Below, one piece after another: positions 1-35,081 of a stretch of 35,081 nt of DNA (within the stretch, counting starts at the first letter, position 1; the number at the start of each line of letters is the position of its first letter). The notes beneath the pieces are model-generated. The model worked only from the letters and a program-made list of their open reading frames with translations. It did no database searches and was not told the DNA's origin. The DNA comes from Nanobdellota archaeon (lineage in GTDB: Archaea; Nanobdellota; Nanobdellia; Pacearchaeales; GW2011-AR1), in NCBI GenBank assembly GCA_030704765.1, contig JAUYDD010000164.1, positions 1 through 35,081 of the forward strand. Reading direction: 5' to 3'. Both the position numbers and the translations under genes were made by a program.

Positions 1-62
1 AAATTTCTGAGCGCACCCAAAAAACTTCTGAAAGTTTTTTAGTGTGCTCCAAAATGCCTTCT
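1..62. repeat. Terminal direct repeat, left copy (identical to 35020..35081)
   Basis: Compared base by base: nt 1-62 (aaatttctgagcgcaccc...ccaaaatgccttct) equal nt 35020-35081. The identity is truncated only by the window ends. Confidence 0.95.
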
Positions 63-106
63 CTTTCTATCCATTAAAATAGATAGGTATGAGAAGAGCA
101 TTTTGG
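9..106 (+). repeat. GC-rich structured intergenic element, copy E2 (clamp stem + GTGTGCTC core + nested hairpin)
   Basis: GAGCGCAC 9-16 pairs with GTGTGCTC 42-49 (one G-U), enclosing AAAAAACTT 19-27 / AAGTTTTTT 32-40 (loop CTGA). Core TTTTTTAGTGTGCTCCAAAATGC 35-57 resembles the cores at 9924, 27193 and 34912. CCAAAATGC 49-57 pairs with GCATTTTGG 98-106, CTTCTC 58-63 with GAGAAG 91-96, and CTATC 67-71 with GATAG 82-86. Confidence 0.55.
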
Positions 107-180
107 ACATCTTAAAAGATGAAGTTTATTTTCCGACATAAAAAAAGTTTAGATATTTATTATATTCAAAAGAAGATAAT

Positions 181-188
181 TTTAAATA
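181..188 (+). promoter_or_regulatory. TATA-like box (TTTAAATA) about 25 nt upstream of ATG 210
   Basis: AT-rich octamer centred about 25 nt before the start codon, with no SD-like purine run in between. The spacing fits an archaeal leaderless or short-leader promoter. Weak in an AT-rich background. Confidence 0.35.
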
Positions 189-209
189 GGATATAAAATA
201 TAGCTTAAA

Positions 210-1289
210 ATGACAAGAAAGTTATGTGTATTTTCGTTTAGTTATGCACCAAACAAAAAAGCTATGCTTGATTATTTAGAAAAAATATTTCCAAGAGAAG
301 TTGAAATGTTTCTTTTCACTACAAAAGAGTATGCTAAAGATTTTGAAAAATGTGATTATAAAAAAATTAAAGTATTAGAAAATAAATCAAACAGATTAAC
401 GAGTTTTTTTTATTTACGTAAATTTTGTAAAGAAAATTCTATTGATAGAATAATCAACATAGGTACCTTGCCTTATGAAGCTTTTCCAATGATATTTTCT
501 AGCATTTTTACAAAAACTGAAACTTTGGTCTTTCATCTTGGAAATCCTATTGAATGCCTTAAGGTAGGTAATATAAAAAACCGTATTTATGCTATATTTG
601 AAGCTTTTTTTGATTTCACATTATCATTATTTCCTAAAAAAATACTTTTGTGTACTAAAGAACTTACTAATGATTCTAAAAAAATATTGTTTTTTTCTAA
701 AAATAAGATTTTTTATCTAGCTCCAACAATACCAACCTCTTTTTTTAAACCCTTAAACAAACAAAAAACAAGAAAGAAACTGGGTTTTAAAACTAAAGAC
801 AAGATAATAATATTTGCTGGAAGAGTGCATTATCTCAAAGGTTCTGATTTTTTAATTGATGCTATAAAAAATAATCCAGATAAAAAATTTATTGTCATAG
901 GAAAAATAATAGATAAAAAATTTCTTAAAGAAAAATTTGAAAATATTATTCATATTGAATCTTTATCCCATGAAGAACTTGTGAAATATTATAATATTTC
1001 TGATCTTTGTTTATTTCCAAGCAGATTAGAGGGATTAGCTTTGGTTCCCCGAGAAGCTATGTCCTGTAGTACTCCTGCAATAGTCTTAGATAATAAAAGC
1101 TTTGAATCTATAGAAAAAACAATAAAAGTTCCAGCGGTCTCAAAAGAGATAAATAGAGCTATTGATAGTTTTTTTAACTTATCAAAAAAACAGATAAATC
1201 TGATCTCAAAAGATTCAAGAGACTTCATTATAAAAGAATATGATGATTTAGTATGGAAAGATTTATATGTTGATTATATCTTAAACTAA
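210..1289 (+). CDS. Glycosyltransferase, GT4-like (GT-B fold)
   Basis: 359-aa ORF with ATG start. C-terminal donor-binding signature IIIFAGRVHYLKG ... FPSRLEGLALVPREAMSCSTPAIV is typical of Glycos_transf_1/GT4 enzymes. Confidence 0.7.
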   Translation: MTRKLCVFSFSYAPNKKAMLDYLEKIFPREVEMFLFTTKEYAKDFEKCDYKKIKVLENKSNRLTSFFYLRKFCKENSIDRIINIGTLPYEAFPMIFSSIFTKTETLVFHLGNPIECLKVGNIKNRIYAIFEAFFDFTLSLFPKKILLCTKELTNDSKKILFFSKNKIFYLAPTIPTSFFKPLNKQKTRKKLGFKTKDKIIIFAGRVHYLKGSDFLIDAIKNNPDKKFIVIGKIIDKKFLKEKFENIIHIESLSHEELVKYYNISDLCLFPSRLEGLALVPREAMSCSTPAIVLDNKSFESIEKTIKVPAVSKEINRAIDSFFNLSKKQINLISKDSRDFIIKEYDDLVWKDLYVDYILN

Positions 1290-1364
1290 ACAATGCATTT
1301 TATTGACAGGATTTATAAACAAAAAAGATTAGGATAAAAAGATGAATAAAAAATTAGTCTTTGT

Positions 1365-2012
1365 TTATTTATTTATTTTATGATGTTTTGCAAAAATCAT
1401 CATAGTATATTTTAAATGTTTTCCAAGAATATTGCATAAAATATCTTGTACTAATCTTTTAAAAGTATCTATTTTATGGAAATTAACAAAATTATATTTT
1501 TCTATTACAAAACCATGCCTATTCAGAAGTGTCTTAATTACTGTTGGAGAAAAAAATATAGTATGTTCAGAATTCACTGAAAGATCATTATTAAGTAATC
1601 TAATAATACCCCCTATTTTATAATTGAGACAAAAGATATTCGGAGTAGATATAATAAGATAACCTTCTTTTTTTAAATGCTCTTTTGCTCTATCAAGAAA
1701 AAGACCGGGATTACTCAAATGCTCTATTACATCTCCTGCAAAAATAACATCGAATCTCTTTTTATTAAACTTAAAATCCTCTGCACTCATAAAGTGCACG
1801 TCATAACCTCTTTTTTTTAGTTCTTTTATTCCCTCTTTATCTATATCTATGCCTGTAACTGATTTTGCATATTTTTTTAAAAATCCATAAATCCATATAT
1901 TCTCAGGATTATCTATAATAGTAAAATCAGTGAAACATCCTATATCTAAAACATCTTTATCTACAATATACTCATAGATTTCTCTTGATCTATCATCATT
2001 AATTTTTTCCAT
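1365..2012 (-). CDS. Class I SAM-dependent methyltransferase
   Basis: 215 aa. Motif I DVLDIGC, acidic loop VTGIDID, DVIFAGDVIEHLSNP and LKKEGYLIISTPN match the Methyltransf_11/23-type layout. Overlaps the upstream GT4 stop by 14 nt, consistent with operon coupling. Confidence 0.7.
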   Translation of the reverse strand: MEKINDDRSREIYEYIVDKDVLDIGCFTDFTIIDNPENIWIYGFLKKYAKSVTGIDIDKEGIKELKKRGYDVHFMSAEDFKFNKKRFDVIFAGDVIEHLSNPGLFLDRAKEHLKKEGYLIISTPNIFCLNYKIGGIIRLLNNDLSVNSEHTIFFSPTVIKTLLNRHGFVIEKYNFVNFHKIDTFKRLVQDILCNILGKHLKYTMMIFAKHHKINK

Positions 2013-3177
2013 TTTGATAGTCTTTAACAGTATTTTTGATTATCCTATTCCACTTATATATATTTGCGTATTTTCTTATATCCTTTTTCCATGTTAAAAC
2101 CTCTTTTACACTATTAATAATATCTTCTGTATTCTTTTGCCGGATTATTGCCCCATTTATATTATTTTCCACCATTAGTGGAATTCCTCCAATGTTTGTC
2201 ACAACAACAGGAAGGTTCCTTGCAAAAGCTTCCATCACTGTTACTGGAGCTCCTTCTTTAGATGAAGGCAAAACAAGACAATCAGCTGAACTTAAATAAA
2301 GCAATTTTTTTGCCTTAAAAACCCCTCCTAAAAAATAGACATTAGATTGAGCTTTTTCTTTTGAATAATTCTCTAACGATTCTCTTTCATTTCCATAACC
2401 TAAAATATATAAGTCATGTTCTTTTAGATTCTCCATAGCAGCTATAAGATATCTTACACCTTTTACTTCACTTATCCTTCCAATATAAAGAATTATTTTT
2501 TTATCCAATGGAATTTTCAATTTTTTTCTTGCAGAATCTTTTTTTATTTTTTTAAAATATATGTCTTCTATACCCATTGTCTGAAATATTGATTTTGAAT
2601 CAGGTGCTACAGACCTTAGATAATCCAGTTCTTCATTTGAAAGAGCATAAAAAACTTTTATATTCTTTAATATAATATTTTCCCATAACTGAGCTAAAAT
2701 AAAAAATAGAAAGAAAAATCTTTTCTTTTTTGATTCTTTCAGATGTTTAAATGGAGAGCTTCCTCCATGATGTTGAGCAATAATTCTAATGTTTTTAAAA
2801 AAACTAGCAATCCATAATCCATGAAGATTATGATATTCATGCAAATGAATAACTAGGCCATAATCCTCTTTTTTACTTTTTTTTATTTCTTTTCTTAATT
2901 CTTTTAACATGGATAAGGAAAAGTCAAGCGCATATATAGGTGAAAATGTTGTTGGAAAAAACCTCAGTAAAATCCTATTCTTGGTTATTTCTTCATATTT
3001 TTTATTTAATTTTTCAGGAGCCCAACATTCTACTTCAATTTTTGGATAGTATTTTTTTAATTGTACTGCTGTCTTAAAATACCAGTCATTCAATACAATA
3101 TCAATTAAACTATCTTTTTCATTTGCAAAATATGAATGAGAAGCATGTGCAATATGAATGACTTTTAATTTATTCAT
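1999..3177 (-). CDS. Glycosyltransferase, GT4-like (GT-B fold)
   Basis: 392 aa. ILYIGRISEVKGVRYLI ... LVLPSSKEGAPVTVMEAFARNLPVVVTNIGGIP is the classic GT4 C-terminal motif. Confidence 0.75.
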   Translation of the reverse strand: MNKLKVIHIAHASHSYFANEKDSLIDIVLNDWYFKTAVQLKKYYPKIEVECWAPEKLNKKYEEITKNRILLRFFPTTFSPIYALDFSLSMLKELRKEIKKSKKEDYGLVIHLHEYHNLHGLWIASFFKNIRIIAQHHGGSSPFKHLKESKKKRFFFLFFILAQLWENIILKNIKVFYALSNEELDYLRSVAPDSKSIFQTMGIEDIYFKKIKKDSARKKLKIPLDKKIILYIGRISEVKGVRYLIAAMENLKEHDLYILGYGNERESLENYSKEKAQSNVYFLGGVFKAKKLLYLSSADCLVLPSSKEGAPVTVMEAFARNLPVVVTNIGGIPLMVENNINGAIIRQKNTEDIINSVKEVLTWKKDIRKYANIYKWNRIIKNTVKDYQNGKN

Positions 3178-3200
3178 TTGACAGAAGAGAAGATAGGGGT

Positions 3201-3210
3201 TTATAAAATT
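3201..3210 (-). promoter_or_regulatory. TATA-like box (minus strand AATTTTATAA) 24-33 nt upstream of ATG 3177
   Basis: Lies in the 31-nt gap between the epimerase stop (3209-3211) and the GT4 start. It could be an internal promoter, or simply AT-rich spacer in a co-transcribed pair. Confidence 0.3.
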
Positions 3211-4246
3211 AATTGGTCTTTATAAATAGGTTTTCAGTTCTTTTAATCCAGTCTATAAGACTTTTTACACCTTCTCTTGGAAGAACTATAGGTTCCCATT
3301 TCAGATATTTTTTTGCTTTAGATATATCTGAGACATAATATCTTAAATCACCAAATCTATCGGGGCCATGTATAATATTTGATTTTTTTCCTGTTATTTC
3401 TTCTATTAATCTAATACATTCAATTAAAGAAATCATTGTTTTTTCTCCACCACCTATGTTATAGATTCCTGGAACCTGATTATTATAAAATGCGTCAAAT
3501 GCTAAAGCTACATCTGTTGCATAAAGTATATCCCTTAATTGTTTTCCTGTACCAAATATAGTCAAGGGTAATCCTAAGTAGTTTCTTATAGCAAAATTAG
3601 CTACCCATCCGTGATCTTCTCCACCAAACTGGTTTGGACCATAAATGCCTGTTAATCTAAAACTTGCTGCCTTTAATTTATATGTATCCATATAACATCT
3701 AACATAATTTTCAGCTGAGGATTTAGATGCATGCAAGGGAGTCACTACACCTTGTAATAATGCTTCTTGTTCATCTATTGTTACTGGACTTCTTACATAC
3801 CGAGTCTCTATTTCTTTTAATTCTGAATTTATTTTATCAGGACCATAACAATGAATAGAATTGCAGGAAACAATAGGAATATCGTATTTTCGTGCTGCTT
3901 CCAATACATTGAATGTTCCAATAACATTGGTTGTAAAATCTAATTCAGGGTCTTCAGAACTCAAGGTCATTGTAGGTTGTGCTGCAGTATGACTTATAAA
4001 ATCGCATCCTTTAGCATAATTCAATAGTGTTACTTTATCCCTTATATCTTCAACTACAACTTTTACACCCATAGCTTCTAATAATTTTTGATTATAGTAA
4101 CGTGATTCTGGTTTCATATAAGAATTTTTAGAAAACTCATATTTAGTAAGATTATCATAAGCTATGACTTCCCAACCTTTTTTCTTATACATCTCGCAAA
4201 TATGGCTTCCTAAAAAGCCACATCCGCCTGTAATTAAAACTTTCAT
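3209..4246 (-). CDS. NAD-dependent sugar epimerase/dehydratase (extended SDR), CDP-paratose/tyvelose 2-epimerase-like
   Basis: 345 aa. N-terminal Rossmann motif MKVLITGGCGFLGSH. FGGEDHGWVANFAIRNYLGLPLTIFGTGKQLRD resembles the CDP-tyvelose epimerase family block. The expected YxxxK reads LHASK (see finding). Confidence 0.75.
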   Translation of the reverse strand: MKVLITGGCGFLGSHICEMYKKKGWEVIAYDNLTKYEFSKNSYMKPESRYYNQKLLEAMGVKVVVEDIRDKVTLLNYAKGCDFISHTAAQPTMTLSSEDPELDFTTNVIGTFNVLEAARKYDIPIVSCNSIHCYGPDKINSELKEIETRYVRSPVTIDEQEALLQGVVTPLHASKSSAENYVRCYMDTYKLKAASFRLTGIYGPNQFGGEDHGWVANFAIRNYLGLPLTIFGTGKQLRDILYATDVALAFDAFYNNQVPGIYNIGGGEKTMISLIECIRLIEEITGKKSNIIHGPDRFGDLRYYVSDISKAKKYLKWEPIVLPREGVKSLIDWIKRTENLFIKTN

Positions 4247-4278
4247 TTTTTTGTTTATTTTTGTTTAAAAATGGAAGA

Positions 4279-4301
4279 TCAGAAAATTTTTAATTTTCTG
4301 A
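4279..4301. repeat. Hairpin TCAGAAAATT/AATTTTCTGA followed by GC, related to hairpin 35004..35029
   Basis: 10-nt arms at 4279-4288 and 4292-4301. Same TCAGAAA-TT ... AATTTCTGAGC theme as at 35004-35031 (= 2-12). Lies in the divergent intergenic region between the epimerase and the radical-SAM gene. Confidence 0.5.
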
Positions 4302-4391
4302 GCTTTTGGCATATATAGGTAATATTTAAATAACTTAAAAAGATTTCTATAAAATTAGAACTGCTTATTGATTTCGGATTTTATTAATCAT

Positions 4392-4400
4392 ATTTATAAA
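4392..4400 (+). promoter_or_regulatory. TATA-like box (ATTTATAAA) about 27 nt upstream of ATG 4423
   Basis: Position and sequence fit an archaeal TATA box. No SD-like element precedes the ATG. Confidence 0.35.
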
Positions 4401-4422
4401 CCCATTAGTTTTTTATGGGATT

Positions 4423-5553
4423 ATGCCAAAAATGCCTTTATCCCATAAATTGAAGCTGTTTTCAAATTTTATATATGCAGGAAGATTTAGAGAAATCTAT
4501 AATATGATTTGGGTATATCCTTTATGGTGGAACAGAAAAACTGCAGCTTTTTTATTGAATAATTTTTTTCCTAAACTTGGAATAGACCTATTTCCACCGT
4601 TTCTTGAAATAGAACCAACTACAGTTTGCAATTTCAGGTGTGTCTGCTGTGAACATACTTATTGGAAAGAACCTTCTATAAACATGAGTTTTGAAAAATT
4701 TAAAAAAATTATTGATGATTTTAAGAGACCAAAATGGCTTGGATTAACTGGAATTGGTTCCTCATATCTGAATAAAGATTATCATAAGATGCTGAAATAT
4801 GCTAAATCTAAAGGAACAATAATAGAAGTATTTGATCATTTTGCGCATTTTAAGAATGATGATGAAATAAAAGAATTAATAGAAATAGGCCCTGATTTCC
4901 AGTTTGTTTCTATGTATGGCTCTAGTAAAATATCTTTTGAAAAAGTATGTGTTGGAAGTGATTTTGAAAAAATCATAAAAAATCTCAAGATATTTGTAAA
5001 GTTAAAAAAACAAATGAAAAAAAGATTTCCTATATTGAATTTCCATTATATTGTGACTAGTGAATCAAAGGATGAAATACTTGATTTTTTAGACTTAGTT
5101 CATTCTCTTAATACAGAAGTTGGAGAGATACTTGTGACTCCAATGCTCCATGGATATAAAGAAGCTAAAAAATACGAAGTTAGGATTGATCCTGATTATG
5201 TTAAAAAAGTAGAAGAAAGAGCAAAAAAATATAAAATAGCGGTAACAGTCAATATGTCAGCAAAACAAGAAGCAGAAGGCCTTATTTGCAAACCTCCAAT
5301 CAGGAATTGCAAAGAGTATATCATGCCTTTTATTTTTGTCACAGGTGATGTAACACCTTGTTGCGGTCAAAATGAAGCTAATGCAAGAGATTGGCAGAAA
5401 AACACTTCTCTTGGAAATGTGTTTGAAAGGCCATTTAAAGATATTTGGTATTCTCAAAAATATGTAAATATGAGAAAAATTATAAGAAAGAATAAAGTTC
5501 CAAAAGAATGTCTTTTATGTCCTGCTTATGATATATCTAAATTACATATATAG
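4423..5553 (+). CDS. Radical SAM enzyme with SPASM/twitch-like C-terminal Cys-rich domain
   Basis: 376 aa. LEIEPTTVCNFRCVCCEH contains CxxxCxxC (C-NFR-C-VC-C). C-terminal Cys cluster: CKPPIRNC ... GDVTPCCGQ ... ECLLCPAY. Confidence 0.75.
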   Translation: MPKMPLSHKLKLFSNFIYAGRFREIYNMIWVYPLWWNRKTAAFLLNNFFPKLGIDLFPPFLEIEPTTVCNFRCVCCEHTYWKEPSINMSFEKFKKIIDDFKRPKWLGLTGIGSSYLNKDYHKMLKYAKSKGTIIEVFDHFAHFKNDDEIKELIEIGPDFQFVSMYGSSKISFEKVCVGSDFEKIIKNLKIFVKLKKQMKKRFPILNFHYIVTSESKDEILDFLDLVHSLNTEVGEILVTPMLHGYKEAKKYEVRIDPDYVKKVEERAKKYKIAVTVNMSAKQEAEGLICKPPIRNCKEYIMPFIFVTGDVTPCCGQNEANARDWQKNTSLGNVFERPFKDIWYSQKYVNMRKIIRKNKVPKECLLCPAYDISKLHI

Positions 5554-5601
5554 AAGATAAGAATAAGTAAAAAATATTATTATATTGTATTTATAAACAT
5601 T

Positions 5602-5976
5602 TTATTCTTTTGGAAGTTTATCTTTTTCTTTTCTTTTCTTGCTTTTTTCAAATACTTCTTCGAATTCTCCTTTTAAGTATTTAATAAAATCTTCTTTAAC
5701 GTCTTTTGAAATTATGTTTTGATTTACTAACTTATCAAGCGCTTCTTTTTTTTCTAATATCATGTTTAATTGTTTCATGTCCTGTTCATCAGCATAATTT
5801 CTATACATTTCTGTTAAACCCCATATAGTTAAAGGTATTCCTATTAACAAAAGAAGGTTTATAGAGCTAGAATTTACATCAGCTAAAGAAGAAAAATACC
5901 ATGCTGATCCAGTACATAAGAGGCCAAGAAAAGTGATTAAAAAGTCGTATTTTATATATTTTGGAATGTCAGCCAT
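5602..5976 (-). CDS. Small membrane protein (two predicted TM helices plus charged coiled C-terminal tail), function unknown
   Basis: The ORF track starts at GTG 5982. The ATG at 5976 lies 5 nt downstream of GAGG, so I prefer 5976 as the start. Hydrophobic stretches FLITFLGLLCTGSAWYF and LLLLIGIPLTIWGL, followed by a Lys/Glu-rich tail. Confidence 0.45.
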   Translation of the reverse strand: MADIPKYIKYDFLITFLGLLCTGSAWYFSSLADVNSSSINLLLLIGIPLTIWGLTEMYRNYADEQDMKQLNMILEKKEALDKLVNQNIISKDVKEDFIKYLKGEFEEVFEKSKKRKEKDKLPKE

Positions 5977-5978
5977 AT

Positions 5979-5985
5979 TCACCTC
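5979..5985 (-). promoter_or_regulatory. Shine-Dalgarno-like GAGGTGA for the internal gene starting at 5976
   Basis: Minus strand reads AGTAGAGGTGAATATG. The element overlaps the TAG stop (5985-5987) of the upstream small ORF. Confidence 0.5.
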
Positions 5986-6179
5986 TACTTAGTTAATCCT
6001 ACTATAATTGCTATAATAATTAATATCCCTCCAAAAAAACTATAAGATACACTTCCTAATGATGTCATCAATTTAATTATATTGCTCTCGATTAAATAAT
6101 TGTTGAATAGAATTAATGCTACACCTATAACTGACAGAAGAATTACCCACAAACTACGCCTTGACCTCTTTCTACCCAT
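5985..6179 (-). CDS. Small membrane protein (64 aa, two predicted TM helices), function unknown
   Basis: ATG start. Basic N-terminus MGRKRSRRS, then LWVILLSVIGVALILF and FFGGILIIIAIIVGL. Translationally coupled to the next small ORF. Confidence 0.4.
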   Translation of the reverse strand: MGRKRSRRSLWVILLSVIGVALILFNNYLIESNIIKLMTSLGSVSYSFFGGILIIIAIIVGLTK

Positions 6180-6280
6180 AAGTAAGCTATATCTTTTTAA
6201 TTTTTAAACTTACCTATTTTAACCTTATCATAATGTTGCAATGATACTATCTAATATATGGAAATTCTTGCAAAAAATAA

Positions 6281-8152
6281 TTATTTTTTCCAAACATCTT
6301 TAAATGCTTTTATCATTTTATCAGAAAAAATACCCCAGCTTAGATTCTTCTTAATGAATAAAGAGGATTTTTTTGCATCTATAGAATATTTTTTATAATT
6401 ATCATATATCTCTATTATGGATTTTGGGTAATCTTTAGTTACAATTCCCAAATTATTCTTTTTCAATATTGATGCTGCACCAAGTTCATCTGAAACAATT
6501 ATTGGATTACCTGAACATAACATTTCAAAAGGTGCAAGCCATCCTCCTTGTTTTCCAACTGGAAAAATACCTATATTCGAAGCTTTGTATAAGTCTCTTA
6601 AATCTTCTCTATTCAAGTTACCTGTAAAATAAACATATTTCTCTAATTTTTTTTCTTTTATAAAATCTTCAAGCTTCTTCATATATGATTCATCTGCTAC
6701 TTTTCCAGCAAAGACCATTAAAATATTAGGAATCTTATCTTTTACTTTTTCTATTGCTTTCAAGGAATCTAATTGATTTTTTGATTCAGTTATCATTCCA
6801 GATTGGATTATTGTAAACTTAGATTTTAGATTGAATTTTTTTATAGCATTATTCTTATTTCCTTTTGAGAAAAAATCATGATTAATACCATAATAAACTA
6901 TCTTTGGATTTTTATTATACCTTTCAATACATCTTTGTTTATTGAGTTCATCAGCAACGCAGATTATGTCAACTGAACTCCTTATTATTTTTTTATCCAT
7001 AAAATTCCTTAGTTTATTCATGATTTTCAATCTTAAGCCTGCATCAGGCTTACTCCAGAGATTAGGTGGTTCATTCAACATCCAGACACATGGTTTTTTA
7101 TATGGAAATAAAGTCCATGTCACTGGAAAATTATGGAAATTTATGACATCGTAATCTTTTTTTAATTTTCTTATTATTTTCCTATAGAGATTTATGAATT
7201 CTATTATCTCCTTTGTATTTTTAAATCCAGGGGGTTCTAAATTGATATTATGTTTGGGAATGATAATCTCTGTGTTTATCAAAAGGTTCTCTACTTCCTT
7301 AGATTTTGATAAAGCTAGAATGTCGTTTTTTATACCTTTTTTAGTTAGTTCATTTGCTAATTCTACTACTAATAGTTCTGCTCCTCCAAAGTATTTCATC
7401 TGAGTATGTACAAGCAAGACTCTAGGATTAGATTTTTTTATTGATTCTTTAGCTAGATTATAGTCCTCCTCTGTATTAATATTTACATAGCTCTTAGTGA
7501 TAGGATAGACATATACTTTTTTTCCATCATCTACAGCTACCTGTATCCAATCAACAAGCTCTTTTTCACCCCTATTAGCGTTTATTGGAGTCCTTTCAAT
7601 ATATTCAAGCATCTCGTTTTTCAATATGCAATGTCCAGTGCCTTTTATCTTGTTTATTGGTACTTTTGGTTTTTCAATCAATCTAAAGACCCTTCCTTTT
7701 TCATTAACCATAGCTGAATAAGTCTTTCCTATGCTTAATTTATCTTCTTCAAAAGTAATTCCGCATATAGCAAATAATTCATCTTTTTTGAATCTTTTAA
7801 CCATGCCTTTTATATCCGGATCAACCAATATCTCATCTGCTAACATTAATAAAAAATCTGAATCTTTAACTGCTTCTTTTGCACACTCTACTGCATTAAC
7901 AAGGCCTTTTTGTTCTTTTTGTACAACATACTTGACTTTGATTCCTTTGTATTCTGATCCTACTTGAGAAATTATTTCTTCTTTTTTATAACCTACAACT
8001 ATAATTATTTCACTTACATTAGCTTCTACTGCATGGTCTAGATTATATTCTATTAAAGGTTTTTCAAATAATTTCAAGAGACTTTTACTCTTATCATTTA
8101 TTAATTTATTTAATCTAGAACCTCTGCCACCTGCTAATATTAAGGCCTTCAT
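6281..8152 (-). CDS. Bifunctional fusion: sugar-1-phosphate nucleotidylyltransferase (N-terminal, about nt 7427-8152) + GT4-like glycosyltransferase (C-terminal, about nt 6284-7426)
   Basis: 623 aa. N-terminus MKALILAGGRGSRL...KSLLKLFEKPLIEY is the NTP_transferase signature. From about aa 243, RVLLVHTQMKYFGGAELLVVELANEL ... VFAGK ... IGIFPVGKQGGWLAPFEMLCSGNPIIVSDELG gives a GT-B/GT4 layout. Confidence 0.7.
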   Translation of the reverse strand: MKALILAGGRGSRLNKLINDKSKSLLKLFEKPLIEYNLDHAVEANVSEIIIVVGYKKEEIISQVGSEYKGIKVKYVVQKEQKGLVNAVECAKEAVKDSDFLLMLADEILVDPDIKGMVKRFKKDELFAICGITFEEDKLSIGKTYSAMVNEKGRVFRLIEKPKVPINKIKGTGHCILKNEMLEYIERTPINANRGEKELVDWIQVAVDDGKKVYVYPITKSYVNINTEEDYNLAKESIKKSNPRVLLVHTQMKYFGGAELLVVELANELTKKGIKNDILALSKSKEVENLLINTEIIIPKHNINLEPPGFKNTKEIIEFINLYRKIIRKLKKDYDVINFHNFPVTWTLFPYKKPCVWMLNEPPNLWSKPDAGLRLKIMNKLRNFMDKKIIRSSVDIICVADELNKQRCIERYNKNPKIVYYGINHDFFSKGNKNNAIKKFNLKSKFTIIQSGMITESKNQLDSLKAIEKVKDKIPNILMVFAGKVADESYMKKLEDFIKEKKLEKYVYFTGNLNREDLRDLYKASNIGIFPVGKQGGWLAPFEMLCSGNPIIVSDELGAASILKKNNLGIVTKDYPKSIIEIYDNYKKYSIDAKKSSLFIKKNLSWGIFSDKMIKAFKDVWKK

Positions 8153-8271
8153 AGCTATTTTTTAGGGTTTATTTGCTATTTAAAGTATTTATATCAATGA
8201 AAAGTTGTTTTATAAAATATATTTTAAGATATATACCAAACACTTAAAAAACATGATATTTTAAGATTTTA

Positions 8272-9819
8272 ATGTTAAAAGAAAACTTTAAAATAACTCT
8301 TGTTTCAACTGCTACTTTTCCTTCTGACCAAGGAATCAGGACAATATCAAGTGTACTTAAAAAAGCAGGTTATGATACAAAGATAATATTCCTAGCATAT
8401 TCAGAAAATTATAAAAAAATGTATCCAGACTCAGTCTTGGAAAAAGTGAAAGAATTATGCAAAGATTCAAAATTAATTGGAATTAATTCTTTTGCATCAA
8501 CAGCACCAAGAGCAGAACAAGTGATTAAAAAATTAAAAGAGCTAAATGCACCTATAATTTGGGGAGGTATACATGCTACTATCTCTCCTGAAAAATGCAT
8601 TGGACATTGCGATATTGTCTGTGTTGGAGAAGCAGAAGATGCATTTTTAGATTTAGTCAAAGCTATTCAAAAGAAAAAAAATTTCACAAAAATAAAAAAT
8701 CTATGGATAAAAAAATATAAGAAAATAATAAAAAATCCTGTCAGACCCTTACTTGATGATTTAGATTCCCTTCCTCCTGTTGATTATGATATAGAAGACC
8801 ATTATATACTCCATAATAATGATATAATTGATTTTAGAGAAGAAGATTTAGGGGGACAGATATTCTTTTTGACAGGAAGAGGATGTCCATATGGATGCTC
8901 TTACTGCAGTAATGATTTTTTCAATAAGTTATATGAAGGAAAAAGGAAAAAAATATTAAGATGGCATAGCCCGGAATATATTGTTGATTGTGTTATAAAC
9001 TTAAAAAATAGATTCAAGACTCTAAAATATTTTGATATAAGGGATGATACTTTTTCTATGCGTTCTGCAGGAGAAATAAAAAAGTTTTGTAAACTTTACA
9101 AAGAAAAAGTGGGCATGAGATTTAAATGTCTTGGAGACCCCCATACTATTACTGAAGAGAAAATCAAAGCCCTTGTTGAAGCAGGATGCACTGATATTAT
9201 TATAGGCATACAAGGTGTTGAAAGAGTCAATAAATATATATACCATAGGAATCAAACAGACAAGGATGTATTAAGAGCTTCAAAAATCATCAACAAATAT
9301 AAAGATAAACTGACTGTTATGTATGATGTCATAACGTCTAATCCTTATGAGACTTCTGATGATATAATAAACATGATAAGGCTATTGCAAAAAATACCTA
9401 AACCTTATTATCTTTCTGTTAATAATCTTGTTTTTTTCACATCAACACCTTTATATTGCAAAGCCAAGGAAGATGGCATTATACAAAAAGAAGAGGATTC
9501 TGCAGCTGATTTGAATTATTGGGATAGGGCAGCACATATTAAATTAAAAAAGAAAAACATGTATCTTAATCTTATCCTAAATATGATGAGAGGTGTAGCT
9601 ACAAAAAAAAGATATGGAATAATGCCTAATTATCTTATTAATTATCTTTTAGAAGAAGATAGAGTAAAAAGAAATCTGGAAAATACATTTCCTACATATA
9701 TAGCATTGTTCTTTGTTGGATGGAGTGATACTATAAGGGAGAGAATAGCAAAACCTCTTTATAGAAGCATGCCAGTTTCATTTAAAGCTTGGTATGATAA
9801 AGTAAGGTATAGGGTATAG
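8272..9819 (+). CDS. B12-binding-domain radical SAM enzyme (class B)
   Basis: 515 aa. N-terminal Rossmann-type domain (ISSVLKKAGYDT, WGGIHATISPE, VCVGEAEDAFLDLV), then FFLTGRGCPYGCSYCSN (CxxxCxxC). Clear paralogue of 14618..16051. Confidence 0.8.
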   Translation: MLKENFKITLVSTATFPSDQGIRTISSVLKKAGYDTKIIFLAYSENYKKMYPDSVLEKVKELCKDSKLIGINSFASTAPRAEQVIKKLKELNAPIIWGGIHATISPEKCIGHCDIVCVGEAEDAFLDLVKAIQKKKNFTKIKNLWIKKYKKIIKNPVRPLLDDLDSLPPVDYDIEDHYILHNNDIIDFREEDLGGQIFFLTGRGCPYGCSYCSNDFFNKLYEGKRKKILRWHSPEYIVDCVINLKNRFKTLKYFDIRDDTFSMRSAGEIKKFCKLYKEKVGMRFKCLGDPHTITEEKIKALVEAGCTDIIIGIQGVERVNKYIYHRNQTDKDVLRASKIINKYKDKLTVMYDVITSNPYETSDDIINMIRLLQKIPKPYYLSVNNLVFFTSTPLYCKAKEDGIIQKEEDSAADLNYWDRAAHIKLKKKNMYLNLILNMMRGVATKKRYGIMPNYLINYLLEEDRVKRNLENTFPTYIALFFVGWSDTIRERIAKPLYRSMPVSFKAWYDKVRYRV

Positions 9820-9840
9820 AATTATGTTCTTTTATCAAAA

Positions 9841-9998
9841 AAACAATGGGCCACCACACCCTAAAGGTTTTTTGCCACAGCTAAAAAATCGCCTGCTGGC
9901 GAGTGTGGTTTGATAGGCCCTTGTTTTTAGGATGCTCAAGAATTGAAAACTGTAACATTTGCTACGACCACATGATAAATCATGAGGTTTTCAATTCT
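9841..9998 (+). repeat. GC-rich structured intergenic element, copy A (branched hairpin + GGATGCTC core + nested hairpin)
   Basis: AAACAATGGGCC 9841-9852 pairs with GGCCCTTGTTT 9916-9926. Inside that stem, CCACAC 9854-9859 pairs with GTGTGG 9903-9908, GGTTTTTT 9866-9873 with AAAAAATC 9883-9890, and there is a GCC-TGCT-GGC hairpin at 9891-9900. Core TTTTTAGGATGCTCAAGAATTGAA at 9924-9947. AGAATTGAAAAC 9939-9950 pairs perfectly with GTTTTCAATTCT 9987-9998, enclosing CATGA-TAAA-TCATG (apex ATAAAT). Hand count for 9841-9926 is about 48% G+C. Confidence 0.6.
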
Positions 9999-10695
9999 CG
10001 ACATAATAAATAGTCGGATCTTTAATACCTGCCCAGTAAAAACCCTCTTTCCTTAACATACAAGAAAGACAATAACCGCAAGGTTTATTTTTTATAGGAG
10101 CGTAACATGAAAATGTTTCTTTAAAATCAACACCTAATTTTTTTCCAAGCAAGATTATATCTTCTTTATCCTTGTTTATTAAAGGAGCATAGATTTTTCC
10201 ATTGATTATTGAAGCTATGGATTTTAATTTATTCATCTGTTTAATGAATTTTTTTGTTGAATCAGGATAGCTTTCTTTTCCTTCGCATTTGAATCCTACA
10301 AAAATATTATAATCTTGTTTATTCTTGATATTATAAGATTCTGCAAGAGCTATTGCATAAGCCAAAAATATAACATTTCTTTGAGGAACATAATATTTAT
10401 CAGACTCTTCTTTTGTATCTTTCAAATCCTTTCTTGATAATCTGTTCACTTTTTTTATTGAATTTATCAAAGATGTAGAAATTTTCCCTAATTCTCGCAA
10501 GTTTATTTCAATGAAATCTGCATTCAAATATTCAGAACATTTTCTTGATGCTTTTCTTTCAGACAAAACATTTCTCTGATTATAATTAAAAAATAGGATT
10601 AGTATATTATTATAATTGAGCCTATGCTTTACATAATAAGCAGTAGTTACACTATCTATACCTCCAGAACATAAAATAATTGCATTTTTTATCAT
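9991..10695 (-). CDS. queC: 7-cyano-7-deazaguanine synthase QueC (PP-loop ATPase)
   Basis: 234 aa. PP-loop ILCSGGIDS. C-terminal Zn-Cys block FSCYAPIKNKPCGYCLSCMLRKEGF...DPTIYY is characteristic of QueC/ExsB. Confidence 0.8.
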   Translation of the reverse strand: MIKNAIILCSGGIDSVTTAYYVKHRLNYNNILILFFNYNQRNVLSERKASRKCSEYLNADFIEINLRELGKISTSLINSIKKVNRLSRKDLKDTKEESDKYYVPQRNVIFLAYAIALAESYNIKNKQDYNIFVGFKCEGKESYPDSTKKFIKQMNKLKSIASIINGKIYAPLINKDKEDIILLGKKLGVDFKETFSCYAPIKNKPCGYCLSCMLRKEGFYWAGIKDPTIYYVEN

Positions 10696-10715
10696 TAAAA
10701 TTACAATATAATAAA

Positions 10716-10725
10716 CTTTATAAGT
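10716..10725. promoter_or_regulatory. Near-palindromic TATA-like element CTTTATAAGT at the midpoint between divergent ATGs 10695 (-) and 10746 (+)
   Basis: The intergenic spacer is only 50 nt. The element is centred about 25 nt from each start codon. Confidence 0.35.
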
Positions 10726-10745
10726 ATGCTTTTTATTTTTTATAA

Positions 10746-10940
10746 ATGAAAAAACAAGCTAAAGAGCTAAAAAAAGGTGATAAAATCATAATAGCTGAAC
10801 AAAAAGCTGTTATAAATGAAATAGAGATATCTGATATTGGAAAACAAGGGAAAAGAAAAGTGAGAATTGGAGCTATTACTGAAAAAAACGAGAAAGTAAT
10901 AATCATAAGGCCAGAAGACCATCCTTTTGAAGTAATGTGA
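10746..10940 (+). CDS. Small protein resembling the N-terminal (hypusine-loop) domain of translation factor aIF5A
   Basis: 64 aa. LKKGDKIIIAEQKAVINEIEISDIGKQGKRKVRIGAI...IIIRPEDHPFEV parallels the eIF5A pattern G-x-hhh-x-G-x-P-x-x-I-x-E-h-x-x-S-K-x-GKHG-x-AK-h-x-h. The C-terminal OB domain is absent. From memory alignment only. Confidence 0.4.
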   Translation: MKKQAKELKKGDKIIIAEQKAVINEIEISDIGKQGKRKVRIGAITEKNEKVIIIRPEDHPFEVM

Positions 10941-10988
10941 TTAATTGCATAAAAATGTTTTTATACCCTAAATTTAATATATTCCTAC

Positions 10989-11894
10989 ATGATTGACATT
11001 ATAATAACTTCTTTTAATGAACCAAAAGCAACACTTAGAGCTGTAGAGATATTTTTAAACCAGGATATAAAAGAGAAATTTAGGATAATAGTATGCGATC
11101 CTTTTCCTGAAGTAAAAGAATTATTTAAAAAAAATATAAAAGATAAAAGAGTTGGATTTTTCCTAGATCCTGGAGAAGGAAAAAGCTATGCTTTAAATCT
11201 TCTAATCGAAAAATTAAACACAAACAGTCAAGAGGATATATTTATATTTACAGATGGAGATGTCCATGTCTCTAATAATGCTTTAAAAGAAATAACTGAA
11301 GCTTTTAAAGATCCTAAAGTCGGATGTGCCACTGCAAAACCTGTTACAATAAATCCAAGAAACAATATGATGGGTTATTGGTCTCATCTGCTTTTTTCAG
11401 GAATTCATAAAGTTAGAAAAAATCTTTCTAATAAAGAAAGATTCTTTGAATGTTCTGGATATTTATTTGCTATAAGAAAAGGGGTCATATTTGAATTTCC
11501 ATTAGATGGTTCTGAAGATGGAATTATTCCTTATATTTTTTGGAAAAATGGATATAAAATAAAATATCTTCCTAGTTTAGAGGTTTATGTAAAAAATCCT
11601 GAGAACCTAAAAGATTGGAAAACCCAAAAAATAAGAAATATTAAAGGACATGAAAACTATTCCAAACTTTATCCAGATATGCCTAGGACAAAAAGCTTTT
11701 TGAATGAAATCAGATACGGACTATTTCATGCACTTTTTTATCCTAGAACTCCTAAAGAAGCATGGTGGACAATAAAGTTATTTTATCATAGATATTCCAT
11801 CTATAGTCAAGCATTCAAAGACTTGAAGAAAAAAGAAGTCTATACAGATGGTTGGAGAGAAAATGAAACTCCTACAACAAGGACCTTGGATTAA
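10989..11894 (+). CDS. Glycosyltransferase family 2-like
   Basis: 301 aa. IDIIITSFNEPKATLRAV (GT-A N-terminal strand), GKSYALNLLI, and the DxD-like FTDGDVHV. Confidence 0.7.
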   Translation: MIDIIITSFNEPKATLRAVEIFLNQDIKEKFRIIVCDPFPEVKELFKKNIKDKRVGFFLDPGEGKSYALNLLIEKLNTNSQEDIFIFTDGDVHVSNNALKEITEAFKDPKVGCATAKPVTINPRNNMMGYWSHLLFSGIHKVRKNLSNKERFFECSGYLFAIRKGVIFEFPLDGSEDGIIPYIFWKNGYKIKYLPSLEVYVKNPENLKDWKTQKIRNIKGHENYSKLYPDMPRTKSFLNEIRYGLFHALFYPRTPKEAWWTIKLFYHRYSIYSQAFKDLKKKEVYTDGWRENETPTTRTLD

Positions 11895-11924
11895 GTATTT
11901 ATAATTGATTTTCTTCTGTAAAAG

Positions 11925-12503
11925 ATGAAAAAAAGATGGTTTAAAAAAATTTATCAGGTTCATGAAAAAACTCTTATATATAAAGATGCAAAAAATAAAA
12001 AATTAATAATTTGTTTTTCAGGGGTGCCTGCTTCAGGAAAGACTACTCTTGCTAAAATCCTTGAAAAAAGATACATGGGAATAAGATTAAATAAGGATGA
12101 TATTGGAAATATCATCCTAAAATTAAACTTAGTTAATGAAACAGATATCAAAGAGGGATTCTCTAGTGAATATATAATTCATCTTTTAAAAAATTATCCA
12201 TTAAAAAATAAATTAATAATTCTTGACAAGAGTATAGACAGGGATTATAAGACTCTATTTAATATTTTAAAAAAATATTCTTATCCTATTTTTCTTATCA
12301 GACTAAAAATATCAAGAGAAAAAATGATAAAAAGGATTAATAAAAGAAATAATGATAATCTAGAAGCCTGGATAAAAAAAGTTGATAAATGGTTCTTTGA
12401 TTTTATAGAAGCAAATAAGCACATAAAACCTGATTTTGTGTATAATAATAAAGATGATTTAAATGAATTGTTTTTTAAATTAGACAGAATCATTAAAAAC
12501 TAA
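11925..12503 (+). CDS. P-loop kinase (AAA_33/zeta-toxin-like fold)
   Basis: 192 aa. Walker A FSGVPASGKTTLAK followed by RLNKDDIG. Size and layout fit small-molecule or nucleotide-sugar kinases. Substrate unknown. Confidence 0.55.
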   Translation: MKKRWFKKIYQVHEKTLIYKDAKNKKLIICFSGVPASGKTTLAKILEKRYMGIRLNKDDIGNIILKLNLVNETDIKEGFSSEYIIHLLKNYPLKNKLIILDKSIDRDYKTLFNILKKYSYPIFLIRLKISREKMIKRINKRNNDNLEAWIKKVDKWFFDFIEANKHIKPDFVYNNKDDLNELFFKLDRIIKN

Positions 12504-12766
12504 ATGCCCCATTTTTCTTTTATTTCAGAAAAACTGCCTGTATCTTTAAGATAATTTACTCCATTGTCTGCTAAATCATAAAAAAGTGCATTATCTATTT
12601 TTCTTTTCTCAATCAGACCTTCTTTTTCCATGTCTTTTAATAAATTTTTTAAATTAGGAAACGCAAAGTCATTTATTAATAAAAAATCCTTGATATCTTT
12701 TATATTTCTTTCTTCTCCAATTGATAAAAAATAAAGTATTCCTTCAACAATATCTTCTTCGTCCAT
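12500..12766 (-). CDS. Small winged-helix-like protein (possible transcription regulator)
   Basis: 88 aa. ILYFLSIGEERNIKDIKDFL ... LLKDMEKEGLIEKRKIDNALFYDLADNGVNYL resembles PadR/MarR-type wHTH recognition helix plus wing. Weak call. Confidence 0.35.
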   Translation of the reverse strand: MDEEDIVEGILYFLSIGEERNIKDIKDFLLINDFAFPNLKNLLKDMEKEGLIEKRKIDNALFYDLADNGVNYLKDTGSFSEIKEKWGI

Positions 12767-12773
12767 AGTTGAA

Positions 12774-13193
12774 TTAAATTTTTCTTTTTAACTTGAATCT
12801 TTTCAATTTCTGCTCTAATTTTTCTAAGGAATCTACAAATTCCATAGAACTTATCAATATTGAACTTAAATAATCAAATGCTTCTTCTATTGATTCATCA
12901 GTCTTGATACCTATTGCAGGTATATTTTTTGCATAAGCATATCCTAATTCCCAAGAAGTACCTGCCCCTATATGAAGACCGTTTAAATCTGCTATTATTA
13001 AATCAATATCTCTAAAACCTTTTATTATATCTTCATTAAAGATTCTTTTTGCATCTTTAATATCTTTTGCTATGCCTACATCCCTATGAGGTAAAAAGGT
13101 CTTAAAACCTAGTTTTTCGCATAAATTTGCAATTTTTTCTAGAAATTCTTTTTCAGAATCATCTGATAGTTTTCCAGCAATATATACTTTCAT
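12774..13193 (-). CDS. Nucleoside 2-deoxyribosyltransferase-like protein
   Basis: 139 aa. MKVYIAGKL ... DLIIADLNG...GAGTSWELGYAYAKNIPAIGI matches the Nuc_deoxyrib_tr family pattern, including the conserved Glu within GT-x-x-E-hG-h-A. Confidence 0.6.
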   Translation of the reverse strand: MKVYIAGKLSDDSEKEFLEKIANLCEKLGFKTFLPHRDVGIAKDIKDAKRIFNEDIIKGFRDIDLIIADLNGLHIGAGTSWELGYAYAKNIPAIGIKTDESIEEAFDYLSSILISSMEFVDSLEKLEQKLKRFKLKRKI

Positions 13194-13240
13194 CTTAGTT
13201 TCACAAATCTTAAATACCTACCAAGGTTTTAAATTTAACT

Positions 13241-14608
13241 ATGGAGATACTTATAATAAAACTAGGAGCTAAAGGTGATGTTTTAAGAACACTTCCAGTA
13301 TTAATTGCATTAAAAAAAAAATATCCAGATTCAAATATAACTTGGATTACGAAAAGAGAATCAGAAGAAATAGTAAAAAATAGCCCTTTTGTAAAAAGGG
13401 TTATTATATCTCCATTTGTTCCAACAGAAGAATATGATCTGCTTTATAATTTTGATATAGAAGAAGAAGCAACAAAAATTGCAATGCATACTAAAGCAAA
13501 TAAAAAATATGGGTTTTATTCAGATAATGGTTATCTATCTTCATATAATCTTTCTTCTGAATATTACCTTAATACTATTTTTGATGATGAATTAAAGAAA
13601 AACAATAAAAAGACCTATCAAGAAATGATATTTGAATCTGCTGAAATTGATTATAAAAAACAGCATCATCCAATATTTCTTTCAGAAAGTGATAAAGAAC
13701 TAGGAAGAAACTTTCTTAAAAAAAATAATATTATAAACAAAGTTATAGGCATACATATGGGAGCTTCTTCTAGATGGCCTTCTAAAGTCTGGCATGAAGA
13801 AAAAGTGAAGGAATTCATAAAAAAATCTAAAGAGAATAATTATGAAATCGTACTTTTTGGAGGGCCGAATGAAATAGAAAAACATGATGGGCTAATAAAA
13901 AATCTAGAAAAAGAAAATATTTATGTTTATAGGAATAATCCTAATAATACTGATACAGAATTCGCATCACTTGTCAATATATGCGATTATATGGTTTGTT
14001 CAGATAGTTTTTCTTTACATGTCTCTATTGCATTAAAAAAATCCACAATCGGATTATTTTTTTGCACTCCTCCTAATGAAGTAGAAGATTATGGGATATT
14101 GAAAAAAATAAACTCTCCTTTACTTTATGAATTTTTTCCTGAAAAATGCGATCAATATTCAGAAGAATTAACAAAAACAATTTCTCCTGAAAAGGTTTTT
14201 TTATCAATTAAAGAATTTGAAAATGAAATCAGGGTTGTTAATGCAATTATAAAATATAATCAAAATATCCTTATAATAAAAAGAAAAGAAGGCATTCATA
14301 AAGGAAAATGGGCTTTTCCAGGCGGAATAACTGAAAGATATGAAACAACAGGAGAAGCTTTAGAAAGAGAACTAAAAGAAGAAGTAAACTTGAATTTAAA
14401 AAAAATAATAAAAAAGATATCAGAATTTGAATATCCAAGAGAGAATAATAAAATAACAAAAGGGGAGTGTTATTTAGTTGAAACAGAAGATATTTTAGTT
14501 AAAAAGAATGAGGAAATTGAAGATTTTAAATGGATTGGAATAAATGATATTGAAAAATTTAATCTAATAGAGGGTTTAGATGAGGAAATTTCAGATTGTT
14601 TTAAATAA
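13241..14608 (+). CDS. Fusion: GT9 (heptosyltransferase-family) glycosyltransferase + C-terminal Nudix hydrolase domain (about nt 14228-14605)
   Basis: 455 aa. ILIIKLGAKGDVLRTLPVLIALKKKYPDSNITWIT and VLFGGPNE ... MVCSDSFSLHVSIAL give the GT9 pattern. The Nudix box GGITERYETTGEALERELKEEVNL (Gx5Ex7REhxEE) lies at about nt 14321-14392. Confidence 0.75.
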   Translation: MEILIIKLGAKGDVLRTLPVLIALKKKYPDSNITWITKRESEEIVKNSPFVKRVIISPFVPTEEYDLLYNFDIEEEATKIAMHTKANKKYGFYSDNGYLSSYNLSSEYYLNTIFDDELKKNNKKTYQEMIFESAEIDYKKQHHPIFLSESDKELGRNFLKKNNIINKVIGIHMGASSRWPSKVWHEEKVKEFIKKSKENNYEIVLFGGPNEIEKHDGLIKNLEKENIYVYRNNPNNTDTEFASLVNICDYMVCSDSFSLHVSIALKKSTIGLFFCTPPNEVEDYGILKKINSPLLYEFFPEKCDQYSEELTKTISPEKVFLSIKEFENEIRVVNAIIKYNQNILIIKRKEGIHKGKWAFPGGITERYETTGEALERELKEEVNLNLKKIIKKISEFEYPRENNKITKGECYLVETEDILVKKNEEIEDFKWIGINDIEKFNLIEGLDEEISDCFK

Positions 14609-14617
14609 ATAGAATGA

Positions 14618-16051
14618 TCATGTTTTAAAAAGATAATCTGAAAATTTCCTGATTGACTTTATAGTTTCTAATTTAGATCCAAAAATTATAGAATAAATTT
14701 TCCACTGAGACCATCCATATGAAACAAAATAGACAAAATCATATAGTTTATTCTTAGGAAATTTTATTAATTGTTTTATTATTGGATGAAAAATTGGAAA
14801 TTTTACAGCTATTATGCTAAGTTTATACAGGTTTTCTAACCTTCTTTTATCAAAATCACTATAATTTAAAACAGTGGTACTGAGATAACTGCTACCTAAT
14901 TTATCAAAATCTCCATCAAAATAATTGTTTTCTATTGAATAGGTTGAAAGCACAGTTCCAGGATAGGGTTGAAAAATTGAAAAACCTGGTAAGTCTGGTT
15001 TACATAAAGAATTTAGGCTTATTGTTTTAAAAGAATAATCTAAATCCTCTCCTGGAAGGCCTAGCATATTTTGAGAAGTTAGTTTTATACCTTTTTCTTT
15101 TATTATTTTACATGCATTAATTATCTGTTCATTAGACATATTTCTCTCAAGAATCTCTTTTCTTATTTTTTCATCTCCGGTTTCAATACCCATATAGACT
15201 AAGATGCAGTTAGCTGACTTTAATTTTTCAGCTACTTCATCTGTCATTAAGTCAGCCCTTATATTGCATATAAAGGGCAGATTTATCTCTTTTTTATATT
15301 TATCACAAAAATCAAATAACCAAGTTTTGTTCATATTGAATGTATCATCTACGAACTTCACAACACCTAATGGAAAATTTTCTTTAACATATTTTATTTC
15401 TTCTATAACATTATTTACACTCCTTTGCCTGACTAATTTACCTTTAACAGTTGAATATAATTGATTATACTGCCTATTGAAGCAATAAGTGCATTTAAAT
15501 GGACATCCTCTACTAGTAATAAATCTTTTTATCTTCAAGTCTTTTAATAAATTATCTTTTTTATAAATCATCTCTCTATCTGGAAAAGGAAGAGAATCTA
15601 AGTCATGTATTGGTTTTCTTAAACAATTTTTATAAATACGACTTCCTTTTTTGACCCAAAAATTTTTAGTTTTTTCATAATTTTTATCTTTTTTGTATCT
15701 TTTTATAAAATCTAAAAATGCCTCTTCCCCTTCTCCTCGGCATATAGCGTCTACTCCTTCTTCATTTATCATTTCTGGATAAAAAGTAGGATGAGGACCT
15801 CCAAATATAGAATAAACTTTAAGTTCTTTTTTTATTTTTTTGTTTAACTCTATATACTCTTTATGGTTTCCAGTTGTTATACTATAAGCCACTATATCTG
15901 GCTTTAATTCCTTTAATTTTTCAAAAACATTATCAGTCTTAAAACATACTAAATCCGTATCATGCCCTGATTTTTTTAATACTGATGATAAAATCATGAT
16001 ACCAAGAGGATCTGAGATAGTAATCATCTTTATTATAAACACTATTTTCAT
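14618..16051 (-). CDS. B12-binding-domain radical SAM enzyme (class B), paralogue of 8272..9819
   Basis: 477 aa. LSSVLKKSGHDT, FGGPHPTFYPE, ICRGEGEEAFLDFI, NFWVKK, DLDSLPFPD, then FITSRGCPFKCTYCFN (CxxxCxxC). Confidence 0.8.
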   Translation of the reverse strand: MKIVFIIKMITISDPLGIMILSSVLKKSGHDTDLVCFKTDNVFEKLKELKPDIVAYSITTGNHKEYIELNKKIKKELKVYSIFGGPHPTFYPEMINEEGVDAICRGEGEEAFLDFIKRYKKDKNYEKTKNFWVKKGSRIYKNCLRKPIHDLDSLPFPDREMIYKKDNLLKDLKIKRFITSRGCPFKCTYCFNRQYNQLYSTVKGKLVRQRSVNNVIEEIKYVKENFPLGVVKFVDDTFNMNKTWLFDFCDKYKKEINLPFICNIRADLMTDEVAEKLKSANCILVYMGIETGDEKIRKEILERNMSNEQIINACKIIKEKGIKLTSQNMLGLPGEDLDYSFKTISLNSLCKPDLPGFSIFQPYPGTVLSTYSIENNYFDGDFDKLGSSYLSTTVLNYSDFDKRRLENLYKLSIIAVKFPIFHPIIKQLIKFPKNKLYDFVYFVSYGWSQWKIYSIIFGSKLETIKSIRKFSDYLFKT

Positions 16052-16138
16052 AAATAAAAAATAAAAAGATTGTTTAAAAATATATAGGTAAAATCATTCA
16101 ATAAAAACATATAAAAACCATTCATTGATTATAAATTA

Positions 16139-17830
16139 ATGGAAGAGTCGAAAGGGGAAATTGAAAAAAGAAAATTAAAGTTAAAGGAAAAATTATTCTC
16201 TTGGATGCAAGATAATTATGACAGAGTTTTTTTATTAGTACTGATAGCTGCTTTTTTTATAAGGCTGTGGATATTTTATGGAACTATAGACCAACCGTTA
16301 TGGTATGATGGGGCAAGTTATATGGGTGCTGCAAGAAAATGGGGACTTGGGCTTCAAATATCTGATATTTGGTATTATAGAAGAGGTTTTTTATTTCCAT
16401 TATTAGGGGCTTTAATTTTTAAATTAGGCCTTGGAGAAACTGGAATGAGATTTTTAATATTATTATTATCAACTGGAATAGTAGGCATATCTTACTTTAT
16501 AATAAAAGATATGTTTGATAAAGAGAAAGCATTAATGGTTACAATCGGGCTTACTTTTTCTTGGGTAATATTATTCTTTACAGGCAGGATTTTAACAGAT
16601 ATTCCAGCTGCATTTCTTGTACTTACTTCTTTATTCTTTTTTTATAAGGGTTATGTATTAGACAAAGGGAAAAAGTACCTTTATTTATTTGCAATTTTCT
16701 TTGCTATTGCGTGTTTAACAAGGATGCAAACCCTGATGTTTGCACCTGCCTTTTTTATATATGTAATATTAAAAGAAAAAACAAAAATAATCAAAAATAA
16801 AAATTTGTGGATAACCGCACTTATATTTTTCATACTCCTTATACCTAATTTCGTTGTATATTACCAGCATTATGGTAATCCATTTACAGACATTCTCTCG
16901 CATTATTTTGGTGTTTCAGGAGTATCTAAGACTAGTGATGTAGCTGACAGGACAACAGCAACATTATTTAATTATATAAAAGAGCTCCCATATATTTTAG
17001 ATGGAAATAGCACTCCTAAAGCTACAAAGCCCTTATTCATGATTTTTTTAATAGGATTTGTGTTGTTTTTCTATGATCTATTATTAGGCATAGATAAACT
17101 ATCTAAAAACGAATCTTTACAAAAAAAGTTTTTTATTTTAAGCTGGATATTAATACCATTTCTAATTTTAGGCTATATCACTGAATATCCAGAGCATAGA
17201 TATATAACTGCTTGTCTTCCTTTCTTATTCTTGATAATCAGTTATCCTATAATAGAAATTAGGAAATATATGCAAAAATTAGGGGCAAATAAAGGAATAG
17301 CATTATTCCTTATTTTTTCTATTTTTATTGGACTTATGATATTTAATTATAATTGGTCTACTTCTTTGATAAATAACAAAAGGAATTCCTATATTGAAAT
17401 AAAAGAAACTGGATTATGGCTAAAATCTAACTCGAATCCTAAAGATGTCATATTTTCAGCATCAATGCCACAAATACAATATTATTCTGACAGAACAACC
17501 AACTATTATCTTTTTAATAAAACTGAATTTGAAAAAAATCTTACTGATATTAAACCAAGATATATAATGCTGTCTATATTTGAAGCTCATCCTGATTGGC
17601 TTTTTACAAAAGGAAATCTTCCAGATGGCTCTGGATATATGAACTCACCTTTTTTCAACATGACTATAGTATACAATACACAAGGTCAGATATTGAATTT
17701 AGACATAAAGGAAGAAGTAATAGTAAACAACATAACATACAGATTTGTTTATCCAAAAGATAGGATGAATGGAGTATTTGTATACGAAGCTGAATATCCT
17801 TATCAGAAACCTTTGAATTTTGCAATATAA
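16139..17830 (+). CDS. GT-C fold membrane glycosyltransferase (ArnT/PMT, GT39/83-like)
   Basis: 563 aa with more than 10 hydrophobic segments. Acidic first-loop motif QPLWYDGASYMGAARKW and a soluble C-terminal domain. No WWDYG (STT3) motif. Confidence 0.6.
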   Translation: MEESKGEIEKRKLKLKEKLFSWMQDNYDRVFLLVLIAAFFIRLWIFYGTIDQPLWYDGASYMGAARKWGLGLQISDIWYYRRGFLFPLLGALIFKLGLGETGMRFLILLLSTGIVGISYFIIKDMFDKEKALMVTIGLTFSWVILFFTGRILTDIPAAFLVLTSLFFFYKGYVLDKGKKYLYLFAIFFAIACLTRMQTLMFAPAFFIYVILKEKTKIIKNKNLWITALIFFILLIPNFVVYYQHYGNPFTDILSHYFGVSGVSKTSDVADRTTATLFNYIKELPYILDGNSTPKATKPLFMIFLIGFVLFFYDLLLGIDKLSKNESLQKKFFILSWILIPFLILGYITEYPEHRYITACLPFLFLIISYPIIEIRKYMQKLGANKGIALFLIFSIFIGLMIFNYNWSTSLINNKRNSYIEIKETGLWLKSNSNPKDVIFSASMPQIQYYSDRTTNYYLFNKTEFEKNLTDIKPRYIMLSIFEAHPDWLFTKGNLPDGSGYMNSPFFNMTIVYNTQGQILNLDIKEEVIVNNITYRFVYPKDRMNGVFVYEAEYPYQKPLNFAI

Positions 17831-18330
17831 CTTACAGTTAAAAAATTTATTTTTTTATCTTCTCTTAATTCAGACCTTAAAATTGATAATATCCCTTTTA
17901 TAGGCGTTATGTGGTCTTTTACTCTTTCGGATTTTCCAAGAAGTTTTCTAGCTTTTCTAGATAAATAATTTTCAGTAGGAATCGAGGTAATAAGTTCAAA
18001 ATTCGGATTCATTTTCTTAAAATTTTTTAATATACTTATAATATCCTCTTTTGGTATATGTTCGAAAACATCTAAAGCAAATATCTTTGTTGGATTAATT
18101 TTAGTATAATCAGTTATATCGCTGTGTTCTGGTGTAATATCAAAACCTATAACATTATAACCCTGCTCTTTTAATTTATTTTTTAACCATCCTGCTCCAC
18201 AACCAAAATCCAGTATAAAATCTTGTTTATTTAAATCAGCTAATTTAATTGCAAAATTAACTTTTGCTTTAGAATATCCCCTTATAATTGGATTTTTATT
18301 CAAATATGTAGCTTTAAGTTCATCTACCAT
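17803..18330 (-). CDS. Class I SAM-dependent methyltransferase
   Basis: 175 aa. FILDFGCGAGW (motif I), VIGFDITPE, IFALDVFEHIPKEDI. Its 3' end overlaps the convergent GT-C gene by 28 nt. Confidence 0.7.
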   Translation of the reverse strand: MVDELKATYLNKNPIIRGYSKAKVNFAIKLADLNKQDFILDFGCGAGWLKNKLKEQGYNVIGFDITPEHSDITDYTKINPTKIFALDVFEHIPKEDIISILKNFKKMNPNFELITSIPTENYLSRKARKLLGKSERVKDHITPIKGILSILRSELREDKKINFLTVSYIAKFKGF

Positions 18331-18331
18331 A

Positions 18332-19561
18332 TTAATCTTCTCTTATATATTTTCCAAATCTTTTATTTTGCATCTTAATATTACCTAAGTCCCCATCTAC
18401 CTCTATTAGACTAGGAAGTATCTGATAACAATACATACACATCAAGCAATCCTTATCTCCAATTGTTTTTAATTTTATAGGACAATACGCTTTCAAACAA
18501 TTATCTATTTTTTGTATTTCTTCTTTTGATAAATTTTCTTTAACTTTCATATTTTTTATATTCATATCTTCTAAGATATATTTATCTTGTTTTACTCTTA
18601 ATTTGAAAAGTAGCCAAGGTAAAAATCCTTTATTAAAGAATTTTTCAAAGGTATTTGAAAACCTGATACCAATAAAGAAATTATTCAATAATATCCTATC
18701 TAATAAAGTTTTGTTTCCTTTTTTGAATTTTGCAATTCTTTCTACCTTGCTTAAAACCTCTATATCTTTAGAAGTCAAATAACCTTTTTCAATAGCTATA
18801 TTTAGATAGGGTAATTTTTTATAATCAAGTCCCATTAGTTTAGAACATAAAAAATCAGTTATAAATGGGTCATGACCCGAGATTATAACTCCTACTTTCT
18901 TTGGAATCCCATCGCCAGGGCCTCTTCCTTCCATACCTATAAGACCGTCAACAATGATAAGGTCGGTTTTTATTATATTTGCTATAGAAACTATGTTTAA
19001 TGGAAGATTGTCATGAATTTTTCTTTTTTCTGTTCCTTTAAAACATCCTATGTAATTTTTACATGCTATTGTAATTTTTGCTTCAACATGGGTTTTTAGC
19101 TTAGGTAAATTTATAATAAAATCCGATTCTAAACATATTTTAGCTATTTCTACTTTTCCAGTTGATAAATCAACTAGTTTTCCAGGTTCAAAATTAAGAT
19201 TTATTAGTTTTACATTAAACATTTTAGCTATACTTGTTATACATAATCTTGAAAATACATCTATTCCTATATGATTTATACCGCAATTCGGACCGTCTGC
19301 GATAGTTATATTCTTATATCCTCTTTTTTTCAAAGACTTTAATACTCCTACGAGTATTCTTAAATCTGTTGAGTTTCCTGTCATTGAATTTAGATCGTTA
19401 TTAAAATTAGGTTTTAATAGTATTTTAGAATTCTTTTTTTTAGGAAAAATCTTAGAATTATCCTTAAATATAGTCTCTACATCCTTTTCTATCTCTGTTA
19501 CATCTTTAGACCTATATAAAGAAATAGCATCTTTCTCAAAAATAAATTTATTTTCTATCAT
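18332..19561 (-). CDS. DUF362-family protein with C-terminal Cys-rich (Fe-S-like) extension
   Basis: 409 aa. KILLKPNFNNDL...TGNSTDLRILVGVLKSLKKRGYKNITIADGP and IIVDGLIGMEGRGPGDGIPKKVGVIISGHDPFITDF match the DUF362 pattern. C-terminal CPIKLKTIGDKDCLMCMYC. Confidence 0.55.
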   Translation of the reverse strand: MIENKFIFEKDAISLYRSKDVTEIEKDVETIFKDNSKIFPKKKNSKILLKPNFNNDLNSMTGNSTDLRILVGVLKSLKKRGYKNITIADGPNCGINHIGIDVFSRLCITSIAKMFNVKLINLNFEPGKLVDLSTGKVEIAKICLESDFIINLPKLKTHVEAKITIACKNYIGCFKGTEKRKIHDNLPLNIVSIANIIKTDLIIVDGLIGMEGRGPGDGIPKKVGVIISGHDPFITDFLCSKLMGLDYKKLPYLNIAIEKGYLTSKDIEVLSKVERIAKFKKGNKTLLDRILLNNFFIGIRFSNTFEKFFNKGFLPWLLFKLRVKQDKYILEDMNIKNMKVKENLSKEEIQKIDNCLKAYCPIKLKTIGDKDCLMCMYCYQILPSLIEVDGDLGNIKMQNKRFGKYIRED

Positions 19562-20646
19562 TTTAAAAAATTTATGACTTCTTTCATTTTTATTTTTTTA
19601 GGTATTTTAACATTAGATATAAGAAAACCATTTAACTCTTTATTATCTGGATAAATATGCATTGAAACAAATCCTTTATTTTTTTCTTGATAAAAATTTG
19701 GAAAAAAATAATTTCCTTTTTCTAAATAGATTATTAAATCTCCGTATTTTTTTTCAAAAGGGATTTTATATTCTTTTGCTTTTTTTGTATCTAAAATTTT
19801 TATCTCTTTATGATTTTTAATTATAGATATGATTTCATTTCTCACATCCTCATTCTTAAACCAAATACTAACTGTTGTACCTCCAATAAAATAAAGGTAA
19901 TCCTTTCTTTTTGGCAATGAACTTCTTATATCAATATATTTTTTTATATCTGAAAAACCATGGTCAGACCATAAAAATATTTCTCCATCAGGATTATTCT
20001 CTAAAAACTTGATTACTGACTTTTTTATTAATTCATCAGTCTCATATAATGCTGTTTTTATTTTATTGCTTCTTTTTCCAAATTTATGTAAAGTTTTATC
20101 AATTTTCATTATTTGAACATAATATATTTCTTTATTTTTTATTGATAATAATCTTGATAAACGTTCAGAATCCTTTTCATTTCTTAAAATGATTTTTTCC
20201 TTGCCATCTACTACAAAAAAAGGCCATTTATAAAACACATATCTCTTATTCTTAAAAAAATCAAGTTTCCATAACCCTTCTTTAGCTGAAGTATCAAAAA
20301 ATCTTAGTTTGTCATCGGGTATATTATGGAGTCCAGACATCCAAGTGCGTTTATTCTTTAGTTGCAAATAAGCTCCTATATAATCTCTGAGTCTTCCTAT
20401 TCCAAATATCTTCATAAGCAATGAATTAAAAATAGAATTATCACTTTTTTCAAATTCTAACCAGATTTTTGATTCTATTGGATCTTTTCCTGAAAAAAAA
20501 CTATATTCAAGACCAGTTGATGCAAATAAAGTTACAAGATCAGAAATATAGTTCTTTTTTGAATAACTATATAAAAAGGGAGTATTTTCTTCTGAAACAA
20601 GGTCTTTGCCTAGCCCATCTATACATATTATTAGTTTCGGTTTCAT
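19558..20646 (-). CDS. Alkaline-phosphatase-superfamily enzyme (type I phosphodiesterase/nucleotide pyrophosphatase-like)
   Basis: 362 aa. KLIICIDGLGKDLVSEENTPFLYS (metal-binding Asp strand) and IFLWSDHGFSD (DHG metal motif). ATGA-type 4-nt overlap with the upstream gene. Confidence 0.55.
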   Translation of the reverse strand: MKPKLIICIDGLGKDLVSEENTPFLYSYSKKNYISDLVTLFASTGLEYSFFSGKDPIESKIWLEFEKSDNSIFNSLLMKIFGIGRLRDYIGAYLQLKNKRTWMSGLHNIPDDKLRFFDTSAKEGLWKLDFFKNKRYVFYKWPFFVVDGKEKIILRNEKDSERLSRLLSIKNKEIYYVQIMKIDKTLHKFGKRSNKIKTALYETDELIKKSVIKFLENNPDGEIFLWSDHGFSDIKKYIDIRSSLPKRKDYLYFIGGTTVSIWFKNEDVRNEIISIIKNHKEIKILDTKKAKEYKIPFEKKYGDLIIYLEKGNYFFPNFYQEKNKGFVSMHIYPDNKELNGFLISNVKIPKKIKMKEVINFLK

Positions 20647-21932
20647 TAAATTTTTTGAAGGAAAAATGCTATATAAGCATTTGCATATTCTAATGACAAA
20701 TCTTCCCAGTTTTCTGATTTTACAGGATACACTTTTTTTAATAGAATCCTAGATTTTTCAATATTTTCGCTTTCATTGTTTTCTATACCTGTAATAAGAT
20801 ATATTAAAGAAGCAAATATAATGAGGTCTGGAGAACTATTAAAAAATAATCTTTTATAAGTTATACCTAGGGATTTTAATCTTTTATAATACTTATATTT
20901 CATTATTAATGTTAAGATTGGAAGAAATATAACTGAAATATTACTAAAATTTATACCTGACTTTTTTTTAATTATTTCTTTTAGATAAGGCATATAAAAA
21001 TCCTTCCTCATTTCCAAGATATTTTTAGATAAATCAGTTATATTGTTAATTTCTTTTTTTAAAAAATTATTAAAAAAATATTTTGAAACTTCTAATATAG
21101 AATCTCTTGCTATAAACCACTCTTTTACAACATCCTTATTTGGAAGTTTTTTTGGATCAATTTTCCATTTAATAAATTCTTCTATTTTTTTATCAAGAGA
21201 TGGTATAACCTTAAAAAGTTCTGGAAAATCAGTTTTATAATTTTTTTTAAATATCAACATTGAATTTTTATATCCTATTTCATATTTTCCTGAAACTAAT
21301 AATAAAGAAGTACAAATTGCAGCATAAGCTTGTTGAATTATGTAGGTTAAAAATTCCTTATCATGTTTGTCTTCTTTTGAAAAATATTCTATCATCTGGC
21401 TCATCCTATCCAATAATAGCTTTGCACCTTCTGACAAAGGCATTTCTTCTAATTTATATTCGGGAATTAAATCTCGAACGTCTTCACCAAACAATATATA
21501 AGAATATTTTTTTAATTCAATTGTCCTTATTCTTGGAAGAAGTTTTTTTAAATCATTTGGAGTATCGACCTTTAAATCTATATAAAAATTTTCTTGTAAT
21601 TTTTGTTCTTCTTTTTTAAATGGATAAAAATTTATTATGCCTTTATATCCTAATTTTTTAGATATTTCTATGGATAATCTGTCTGAATCTTCCTTAGATA
21701 GCTTAGTTTTAGATATCACTTGTATATCATAATCATTATAAGGATAATATTTTTTATTAATTAATTTTACTGGACCTTCTCCCCTTGAAAAACCTCCGGT
21801 TAGTATTATTGAAATAGTATCAGGAATAGATTTTTTTATTTCTTCGCAAATTAATTCCATATCTTTTTCGATTTTCTCATTTGCTTTTTTTGAAATAGTG
21901 TACTTCATTTTACCTTTTAAATAAGAAATCAT
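20646..21932 (-). CDS. Hypothetical protein, possible Pol-beta-type nucleotidyltransferase fold
   Basis: 428 aa. SIILTGGFSRGEG ... YNDYDIQVIS loosely fits hG[GS]...D-x-D. The rest is helical and unrecognised. A Met at codon 9 (nt 21908) would remove the 23-nt overlap with the upstream gene. Confidence 0.35.
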   Translation of the reverse strand: MISYLKGKMKYTISKKANEKIEKDMELICEEIKKSIPDTISIILTGGFSRGEGPVKLINKKYYPYNDYDIQVISKTKLSKEDSDRLSIEISKKLGYKGIINFYPFKKEEQKLQENFYIDLKVDTPNDLKKLLPRIRTIELKKYSYILFGEDVRDLIPEYKLEEMPLSEGAKLLLDRMSQMIEYFSKEDKHDKEFLTYIIQQAYAAICTSLLLVSGKYEIGYKNSMLIFKKNYKTDFPELFKVIPSLDKKIEEFIKWKIDPKKLPNKDVVKEWFIARDSILEVSKYFFNNFLKKEINNITDLSKNILEMRKDFYMPYLKEIIKKKSGINFSNISVIFLPILTLIMKYKYYKRLKSLGITYKRLFFNSSPDLIIFASLIYLITGIENNESENIEKSRILLKKVYPVKSENWEDLSLEYANAYIAFFLQKI

Positions 21933-23397
21933 TTAAATGACCGAGGACAGCTTTTATTCCTCTTAAATTAAACTTGAAATCTTGCCAGTTTTTTATGCCT
22001 TTTATCCTAGTAAAAATATATTTTGGTGTTAAAAATATAGTATAAATTTTTCCACAGACTTTTGCTACATCTTTAGCATCTGAATCTTTTGTCATTAATA
22101 CTGGTTCAGTCATATCATATCTTTCGTAGTCTAGTGGATTGAATAAAAACCAATTGTTTTCTTTTGCTTCTTTCCATAATGGAGTTCCTGGATAAGGTAT
22201 CAAAACAGTTGCTTGTAATAAATCAGCTTTTCCAGATTGCATAAGAATTTTAGCTAATTCAAAGGTTTTAAGTGCATCTTCTTTTGTTTCCCAAGGATAG
22301 CCAACAATCATTGTCAAATGCACTGTTAAGCCTGCAAGTTTCGCCATTTCACATCCTTTTATTATATCTTCGACTTTTATTCCTTTATTTAGCTTATCTA
22401 AAGTGGATTGGTTAGCAGACTCAAGTCCAAATTTTAATAATCTAAAGCCTGCTTTTTTCATAAGATAATAATCCTCTTGATCTAAACATCCAAATCTCAT
22501 ATTACAAGAATAATATATTTTTTTATTATAACCTCTTTCTATTAAACCATTACAGATGTCTTTTAACCATTTTCCTGTTGTCAAGGTTCCAGAGTCATCA
22601 AATATTTCCTTCACATTATACTTTTCAATTAATAATCCTATTTCATCTAAAACATTTTTTACGCTCCTGTTTCTGAATTTAGGATAGAGAACGGGCCAGG
22701 CACAAAAAAGGCATTTTCCCCACCAACAATCTCTTCCAGACATAATATAGAAAAAAGGCTTTCCTATCAGGTTATATTCTTTTTCATAATTTTTCCATTT
22801 TGTAAGTTCCCGATCTATAAATGGCAATGCATCTAGAATGTGCTTCAGTTGGAATTTTCCATTATTAATAATAGTTTTTCCTTTTTTATAATAAATCCCT
22901 GCAGGAATCTTCTTATTTTTTATAAGAGCTTCTATTAATTCATCCAATAATATATCAAAATCTCCTCCGCATAAAACAAAATCTACTTTAGAGTTTTCTA
23001 TAGATTCTTGTGGAAAAGAGGTCACATGATCTCCCATAATAATAATTCTTAATTTAGGAAACTTTTCTTTTAATTCATCAATAAGTTTCCAATGTTGCTT
23101 TATTACAGGTGTTTTTGTCTCAAAAGCAAATATTTGAGGTTTTTCTTTTTCTATAAATAATAAAAAATCTTCAAAAGAAGTCTTTTCTGCAATTGAATCA
23201 TGCCAAACAACTTCATGGCCTTTAGCTTTTAATAGAGTAGCTGCACTAGCTAAGACTATTGGAAAAATATAACTAGGATTGCTAAACCACTGGAATTGCC
23301 TATTTTGCGACAACAAAGGAATTCCTTTTTCAGATTCTGTTGGAGGATAGCCTATTAAGAGTTTCATTTTATCAAAAAACCTTTTTAAAATGCCCAT
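21910..23397 (-). CDS. B12-binding-domain radical SAM enzyme with CX4CX2C cluster spacing
   Basis: 495 aa. N-terminal Rossmann-type domain (LLKAKGHEVVWHDS, IIMGDHVTSFPQE, VLCGGDFDILLDEL), then SGRDCWWGKCLFCAW. Alternative start at Met11 (nt 23367). Confidence 0.75.
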   Translation of the reverse strand: MGILKRFFDKMKLLIGYPPTESEKGIPLLSQNRQFQWFSNPSYIFPIVLASAATLLKAKGHEVVWHDSIAEKTSFEDFLLFIEKEKPQIFAFETKTPVIKQHWKLIDELKEKFPKLRIIIMGDHVTSFPQESIENSKVDFVLCGGDFDILLDELIEALIKNKKIPAGIYYKKGKTIINNGKFQLKHILDALPFIDRELTKWKNYEKEYNLIGKPFFYIMSGRDCWWGKCLFCAWPVLYPKFRNRSVKNVLDEIGLLIEKYNVKEIFDDSGTLTTGKWLKDICNGLIERGYNKKIYYSCNMRFGCLDQEDYYLMKKAGFRLLKFGLESANQSTLDKLNKGIKVEDIIKGCEMAKLAGLTVHLTMIVGYPWETKEDALKTFELAKILMQSGKADLLQATVLIPYPGTPLWKEAKENNWFLFNPLDYERYDMTEPVLMTKDSDAKDVAKVCGKIYTIFLTPKYIFTRIKGIKNWQDFKFNLRGIKAVLGHLNDFLFKR

Positions 23398-24328
23398 AAA
23401 TCATTCCAGCACCATAGCTTAAATGAATCATAGGATAGATAAAAGGTAAAACAAAAAAAGCTTTAAAATCTTTGTTTTTTGTTGAATCATATAAAGCGAA
23501 TAAAATCGCTAGAATAATATACAAAATCAAAGGTCCAAATAACACGTGGCTAAATAGGGTTATTTTTTCATTTGCACCGATAATAGCACCTGTTATTGAA
23601 ACTTTTAATAAAACATAAAAAATCAAGGTTAAAATATAAATAAAAAACAAACTTGGAATAATAAAGAATGGCATTTTTAAAGTTTCAAAAAAGCTTTCTT
23701 TTTTTGGCCTTACTTTCCCATAATTAAATATCTGCTTAGAAAGCCCCTTTGGGCCTGCTCTTCTTTTATGATAAATTATTAAATTAGGATTATAAGCAAC
23801 TTTAAATCCCTGTTTTTTTGCATCATAAATAAACCTAGGGTCTTCACCTGGAAATAATTTAGGATCAAAATTTATATTTTCCATGACTTTTCTTCTGCAA
23901 AATAAAATAGCAGAAGTAACACAGGTTTCATCAGTATCACAGATTATTTTTCCTTCGCAATACCTATTAGCCATTTTCCAAGCACCGAATTTAGAGGATA
24001 ATGCATATCCAGAAATTTTTCCAAAACCTCTTTGTTCTTGAGGTGTTAATTGAACTCCTCCAACAATAGCTATATCTGGGTTTTGTTTTAAGAAATCATC
24101 TGCATTTTTTAATAAATCAGGGCTAATAAAAGCATCATCATCAATAAAACCTATAATTTCCCCTTTAGCTTTTTTAAAACCCCTGTTCCTGTTATCACTT
24201 GGATTTAATCCTTTTTCTATTATTATCTCAAAATCCTTTTTTGGGTAATCAATATTTTTTAAGCTTTCTACAACTTCTGCTTTCCTATCAGGCGCTACTG
24301 CAATTACAATTGAAAACTTCATCTTCAT
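23372..24328 (-). CDS. Glycosyltransferase family 2 with C-terminal transmembrane segments
   Basis: 318 aa. FSIVIAVAPDRKAEVVESLKNIDYP, NRNRGFKKAKGEIIGFIDDDAF (DxD), and three or four hydrophobic helices after aa 215. Confidence 0.7.
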   Translation of the reverse strand: MKMKFSIVIAVAPDRKAEVVESLKNIDYPKKDFEIIIEKGLNPSDNRNRGFKKAKGEIIGFIDDDAFISPDLLKNADDFLKQNPDIAIVGGVQLTPQEQRGFGKISGYALSSKFGAWKMANRYCEGKIICDTDETCVTSAILFCRRKVMENINFDPKLFPGEDPRFIYDAKKQGFKVAYNPNLIIYHKRRAGPKGLSKQIFNYGKVRPKKESFFETLKMPFFIIPSLFFIYILTLIFYVLLKVSITGAIIGANEKITLFSHVLFGPLILYIILAILFALYDSTKNKDFKAFFVLPFIYPMIHLSYGAGMIYGHFKKVF

Positions 24329-24368
24329 AGATAAAATAAAGGGATTATAAACTTTCTTGTGATATAAT

Positions 24369-25151
24369 TTAATGGAATTTTATATTTTCAGGAAGCTTTC
24401 TATATAATCTGACTACAAATCTGAAAGGTGAGTGAATAATCCTAAGCCTAATGACTGACAAAAACATTGTAATAGGAGTTCTTCTTAAGTTTACAGTAGA
24501 ATTTGTTTTATCTTCCCACGTAGTTGGTATAGATTTAATTCTTGCACCAGCTCTTCTTGAATAAAACAATAAATCAACATCAAAGCTCCATTTTAAGCTT
24601 GAACCTAGTTTTGGTATTATATTTATTAATAACTCCCTTTTAAATAGTTTAGCACCGCATTGAGTGTCCCTATGTGAAAACAAAAATAAGCTTCTAACAA
24701 TAACATTAAATCCCCTAGAAAGTATTCTTCTTAAGATAGTTTGTTTAGTCTTTATATTGCTTCTTTTGTCCCATCTATTTGGAATAACTCCGTCAAAATT
24801 TTTTATATGCAAGATTAAATCATTAAACGCTTCCGGTGGAGTTGCCATGTCTGCATCAACAAATCCTATAAGTTCAAACCTTTTTTCAACAGCGTATTTA
24901 AAACCTTCTATAATAGCAAAACCTTTTCCACCTTGTAAAAAATTAAGATAGTTTATTTCTTTATATTTCTTAGAATAAGATTTTACAATCTCTTCTGTCC
25001 TGTCTTGGGTATTATTAATGACAACAAGAATTTCAAAATCAAGAAATTTATTTTTTTTCTTTTCAGAAAAAAAGCTTGCATATCCTTCTAATGTTTTGCC
25101 AATCCTTTGTTCTTCATTATAAGCTGGTATGACTATGCAAACTCTAACCAT
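24369..25151 (-). CDS. GT2 polyprenyl/dolichyl-phosphate hexosyltransferase-like (DPM1/GtrB-like)
   Basis: 260 aa. VCIVIPAYNEEQRIGKTLE, ILVVINNTQDRTEEIV, GKGFAIIEGF, IGFVDADMATPP, QCGAKLF. Confidence 0.7.
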   Translation of the reverse strand: MVRVCIVIPAYNEEQRIGKTLEGYASFFSEKKKNKFLDFEILVVINNTQDRTEEIVKSYSKKYKEINYLNFLQGGKGFAIIEGFKYAVEKRFELIGFVDADMATPPEAFNDLILHIKNFDGVIPNRWDKRSNIKTKQTILRRILSRGFNVIVRSLFLFSHRDTQCGAKLFKRELLINIIPKLGSSLKWSFDVDLLFYSRRAGARIKSIPTTWEDKTNSTVNLRRTPITMFLSVIRLRIIHSPFRFVVRLYRKLPENIKFH

Positions 25152-25156
25152 GGAAT

Positions 25157-26080
25157 TTATTCATTTTTAAAGGTTAAAAAGCTTCCGATTACAGCAGGCA
25201 GTACTCCGCTTATAACTATTGAAACTAAAGACATTGAAAAAACCTTTGCAGCAGGAACTCCAAATAAAGAGAATAAGCTTATTAAAACCACCTCTCTAGT
25301 TCCAATCCCATTAATGCTTATTGGGAGCATTGAAATTAAAGCACTAATTGGGAAAATAGCTAAATAGTAAATAAATGAAAGCTCTATTCCAAGTGCTACT
25401 CCTATGATATATGTAACAAGATATAGAATAACCCAGGTAAAAATATTTAATGCAAAAAAGAATAAAAAATATCTCTTTTTTGGCATATTTTCATAAAAAG
25501 AATCAAAAGTTATTCTTGTTTTTTCTTTGAGTTTATTTGGAATTAATTTTTTATAAAAAACTTTTAAAATTATTCTTGCCCTTTCTTTATTTAAAAAAAT
25601 AAAAGTTAAAGATATTAAACCAATAAAAATTACAATAAAAAGATTTATAGGCAGAAAAGAAAATTTATTTTTAAAAATAAATGAGAATAATATAACAAGA
25701 GTTACTAATGAAAGGAGGTCTAAAGCTTTATCTAAAACAAAATTACATAATCCTTTTCCAATGTTTGGAGTATATTTTTTTAAATATTCAGCTCTTAAAA
25801 CTGTTCCTAATCTTGAGGGAGTTATAAAACCATAAAAATTAGTTATAAAATTTATTTTAAACGCATCTTTGAAACTTAAGTCTATACCTTGTTTAATTGC
25901 AATCACAAACCATTTTAAAGTTTGAAGAAGCAATAGAACAAATACTACAAAAAATGAAAGAATAATCAGGGAAACATCTGCATTTTTTATCTCATTTACA
26001 ACTTGATAAATGTCTATTTTTATTAATATGTATATAAATAAAATTATTCCAATTAATGAAAGATATTTTTTCCAGTTCAT
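25157..26080 (-). CDS. UPF0104 / lysyl-PG-synthase-TM-like 'flippase-like' membrane protein
   Basis: 307 aa with about 8 TM segments. ISMLPISINGIGTREVVLISLF resembles the conserved P-x-x-x-G-G-h-G-x-x-E block of this family. Confidence 0.55.
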   Translation of the reverse strand: MNWKKYLSLIGIILFIYILIKIDIYQVVNEIKNADVSLIILSFFVVFVLLLLQTLKWFVIAIKQGIDLSFKDAFKINFITNFYGFITPSRLGTVLRAEYLKKYTPNIGKGLCNFVLDKALDLLSLVTLVILFSFIFKNKFSFLPINLFIVIFIGLISLTFIFLNKERARIILKVFYKKLIPNKLKEKTRITFDSFYENMPKKRYFLFFFALNIFTWVILYLVTYIIGVALGIELSFIYYLAIFPISALISMLPISINGIGTREVVLISLFSLFGVPAAKVFSMSLVSIVISGVLPAVIGSFLTFKNE

Positions 26081-27093
26081 GCAAAAAGAGCCTCTTTAAA
26101 TATCAATAATGCTAACAAACAAATAATTATTTGGAATATAAAAATAAGATAAACAGCATCTTTTTCATATACTTTTTTCTTTATTTTTTTCAATAAAAAT
26201 ATTGATAGATGAGATATTCCGTATATTTTATTATAAGGCATATCTATACTGCCATCTTTTCTTGGCAATCCAAAAGACTGTTTTTTTAGGTTTCCTCTTA
26301 ATTTTAAAAATGTCTCTATTATATAAAGGAAAAATATGAACACTGCTATTTTTTCAAAATTCCCCAGAATAGCCATGCATGCAATTAAAGCTCCTACTGA
26401 ATAAGTCATGATATCTCCGGGAAATACTTTTGCAGGATATTTATTGAAAACATAAAAAGCTATTAATGATGCTACCATGCATAATCCTACAATAGATAAC
26501 CAAGGATTTCCAGTAACATAAGCTACAAAAGATAAAAAACTTAATATAATAATTCCCTGTCCTGCTTCAAGACCATTAAATCCTGCTAAAAAATTATAAG
26601 TTGTTGTTGCACCTGCAATACCTATTGGTACTAATATAAGGGGATAGATTAATCCTAAAGATAATTCTCCTAAAAAGGGTAAATTAATAGTATGGTTTCC
26701 AGCATTTATTACTACTAAGGGTATAGAAGCTGCGAAAACTAAGAAAATCCTAAACCTGACTGATAATCCGCCATGTCTCCAGCCTAAAAGATCATCTACT
26801 AACCCAACTATAGCTAAAATAAGCACTATAGAAAGCATAGCAAATATCTTGGTTGTTATTCCATCACTATCTTGAAAAATAAATGTCCTTATAGCAATAT
26901 AAATCAGTACTGCTATTACAAAGGACATAACAACAATTATACCTCCTGATGAAGCTACATTTTTTGGATGATTGTACTTGTTCATATCTTCCCATAGTAA
27001 TCCTGTCTTATTGCATTTTTTTATCCATTTTGGCAATAAAATCATTGATAAAGCAAAGCTTATCAAAATTGACAAAAATAATAATTCTTCCAT
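26077..27093 (-). CDS. UDP-GlcNAc:polyprenyl/dolichyl-phosphate GlcNAc-1-P transferase (MraY/WecA superfamily, ALG7/AglH type)
   Basis: 338 aa, polytopic. GLVDDLLGW and NFLAGFNGLEAGQG, where the AG-x-NGLE-x-GQ form is the eukaryote/archaea-type GPT signature. 4-nt overlap with the downstream gene. Confidence 0.7.
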   Translation of the reverse strand: MEELLFLSILISFALSMILLPKWIKKCNKTGLLWEDMNKYNHPKNVASSGGIIVVMSFVIAVLIYIAIRTFIFQDSDGITTKIFAMLSIVLILAIVGLVDDLLGWRHGGLSVRFRIFLVFAASIPLVVINAGNHTINLPFLGELSLGLIYPLILVPIGIAGATTTYNFLAGFNGLEAGQGIIILSFLSFVAYVTGNPWLSIVGLCMVASLIAFYVFNKYPAKVFPGDIMTYSVGALIACMAILGNFEKIAVFIFFLYIIETFLKLRGNLKKQSFGLPRKDGSIDMPYNKIYGISHLSIFLLKKIKKKVYEKDAVYLIFIFQIIICLLALLIFKEALFA

Positions 27094-27143
27094 CTGATTT
27101 ATAGAAAATCAGAGTTTTTAAAATTAACAGTATATAAAAATCA

Positions 27144-27263
27144 AGAAAACCATAAGTTTACCACACACTAAAGTGTGTGGTTTGTTTAGTGGTTTTCTGG
27201 ATGCTCCAAAATCGATAATCCTGTCTTATCTCCACATCATAAATGATGTGGTTATCGATTTTG
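27144..27263 (+). repeat. GC-rich structured intergenic element, copy B
   Basis: AGAAAACCA 27144-27152 pairs with TGGTTTTCT 27190-27198, enclosing CCACACAC-TAAA-GTGTGTGG at 27161-27180. Core TTTTCTGGATGCTCCAAAATCGAT at 27193-27216. CAAAATCGATAA 27207-27218 pairs perfectly with TTATCGATTTTG 27252-27263, enclosing CCACATCAT / ATGATGTGG (27232-27251) with apex ATAAAT. Confidence 0.6.
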
Positions 27264-27289
27264 CACATATAAATCAAAAAGCCTAAAAA

Positions 27290-28843
27290 TCATATTTGAT
27301 GTAAAAACTTATTCTTTATAGAGGATATTATCATCAAATCATTATTATCCAGACTTCTTGATATAAATATCAAGAGTAGATAAATTAACATGAAAAATGA
27401 AGCAAGCATAATTAAAGAAAAAAGGTTTATTTCTATAAATCGTCTTAAATAAAATATGAACAATGCTGGAAATATTGAACAAAGGGCTATTCCTATCATT
27501 TTTTTTCTTAATGGTATTATTGAAGTATATTTTTTAACTTGAAAGAACAATAAGAAAAATAAAATTATTTGAGAAAATAATGTGGTAAAAGCAGCTCCTG
27601 ACATGCCGTATATGGGTACGATTATTATATTTAATGTCAAGTTAATAACGGCTGTAATAACTGTATTAAATAAAATAGTTTTAGATTTTCCTGCCATGGA
27701 CAAGAGATTATAAAATATTACAGATAGTGAATAAATGAAAAAGCTTATCGAGAGTATTCTTAATGGAATTTCAGCTGAGATATATTCAGATCCGAAAAGT
27801 AGATTAATAAAAGCTCCTGGAAACAAGAACATTAATGCAAAAACAGGAAGATTGATAATAAACACCCATTTTTCAACTTGTTTACTTAATTCTTTGACTA
27901 AAGAAAGGTTCTTCTTTGCATATTCCTTTGTTACTATCGGCAGGAAAAGACGCATAAAAATTGTTGGAAAAAATCCTAAAAGCATTGCAATAGATACTGC
28001 AGAAGTATAAAGCCCTACTTCCAAAGTCCCTTTGAAGTATCCTATTGTCAAAGAATCAATATAAAAAAATATTGCGTCTAAAAGACCTAAAAAAACTAAA
28101 GGCCAAGAATAAGAAAAAAGATCTTTTTTTATTTTTGATTTGGATTGCTTATCTAAATCATAAGAAGAATGTTTAATGAGATATTTCTTACAATAATAAT
28201 AAGATAATAAATAAATCAATAATAATCCTAATATATAAGAAATAATAATTGAATTAGAATTAAAACCTAGATATATGAACAATAGTAGCATAAAAATCTT
28301 TATAATACTAGGGGTAATATCAAAAATAAAAGTATATTCTTTTATTTTTTCAAATCCCTGTATCACTGCTAATAAAATGTTTGATAATGCGAAAAATGGC
28401 ACTCCTATACTGAATATCCTCAAAAATATCACTAGATTAGTATCATGAAAAATATTTACTGAAATATATTCTGAGAAAATAAATAATATTATTCCAGATA
28501 ACAAAGAGAGAAAAAAGATGAATGATAAAGAAATATGGTAAAGATACTTTAATCTATCTTTATCATCTCTAGACCTAAAAATAGAGATATATCTGAGTAC
28601 ACCTTCATGAAAACCTAGAGAAGCAAATACTCCGAACCATCCTAGAATTATCAATGCTAAAGAAAAACGGCCATAAACTTCTGGACCAAAATTTCTAGCA
28701 ATAATTATACGATAAACATATGCAAACAGTTTGGATATCAATATTCCTATAAAGACTATAATCGAGGTCTTTACTATGTTTTTTAATGAATTTTCTACTA
28801 GATGTTTTTTCTTATATCTCATGATATTAAATGAAAATGCCAT
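27290..28843 (-). CDS. Oligo/polysaccharide flippase (MOP superfamily, Wzx-like)
   Basis: 517 aa with 12-14 hydrophobic segments. N-terminal SKLFAYVYRIIIARNFGPEVYGRFSLAL is typical of Polysacc_synt proteins. Met8 (nt 28822) may be the true start, because a TTTTTAAATAT element at 28848-28858 would then sit about 30 nt upstream. Confidence 0.7.
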   Translation of the reverse strand: MAFSFNIMRYKKKHLVENSLKNIVKTSIIVFIGILISKLFAYVYRIIIARNFGPEVYGRFSLALIILGWFGVFASLGFHEGVLRYISIFRSRDDKDRLKYLYHISLSFIFFLSLLSGIILFIFSEYISVNIFHDTNLVIFLRIFSIGVPFFALSNILLAVIQGFEKIKEYTFIFDITPSIIKIFMLLLFIYLGFNSNSIIISYILGLLLIYLLSYYYCKKYLIKHSSYDLDKQSKSKIKKDLFSYSWPLVFLGLLDAIFFYIDSLTIGYFKGTLEVGLYTSAVSIAMLLGFFPTIFMRLFLPIVTKEYAKKNLSLVKELSKQVEKWVFIINLPVFALMFLFPGAFINLLFGSEYISAEIPLRILSISFFIYSLSVIFYNLLSMAGKSKTILFNTVITAVINLTLNIIIVPIYGMSGAAFTTLFSQIILFFLLFFQVKKYTSIIPLRKKMIGIALCSIFPALFIFYLRRFIEINLFSLIMLASFFMLIYLLLIFISRSLDNNDLMIISSIKNKFLHQI

Positions 28844-28920
28844 AATGTTTTTAAATATGAGGGTTTTTAAGATGAAAAGCCAATAATTGAGAAAAAAGGT
28901 TATTTGCCTATAAAATGAAC

Positions 28921-28945
28921 TACCTCGCCCTAAAGGGACGAGGTA
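28921..28945. repeat. GC-rich hairpin TACCTCGCCC-TAAA-GGGACGAGGTA
   Basis: TACCTCG 28921-28927 pairs with CGAGGTA 28939-28945, and CCC with GGG, around a TAAA loop. The same C-TAAA-G apex occurs at 27168-27173 and 9861-9866. Confidence 0.5.
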
Positions 28946-29016
28946 TTACTAAATAAAAAAAATGCTAACGACATTCAACACAAAGTTAAGAAGAAAAAAA
29001 TTAAATCTAACTACGG

Positions 29017-29061
29017 AGCACGGCTCTCCTCCATCTGTTTTAAAGCAGAGGTATCCGAGCC
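29017..29061 (-). repeat. Possible degenerate inverted copy of the structured element (hairpin + GTGCTCC on the minus strand)
   Basis: GGCTC 29022-29026 pairs with GAGCC 29057-29061, enclosing CC-A-TCTG / CAGA-GG. The minus strand then reads ...GAGAGCCGTGCTCCGTAG, sharing GTGCTCC with copy E2. It ends 11 nt upstream of ATG 29072. Confidence 0.3.
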
Positions 29062-29071
29062 TATTCATGTA

Positions 29072-29623
29072 ATGAAATTTTTAAGAAAAATTGCTAGGGA
29101 GCTATTATTAAAAAAAAGGAGCCCTGCAAGATACGATCTAGAAAGAAAAATCTTTCCAAAAATTAAACAAAAAAAGATTTTGCTTGTCGGTATTGCAGAC
29201 TATATAAAGAATTATCCTGATAAATTAAAAGAAAATGAGATATGGACCTTGGATATAGACCCGAACGTAGCTAAATATGGCTCAAAAAACCACATAATTG
29301 GAGATGTGTCTGTTGTAGATAAATATTTTAGTAAAAATTTTTTGGATTATATTTTTTTATGTGGAGTTATTGGCTGCGGTTTAAACGATATAATAAAAAC
29401 AGAAAAAGCCATAAATAATTCTTATAAAATATTAAAACCTAAAGGGATTTTAGTTGTAGGGTGGGATTCTGGGAATACAAAAAAATGGGGATTTAGATTG
29501 CCGCTTATGGATAATTTAAAAATAAATAAAAAATTTAATAGAACATCAAGATTTGGATTTCCAATAGGATATAAATACGGCACAGAAGAAAAATATTATA
29601 GTTATGATTTTCTTGAAAAATGA
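29072..29623 (+). CDS. Methyltransferase-like Rossmann protein (degenerate motif I)
   Basis: 183 aa. KILLVGIADY replaces the usual hhDhGxGxG. WTLDIDPN, DYIFLCGVIGCGLND and ILKPKGILVVGW keep class I MTase spacing. ATGA overlap with the downstream GT-C gene. Confidence 0.4.
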   Translation: MKFLRKIARELLLKKRSPARYDLERKIFPKIKQKKILLVGIADYIKNYPDKLKENEIWTLDIDPNVAKYGSKNHIIGDVSVVDKYFSKNFLDYIFLCGVIGCGLNDIIKTEKAINNSYKILKPKGILVVGWDSGNTKKWGFRLPLMDNLKINKKFNRTSRFGFPIGYKYGTEEKYYSYDFLEK

Positions 29624-31281
29624 AATATAAAATACTGCTTTCGCTGATATTGGTCTTGCATCTTATATTTGTAGTTATATCCATGAACCAACCTTTTCAT
29701 GGAGATGAGATAATCTGGACTGAAGCTGCGAATAGCATCATGAAGACAGGAAAACCTGTTTTTGACTATGGAAGAAATAATCCTATGCACATGGCTCTTT
29801 TACATGTTCCGACAAACATGTATATCCTGAGTGTTTTTATTTACTTTTTAGGTTATAATGAAATCTCTGCGAGATTAGTCTGCACTATTTTCAATATATT
29901 AACAATTTTCTTGATTTATTTTATATCTTTGGAAATATTTAAAAACAATAAAAATAAAAGAAGTTATTCTATACTTGCAGTATTTCTTTATGCTCTTAAT
30001 CCTTTCACTATACAGAGTATGATGCTAGTGGATGTTGATCCTGGATTATTAAATTTTTCATTGGCTCTTTTTTTATATTTATATATTAAAGAAAAAAAGT
30101 ATTATTTTCTAATACCTTCCTTAATCTTGGTTTTTTTATCAAAAGAAGTCGGCCTTGTCCTATTATTTCCGGTTTTAATCCTATCCAATATTATCCCCCC
30201 TAATAAGAAAAAAATCCTTGAAACTTTTGTTTTATTTATTATTTCAATATTGATATTCCTTTTAATATGTTTAATATTTTCAAAAATTACGGGTCTAGAC
30301 ATATTTATGCCACTTAAAACAAATTTTCTAGGGCAAAAAGCTAATTTTTTTGATAAAGGAGAAATACTTATACATATCTGGAATTTTAAGAATTTTTTTT
30401 ACTATGCAACTCCTTATTTAATTTCCTTGTTTTTTATCTTTTCTATTGTATTTTATTATAAAGTTATAAAAAATATTAATATAATTAAACGAAAAGATGT
30501 TCATGAGATTTTTTTAATCAATTTATTTGTATTTGCTATAATAGGATTATATATGATAAAGGGAGGAAGTGCCTGGGGATTTCCAAAATATTATATCCTA
30601 GCTATGCCTTGGATTTCGATTTTTATAGCTTTTATGTTATCAAAAAGCAATATTATTGAATATATGAAAAAGAAGCTTTATACTCATAGATTCCTTTTTA
30701 TCTTATTGATAATATTTATGTTCATCTATTTCTATTCGTATATTGGGGATCCCTTGATGCCTGAAATTGATACTTCTGTAAATAATACTGGAGTTTTTTT
30801 AGCAATAACACTTATATTAAAAAGCTTTATTCTTTATGCAATAATTCCATTCGCTGTAATATATCTCTTTTTTTATTTTTCCAGATTTAATGGCAAGATG
30901 TACATGGCATTATTGTTACTGATATTTTTTTCATATGCTTATATAGATATATTGCATACAACAGTAGATTATTCTACTTATAGCAAATACGGTGATAGGG
31001 GCATTCCAGAGGTTATAAATTATGTTAAAGAAAAAGATTTGCCAATTGAGAAAATAGCAACCCATATGCATATAGGACATTATTTAGGATTATCAAGATA
31101 TTATGAAATAACATTTAGTTATGATTATCCGGATAGATTTAAAAAAGAGATAATTGATAATCCAGAAATTGAATATTTAATAATATGGAACAGGGATGTT
31201 ATAAGAATAGGTGATAATATGAAATATTTTAAATTAGAAAAACAAATAGGAAGTTATTATATATACAGAAAAATTATATAG
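29620..31281 (+). CDS. GT-C fold membrane glycosyltransferase (ArnT/PMT, GT39/83-like)
   Basis: 553 aa with more than 10 TM segments. First-loop acidic motif QPFHGDEIIWTEAANS and a soluble C-terminal domain. No WWDYG motif. Confidence 0.6.
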   Translation: MKYKILLSLILVLHLIFVVISMNQPFHGDEIIWTEAANSIMKTGKPVFDYGRNNPMHMALLHVPTNMYILSVFIYFLGYNEISARLVCTIFNILTIFLIYFISLEIFKNNKNKRSYSILAVFLYALNPFTIQSMMLVDVDPGLLNFSLALFLYLYIKEKKYYFLIPSLILVFLSKEVGLVLLFPVLILSNIIPPNKKKILETFVLFIISILIFLLICLIFSKITGLDIFMPLKTNFLGQKANFFDKGEILIHIWNFKNFFYYATPYLISLFFIFSIVFYYKVIKNINIIKRKDVHEIFLINLFVFAIIGLYMIKGGSAWGFPKYYILAMPWISIFIAFMLSKSNIIEYMKKKLYTHRFLFILLIIFMFIYFYSYIGDPLMPEIDTSVNNTGVFLAITLILKSFILYAIIPFAVIYLFFYFSRFNGKMYMALLLLIFFSYAYIDILHTTVDYSTYSKYGDRGIPEVINYVKEKDLPIEKIATHMHIGHYLGLSRYYEITFSYDYPDRFKKEIIDNPEIEYLIIWNRDVIRIGDNMKYFKLEKQIGSYYIYRKII

Positions 31282-31301
31282 TATCTTATAGGGAATAAAA
31301 T

Positions 31302-31901
31302 TTATGACCAGTCTTTTATATAGTCCATGGAAGTCATTACAGCGTCTACATCTATTCTTTCTTCATCTAAAAATTTTCTATATATCTTTATATCTTGGGG
31401 CCTTCCCCATCTTTCAGGACAGACTAAGCATAGTTTAAATCCTTCTTTTTTCAATCGGTCATATACTTCTCTTGTTAATGGAAGCTGTGTGTTTACATCT
31501 ATCCAAACCCAATCTAATAAACCTTTTTGTGCAAGAGCCATCTCAATAGGCTCTGCTTCACTAAATCTTACTGCTATTTTTTTAAATCCATCCCTTCTTG
31601 TTGCATAATAAAGAAAAGGGAATTCAACATCCAAAAGAAAATAATCTTCTATATCATATTTTTTCGCTAAACCTATCACTTGTTTTTCTATACCTGCCTC
31701 CTTTATATTGAATATTATAAAAGCATGTTTGTATTCCTTTAGATAATCCTCTAATTCATCATGATCATCTGGATTTTTTATAGAATCATGATTTAATAAT
31801 AGTCTGTCACCATATGCCCTTATATCTATTTCAACACCATATTCTTGAGGTGTTTTTTTTAGATCCTCGATTTTATTAACCCTATGCCTTATTATTAACA
31901 T
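31302..31901 (-). CDS. GDPD/PI-PLC-like TIM-barrel phosphodiesterase (short form)
   Basis: The ORF track starts at TTG 31910, and the first ATG is at 31901 (MLIIRHR...). IIRHR, GVEIDIRAYGDRLLLNHD reproduce the H-R ... E-x-D ... H-D catalytic pattern of glycerophosphodiester phosphodiesterases. GGAG lies at 31914-31917 on the minus strand. Confidence 0.5.
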   Translation of the reverse strand: MLIIRHRVNKIEDLKKTPQEYGVEIDIRAYGDRLLLNHDSIKNPDDHDELEDYLKEYKHAFIIFNIKEAGIEKQVIGLAKKYDIEDYFLLDVEFPFLYYATRRDGFKKIAVRFSEAEPIEMALAQKGLLDWVWIDVNTQLPLTREVYDRLKKEGFKLCLVCPERWGRPQDIKIYRKFLDEERIDVDAVMTSMDYIKDWS

Positions 31902-31946
31902 ACTATTCAATATCTCCTAGTAATTATAAAGGTTATCATTTATAGT

Positions 31947-32109
31947 AACTGAAATTAATTTTTAATTTCAGTTCCTAAATATAGTGAAAAACATAAATAA
32001 CTGAGCAAAAATTTATGTTTTTCCCTGGATAGTCAAGGCATAACTGCTCAATTTTCAATGTCCTTGACTATACTAAAGGAATAAATTTTTCCGAAAATTT
32101 ATTTCCTTT
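31947..32109. repeat. Array of four consecutive long hairpins
   Basis: H1: AACTGAAATTA 31947-31957 / TAATTTCAGTT 31963-31973. H2: GAAAAACATAAAT 31986-31998 / ATTTATGTTTTTC 32011-32023. H3: ATAGTCAAGG 32029-32038 / CCTTGACTAT 32062-32071. H4: AAAGGAATAAATTTT 32075-32089 / AAAATTTATTTCCTTT 32094-32109 (one bulged T). H1-H3 are perfect. Confidence 0.7.
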
Positions 32110-32117
32110 CCTATAAA

Positions 32118-32915
32118 TCAAGCTTTTTTTATTAAAACTATTCTTCTTTGAAGAGCAAAAAATCTTGGAGAAAGGAAAACCAAGACAGAATCTAAAGTGC
32201 CTATAAGTCTTAATAATGTCAAAGGCAGCTCAATGGTTTTTGCTTTTGCAATTACTCCTCCTGAAAGTGGAAATATAAAAAACTCTGAAAAAGATTTTTC
32301 AACTATATCAAAGTAAGGCACTTCTTTATTAAATTTTTCCAAATCATCGAATAAGAGATTGGGTATTGCACAATTAGCAGACCAAAGATCATCTTTATCT
32401 GTGCAAGGAATCTTTAAGCTGTAGACATCTGCATTATAAGACCATCCTTCATGTTTCATTATCCTCAATATCAATCTCATAGCAATAGAGCAATTAACTT
32501 CTTGTATTAATAAATATCCTCCTGGTTTTAGGATCCTGTTCATTTCAGTAAAAAATTTTTTTGGATATGGAGTATGATGAATCATATTACTGCAGAAAAC
32601 GACATCATAATTATTTTTTTTTAATCGGGTCTTAAGAGCATCAACTTTTTTTTCTACCCAGGGATGATCTGCAAAATCTGTAAGCAAGAGACTGCAATCC
32701 TCTCTGATAAAATCTTTTGAAACTCCTGTTCCACAACCGACTTCAAGAACCTTATCTTTCTCTTTGATATATTTGTTCATCCAAGAAAACCTTTTGTTCA
32801 AAAGATATACTAAATTTCTTGGTTTATACTTATAATAATTCTCCCTTGCTAAGACTACATCTCCTTCATGCTTCATTAAATTTTTATTATGGCGAGACTT
32901 GTATTCTCTTAACAT
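32118..32915 (-). CDS. Class I SAM-dependent methyltransferase
   Basis: 265 aa. KVLEVGCGTGV (motif I), LLLTDFAD, DVVFCSNMIHHTPYPKKFFTEMNRILKPGGYLLIQE. Confidence 0.75.
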   Translation of the reverse strand: MLREYKSRHNKNLMKHEGDVVLARENYYKYKPRNLVYLLNKRFSWMNKYIKEKDKVLEVGCGTGVSKDFIREDCSLLLTDFADHPWVEKKVDALKTRLKKNNYDVVFCSNMIHHTPYPKKFFTEMNRILKPGGYLLIQEVNCSIAMRLILRIMKHEGWSYNADVYSLKIPCTDKDDLWSANCAIPNLLFDDLEKFNKEVPYFDIVEKSFSEFFIFPLSGGVIAKAKTIELPLTLLRLIGTLDSVLVFLSPRFFALQRRIVLIKKA

Positions 32916-32916
32916 T

Positions 32917-33216
32917 TTATTTTTTTATGTCTGAATCTTGGATATATTCGAAATCATATATTAAAGCTATATGTGCTTTTTGAAGCTCTTTACCTAGATA
33001 TGCTGCATGATCAAGCAAAGATATATGGCCTTCATCAATAATCTTATACATAATCTCTTCAGGAGTCTTTCCTATTATAATCCTTATAATTTCATTATTT
33101 TTTAAACAATGGGCTACTTCTATTATTTTCTTTTCTCTATTTATTCTTATTAAGAAATAGCCTTTTGGATCAAGATTCCATTTTTGTTTGAATCCGTTTG
33201 CATCTATCTCTTCCAT
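32917..33216 (-). CDS. DUF4346-like small protein
   Basis: 99 aa. WNLDPKGYFLIRIN...IEVAHC ... GHISLLDHAAYLGKELQKAHIAL...YIQD matches my recollection of the DUF4346 pattern (LDP-GYF ... HAAYLGrEL-kAe ... Y-QD). One nt separates it from the downstream methyltransferase gene. Confidence 0.45.
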   Translation of the reverse strand: MEEIDANGFKQKWNLDPKGYFLIRINREKKIIEVAHCLKNNEIIRIIIGKTPEEIMYKIIDEGHISLLDHAAYLGKELQKAHIALIYDFEYIQDSDIKK

Positions 33217-33241
33217 GTTTATATAAATTATTCGTAATAAT

Positions 33242-33252
33242 CTTTATAAAAG
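33242..33252. promoter_or_regulatory. Near-palindromic TATA-like element CTTTATAAAAG midway between divergent ATGs 33216 (-) and 33272 (+)
   Basis: 55-nt spacer. The element is centred about 25-31 nt from each start codon. Confidence 0.35.
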
Positions 33253-33271
33253 CTTTTAGGTATTCTAGAAG

Positions 33272-34855
33272 ATGGTAGACATAATCTTATTTCAACCTAA
33301 ATGCGGGATATGGGATATAATGGGTATAAGGGTGCCTATAGGATTATTGAGTATAGCTGCAGATCCAGTAAAAAAGGGGTATGAAACAGCCCTTATAGAC
33401 CAAAGAACTAGTATAAATTGGAAAGAAGAATTAAAAAAACAAATAAACTCAGGAGCAAAACTAGTATGCTTGACTACTATGGTTGGAGAACAGATAAAAT
33501 ACATGTTAGAGGTCTCTAAATTTATCAAATCAATAAATCCTAGAATTATCACAGTTCTTGGAGGAAGCTGGGCTCAGACAGAACCTGAAATGTGCATGCA
33601 GGATAAGAATCTTGATATTGTATGTTATGGAGAAGGAGACTACATATTATCAGAATTAATGGAATATATAAACAAAAAAAGAAAGATAGAGAATATATTA
33701 GGTATTATCTATAGAGATAAAGAAGGAAATTTAAGAAAAAACAAAGAAAGGGCTTTAATAAAAGATCTAGATGACTTACCTAAGATTCCGTATAATCTTA
33801 TTGATCTTAAAGATTATACTGCAGTGGGATTTAGAGCTGGAAAGCAATCTATATCCCTAGTATTAAGTAGAGGTTGTCCATATAGATGCACTTTTTGTTC
33901 GATTGTAAAATTTTATAATAGATCTTGGAGAGGTTATTCCTTAAAAAGGGTTATGGAAGATATAAATGAATTAGATATAAAATATAATATCAAGGATTTT
34001 TATTTCAATGATGATAATATTGCAGGCAATCCAAAAAGATTTTCAGAATTTGTAAAAATGCTTGTTGACAAAAACCGAGACTATAATTGGGGTATAGCTG
34101 GAATCAGAGCTGATACTATTTTAAGTCTTGATGAAGAAACCTTGCAAAACCTTGTAAAAAGCGGGTGTAAAAATTTAGATATAGGAGCTGAATCTGGAAG
34201 CCAAAGAATCCTAGATATGGTTCATAAGGATGAAAGTTTAGAAAAAATTAGAGAAGCAAATAAAAGACTTTCTAAATATCCTTTGATTGTAAAATACACT
34301 TTTATGGGAGGCTTTCCAACAGAGACTGAAAAAGAATTCTTAGAAACATTAAGATTCAAAAGAATTCTTGAAAAAGAAAACCCTCATGCAATAGGTCTTG
34401 TTTTTTTCTATACTCCTTTTCCAAGAACAGAAATGTTCTCCACAGCTGTGGGTCATGGATTAAATCCTCCTAAAAACCTTATTGAATGGGCTGATTTTAA
34501 TTATGACACTTGGACAAAAAAACAAGCATCCTGGCTTACAAAAAGAAAAATTAAATTAATTGAAAATTCTGTTTTTATATCTTATTTTGCTAATAATAAT
34601 CTTAGCTATAAATATCCAAATCCTTTGATGAATTTCATGTTCAAAACATATTATCCTCTTGCGAAATTCAGGTATGACAATAATTTCTATTCATTAATGA
34701 TTGAAAAAAAAGCAGCAGATGTTATTACAAAATTGAATGAAAAATATGATTTATTCAACAGGATAAAGAAAAAATCAAAAAAATTTTCTGAAATCAAAAA
34801 AATCTTTCATAAGATTTTTTGGAACATTCAAAATCTTTTAGAGATTTTGAAGTAA
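33272..34855 (+). CDS. B12-binding-domain radical SAM enzyme (class B)
   Basis: 527 aa. LLSIAADPVKKGYETALID, LGGSWAQTEPE, VCYGEGDYILSELM, then LVLSRGCPYRCTFCS (CxxxCxxC). Confidence 0.8.
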   Translation: MVDIILFQPKCGIWDIMGIRVPIGLLSIAADPVKKGYETALIDQRTSINWKEELKKQINSGAKLVCLTTMVGEQIKYMLEVSKFIKSINPRIITVLGGSWAQTEPEMCMQDKNLDIVCYGEGDYILSELMEYINKKRKIENILGIIYRDKEGNLRKNKERALIKDLDDLPKIPYNLIDLKDYTAVGFRAGKQSISLVLSRGCPYRCTFCSIVKFYNRSWRGYSLKRVMEDINELDIKYNIKDFYFNDDNIAGNPKRFSEFVKMLVDKNRDYNWGIAGIRADTILSLDEETLQNLVKSGCKNLDIGAESGSQRILDMVHKDESLEKIREANKRLSKYPLIVKYTFMGGFPTETEKEFLETLRFKRILEKENPHAIGLVFFYTPFPRTEMFSTAVGHGLNPPKNLIEWADFNYDTWTKKQASWLTKRKIKLIENSVFISYFANNNLSYKYPNPLMNFMFKTYYPLAKFRYDNNFYSLMIEKKAADVITKLNEKYDLFNRIKKKSKKFSEIKKIFHKIFWNIQNLLEILK

Positions 34856-34998
34856 TCGCCTACTCCATCCTGAAGGATGGAGTTTGATCGGCGATTTTTC
34901 TGATTCGGAAATTTTTAGGATGCTCGAAAATTGAATGCAAGTAAACTACCTCATGTCAAGAACCATGGAATAAATTCCATGGCGTGTTTGGTTCTTGA
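34854..34998 (+). repeat. GC-rich structured intergenic element, copy E1
   Basis: AATCGCC 34854-34860 pairs with GGCGATT 34890-34896, and ACTCCATCC 34862-34870 with GGATGGAGT 34875-34883 (loop TGAA). Core TTTTTAGGATGCTCGAAAATTGAA at 34912-34935 is 22/24 identical to 9924-9947. TCAAGAA 34956-34962 pairs with TTCTTGA 34992-34998, enclosing CCATGG 34963-34968 / CCATGG 34977-34982 with apex AATAAATT. Confidence 0.6.
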
Positions 34999-35003
34999 GC
35001 ACG

Positions 35004-35029
35004 TCAGAAATTTTTTAATAAATTTCTGA
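35004..35029. repeat. Hairpin TCAGAAATT/AATTTCTGA spanning the start of the terminal repeat
   Basis: Arms at 35004-35012 and 35021-35029, loop TTTTAATA. The 3' arm is also nt 2-10, so at the left end of the window the hairpin is complete only if the molecule is circular. Confidence 0.6.
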
Positions 35030-35081
35030 GCGCACCCAAAAAACTTCTGAAAGTTTTTTAGTGTGCTCCAAAATGCCTTCT
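35020..35081. repeat. Terminal direct repeat, right copy (identical to 1..62)
   Basis: See left copy. 62/62 identity, read by eye. Confidence 0.95.

Follow-up and report, generated by a model that had tools for sequence, protein, structure and literature searches.

A 35-kb archaeal contig with identical ends is probably a chromosomal envelope-glycan segment closed at a dispersed structured repeat

Introduction

Does a contig whose two ends are identical, and whose genes include nothing recognizable for replication, represent an autonomous circular element or a piece of chromosome? The question is raised by a free-standing stretch of 35,081 bp that is the entire contig of its NCBI record (hereafter, the window). 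Nucleotides 1–62 and 35020–35081 are identical, with 62 being the longest prefix equal to a suffix, and removal of the overlap leaves a unique length of 35,019 bp; sequence comparison confirmed both values as given in a first-pass annotation of this DNA. Real circles normally show an exact overlap of prefix and suffix, and the annotation proposed an autonomous 35-kb circle. Here we describe evidence for another reading, to which we assign a probability of roughly two-thirds: the contig is a chromosomal segment whose apparent circularity is mediated by a repeat. We favor this reading because about half of the contig is collinear with a chromosomal locus and because the overlap lies in a dispersed repeat.

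Results

On both strands, the 62-mer and a sample of 15- to 40-mers from it are confined to the two ends of the contig, and the longest exact stretch common to the junction region and the rest of the contig is 15 nt. We found no sequence identical to a 48-mer from 35020–35081 in the viral, JGI-metagenome or GTDB-genome collections. As had been claimed, no ORF is broken at the junction: the stretch between the end of the last gene (34855) and the start of the first (210) contains no ORF longer than 44 aa. A hairpin had also been described as completed by closing the circle. The pairing holds, with TCAGAAATT (35004–35012) matching AATTTCTGA (35021–35029); however, since the two arms both fall within the 3′ end of the window, the hairpin is visible without closure.

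The window contains 32 ORFs of at least 80 aa and two small ones. Nearly all have a cellular glycan or metabolic Pfam assignment, which bears out the earlier description of the cargo as almost wholly glycan and envelope biosynthesis. The reported lack of recognizable replicon, mobility and virion genes also withstood searches with Pfam, PHROGs and NCBIfam. Among the window ORFs, these searches detected no Rep, Orc1/Cdc6, MCM, primase, ParA/B or relaxase, and no integrase, recombinase or transposase; capsid, portal and terminase proteins were likewise not found with Pfam (all ORFs), PHROGs (unassigned ORFs) or NCBIfam. PHROG matches named “terminase small subunit” were weak P-loop matches to a kinase-like protein only. 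The window contains no iterons or ORB-like origin repeats, only AT-rich low-complexity repeats, and an unconventional origin is possible. It also contains no tRNA or Rfam RNA, resembles none of 72,556 plasmid records or 50,697 phage records and has no match in INPHARED.

The sole large unassigned ORF (20646–21932, minus strand) encodes a conserved nucleotidyltransferase-like protein of 428 aa. Its 117 homologues include close ones at 53–66% identity and one that is fused to LPG_synthase_TM; wherever the context is known, the homologue is encoded on an ordinary linear contig, the largest being 652 kb. Searches by sequence and by structure gave no match to a Rep or primase. The top structural matches of the AF2 model (pLDDT 92.8) are the aminoglycoside adenylyltransferases AAD(9)/ANT/AadA and MNT antitoxins. 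Judged by this modeled fold, which is aminoglycoside-adenylyltransferase-like, the protein is a predicted nucleotidyltransferase of the conserved locus and not a Rep. Relatives of the protein are absent from IMG/VR and homologues from plasmid collections. The profile and structure searches of unassigned proteins that the first-pass annotation had called for yielded no replicon gene, and no replication initiator emerged from PDB sequence searches or from the structure search with the AF2 model.

Could the contig be a virus or provirus that has direct repeats at its termini and structural genes so divergent that they escape recognition? Only the terminal repeat speaks for this explanation, which we consider effectively refuted by the lack of structural and packaging families among the PHROG matches, the cellular glycan or metabolic role that Pfam assigns to nearly every ORF, the lack of an INPHARED match, the absence of both the nucleotidyltransferase relatives and the junction 48-mer from IMG/VR, and the presence of a block of genes that is collinear with chromosomes.

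This block (9991–27093, minus strand) makes up about half of the contig and contains 17 genes, defined by Pfam and by collinearity with relatives. Their order is GT4 (PF00953), LPG_synthase_TM, GT2, GT2, a B12-binding radical SAM protein, the nucleotidyltransferase-like protein, a phosphodiesterase, DUF362, a methyltransferase, PMT_2, a radical SAM protein, GT9/NUDIX, a nucleoside deoxyribosyltransferase (then a wHTH protein and a kinase), GT2, an aIF5A-like protein and QueC. Fifteen to 17 of the genes are collinear, with order and orientation kept, with loci in Ca. Pacearchaeota/Woesearchaeota MAGs (L012, L013, L137, L143, L145, L148 and L156), at protein identities of 40–76%. The block lies inside contigs of 105,433, 159,530, 158,802, 218,383 and 651,690 bp, including L137 (105 kb), L148 (160 kb) and L012, where it occupies 318–339 kb of the 651,690-bp contig. 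The block also contains non-glycan genes (QueC, the aIF5A-like mini-ORF and the nucleoside deoxyribosyltransferase), and these mark it as an inherited chromosomal neighborhood and not as collected cargo. The mini-ORF (10746–10940, plus strand) encodes 64 aa similar to the aIF5A N-terminal domain, with matches to NCBIfam IF-5A (E = 4e-7) and Pfam IF5A-like_N (E = 2e-4) that are both below curated cut-offs; a counterpart lies beside QueC in L137, L148 and L156 (57–64% identity). The window proteins that we checked are all singletons at 90% identity, so the databases contain no other near-identical copy of the block. On the basis of sequence similarity and gene order, the block is an orthologous copy of a conserved DPANN chromosomal envelope-glycan neighborhood.

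In the relatives, the block is preceded by genes of ~820–950 aa and ~285 aa, which are annotated as STT3/AglB and SpoIIM in L012 and L013; in L137, L145, L148 and L156, genes of matching size occupy this position upstream of GT4. STT3/AglB is not on the window, where the position of the two genes is taken by a structured element, copy B, and a flippase gene. Since STT3/AglB adjoins the block in all relatives examined and is missing here, the genome is rearranged at element B regardless of how the contig is read, a point that counts against the chromosomal reading.

Variable glycan genes flank the block. By Pfam, the genes at 210–9819 encode two GT1 proteins, a methyltransferase, an epimerase, a SPASM radical SAM protein, two small TM proteins, an NTP-transferase/GT1 fusion and a B12-binding radical SAM protein. 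In L143, an orthologue of rSAM_8272 is found on the far side of QueC, and L156 has a GT1b-like gene close to QueC. A second glycan cluster, also assigned by Pfam (27290–34855), encodes a flippase, a methyltransferase-like protein, PMT_2, a 202-aa protein, a methyltransferase, DUF4346 and a B12-binding radical SAM protein; in relatives, orthologous flippase, DUF4346, radical SAM and 204–208-aa genes cluster on linear contigs of 13–283 kb.

Using a covariance model (R1) built from unrelated metagenome copies of the structured element, we found four to five copies in the window. The copy at the junction, C2, is diverged (15–112, plus strand; 32.2 bits, E about 1e-4, filters off). This match places the overlap within a member of a structured repeat family, so that the caveat attached to the original proposal was well founded. 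The 5′ copy of the overlap (1–62) consists of 14 nt upstream of C2 and the first 48 nt of C2, and the 3′ copy (35020–35081) is identical to it. The 62-nt direct repeat therefore overlaps the 5′ 48 nt of C2, with a single physical context visible and no tRNA on the contig. Read across the junction, C2 forms three stacked hairpins (−50.3 kcal/mol, z = −10.3), and its core is GTGTGCTCCAAAAT, compared with GGATGCTCNAAAAT in the family. Copy C1, together with a half unit in inverse orientation (34774–35003, plus strand), overlaps the 3′ end of the last gene. It contains the exact core TTTTTAGGATGCTCGAAAAT at 34912–34931 and folds with z = −3.8; R1 matches here are at 34774–34890 (+, 23.8 bits), 34903–35003 (+, 14.8 bits) and 34951–35062 (−, 25.6 bits). 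Copy A (9834–10010, plus strand; 64.4 bits, E = 3e-11) lies between rSAM_8272 and QueC, with its 3′ end overlapping the final QueC codons, and its sub-variant, which has a 36-nt insert, also occurs in L051, L090 and L094. Collinearity with relatives, which carry STT3 at this point, stops at copy B (27140–27270, plus strand; 102.5 bits, E = 5e-19). A hairpin-rich region, E (31936–32114), has weak R1 matches of 10–12 bits and a fold z of −5.6, and is possibly a degenerate relative of the element.

Elsewhere, exact matches to the core occur on at least 120 contigs, with three to five copies per 9–15-kb locus. Covariation supports a conserved secondary structure: across 22 sequences, pairing is retained in 23 of 42 pairs although both sides have changed. 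The element's neighbors are housekeeping archaeal genes, such as those for aaRS, RadA, S9, diphthamide synthase, OapB and SepF, and the adjoining ORFs fall in 112 different Pfam families; none of 137 neighboring ORFs points to an association with transposases. The element is absent from Rfam. Copies within one locus usually have at most 20 nt of exact sharing, so an identical pair would have to be a recent duplicate. Longer identity does occur between L051 and L094, which come from one assembly: they agree exactly over 130 nt within a match of 199 nt, have unrelated flanks on both sides and have only the element in common. The element is a widespread structured chromosomal intergenic repeat family, and its dispersed copies can exceed 62 nt of identity.

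For an independent view of the join, we used the Logan k = 31 assembly of SRR13727536, the same run as the contig. This assembly passes a hairpin region, D, that is not a family member, and breaks at A, B, E and C1/C2. L014 starts at 9985, in copy A; L014 and L213 abut on the P1a hairpin of copy B (27157–27184); and there is a gap at 31971–32042 in region E. At the junction, L002 stops at 34817 and L001 starts at nt 112, directly after the GACATC at the 3′ end of C2. As the stretch from 34818 round to 111 is left unassembled, the assembly gives no independent confirmation of the join.

Discussion

How might a chromosomal segment come to look circular? In the reading that we favor, the contig would be part of the chromosome of an uncultured DPANN archaeon of the Pacearchaeota/Woesearchaeota type and would carry the conserved envelope/N-glycan neighborhood of the lineage together with flanking variable glycan genes. 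Both ends would lie in dispersed, hairpin-rich element copies that match each other exactly for 62 nt or more, so that the assembly graph would cycle at the repeat and the contig would be written out with overlapping ends. A clean assembler cycle gives an overlap equal to k, for which common settings are 55, 77, 99, 127 or 141. Since 62 is not among these, we infer that the overlap may correspond to a real repeat edge or to a longer repeat of which two copies were each read in part. The chromosomal reading implies that this genome contains a second identical copy of the junction element. No second copy of the 62-mer is in the contig, the 48-mer from the overlap is absent from the three public collections, and no C2-like element was found either. 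As no second copy was found, a genuine circular molecule is still a possible, if unlikely, reading when all of its forms are considered together.

The autonomous 35-kb circle that was first proposed fares poorly against the collinear chromosomal block, the dispersed repeat at the junction and the failure of the independent assembly to cross the join. Such a molecule would be a 35.0-kb circular DPANN episome or mini-chromosome that holds the lineage's only copy of the glycan locus and relies on chromosomally encoded initiators or on an unrecognized origin or protein. It would account for a terminal overlap that is exact and unique in the contig. The junction sequence did not recur in the contig or, for the 48-mer, in the three public collections, and in-locus copies of the repeat normally share at most 20 nt. 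C2 is structurally complete across the join (z = −10.3), as true continuity predicts, and the end of collinearity at element B, with STT3 absent, fits a relocated block. However, the window contains no initiator, partition or mobility gene and no origin-like repeat, and its 17 collinear genes, which include non-glycan, housekeeping-type genes, match mid-chromosome loci of many relatives. Homologues of its signature protein are on linear contigs of at most 652 kb, with none in viral or plasmid collections, and no independent assembly spans the junction. Although the window resembles archaeal plasmids and chromids in size range and apparent circular topology, it lacks their Orc1/Cdc6, RepA, RCR Rep, primase-polymerase, partition genes and origin repeats, and its content is collinear with the main chromosomes of relatives. 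We know of no archaeal plasmid of ~35 kb without replicon genes. We regard the autonomous episome as improbable. In one version, which we also think quite unlikely, an episome or mini-chromosome without replication, partition or mobility genes would have been released from the chromosome by recombination at the structured element, would contain the lineage's only copy of the glycan neighborhood and would be maintained by the host in trans.

It is also conceivable that the circular topology is real but not autonomous. Recombination between two identical copies of the element in direct orientation could loop the segment out of the chromosome as an intermediate of excision or amplification, or the segment could be tandemly duplicated; in either case some molecules would contain a true end-to-start junction. 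We judge this about as improbable as the autonomous episome. Direct repeats over the 5′ part of C2 resemble att-type or homologous-recombination substrates, and dispersed identical copies of the family do exist elsewhere (L051/L094); however, there is no integrase or recombinase on the contig. The start of L001 at the 3′ boundary of C2 (nt 112) could mean that the sample contains two left-hand contexts, but the Logan break at this position could equally result from k-mers common to other copies.

Like the false circles that repeats induce, the contig has its overlap in a dispersed repeat, carries chromosome-type genes and is broken at the same repeats in an independent assembly. It differs from them in that single-locus copies of this family are too diverged for 62 identical nucleotides, and in that no second copy was found. 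The junction element shares with REP/BIME sequences, MITEs and IS200/IS605-derived palindromic elements a length of about 100–190 nt, multiple hairpins, a density of roughly one copy per 3–10 kb, locations that are intergenic or overlap gene ends, and near-identical copies at unrelated sites. Unlike these repeats, its family is not associated with transposases (137 neighboring ORFs) and keeps a 20-nt core strictly conserved from one environment to many others, as would be more usual for a functional RNA; it is not in Rfam.

Hypervariable polysaccharide loci are known to tangle assemblies. SAR11 HVR2 is an example of the hypervariable surface-polysaccharide islands of abundant planktonic microbes (bioRxiv 10.64898/2026.05.20.726742). 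As in such islands, a conserved core here is flanked by glycan genes that vary in content and order between relatives, whereas the cited case is situated on an integrative element of bacteria that has a backbone of its own.

Finally, the window has much in common with the archaeal agl and envelope-glycan clusters found beside aglB/STT3, including a PF00953 (AglH/WecA-type) phosphosugar transferase, GT2 dolichol-phosphate-type transferases, a Wzx/MurJ-type flippase, PMT_2, a sugar epimerase, a nucleotidyltransferase and methyltransferases. Although the relatives' block directly adjoins STT3/AglB on the chromosome, the window lacks this gene. Further differences from agl clusters are a lineage-specific module of nucleotidyltransferase, LPG_synthase_TM and phosphodiesterase, and a radical SAM set that is unusually rich in B12-binding members (four, plus one SPASM protein).

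Identical ends within a structured repeat

The window is the complete 35,081-bp contig of the NCBI record, and its ends (nucleotides 1–62 and 35020–35081) are exactly identical, as the first-pass annotation had claimed; 62 nt is the longest prefix equal to a suffix, which leaves 35,019 bp of unique sequence. Between the end of the last gene (34855) and the start of the first (210) there are only ORFs of 44 amino acids or fewer, in keeping with the earlier statement that no ORF is broken at the junction. The hairpin that closing the circle was said to complete is real, but both of its arms (35004–35012 and 35021–35029) lie inside the 3′ end of the window, so that it is independent of closure.

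We consider it most likely that the window is an ordinary, informative chromosomal glycan locus and that its contig ends in a repeat; we put the probability that it is a chromosomal segment, the apparent circle being artefactual or repeat-flanked, at roughly two in three. Several observations weigh against a repeat-mediated apparent circle. An exact terminal overlap usually marks a true circle, and a second copy of the 62-mer is unseen: neither it nor the sub-words sampled from it recur on either strand of the window, and an exact search of viral, JGI-metagenome and GTDB-genome collections with a junction 48-mer gave zero matches. Moreover, the element copy at the join (C2) is complete when read across it and forms a very stable unit of three hairpins (z = −10.3). 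In favor of a repeat-mediated apparent circle, the overlap consists of 14 nt upstream of C2 plus the first 48 nt of C2, bearing out the caveat that it lies in a member of a repeat family; R1, a covariance model of the element, matches this diverged member at 15–112 (plus strand) with 32 bits and an E-value of about 1e-4. The overlap length also appears unlike the k values that assemblers commonly use. The window has a GC content of 27.5% without a break in composition, and GC skew along it tracks gene strand, with no origin/terminus pattern. All window proteins checked are singletons at 90% identity.

Gene content and the search for replicon functions

Pfam assigns nearly all ORFs to glycan/envelope biosynthesis or nucleoside metabolism, which agrees with the envelope-glycan cargo described from the sequence, and the gene set works like that of an archaeal agl-type envelope-glycosylation locus. 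It includes glycosyltransferases and membrane proteins (GT1, GT2, GT4 (PF00953), GT9, two PMT_2, a Wzx/MurJ-type flippase and LPG_synthase_TM), radical SAM enzymes (four B12-binding and one SPASM), sugar-modifying enzymes (an epimerase, an NTP-transferase/GT1 fusion and several methyltransferases), and a phosphodiesterase, DUF362, DUF4346, QueC, a nucleoside 2-deoxyribosyltransferase, a NUDIX domain, a deoxynucleoside-kinase-like P-loop protein, an 88-aa winged-helix protein and a 64-aa ORF similar to the N-terminal domain of aIF5A.

Searches with Pfam, PHROGs, NCBIfam and PDB sequences likewise found no recognizable replicon, mobility or virion genes; among the unassigned ORFs, the last three identified no replication, partition, integration or virion proteins. 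No tRNA, Rfam family, or iteron-like or ORB-like repeat array was detected in the window, and none of 72,556 plasmids and 50,697 phage records is similar to it. A cryptic Rep in the 428-aa, 192-aa, 88-aa, 202-aa or small TM ORFs was considered and rejected following profile, PDB sequence and structure searches. The window lacks every hallmark of plasmids, viruses and integrative elements that could be tested, apart from an apparent circularity whose terminal overlap lies inside a repeat member. That it is a virus is hardly credible.

The one large unknown protein of the window (20646–21932, minus strand; 428 aa) was among those listed earlier for searches against Rep, primase and partition families. 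Its AlphaFold model, built with 30 homologues (pLDDT 92.8, pTM 0.92), best matches aminoglycoside adenylyltransferases (AAD(9), ANT and AadA) and also MNT antitoxins, and a viral structure library yielded weak nucleotidyltransferase matches only. The predicted structure is that of a Pol-beta-type nucleotidyltransferase with a helical domain and an aminoglycoside-adenylyltransferase-like fold, and these matches rule out a Rep identity; none of the unassigned proteins gave a Rep, primase or partition match in profile or structure searches.

We found 117 homologues of this nucleotidyltransferase-like protein, none of them in the viral collection; the contigs that encode them reach 651,690 bp. The close ones are 53–66% identical, those at 53–64% identity all come from Ca. 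Pacearchaeota or Woesearchaeota MAGs, and distant ones occur in CPR bacteria and Chloroflexota. The family, of ~420 aa, has no Pfam model; in every case its gene is flanked by a radical SAM or LPG_synthase_TM gene on one side and a type I phosphodiesterase gene on the other. One homologue, P0214, carries a fused LPG_synthase_TM domain. From the fusion partner and the neighbors, we infer that the protein modifies a lipid-linked or sugar substrate, and the conserved context together with the fusion suggests an undescribed lipid/glycan head-group modification pathway in Pacearchaeota/Woesearchaeota. Six of the 19 homologue-bearing contigs in the 20–50 kb range (P0137, P0165, P0194, P0231, P0234 and P0238) measure 36–39 kb, close to the size of the window; given the many contigs of 100–650 kb, we judge this clustering to be chance.

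A conserved chromosomal block

Contigs encoding nucleotidyltransferase-like homologues were looked up and one genome per GTDB species was scanned. From 27093 down to 9991, about half of the contig, the window is a conserved neighborhood of 17 genes. Relatives carry these genes in the order GT4, LPG_synthase_TM, GT2, radical SAM, GT2, the nucleotidyltransferase-like gene, phosphodiesterase, DUF362 and MT175 (in some genomes), PMT_2, GT9/NUDIX, nucleoside deoxyribosyltransferase, GT2, the aIF5A-like mini-ORF and QueC. Orthologues lie in window order and orientation on contigs of 105 kb (L137), 160 kb (L148), 159 kb (L143) and 218 kb (L145), at 318–339 kb of a 651,690-bp contig (L012), and in L156 and L013. 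Such collinearity with chromosomal loci, together with the complete absence of replicon functions, favors a repeat-mediated apparent circle. Since QueC and the aIF5A-like ORF have no glycan role and keep their position, they mark the block as an inherited chromosomal neighborhood rather than the cargo of a mobile element.

In L012 and L013, genes annotated as STT3/AglB and SpoIIM precede the block, directly upstream of GT4, and L137, L145, L148 and L156 have genes of matching size (~820–950 aa and ~285 aa) at this position. In L143, QueC is followed by the orthologue of rSAM_8272, the radical SAM gene beside element copy A, so that collinearity there extends past copy A. The window belongs to this Pacearchaeota/Woesearchaeota locus by collinearity but differs in that STT3/AglB and SpoIIM are missing; collinearity stops at copy B, in the intergenic region 27094–27289, beyond which are the flippase and a second glycan cluster. 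The structured elements may mark rearrangement points.

Long glycan clusters, on linear contigs of 13–283 kb, contain the orthologues of rSAM_33272, the last gene of the window, with DUF4346, flippase and 204–208-aa neighbors; one cluster continues into genes for SNF2 helicase, DNA methyltransferase and Fic. A recurring circular element was considered and rejected: the orthologue contigs of 37.1 and 34.5 kb, similar in size to the window, are linear fragments in which the neighbors are other genes, such as SNF2 helicase, DNA methyltransferases and Fic.

A dispersed structured intergenic element

Hairpin-rich elements with the common core TTTTTAGGATGCTCNARAAT occupy the intergenic regions 9820–9990, 27094–27289 and 34856–35081/1–112. 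On the plus strand, R1 matches copy B (27140–27270) with 102 bits and copy A, an element spanning 9834–10010, at 9834–9960 with 64 bits, and there are weaker matches (15–24 bits) to copy C1 around 34774–35003. The element, of about 60–190 nt, consists of AUCAAAAAAAC, hairpin P1, GUUUUUAGGAUGCUC, hairpin P2 and GACAU. In an alignment of 22 sequences, pairing is kept through changes on both sides at 23 of 42 predicted pairs; a search of Rfam returned nothing at gathering or E-value thresholds. In short forms, the terminal GACAU runs straight into an AUG start codon (e.g., L022, L029, L044 and L060). Inverse half units (ATGTC-stem-GAGCAC, the reverse complement of GTGCTC-stem-GACAT) sit beside full elements at 34955–35029 of the window and in L036, L054, L074, L084 and L099, giving nested palindromic arrangements such as that of the junction copy. 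L074 and L036 contain the TCAGAAAT...ATTTCTGAG hairpin in almost identical form.

Exact matches to the strictly conserved 20-nt core number at least 120, in metagenome contigs (L015–L134) from many environments, where we estimate that chance would give only a handful. Where present, the element occurs in 3–5 copies per 9–15 kb (one per 3–10 kb), and its density in the window is the usual chromosomal density; around the conserved block, 527 kb from 34 related MAG loci contain zero copies. The neighboring ORFs, 137 in 112 Pfam families, include aminoacyl-tRNA synthetases, RadA, ribosomal protein S9, diphthamide synthase, OapB and SepF and show no excess of transposases. With such archaeal housekeeping neighbors and no transposase excess, the element is a dispersed, intergenic component of archaeal chromosomes, and the repeat landscape of the window is thus chromosomal, a further point in favor of a merely apparent circle. 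Although the junction element behaves like REP- and MITE-type dispersed structured repeats, a strictly conserved 20-nt core and the lack of transposase association are unusual for these. Loci with the same element sub-variants (L051, L090, L092 and L094) have no genes in common with the window and are therefore uninformative about the usual flanks of C1 and C2.

With about half of the window collinear with a chromosomal block, no replicon functions and the junction in a dispersed repeat, the autonomous replicon-less circle first proposed is not supported. Despite the exact overlap, a genuine autonomous episome is improbable.

Capacity for a false circle and an independent assembly

Could the element produce 62 identical nucleotides? 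Copies within one locus share at most 20 nt exactly, and the junction region (34800–35081 and 63–260) matches the remainder of the window over at most 15 nt, so on this evidence alone the repeat caveat would not explain the overlap. However, L051 and L094, from one assembly, have one 199-nt match, 130 nt of it an uninterrupted identical run, which lies mid-contig in both and has unrelated flanks on either side, and element copies share 111 nt between L024 and L049 and 73 nt between L032 and L034. Near-identical copies therefore exist at different sites, and the family is capable of the long identity that a repeat-mediated apparent circle would need. Contigs end inside the element in 15 of 71 cases, compared with 9.1 expected (p about 0.03), a weak enrichment. 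It is also possible, if unlikely, that recombination between element copies generates a real but non-autonomous circular or tandem form; the long copies shared between sites fit this reading.

Logan, an independent k = 31 assembly of the same run (SRR13727536), yields four contigs that are 100% identical to the window (112–8961, 9985–27184, 27157–31970 and 32043–34817). It is continuous through hairpin-rich region D, which is not a member of the element family, and breaks at A, B, hairpin-rich region E and C1/C2, two contigs abutting at B on its 28-nt P1a hairpin. The break positions thus track the repeat content of the sample. Because 34818–111 is unassembled, the join is neither confirmed nor refuted by Logan. 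The sole break away from a structured element is at 8961. Logan lacks ~1 kb at 8962–9984, comprising the 3′ half of rSAM_8272 and copy A; low coverage, or k-mers common to a paralogue, could account for this break.

If the circle were real, it would be, to our knowledge, the first extrachromosomal element without replicon genes to be described in DPANN archaea, and core cell-surface genes would reside on a separable molecule, which would bear on surface variation of these episymbionts. Because these genomes carry a conserved intergenic element, rich in hairpins and densely spaced, that fragments short-read assemblies and may circularize them, terminal overlap alone is an inadequate basis for plasmid or virus calls in them. 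This widespread element, with its strong covariation and absence from Rfam, may outweigh the circle in importance. The 17-gene envelope locus and the new nucleotidyltransferase family provide a usable chromosomal marker for Pacearchaeota/Woesearchaeota.

Nucleoside-metabolism genes within the glycan locus

Embedded in the glycan locus at 9991–14608 is a set of nucleoside-metabolism genes: QueC, the nucleoside 2-deoxyribosyltransferase, the deoxynucleoside-kinase-like P-loop protein and a NUDIX domain fused to a GT9 heptosyltransferase-like domain. Relatives keep QueC and the deoxyribosyltransferase at the same place; the kinase-like protein and the 88-aa winged-helix protein are specific to this contig among the relatives compared. 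The resemblance of the 64-aa ORF (10746–10940, plus strand) to aIF5A is confined to the N-terminal SH3-like domain, and GKQGKRK replaces the hypusine-site GKHG. It occupies the same position beside QueC in L137, L148 and L156, at 57–64% identity, and is probably a genuine free-standing mini-protein, not a pseudogene.

Follow-up and report, generated by a model that had tools for sequence, protein, structure and literature searches.

Gene content of the locus

The window, meaning the whole 35,081-nucleotide stretch analyzed here, is part of the genome of a tiny, uncultured member of the Pacearchaeota, a DPANN archaeon; small genomes are typical of DPANN archaea. This archaeal origin is supported by database matches, which bear Pacearchaeota or Nanoarchaeota names. 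Almost all of it is a cell-surface glycan assembly locus. Using Pfam, we identified exactly ten glycosyltransferase-type genes, rather than the more than ten proposed in an earlier note on this DNA: two GT4, one NTP-transferase/GT4 fusion, three GT2, one GT9/NUDIX fusion, two PMT_2, and one Glycos_transf_4 phosphotransferase.

The five radical-SAM genes described earlier were recovered, one of the SPASM type and four combining a B12-binding domain with a radical-SAM core (class B). With gathering scores applied, the genes at 8272, 14618, 21910, and 33272 passed for both B12-binding (PF02310, cut-off 32.1 bits) and Radical_SAM (PF04055), scoring 57, 67, 34.8, and 54 bits, respectively, for PF02310. 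Their peptide motifs WGGIHAT, FGGPHPT, MGDHVTS, LGGSWAQ, SSVLKK, EAFLD, and DLDSLP are likewise present in the translations. Positions 14618 and 21910, previously read as CDS starts, are instead the 3′ ends of minus-strand genes. The suggested profile-HMM subfamily assignment yielded no curated family, as none of the five proteins reached an NCBIfam family cut-off and every match was far below.

The core operon and its conservation

The core of the locus is a tightly packed nine-gene operon on the minus strand, running from 27093 down to 17803; its fifth gene encodes the class B radical-SAM enzyme rSAM_A, and the homologue counts for GT2a and GT2b refer to 83 sampled loci. The first gene (26077..27093) encodes a polyprenyl-phosphate HexNAc-1-phosphate transferase of the AglH/WecA/MraY superfamily (Glycos_transf_4, 108 bits), with orthologues in 33 loci. 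It is followed by a flippase-like membrane protein of the LPG_synthase_TM family (25157..26080; PF03706, 150 bits), which also matches the TIGR00374 flippase-like domain above cut-off (111 bits) and has a homologue in 31 loci. This protein is not an HpnL orthologue (HpnL, 46 bits, below cut-off). GT2a (24369..25151; Glycos_transf_2, 82 bits) is a GT2 enzyme of the polyprenyl-phosphate-sugar-synthase type, with weak matches to AglJ, ArnC, and PpgS and a homologue in 48 of the 83 loci. GT2b (23372..24328; Glyco_tranf_2_3/Glycos_transf_2) carries C-terminal membrane helices. Its homologues, found in 57 of the 83 loci across archaea and bacteria, usually sit immediately before rSAM_A in the same orientation, making GT2b a near-constant upstream partner. 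GT2b is not an HpnI orthologue.

Downstream of rSAM_A lies a predicted Pol-beta-fold nucleotidyltransferase (20646..21932). The window protein itself has no Pfam family, and the prediction rests on conserved residues: across 17 homologues, G46, G53, N66, D67, D69, and D119 are invariant and G47 and G51 are conserved in at least 90%, with weak Polbeta matches in 7 of the 17 members and NTP_transf_2 matches in 5. This gene occurs in 23 related loci. The next gene encodes an alkaline-phosphatase-superfamily phosphodiesterase/phosphotransferase (19558..20646; Phosphodiest, 49.5 bits), whose orthologues in 16 related loci follow the nucleotidyltransferase-like gene every time. A DUF362 protein with a Cys-rich C-terminus (18332..19561; 134 bits) is an accessory member, found in only two related loci (L014 and L046). 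The last gene, a class I SAM methyltransferase (17803..18330; Methyltransf_23), has 52-72% orthologues at the same position in 15 related loci. Facing the operon from the plus strand is a GT-C glycosyltransferase (16139..17830; PMT_2/ArnT-like), a predicted user of polyprenyl-phosphate sugars; its best matches (26-53% identity, mostly 44-53%) are convergent with the core operon in 22 related loci.

The same order recurs in Pace- and Woesearchaeota: STT3, phosphotransferase, GT2, an optional second GT2, rSAM_A, and the flippase-like gene, followed by the nucleotidyltransferase-like gene, the phosphodiesterase, further radical-SAM genes, and the methyltransferase; PMT_2 is encoded on the other strand. 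A homologue of the N-glycosylation oligosaccharyltransferase STT3/AglB lies upstream, at the head of the cluster, in 30 related archaeal loci and, where genes were called, directly precedes the HexNAc-1-phosphate transferase gene. This supports the lipid-linked glycan pathway proposed earlier. Within the window itself no STT3 gene was found. Instead of an N-glycan, a lipid or a different polymer may serve as acceptor.

The rSAM_A family

The rSAM_A open reading frame spans 21910-23397 on the minus strand. Since homologues begin at MK(I/L)LIGYPP, the most likely start is at 23367, giving a protein of 485 amino acids (21910..23367). Its Cys triad is CX4CX2C (C-WWGK-C-LF-C), a motif invariant in the family, whereas the other four radical-SAM genes carry the canonical CX3CX2C. 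Identity is 72-80% across Pacearchaeota and 50-64% in many bacterial phyla, and at least 589 species genomes, archaeal and bacterial, encode a member of the family, in which 85 of the 485 positions are conserved at 97% or more. In related loci, rSAM_A is the most conserved cluster gene (73-76% identity versus 31-72% for its neighbors).

An AF2 model of moderate confidence (pLDDT 68.6, worst near the Cys motif and a conserved N-terminal insert) matches the solved class-I B12 radical-SAM enzymes TsrM, MgmA, AprD4, OxsB, and TokK, with TM-scores of about 0.6 and E values of 1e-12 to 5e-16. AprD4, a diol dehydratase, binds no cobalamin (PMC12931638). As it fits as well as the true cobalamin enzymes, cobalamin use by the class B enzymes is only putative.

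In bacteria, rSAM_A lies in polysaccharide loci; one has the order Wzx, GT2, GT2, rSAM_A, aminotransferase, GT2, and another GT2, rSAM_A, SPASM radical-SAM, GT4. In one relative (L003), the cluster includes a GT2/radical-SAM/SPASM fusion; the corresponding place in another (L020) holds an ORF of comparable length (619 aa). Because the family is highly conserved and adjacent to glycosyltransferase genes in hundreds of species from both domains, the locus probably makes a widespread, uncharacterized sugar modification.

Additional radical-SAM enzymes

The SPASM enzyme (4423..5553, plus strand) exceeds the gathering scores for both Radical_SAM and SPASM. Its best NCBIfam match reaches 106 bits, where the cut-off is 380, and it has no PDB sequence match; a 64% orthologue in L015 lies close to an orthologue of the 8272 gene. 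The latter (8272..9819, plus strand; B12-binding 57 bits, Radical_SAM 60 bits) belongs to a conserved Pace-/Nanoarchaeota family, whose more than 120 clusters show 65-79% identity. The family is paired with GT4, which is directly upstream in L085 and L086, and its neighbors in relatives include PMT_2, GtrA, phosphotransferase, and STT3, or heptose-nucleotide genes. The 14618 gene (14618..16051, minus strand; 67 and 100 bits) is its paralogue, as originally noted: the two are mutual best matches among the window's proteins, with 34% identity across 347 aa, and their groups join in a neighbor-joining tree (88% bootstrap). In L004, a 61% orthologue of the 14618 gene is likewise placed next to the methyltransferase and PMT_2 genes. 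The 33272 enzyme (33272..34855, plus strand; 54 and 70 bits) represents a narrowly distributed accessory family (53-69% identity in about 40 clusters), with PMT_2 directly upstream in L088 and GtrA and nucleotidyltransferase genes in L087. Its best PDB sequence matches are MgmA, OxsB, AprD4, and TokK.

Orthologues of the 21910, 8272, 14618, and 33272 genes thus lie in glycosyltransferase-rich loci elsewhere, and conserved non-glycan synteny, looked for in the orthologue loci, was not found. A glycan-tailoring role is well supported.

Flanking genes

At the left end of the window, a GT4 glycosyltransferase (210..1289, plus strand; Glycos_transf_1, 79 bits) shows a weak match to TIGR04157 (glyco_rSAM_CFB). 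On the minus strand follow a class I SAM methyltransferase (1365..2012; Methyltransf_23/11/31), a second GT4 enzyme (1999..3177; Glycos_transf_1, 118 bits, and Glyco_transf_4), and an NAD-dependent SDR-type sugar epimerase/4,6-dehydratase (3209..4246; Epimerase, 140 bits; NCBIfam dTDP-glucose 4,6-dehydratase, 139 bits, below cut-off). A sugar-1-phosphate nucleotidylyltransferase/GT4 fusion (6281..8152, minus strand; NTP_transferase and Glycos_transf_1/Glyco_transf_4) is divergent from the 8272 gene. It is AglF-like (152 bits, below cut-off), and in L015 and L010 its 61-73% orthologues adjoin class B radical-SAM genes. Two plus-strand genes encode a GT2 enzyme (10989..11894; Glyco_tranf_2_3/Glycos_transf_2), with 36-45% orthologues beside PMT_2 in eight related loci, and a heptosyltransferase-type GT9/NUDIX hydrolase fusion (13241..14608; Glyco_transf_9 and NUDIX), with 43-61% orthologues in L019, L022, and L047.

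Beyond the core operon lie a Wzx/MurJ-type lipid-linked oligosaccharide flippase (27290..28843, minus strand; Polysacc_synt, Polysacc_synt_3, MatE, and MurJ), a second PMT_2 GT-C glycosyltransferase (29620..31281, plus strand; 34.5 bits), and a class I SAM methyltransferase (32118..32915, minus strand; Methyltransf_23/11/31). Of the methyltransferases listed in the earlier note, those at 1365, 17803, and 32118 were confirmed by Pfam, whereas 29072 (29072..29623, plus strand) is only a possible one, with sub-threshold matches to Ubie_methyltran (E 0.032), Methyltransf_11 (E 0.046), and NodS (E 3e-4).

Proposed pathway

Domain identities, operon packing, orthologue conservation, and synteny were observed directly; from these we infer a lipid-linked substrate, an order of steps, the use of cobalamin, and a chemistry. 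A dolichyl- or polyprenyl-phosphate-linked sugar chain would be begun and lengthened at the cytoplasmic face, where rSAM_A may remodel the sugar newly placed by GT2b via a [4Fe-4S]/SAM-derived 5′-deoxyadenosyl radical, with its cobalamin-type domain either donating a methyl group or serving as an electron sink. The predicted outcome is C-H functionalization, for example C-methylation or a ring contraction like that assigned to HpnJ. Further substituents could come from the nucleotidyltransferase, phosphotransferase, and methyltransferase. The flippase-like protein, Wzx, or both would then flip the product, the PMT_2 enzymes would decorate it on the outside, and AglB/STT3, which relatives encode beside the operon but the window does not contain, would carry out the final transfer. 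The 8272, 14618, and 33272 enzymes and the SPASM enzyme at 4423 may act as extra, partly variable sugar-tailoring enzymes beside glycosyltransferase genes. Overall, we consider it likely that this surface-glycan locus uses rSAM_A to remodel a lipid-linked sugar, with the other radical-SAM enzymes in tailoring roles.

Comparison with known systems

No characterized surface-glycan pathway with so many class B enzymes was found in the literature, including 2026 reviews, in line with the earlier note. The number itself is not exceptional: related Pace-/Woesearchaeota loci of at most 21.5 kb average 2.1 class B genes, with a maximum of four, so several per glycan locus is normal for the lineage rather than unique to the window.

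The earlier view of a locus built for heavy C-methylation is not borne out in that form. No curated methylase family cut-off was reached in NCBIfam, the best PDB sequence match of the 14618 enzyme is the diol dehydratase AprD4 (E 9e-17), and the closest named relative of rSAM_A is HpnJ, a ring-contraction enzyme. Methylation is one possible option among several. The match to HpnJ scores 177 bits in NCBIfam (below cut-off), with 31% identity and an E value of 1e-38, and the two form sister groups in the neighbor-joining tree (72% bootstrap). HpnJ is the hopanoid glucosamine ring-contraction enzyme, a role assigned from genetics, and not a methylase. Its substrate is a lipid-linked glucosamine installed by a GT2 enzyme, and its gene adjoins one for an LPG_synthase_TM protein (PMC13459092).

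Gene content and organization of the locus

The window has a G+C content of 24–30% and holds 30 substantial open reading frames (ORFs), five of which Pfam supports as radical-SAM genes. The gene at 4423–5553 (+) encodes a SPASM-type enzyme (PF04055 40.9 bits, PF13186 45.1 bits). The other four, at 8272–9819 (+), 14618–16051 (−), 21910–23367 (−) and 33272–34855 (+), encode class B proteins, which combine a B12-binding domain with a Radical_SAM domain. Their PF02310 scores (57, 67, 34.8 and 54 bits, respectively) all exceed the gathering cut-off of 32.1 bits, and their PF04055 scores lie at 60–100 bits. We refer to the enzyme at 21910–23367, whose mechanical ORF spans 21910–23397, as rSAM_A. The peptide motifs quoted for these proteins in an earlier note, made from the sequence alone, were all found in the translations. 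Its genes at 14618 and 21910 are likewise real, but the two positions are the 3′ ends of minus-strand genes, not starts.

The glycosyltransferase-type genes number ten, not the more than ten previously counted. The window encodes GT4 enzymes at 210 and 1999, a 623-aa NTP-transferase/GT4 fusion (6281–8152, −), GT2 enzymes at 10989, 23372 and 24369, a GT9/NUDIX fusion (13241–14608, +), PMT_2 GT-C glycosyltransferases at 16139 and 29620, and a Glycos_transf_4 phosphotransferase at 26077 (PF00953, 108 bits). Also present are a Wzx flippase at 27290 (Polysacc_synt, 85 bits), an LPG_synthase_TM flippase-like protein at 25157 (TIGR00374 flippase-like domain, 111 bits) and a sugar epimerase/dehydratase at 3209. 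Three of the four class I methyltransferases proposed earlier, at 1365, 17803 and 32118, are supported by Pfam; the fourth, at 29072–29623, was confirmed by neither Pfam nor NCBIfam.

Two ORFs belong to no Pfam or NCBIfam family at relaxed thresholds. One (5602–5982, −) encodes 126 aa with membrane helices predicted by eye. The other (31302–31910, −) encodes 202 aa and lies between a PMT_2 gene and a methyltransferase gene; a by-eye impression of a glycerophosphodiester phosphodiesterase was dropped, as it found no Pfam or NCBIfam support even at E ≤5. No tRNA or Rfam RNA was found in the window.

Homologues of the 21910, 8272 and 33272 proteins are named Pacearchaeota, Nanoarchaeota or Woesearchaeota, which places the window in a DPANN archaeon. 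Part of the same contig is contained in sequencing run SRR13727536. On the minus strand, nine neighbouring genes from 27093 down to 17803 overlap or almost touch, indicating one operon; we call two of its members, the glycosyltransferases at 24369–25151 and 23372–24328, GT2a and GT2b.

Sequence and distribution of rSAM_A

The true start of rSAM_A is most likely 23367. Its homologues open with 'MK(I/L)LIGYPP', so that the mechanical ORF begins 10 codons too early, and with a start at 23367 the gene no longer overlaps the GT2 gene upstream, which has its stop codon at 23372–23374. The Cys triad described earlier is present in all four class B proteins, but its spacing is not uniform: it is CX3CX2C in 8272, 14618 and 33272, and CX4CX2C in rSAM_A. 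The three motif cysteines of rSAM_A are 99–100% conserved across 83 homologues. In the same set, conservation reaches at least 97% at 85 of 485 positions, including C214/C219/C222, C272, the 'GDH' at 112–114 and an N-terminal 'QNRQF' core, of which R23 to Q26 are additionally invariant within Pacearchaeota. The CX4CX2C spacing is kept in distant representatives at 34–37% identity, and the canonical motif occurs in one at 44%.

Two orthologues at 54–55% identity (P0361 and P0362) carry an intein at the third Cys of the motif ('...KCTF|C FHPET...AN|CVWD'), a mini-intein in P0361 and one with a LAGLIDADG endonuclease in P0362. Three further proteins of 890–972 aa (P0363, P0366 and P0367; 47–52% identity) have a big insert at the same position.

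The family is widespread. Its best 120 protein clusters are 71–80% identical to rSAM_A, and with one genome scanned per species it is encoded in at least 589 species genomes. Among the matches listed, identity is 72–78% in Pacearchaeota, 53–66% in Woese-, Aenigm- and Micrarchaeota, and 50–64% in Bathyarchaeia and many bacterial phyla; the bacterial groups among these matches include Kiritimatiellae, Lentisphaerae, Verrucomicrobia, Desulfosudaceae, Dehalococcoidia, Actinomycetota, Latescibacterota, Omnitrophota, Goldiibacteriota, Saccharibacteria and Nitrospinae. Within the cluster, rSAM_A is the most conserved protein, at 73–76% identity as compared with 31–72% for its neighbours.

Conserved gene neighbourhoods and the link to STT3

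In Pace- and Woesearchaeota, a recurring gene order surrounds rSAM_A: STT3, phosphotransferase, (flippase-like), GT2a, (GT2b), rSAM_A, (flippase-like), nucleotidyltransferase-like and phosphodiesterase, followed by one to three class B or SPASM radical-SAM genes and a methyltransferase, with PMT_2 convergent. In 30 Pace- and Woesearchaeota loci, the orthologous cluster is preceded by a homologue of STT3, the oligosaccharyltransferase of N-glycosylation (AglB). The window itself yielded no STT3 (best tblastn match E 3.5), and Wzx is found there upstream of the phosphotransferase. Counted as best matches to window genes in 83 loci, many of them truncated, homologues were found for GT2b in 57, GT2a in 48, the phosphotransferase in 33, the flippase-like protein in 31, the nucleotidyltransferase-like protein in 23 and PMT_2 in 22.

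In archaea and bacteria alike, GT2b is usually the gene immediately before rSAM_A, in the same orientation. By Pfam, one bacterial neighbourhood reads Wzx, GT2, GT2, rSAM_A, aminotransferase, GT2, and another GT2, rSAM_A, SPASM radical-SAM, GT4. In one related archaeal locus (L003), a 620-aa GT2/Radical_SAM/SPASM fusion (15238–17100, +) within the orthologous cluster physically joins a glycosyltransferase to a radical-SAM enzyme, and a 619-aa ORF of similar size occupies the corresponding position in L020. Related loci of up to 21.5 kb contain on average 2.1 class B genes, with a maximum of 4, so that the window's four in 35 kb are normal for the lineage.

The other radical-SAM genes occur in similar surroundings. 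The 8272 family comprises more than 120 clusters at 65–79% identity in Pace- and Nanoarchaeota; a GT4 gene lies directly upstream, and in one locus (L085) the neighbours are PMT_2, GtrA, a phosphotransferase and STT3. The 14618 protein clusters with 8272 at 88% bootstrap and has a 61% orthologue at the corresponding position in L004. The 33272 protein belongs to an accessory family (about 40 clusters, 53–69% identity), again in glycan contexts. One 711-aa homologue of this family (P0327, 32% identity) has a class I methyltransferase domain fused to its B12-binding and radical-SAM domains.

Conserved synteny across two domains of life makes it a well-supported reading that the window's radical-SAM genes tailor a glycan. 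On this comparative evidence we classify the locus as one in which a putative class B sugar-tailoring enzyme is placed in a conserved surface/N-glycan pathway. The opposite view, that the genes serve housekeeping (tRNA, cofactor or lipid-core modification) and lie among glycosyltransferase genes by chance, could draw on a QueC-like gene in the region and on weak MiaB/RimO, Elp3 and RaSEA model matches low in the NCBIfam lists. We judge it highly improbable, as each radical-SAM family examined is syntenic with glycosyltransferases, flippases and sugar-nucleotide genes in two domains of life, and a relative's cluster contains the GT2/radical-SAM/SPASM fusion. The QueC-like PP-loop gene (9991–10695, −) scores 133.7 bits against an equivalog cut-off of 150.3, no homologue of it was found in the 83 related loci, and it may be an archaeosine-pathway gene.

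A more specific proposal, to which we give somewhat less than even odds, is that rSAM_A and its GT2 partner form a previously undescribed two-enzyme cassette, conserved in both prokaryotic domains, that adds a radical-made sugar modification, such as a ring-contracted carbasugar/cyclitol or a C-branched sugar, to lipid-linked surface-glycan precursors. In Pace- and Woesearchaeota, this cassette would operate within AglB-dependent N-glycosylation.

Accessory genes

Within the operon, the 428-aa protein encoded at 20646–21932 shows a Pol-beta nucleotidyltransferase signature that is invariant, and weak Polbeta/NTP_transf_2 matches were obtained with its homologues. An alkaline-phosphatase-family gene always comes next, and we infer that this pair adds a phospho-substituent. 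PDB sequence searches with the 428-aa protein and with the phosphodiesterase returned no match for either. The DUF362 protein of the operon (18332–19561, −), which has a Cys-rich C-terminal tail (CPIK...CLMCMYC) and occurs in two related loci only (L014 and L046), might serve the radical-SAM enzymes in electron transfer as an Fe-S partner.

The GT9/NUDIX fusion at 13241–14608 (+) is divergent from a gene for a small Nuc_deoxyrib_tr-family protein at 12774–13193 (−), and the pair recurs in L022 and L047 at 39–64% identity. In L002 and in L086, a locus of the 8272 family, SIS, GHMP-kinase, HAD and nucleotidyltransferase-epimerase genes resemble a heptose-nucleotide pathway, and those of L086 are read as one. 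Together with the GT9/NUDIX pair, these genes suggest that the glycan contains heptose. The fusion at 6281–8152 (−) consists of an AglF/RmlA-like sugar-1-phosphate nucleotidylyltransferase and a full GT4, and has relatives at 61–73% identity beside class B genes in L015 and L010.

Subfamily assignment, cobalamin and candidate chemistry

Profile-HMM comparison bore out the class B domains through Pfam but reached no curated NCBIfam family. Across all 30 ORFs, only the generic flippase-like domain TIGR00374 passed its cut-off, and no radical-SAM, glycosyltransferase or methyltransferase gene reached an equivalog cut-off. The best model for rSAM_A is HpnJ (177 bits against 577.6, matched over near full length), and HpnJ also leads for 14618 (139 against 577.6). 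The best models are BchE for 33272 (162 against 481), the MJ_1487 family for 8272 (82 against 251) and the tungsten-cofactor maturase for 4423 (106 against 380). All four class B proteins remain below the HpnJ cut-off (TIGR03471), with 33272 at 146 and 8272 at 76 bits. Scores with the MJ_0865 model, whose cut-off is 360, lie at 35–94 bits. A PDB sequence search with the SPASM enzyme at 4423 gave no match.

The earlier note saw in the locus a pathway for a heavily C- and O-methylated, or otherwise radical-tailored, lipid-linked glycan. In its most specific form, this reading would make all four class B proteins cobalamin-dependent C-methyltransferases that work alongside the class I methyltransferases. 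Most class B enzymes characterised so far are indeed methylases (PMC12931638, PMC13459092). In PDB sequence searches, rSAM_A (E 1.7e-13) and 33272 (E 3.6e-15) both match best to MgmA/QCMT (9CCB), a true B12-dependent C-methylase that acts on a glutamine of methyl-coenzyme M reductase (PMC11796369); the methylase TokK is matched by 14618 and, as its only and weak match, by 8272; and CysS is matched by 14618. The three supported class I methyltransferases and the methyltransferase fusion in the 33272 family point the same way. Against this, no methylase family cut-off was attained. Methylase models give 35–129 bits against cut-offs of 280–750, and on those of the PhpK, HpnR, KedN5, RiPP C-methyltransferase and MgmA models that they match, the class B proteins score 21–129 bits against cut-offs of 282–700. 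The top models and nearest named sequence of rSAM_A, HpnJ and BchE, are non-methylases, the top PDB match of 14618 is the dehydratase AprD4 (E 9e-17), and no sequence signature distinguishes methylases from other class B enzymes. We therefore consider it rather unlikely that all four are methylases.

The AprD4 match raises another possibility, namely that some or all of the 'B12-binding' domains bind no cobalamin, that the enzymes are AprD4-type sugar dehydratases, epimerases or dehydrogenases, and that 'class B' is a fold label only. AprD4 has a remotely Rossmann-like domain and no bound cobalamin, yet in similarity networks it falls among the B12 radical-SAM enzymes (PMC12931638). Cobalamin binding has no universal sequence motif, and the lower-axial residue varies among the solved enzymes (PMC12931638). 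In L003, L004, L012 and L020, an SDR 'epimerase' gene comes after a class B gene, an arrangement that can be read as a dehydratase/reductase-like pair, and a small-genome DPANN archaeon would have to scavenge its cobalamin. However, all four proteins pass the Pfam B12-binding gathering score, and their scores with the AprD4 model (NF033070, cut-off 500) are just 78.5 bits for 14618, 57 for 33272, 37 for rSAM_A and 28 for 8272.

A moderately confident AlphaFold2 (AF2) model of rSAM_A (pLDDT 68.6, pTM 0.69) speaks to the same question. It matches TsrM, MgmA, CysS, OxsB and TokK at TM ~0.6 (E 5e-16 to 6e-12), and AprD4 equally well. The predicted structure confirms the class-I B12 radical-SAM architecture. 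It does not distinguish cobalamin binders from AprD4-like proteins. With true cobalamin enzymes matching as well as AprD4, we think it unlikely that some or all of these domains bind no cobalamin. Methylation, ring contraction and dehydration are all candidate chemistries for the locus.

Significance

Class B radical-SAM enzymes are among the largest enzyme groups of unknown function. To our knowledge, the known sugar-acting members belong to antibiotic pathways or act on hopanoid head groups. DPANN archaea live attached to hosts, and the cell surface is central to their biology. The rSAM_A family is tightly conserved and always linked to glycosyltransferases, it spans hundreds of species of archaea and bacteria, and it forms part of a probable DPANN N-glycosylation locus; the main interest lies in the breadth and conservation of the rSAM_A/GT2 pairing. 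If the two-enzyme cassette proposed here is real, it would bring class B radical-SAM chemistry into protein or surface glycosylation for the first time, and would point to a sugar that is common among anaerobic, largely uncultured microbes but has so far gone unseen. Should the chemistry prove new, a carbocyclic or C-branched surface sugar would add a building block to prokaryotic glycobiology and assign a role to a large family of enzymes that lack annotation. For practical access there are the bacterial homologues, among them plasmid-borne relatives from cultured Lawsonia and Solidesulfovibrio. The locus also prompts the question of how DPANN cells, with their reduced genomes, come by the cobalamin that several such enzymes would need.

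Comparison with known systems

No characterised counterpart of the locus was found in the literature surveyed, including 2026 reviews, and searches on radical SAM in Pacearchaeota/DPANN glycosylation, or on cobalamin-dependent radical SAM with polyprenyl, returned nothing relevant. The nearest named system is that of HpnJ, to which bacteriohopanetetrol glucosamine ring contraction to a cyclitol ether has been assigned on the basis of genetics (PMC13459092). HpnJ is the closest named sequence and the top curated family for rSAM_A (31% identity over 388 aa, 134 bits, against only 105 bits for the best window paralogue), and annotated hpnJ genes match it at 30–31% in tblastn of plasmids. Both proteins have a 'CxFCxWP' stretch and an N-terminal insert ahead of the first helix, and in both systems the class B gene adjoins a GT2 and an LPG_synthase_TM membrane protein; a Burkholderia cluster reads hpnJ, hpnI, LPG-synthase-domain protein, hpnK, hpnI. 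In a neighbour-joining tree of 26 sequences with sparse reference families (bootstrap with Poisson distances), the rSAM_A superfamily is recovered at 100% and joins HpnJ, a Lawsonia radical-SAM protein and P0410 at 72%.

These similarities could mean that the core module remodels membrane-lipid head groups instead of a glycan on protein: the GT2 would glycosylate a host-derived lipid, rSAM_A would contract the sugar ring, giving an acid-stable cyclitol ether, and the LPG_synthase_TM protein would flip the product. The combination of class B radical-SAM, GT2 and LPG_synthase_TM domains matches the hpnJ-hpnI-hpnL-hpnK module, and archaea have a precedent in calditol synthase, a radical-SAM enzyme that contracts a ring on a glycolipid (PMC13459092). 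The partners, however, are not orthologous. GT2b has no detectable similarity to HpnI (BLASTP E 0.25), nor has the flippase-like protein to HpnL (BLASTP E 1.3; HMM 45.8 bits against a cut-off of 195.65), and both assignments were rejected; only the domain types GT2 and PF03706 are shared. The window lacks an HpnK-type deacetylase and hopanoid genes, HpnJ has CX3CX2C rather than CX4CX2C, and rSAM_A is far under the HpnJ cut-off. The cluster opens with a polyprenyl-phosphate phosphotransferase, preceded by STT3 in 30 relatives, giving a polyprenyl-phosphate/STT3 glycan context in an archaeon, and the bacterial homologues lie in Wzx-type polysaccharide loci. A lipid head-group role thus appears improbable, and by these sequence comparisons the module is an analogue with a related radical-SAM enzyme, outside the Hpn system.

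The C-methylases GenK and GenD1 and the diol dehydratase AprD4 likewise combine an N-terminal Rossmann domain with a radical-SAM barrel and act on carbohydrate C-H bonds. Among structural matches to rSAM_A, AprD4 is near the top, and it is the leading PDB sequence match of 14618, but no class B protein of the window scores above 79 bits with the AprD4 family model (cut-off 500). These enzymes modify soluble aminoglycosides in actinomycete secondary metabolism, whereas loci of the window's type are conserved primary surface-glycan loci of archaea and many bacterial phyla. MgmA/QCMT ranks second structurally for rSAM_A and shares the compact, ~450-aa class-I B12 radical-SAM architecture (PMC12931638); it differs in its protein substrate and canonical CX3CX2C.

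Among plasmid sequences, the best match to rSAM_A (29.6% identity, 91% query coverage) is a class B-like radical-SAM gene in an uncharacterised cluster on a 27-kb plasmid of the cultured pig pathogen Lawsonia intracellularis (NC_008012.1, 8112–25428). This cluster also contains genes for GT2s, five class I methyltransferases, GalE, a GHMP kinase, a HAD hydrolase, a SIS protein and another radical-SAM protein, so that its gene types are mixed much as in the window. The Lawsonia radical-SAM protein is bacterial and plasmid-borne, and falls outside the tight rSAM_A family, grouping with HpnJ at 93% bootstrap.

Modification of lipid-linked sugars before flipping is familiar from ArnD and DprE1/E2. 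The window resembles archaeal Agl and GtrB/ArnC-flippase-GT-C systems in its polyprenyl-phosphate phosphotransferase, DPM/AglJ-like GT2, Wzx and flippase-like proteins, and PMT_2. Of the Agl-type parts, it contains a priming phosphotransferase, three GT2s and flippases, while the AglJ, AglG and AglF equivalog cut-offs are not reached. It differs in its class B enzymes, which occur in no characterised Agl or Gtr/Arn pathway in the literature surveyed, 2026 reviews included. The window itself is without STT3, which in its relatives adjoins the cluster.

Follow-up and report, generated by a model that had tools for sequence, protein, structure and literature searches.

DPANN genomes are tiny, and the usual description of them is of streamlined genomes with little mobile DNA. 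Among the described systems with which small palindromic repeats can be compared are those of Rickettsia (RPE), whose properties were reportedly set out by Ogata et al. in 2000. A summary of RPE properties is given in PMC10969869, where the list of archaeal hosts of MITEs includes no DPANN lineage, and bacterial MITEs can bring terminators or outward promoters with them (PMC10969869). Literature searches brought up no description of the repeat family reported here, which is best read as a previously undescribed small mobile DNA repeat of tiny DPANN archaea. We consider it likely that its copies are a non-autonomous palindromic mobile DNA repeat, MITE- or RPE-like, proliferating in the AT-rich genomes of some of these archaea.

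The stretch of DNA analysed, 35,081 nucleotides of a contig from a Nanobdellota archaeon (hereafter the window), had been predicted to hold at least four copies on the same strand. All four that were listed lie where they were placed and all are on the + strand, but the original prediction drew them too short, the real ends lying outside those given (copy A runs from ATCAAAAAAAC at 9834 to GACAT at 10004). All copies follow a common plan, ATCA-A7-C, hairpin, T5-W-GGATGCTC-N-ARAAT, long stem, N'-GACAT, and in the window the parts are placed as follows.

9834..10004, + strand: copy A, a complete element of subfamily T1, from ATCAAAAAAAC at its 5' end to the tail GACAT
9834..9929, + strand: copy A, domain 1, with A-run, GC-rich two-tier hairpin P1/P2 and T-run TTGTTTTTA (fold; P1/P2 covariation)
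9930..9937, + strand: copy A, junction core GGATGCTC, whose ATG.CTC pairs with the tail GA-CAT
9938..9999, + strand: copy A, domain 2 (fold; covariation)
9938-9950, + strand: copy A, domain 2, 5' arm AAGAATTGAAAAC
9951-9967, + strand: copy A, domain 2, loop TGTAACATTTGCTACGA
9968-9987, + strand: copy A, domain 2, inner hairpin with apex ATAAAT
9987-9999, + strand: copy A, domain 2, 3' arm GTTTTCAATTCTC
10000..10004, + strand: copy A, tail GACAT, the conserved 3' boundary (position logo)
27140..27268, + strand: copy B, a complete element; fold z = -8.2 and 118 bits against covariance model R1, a score to be read with B being part of the R1 training set
27199-27206, + strand: copy B, core
27232-27251, + strand: copy B, inner hairpin
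27264-27268, + strand: copy B, tail CACAT
34793..34822, + strand: additional domain-1-like unit of A-run, hairpin and T-run, inside the end of the open reading frame 33272-34855
34854..35007, + strand: copy E1, with domain 1 at 34854-34899 and core GGATGCTC at 34918-34925
34950-35005: copy E1, inverted inner part of domain 2, comprising the reverse-complement tail CTCATGTC (34950-34957), a hairpin (34963-34982) and the reverse-complement core GAGCACGTC (34997-35005)
1..110, + strand: copy E2; R1 33.9 bits, fold z = -7.95
1..110, + strand: parts of copy E2, namely a GCGCAC..hairpin..GTGTGC module, the variant core GTGTGCTC at 42-49, domain 2, and the tail GGACAT at 105-110

Positions 1-62 of the window are identical to 35020-35081, so the copy originally placed at 9-106 and the end of the window are one copy, and E1 and E2 form one composite or tandem unit, which resembles the composites in loci L182, L219 and L249. 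Two proteins of the window at this contig junction have no database record. The domain 2 of E1 is mostly inverted, scoring 27.4 bits against R1 on the - strand (34950-35032) as compared to 19.8 on the + strand, and the additional unit at 34793..34822 falls within an R1 match of 29.3 bits (34774-34888). The check that had been proposed, a covariance model, succeeded in that R1 built without copy A recovers both A (78.7 bits, E 6e-16) and E2, while folds of the single window copies give z-scores from -4.0 to -8.2. Much of the original description was borne out at the level of the letters: the shared core GKRTGCTCNARAAT has 4 unique exact matches compared with 0.43 expected in shuffles (at most 1 mismatch), TGCTCCAAAAT is common to B and E2, direct reading gives the claimed 22/24 identity between A and E1, and the hand count of about 48% G+C for 9841-9926 comes to 47.7%, the window as a whole having 27.5%. 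It is also correct that queC ends within copy A, whose 3' arm and tail encode the gene's last three codons and stop (VEN*). The ATAAAT apex does occur in three window copies but is not conserved across the family; what its members have in common is a loop of the UAAA type, some 24-27 nt upstream from the A of GACAT. The P2 loop of copy A carries an extra insertion, and the same expanded P2 is found in L212, L250 and L254.

Each unit thus consists of two adjacent imperfect palindromes, domain 1 reading ATCA-A7-C, GC-rich hairpin, G-T5-W-GGAT, and domain 2 reading ATGCTC-N-ARAAT, arm, loop, inner hairpin, arm', ATTYT-N'-GACAT. The core GGATGCTC is invariant in 49/49 aligned copies, and its pairing with the tail corresponds to alignment positions 74-79 with 160-165. 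That pairing is kept while the stem sequences change, as had been claimed, is strongly supported by covariation in the structural alignment: four helices are well supported, 93% of the cells are paired (slid-alignment controls reach at most 52%), 27/45 pairs show changes on both sides, and 268 compensatory cells are observed compared to 78 +/- 8.6 in shuffles. Within subfamilies the same loop sequences reappear, as GCTACGACC does in T1. Each of the two domains forms a palindrome by itself; by direct reading the outer ends (ATCAAAAAAAC and the reverse-complement tail ATGTCNARAAT) share only a TCAARAA-like similarity, and terminal inverted repeats of the whole element are absent or very weak.

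Further copies were recovered, at least about 100 in metagenomes in addition to five loci of DPANN MAGs (Pacearchaeota, Woesearchaeota and Nanoarchaeota); carriers include the Pacearchaeota MAG JAVHOF01 and populations from Hainich groundwater and Ga0182027 peat. The metagenome scan yielded at least 120 stretches, from which 82 non-redundant copies were kept; these are 85-187 nt long and stand 2-4 to a locus, the 35-kb window having 4-5, and one subfamily is represented several times in a genome. Model R1 is specific, in that within 722 kb of GTDB loci matching only the 20-nt core pattern it matched the five DPANN loci alone, and a core-pattern scan of viral contigs returned chance matches only. 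That the window itself comes from such an archaeon agrees with its genes, which have no Shine-Dalgarno sequence and have TATA at about -30, and with its QueC, for which every named match among the closest homologues belongs to Nanoarchaeota or Pacearchaeota. Even between distant samples the subfamilies are highly conserved, T1 alone being found at more than 15 metagenome loci, and we note that such conservation could reflect a host-level function and not mobility alone.

The elements have been precisely gained or lost between near-identical genomes. A copy at 5877-5985 of L235 (36 bits) faces an empty site, reading ...AATTT-ACA-TTAGTGC..., in the 98-99.8% identical L167, although for this single pair a precise deletion instead of an insertion could in principle account for the difference. 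The stop codons of queC and the radical-SAM gene lie 1 nt apart in the syntenic L305, which lacks the element, as compared to 171 nt in the window with copy A; orthologues of the GT4 gene next to copy B have no element upstream in L240 and L274, and the genes adjoining the L157 copy likewise have orthologues without it. Four syntenic DPANN loci covering 83 kb gave 0 matches against the 4-5 of the window. For copy A itself no relative is close enough to provide an empty allele, with QueC relatives at most 69% identical at the protein level, while copy A closely resembles the copy in L301 (by reading). With regard to target-site duplication, the one pair available leaves a 3-nt ambiguity (ACA), the L093 junction permits at most 1 nt, and the logos of copy flanks show A-richness only. 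Copies also nest, form tandems and composites, and invert internally; L280, L117 and E1 have inverted inner segments, and the L280 and L117 variants carry the complementary loop.

Protein genes, too, have taken up copies, in-frame and in both orientations. Five genes, representing about 5/82 copies, contain one in sense or antisense with the reading frame kept open, and the genes for PheRS-beta (L253) and a flippase (L274) contain an identical element-encoded peptide. Antisense copies lie in the gene for peptidase U32 (L207) and in that for PCMT (L193/L235), whose protein is 281 aa long; among the best 120 of 563 homologues of the latter most have 215-262 aa, and the closest aligned ones are without the insert. 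In L093 a copy interrupts the catalytic motif HPFSDGN|KRT of a Doc/Fic protein, which the insertion would be predicted to inactivate; this protein scores 22.5 bits against Pfam Fic as it stands and 37.2 bits once the 35 aa are removed. Judged by their reading frames, the intragenic copies are translated through, not spliced.

Spread of this kind would need a trans-acting enzyme recognising hairpin shape together with invariant motifs, for which the 5' ATCA-A-run, the junction GGATGCTC and the 3' GACAT are the candidates. Were recognition to depend on shape and motifs, the arm sequences would be free to drift for as long as they stayed complementary; alternatively, the arms might be homogenised by intra-palindrome repair. 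No recurrent neighbouring protein family that might be the partner enzyme emerged among 722 ORFs, no transposase or recombinase was identified, and no Y1 (HUH) gene was noticed among the ORFs inspected. Once inserted, the A-run, hairpin and T-run would act on archaeal RNA polymerase as an oligo-T terminator in both directions, and in subfamilies T3 and T5 a TATA box at -30..-23 would set the A of GACAT at +1, providing a portable promoter for leaderless genes.

Several features bear on such a role in transcription and on the reading that would make it the whole explanation, namely a host-encoded, non-mobile boundary module that combines a bidirectional terminator with a leaderless-gene core promoter, ancient, vertically inherited and repeatedly lost. 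Domain 1 presents its A-run, hairpin and T-run pattern on both strands and looks like a predicted bidirectional oligo-T terminator. In about 17 copies, unrelated housekeeping genes take their start codon from the tail GACATG (in T5, ATGGACATG), with the AT of GACAT forming the beginning of the downstream ATG in T3 and T5, and TATA-like octamers are most frequent at -31..-27 counted from the tail; the UAAA loop, at -27..-24 from the A of GACAT and preceded by C, is initiator-like. RadB is preceded by a T3 copy in L242 as compared to a plain TATA promoter in L266. Because T3 and T5 abut start codons exactly and carry TATA at -30 they are candidate portable promoters, and on this pattern they probably act as such for leaderless genes; the exactness is contrary to what random insertion predicts. 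We nonetheless regard a purely vertical, non-mobile module as improbable. What copies A and B face is the 3' end of opposite-strand genes, divergent genes flank about 30% of copies, and further ones are located within ORFs; nested and tandem copies have no boundary purpose, the presence or absence is precise between contigs 98-99.8% identical, and the element is much better conserved in sequence than are the genes around it (as read from copy A and L301). A mixed scheme, in which a domesticated portable transcription-boundary cassette, a bidirectional terminator joined to a promoter for leaderless mRNAs, is copied to new sites by a hairpin-recognising enzyme, even exactly onto start codons, and rewires the operons of minimal genomes, or in which transcribed hairpins are alternatively also RNAs, appears to us a doubtful but tenable speculation.

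The original prediction had offered either a functional RNA or a protein-recognised DNA hairpin, and of these the DNA palindrome fits in kind whereas the RNA is disfavoured. A structured non-coding RNA family, whether of trans-acting guide-like small RNAs using the variable loop X or of a cis-regulatory RNA on the + strand, would accommodate the four strongly covarying helices, the very stable folds by z-score and the loops recurring within subfamilies, and in T3 the loop GAGCATTC can alternatively pair with the core GGATGCTC in a switch-like manner. Rfam has 0 matches in the window and, at a permissive threshold, only chance-level ones far below gathering scores around A and B, in line with the failure to recognise any known RNA family, so that such an RNA would be new. 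Other observations speak against it. Mismatches in the fixed structural alignment are balanced at 54 G.U versus 56 A.C, an apparent strand-specific G.U excess (63:17) having been an artefact of greedy stem extension. There is no positional signal of a dedicated promoter upstream of ATCA and none conserved at a fixed distance, and a T5-7 run, an archaeal terminator signal, separates the two domains. Within loci, copies point both ways with no strand bias, and their orientation is independent of the flanking genes, which lie in all orientations. Furthermore, copies inside ORFs are read through in both orientations, inverted variants (L280, L117) bear the complementary loop, one subfamily has multiple copies per genome, and the element is missing from syntenic loci and from entire 20-kb stretches in related genomes. 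We therefore give the RNA reading a low probability as the explanation of the family, though the elements may have an additional RNA role. Far less probable again, to the point of being nearly dismissible, are attC-like integron sites or other site-specific recombination sites marking gene cassettes. Integrons are reported in archaeal MAGs, in attC sites, too, structure is better conserved than sequence and one orientation is shared, and the window copies are all on one strand; however, direct reading finds no RYYYAAC...GTTRRRY at the ends, no integrase occurs among the 30 window ORFs scanned, the copies are separated by about 8-17 kb containing many genes of either orientation, and at other loci orientation is mixed and copies lie inside ORFs.

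A number of narrower readings were also rejected. A K-turn or C/D-box interpretation of AUG-CUC-N / N'-GA-CAU fails since the covariation of N with N' is that of a Watson-Crick pair, a register incompatible with a K-turn, and direct reading shows no C/D box; an H/ACA interpretation of the ACA tail fails since the internal loops are one-sided. A bulge-helix-bulge splice motif is contradicted by the wrong bulge geometry and by the open frames of the five intragenic copies. A leader peptide (MLxN) or Cys/His mini-ORF is set aside as the variation tracks stem covariation and not codon wobble, a pseudoknot of the domain-1 bulge with loop X as it shows no covariation (by reading), and the likeness of the arms to the CRISPR-repeat 3' handle (AGAATTGAAAAC) as they are inverted, not direct, repeats and there is no array. 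A tRNA/tmRNA search found none, and the scans for sigma-70 promoters and intrinsic terminators are uninformative for an archaeon.

If the mobile-repeat reading is true, it would identify an overlooked evolutionary force in DPANN archaea, present in some lineages at several copies per 10-35 kb, in the form of a widespread repeat that enters housekeeping genes in-frame and at times provides promoters. There are practical consequences: assemblies break at the repeat and false 'circular' contigs arise, and gene calls are distorted by element-derived C-termini, spurious Cys/His-rich ORFs and inserted peptides. A more general lesson is that strong base-pair covariation alone is no proof of a functional RNA. 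The covariance model and consensus are a ready marker for tracing the mobilising enzyme.

Set beside known systems, the hairpin repeats REP/REPIN-RAYT and IS200/IS605 share arms whose sequence drifts without loss of complementarity, short motifs conserved beside the hairpin, clusters and composites, and the present data are compatible with the insertion without target duplication of those systems. REP units differ in being 20-40 nt long with a GTAG head, a motif unlike those found here, and the strand-specific recognition of both systems is not seen (G.T 54 versus A.C 56, mixed orientation). Membership of either, the example given in the original prediction, is not established, because no Y1 transposase was found among the ORFs inspected; RAYTs are not known outside bacteria. 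The archaeal MITEs of Sulfolobus (SM1-4), Halobacterium and Haloquadratum, listed in PMC10969869, are likewise small non-autonomous repeats, with the difference that they carry target duplications and terminal inverted repeats that match known insertion sequences, whereas the DPANN family has structural covariation and in-frame intragenic copies. In size, copy number and mobility the generic definition of a MITE describes the elements, which are below about 500 bp, non-coding, present in many copies per genome and polymorphic for insertion (filled in L235 and empty in L167, with syntenic loci lacking the element). Bacterial MITEs (Correia/CREE, ERIC, RUP, BOX, the terminator-like element SPRITE) are similarly small non-coding hairpin repeats scattered between genes, but here there are no clear whole-element terminal inverted repeats, demonstrated target-site duplication or parent insertion sequence, and the promoter is of the archaeal TATA type for leaderless genes. 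The likeness to RPE extends to a length of about 100-170 bp, multiple palindromic copies, the reduced AT-rich genome of a host-dependent organism, and positions both intergenic and in-frame within unrelated housekeeping genes, where a peptide of about 35-40 aa is added; for neither has a mobilising enzyme been identified. The present family differs from RPE in its unrelated sequence, its two palindromes with an invariant core and oligo-A/oligo-T flanks, the promoter carried by some subfamilies, and an intragenic share that is small against the large share of RPE copies. As its host is a DPANN archaeon and not Rickettsia, the element is an analogue of RPE and not a member.

The repeat is real, and the four copies that had been predicted from the sequence lie where they were placed, on the strand named:

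9834-10004, + strand, copy A
27140-27268, + strand, copy B
34854-35007, + strand, copy E1
1-110, + strand, copy E2

Each copy region is structured (fold z = -4.0 to -8.2 vs its own shuffles), and the shared core GKRTGCTCNARAAT has 4 unique exact matches in the window vs 0.43 expected in shuffles (<=1 mismatch). Finer details of the original prediction also held: the hand count of about 48% G+C comes to 47.7% at 9841-9926 vs 27.5% window-wide, copies A and E1 are identical at 22/24 positions by direct reading, TGCTCCAAAAT is common to B and E2, the ATAAAT apex is present in three copies, and queC ends inside copy A, whose 3' arm and tail encode its last three codons and stop (VEN*). The location of the copies was right but their real ends, known to within +/- 3 nt, are further out, copy A running from ATCAAAAAAAC (9834) to GACAT (10004). 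The copies share a strand but are not all separate: window nt 1-62 are identical to the last 62 nt (35020-35081), both within copy E2, so that the copy placed at 9-106 carries on from the end of the window and E1 and E2 form one composite. We note that the element-derived queC terminus (9991-10004) is replaced in the orthologue of locus L305 by ...RYKQKID*, abutting the next gene, and that the ~27 C-terminal codons (34774-34855) of the radical-SAM ORF 33272-34855 traverse an element-like A-run/hairpin/T-run, so its true stop or C-terminus may also be element-derived.

A scan of 185,579 species genomes with a 20-nt core pattern gave mostly chance matches; the true homologues are five, all DPANN MAGs (Candidatus Pacearchaeota, with two contigs, Woesearchaeota, Nanoarchaeota and Nanoarchaeia). 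The core pattern plus tail was found in at least 120 metagenome stretches; among the matches listed, ~100 clearly belong to the family, the samples being groundwater, peat, lake and sediment, and 82 copies are left after de-replication. Their consensus is ATCAAAAAAACAATG-GTGCC-ACCACAC-loop-GTGTGGT-TTGnnnnA-GGCAC-TTGTTTTTW-GGATGCTC-N-ARAAT-arm-X-inner hairpin-arm'-ATTYT-N'-GACAT-(A/G)A, and the inner segment sorts the copies into recurring subfamilies (T1 to T6 and further ones), copy A being of type T1. The proposed pairing-preserving stems were borne out by a structural alignment of 49 sequences, in which four helices are supported, 93% of cells are paired and 27/45 pairs show changes on both sides; compensatory cells number 268 vs 78 +/- 8.6 in shuffles (0/500 shuffles reached the observed value), and slid alignment controls are <=52% paired. 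The covariance model of the element, R1, recovers both copy A (78.7 bits, not used in training) and E2 (33.9 bits), and over 722 kb of unrelated genome loci with chance occurrences of the core pattern it matches only at the five DPANN loci. An Rfam search gave no match.

Such compensatory change had been taken to indicate either a functional structured RNA or a protein-recognised DNA hairpin. Against an RNA stands the parity of G.U and A.C mismatches under a fixed structure, 54 vs 56 (an apparent G.U excess of 63:17 came from extending stems greedily and is gone with that structure). Conservation begins sharply at ATCA with no upstream promoter at constant spacing, and between domain 1 (A-run, GC-rich hairpin, T-run) and domain 2 (core, arms, loop, inner hairpin and GACAT tail) lies a T5-7 run, which is an archaeal termination signal. 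The genes flanking the copies occur in all orientations, the strand of the downstream gene is ~50:50 with the start-codon subfamilies left out, and single loci hold copies of both orientations. In L280, L117 and window copy E1 an inversion covers the between-arm segment or all of domain 2, whereby the loop sequence is complemented, and some copies are nested in the loops of others or have extra palindromes in the core (e.g., L219, L182, L249, window E1/E2). We regard the RNA option as unlikely and consider it probable that the element is a palindromic mobile DNA repeat and not a new functional RNA. The arms of such a repeat might be kept complementary via hairpin recognition or intra-palindrome repair.

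Mobility is illustrated by a pair of filled and empty sites. Locus L235 holds a copy at 5877-5985 (36 bits), and in L167, 98-99.8% identical on both flanks, the site is uninterrupted: ...AATTT-ACA-TTAGTGC... when empty and ...AATTT-ACA-C-ATCAAAAATGC...GAGTTTTTG-ACA-TTAGTGC... when filled; a target duplication, if any, would lie within 0-3 bp. The gap between QueC and its convergent B12-radical-SAM gene is 1 nt and element-free in L305 vs 171 nt with copy A in the window. Plain intergenic regions without the element lie beside the orthologues of two neighbouring genes, namely the GT4 gene adjoining copy B (orthologues in L240 and L274) and the gene adjacent to the L157 copy (orthologue in L182). 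The distribution is patchy: four syntenic 20-kb loci of related genomes (83 kb total) hold 0 copies. No protein family recurs among the copies' neighbours (722 ORFs). A different palindromic indel of ~96 nt (GCATATAGAGAACTGC...GCAGTTCTCTATATGC; L193 2538-2619), missing from the near-identical L235, suggests that these organisms harbour another small palindromic repeat, unrelated to the first.

Five copies are intragenic in protein genes, with the reading frame kept open. One element-encoded peptide is shared by PheRS-beta (L253) and a flippase (L274) and is absent from the flippase homologues in L240 and the window. The PCMT methyltransferase of L193/L235 (281 aa) has an antisense copy forming a ~40-aa insert; its homologues are mostly 215-262 aa (120 closest of 563) and the closest aligned ones lack the insert. 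In the same loop, homologue P0009 has a different insert that includes SEHP, a peptide for which, judging from the protein sequence, the core's reverse complement GAGCATCC could code. Another, P0005 (278 aa), has a 38-aa insertion elsewhere in the protein (columns 204-241 of PCMT alignment A2) that might represent one more repeat inserted within a gene. A U32 peptidase gene (L207) also contains an antisense copy, and in a Doc/Fic toxin gene (L093 315-761) the catalytic motif is split in-frame into HPFSDGN and KRT by a 105-nt copy; the Pfam Fic score rises from 22.5 to 37.2 bits once the 35 inserted residues are deleted, and the protein is probably inactivated. Some ORF calls that start inside the element (MCHHTLK..VVC.RHLF.GCS..) are spurious or N-terminally extended (L221 116-406, L200 3941-4525, L182 2318-2818), with the risk that this Cys/His-rich peptide is taken for a zinc-finger motif. 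Rickettsia palindromic elements and other MITEs are known to behave in this way (PMC10969869).

After insertion, some copies may have regulatory roles. Measured from the A of GACAT, itself preceded by C, the UAAA loop of the inner hairpin occupies -27..-24; in subfamilies T3 and T5 the inner segment has a full TATA box at -31..-27, and the ATG of their tail GACATG (ATGGACATG in T5) is the true start of ~17 unrelated genes, including RadB, HIT protein, CBS protein, RNase P subunit, ProRS and MTAP. RadB has a start-codon copy in L242 vs an ordinary TATA promoter in L266. From these features we infer that T3/T5 copies are very likely promoters of leaderless genes; their placement on start codons may reflect targeting or selection. 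Window copies A and B point toward the 3' ends of opposite-strand genes and so are not protein-gene promoters. Domain 1 reads A-run/hairpin/T-run on either strand and is a putative two-way oligo-T terminator for archaeal RNA polymerase, based on established knowledge of archaeal termination.

The window genes have envelope-glycan functions only (glycosyltransferases of families 1, 2, 4 and 9, PMT_2, a flippase, QueC, methyltransferases and B12-radical-SAM paralogues), and no replication or phage genes are among its ORFs. Its radical-SAM genes are:

4423-5553, SPASM radical-SAM enzyme
8272-9819, B12-binding radical-SAM paralogue
14618-16051, B12-binding radical-SAM paralogue
21910-23397, B12-binding radical-SAM paralogue
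33272-34855, B12-binding radical-SAM paralogue

This set, within a glycosyltransferase/flippase/PMT_2 cluster, has an arrangement conserved in the Nanoarchaeota/Pacearchaeota contigs L304 and L305 and suggests a pathway for an unusual methylated surface glycan. No Shine-Dalgarno sequence precedes the window genes, and a TATA-like TTTATAAA box occupies -30..-23 relative to the ATG, as in archaeal leaderless transcripts. At many promoters (e.g., 4380-4422, 3178-3240, 10941-10988) TTTATAAA is followed by CCC (TTTATAAACCC), which may be a lineage-specific promoter-proximal motif. The nearest QueC homologues are <=69% identical and all organism-named ones are Nanoarchaeota or Pacearchaeota; the host appears to be a DPANN archaeon. 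Relatives' copy of the cluster is on chromosomal contigs of 64-195 kb, and given this and the absence of replication genes the 35-kb contig probably looks circular only because the repeat misled the assembly. An independent Logan contig likewise terminates within copy A.

No description of this element family was found in the literature searched, and the archaeal MITE hosts named in a 2024 review include no DPANN lineage (PMC10969869). The closest analogues are the Rickettsia palindromic elements, regulatory MITEs (Correia, SPRITE) and REPIN or IS200/IS605-derived palindromes. It belongs to none of these groups, from all of which it is set apart by its host, its sequence and its layout of two palindromes with an invariant core at their junction. 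Of the defining features, terminal inverted repeats are seen at most as a TCAARAA-like similarity of the outer ends, a target duplication would lie within 0-3 bp, and no Y1 gene was noticed among the ORFs inspected. The protein-recognised hairpin option thus stands in part: the element would be REPIN/IS200/IS605-like as a palindromic mobile repeat, but not a member of these groups. Palindromic mobile repeats are a known kind, of which the DPANN family is probably a newly recognised form.
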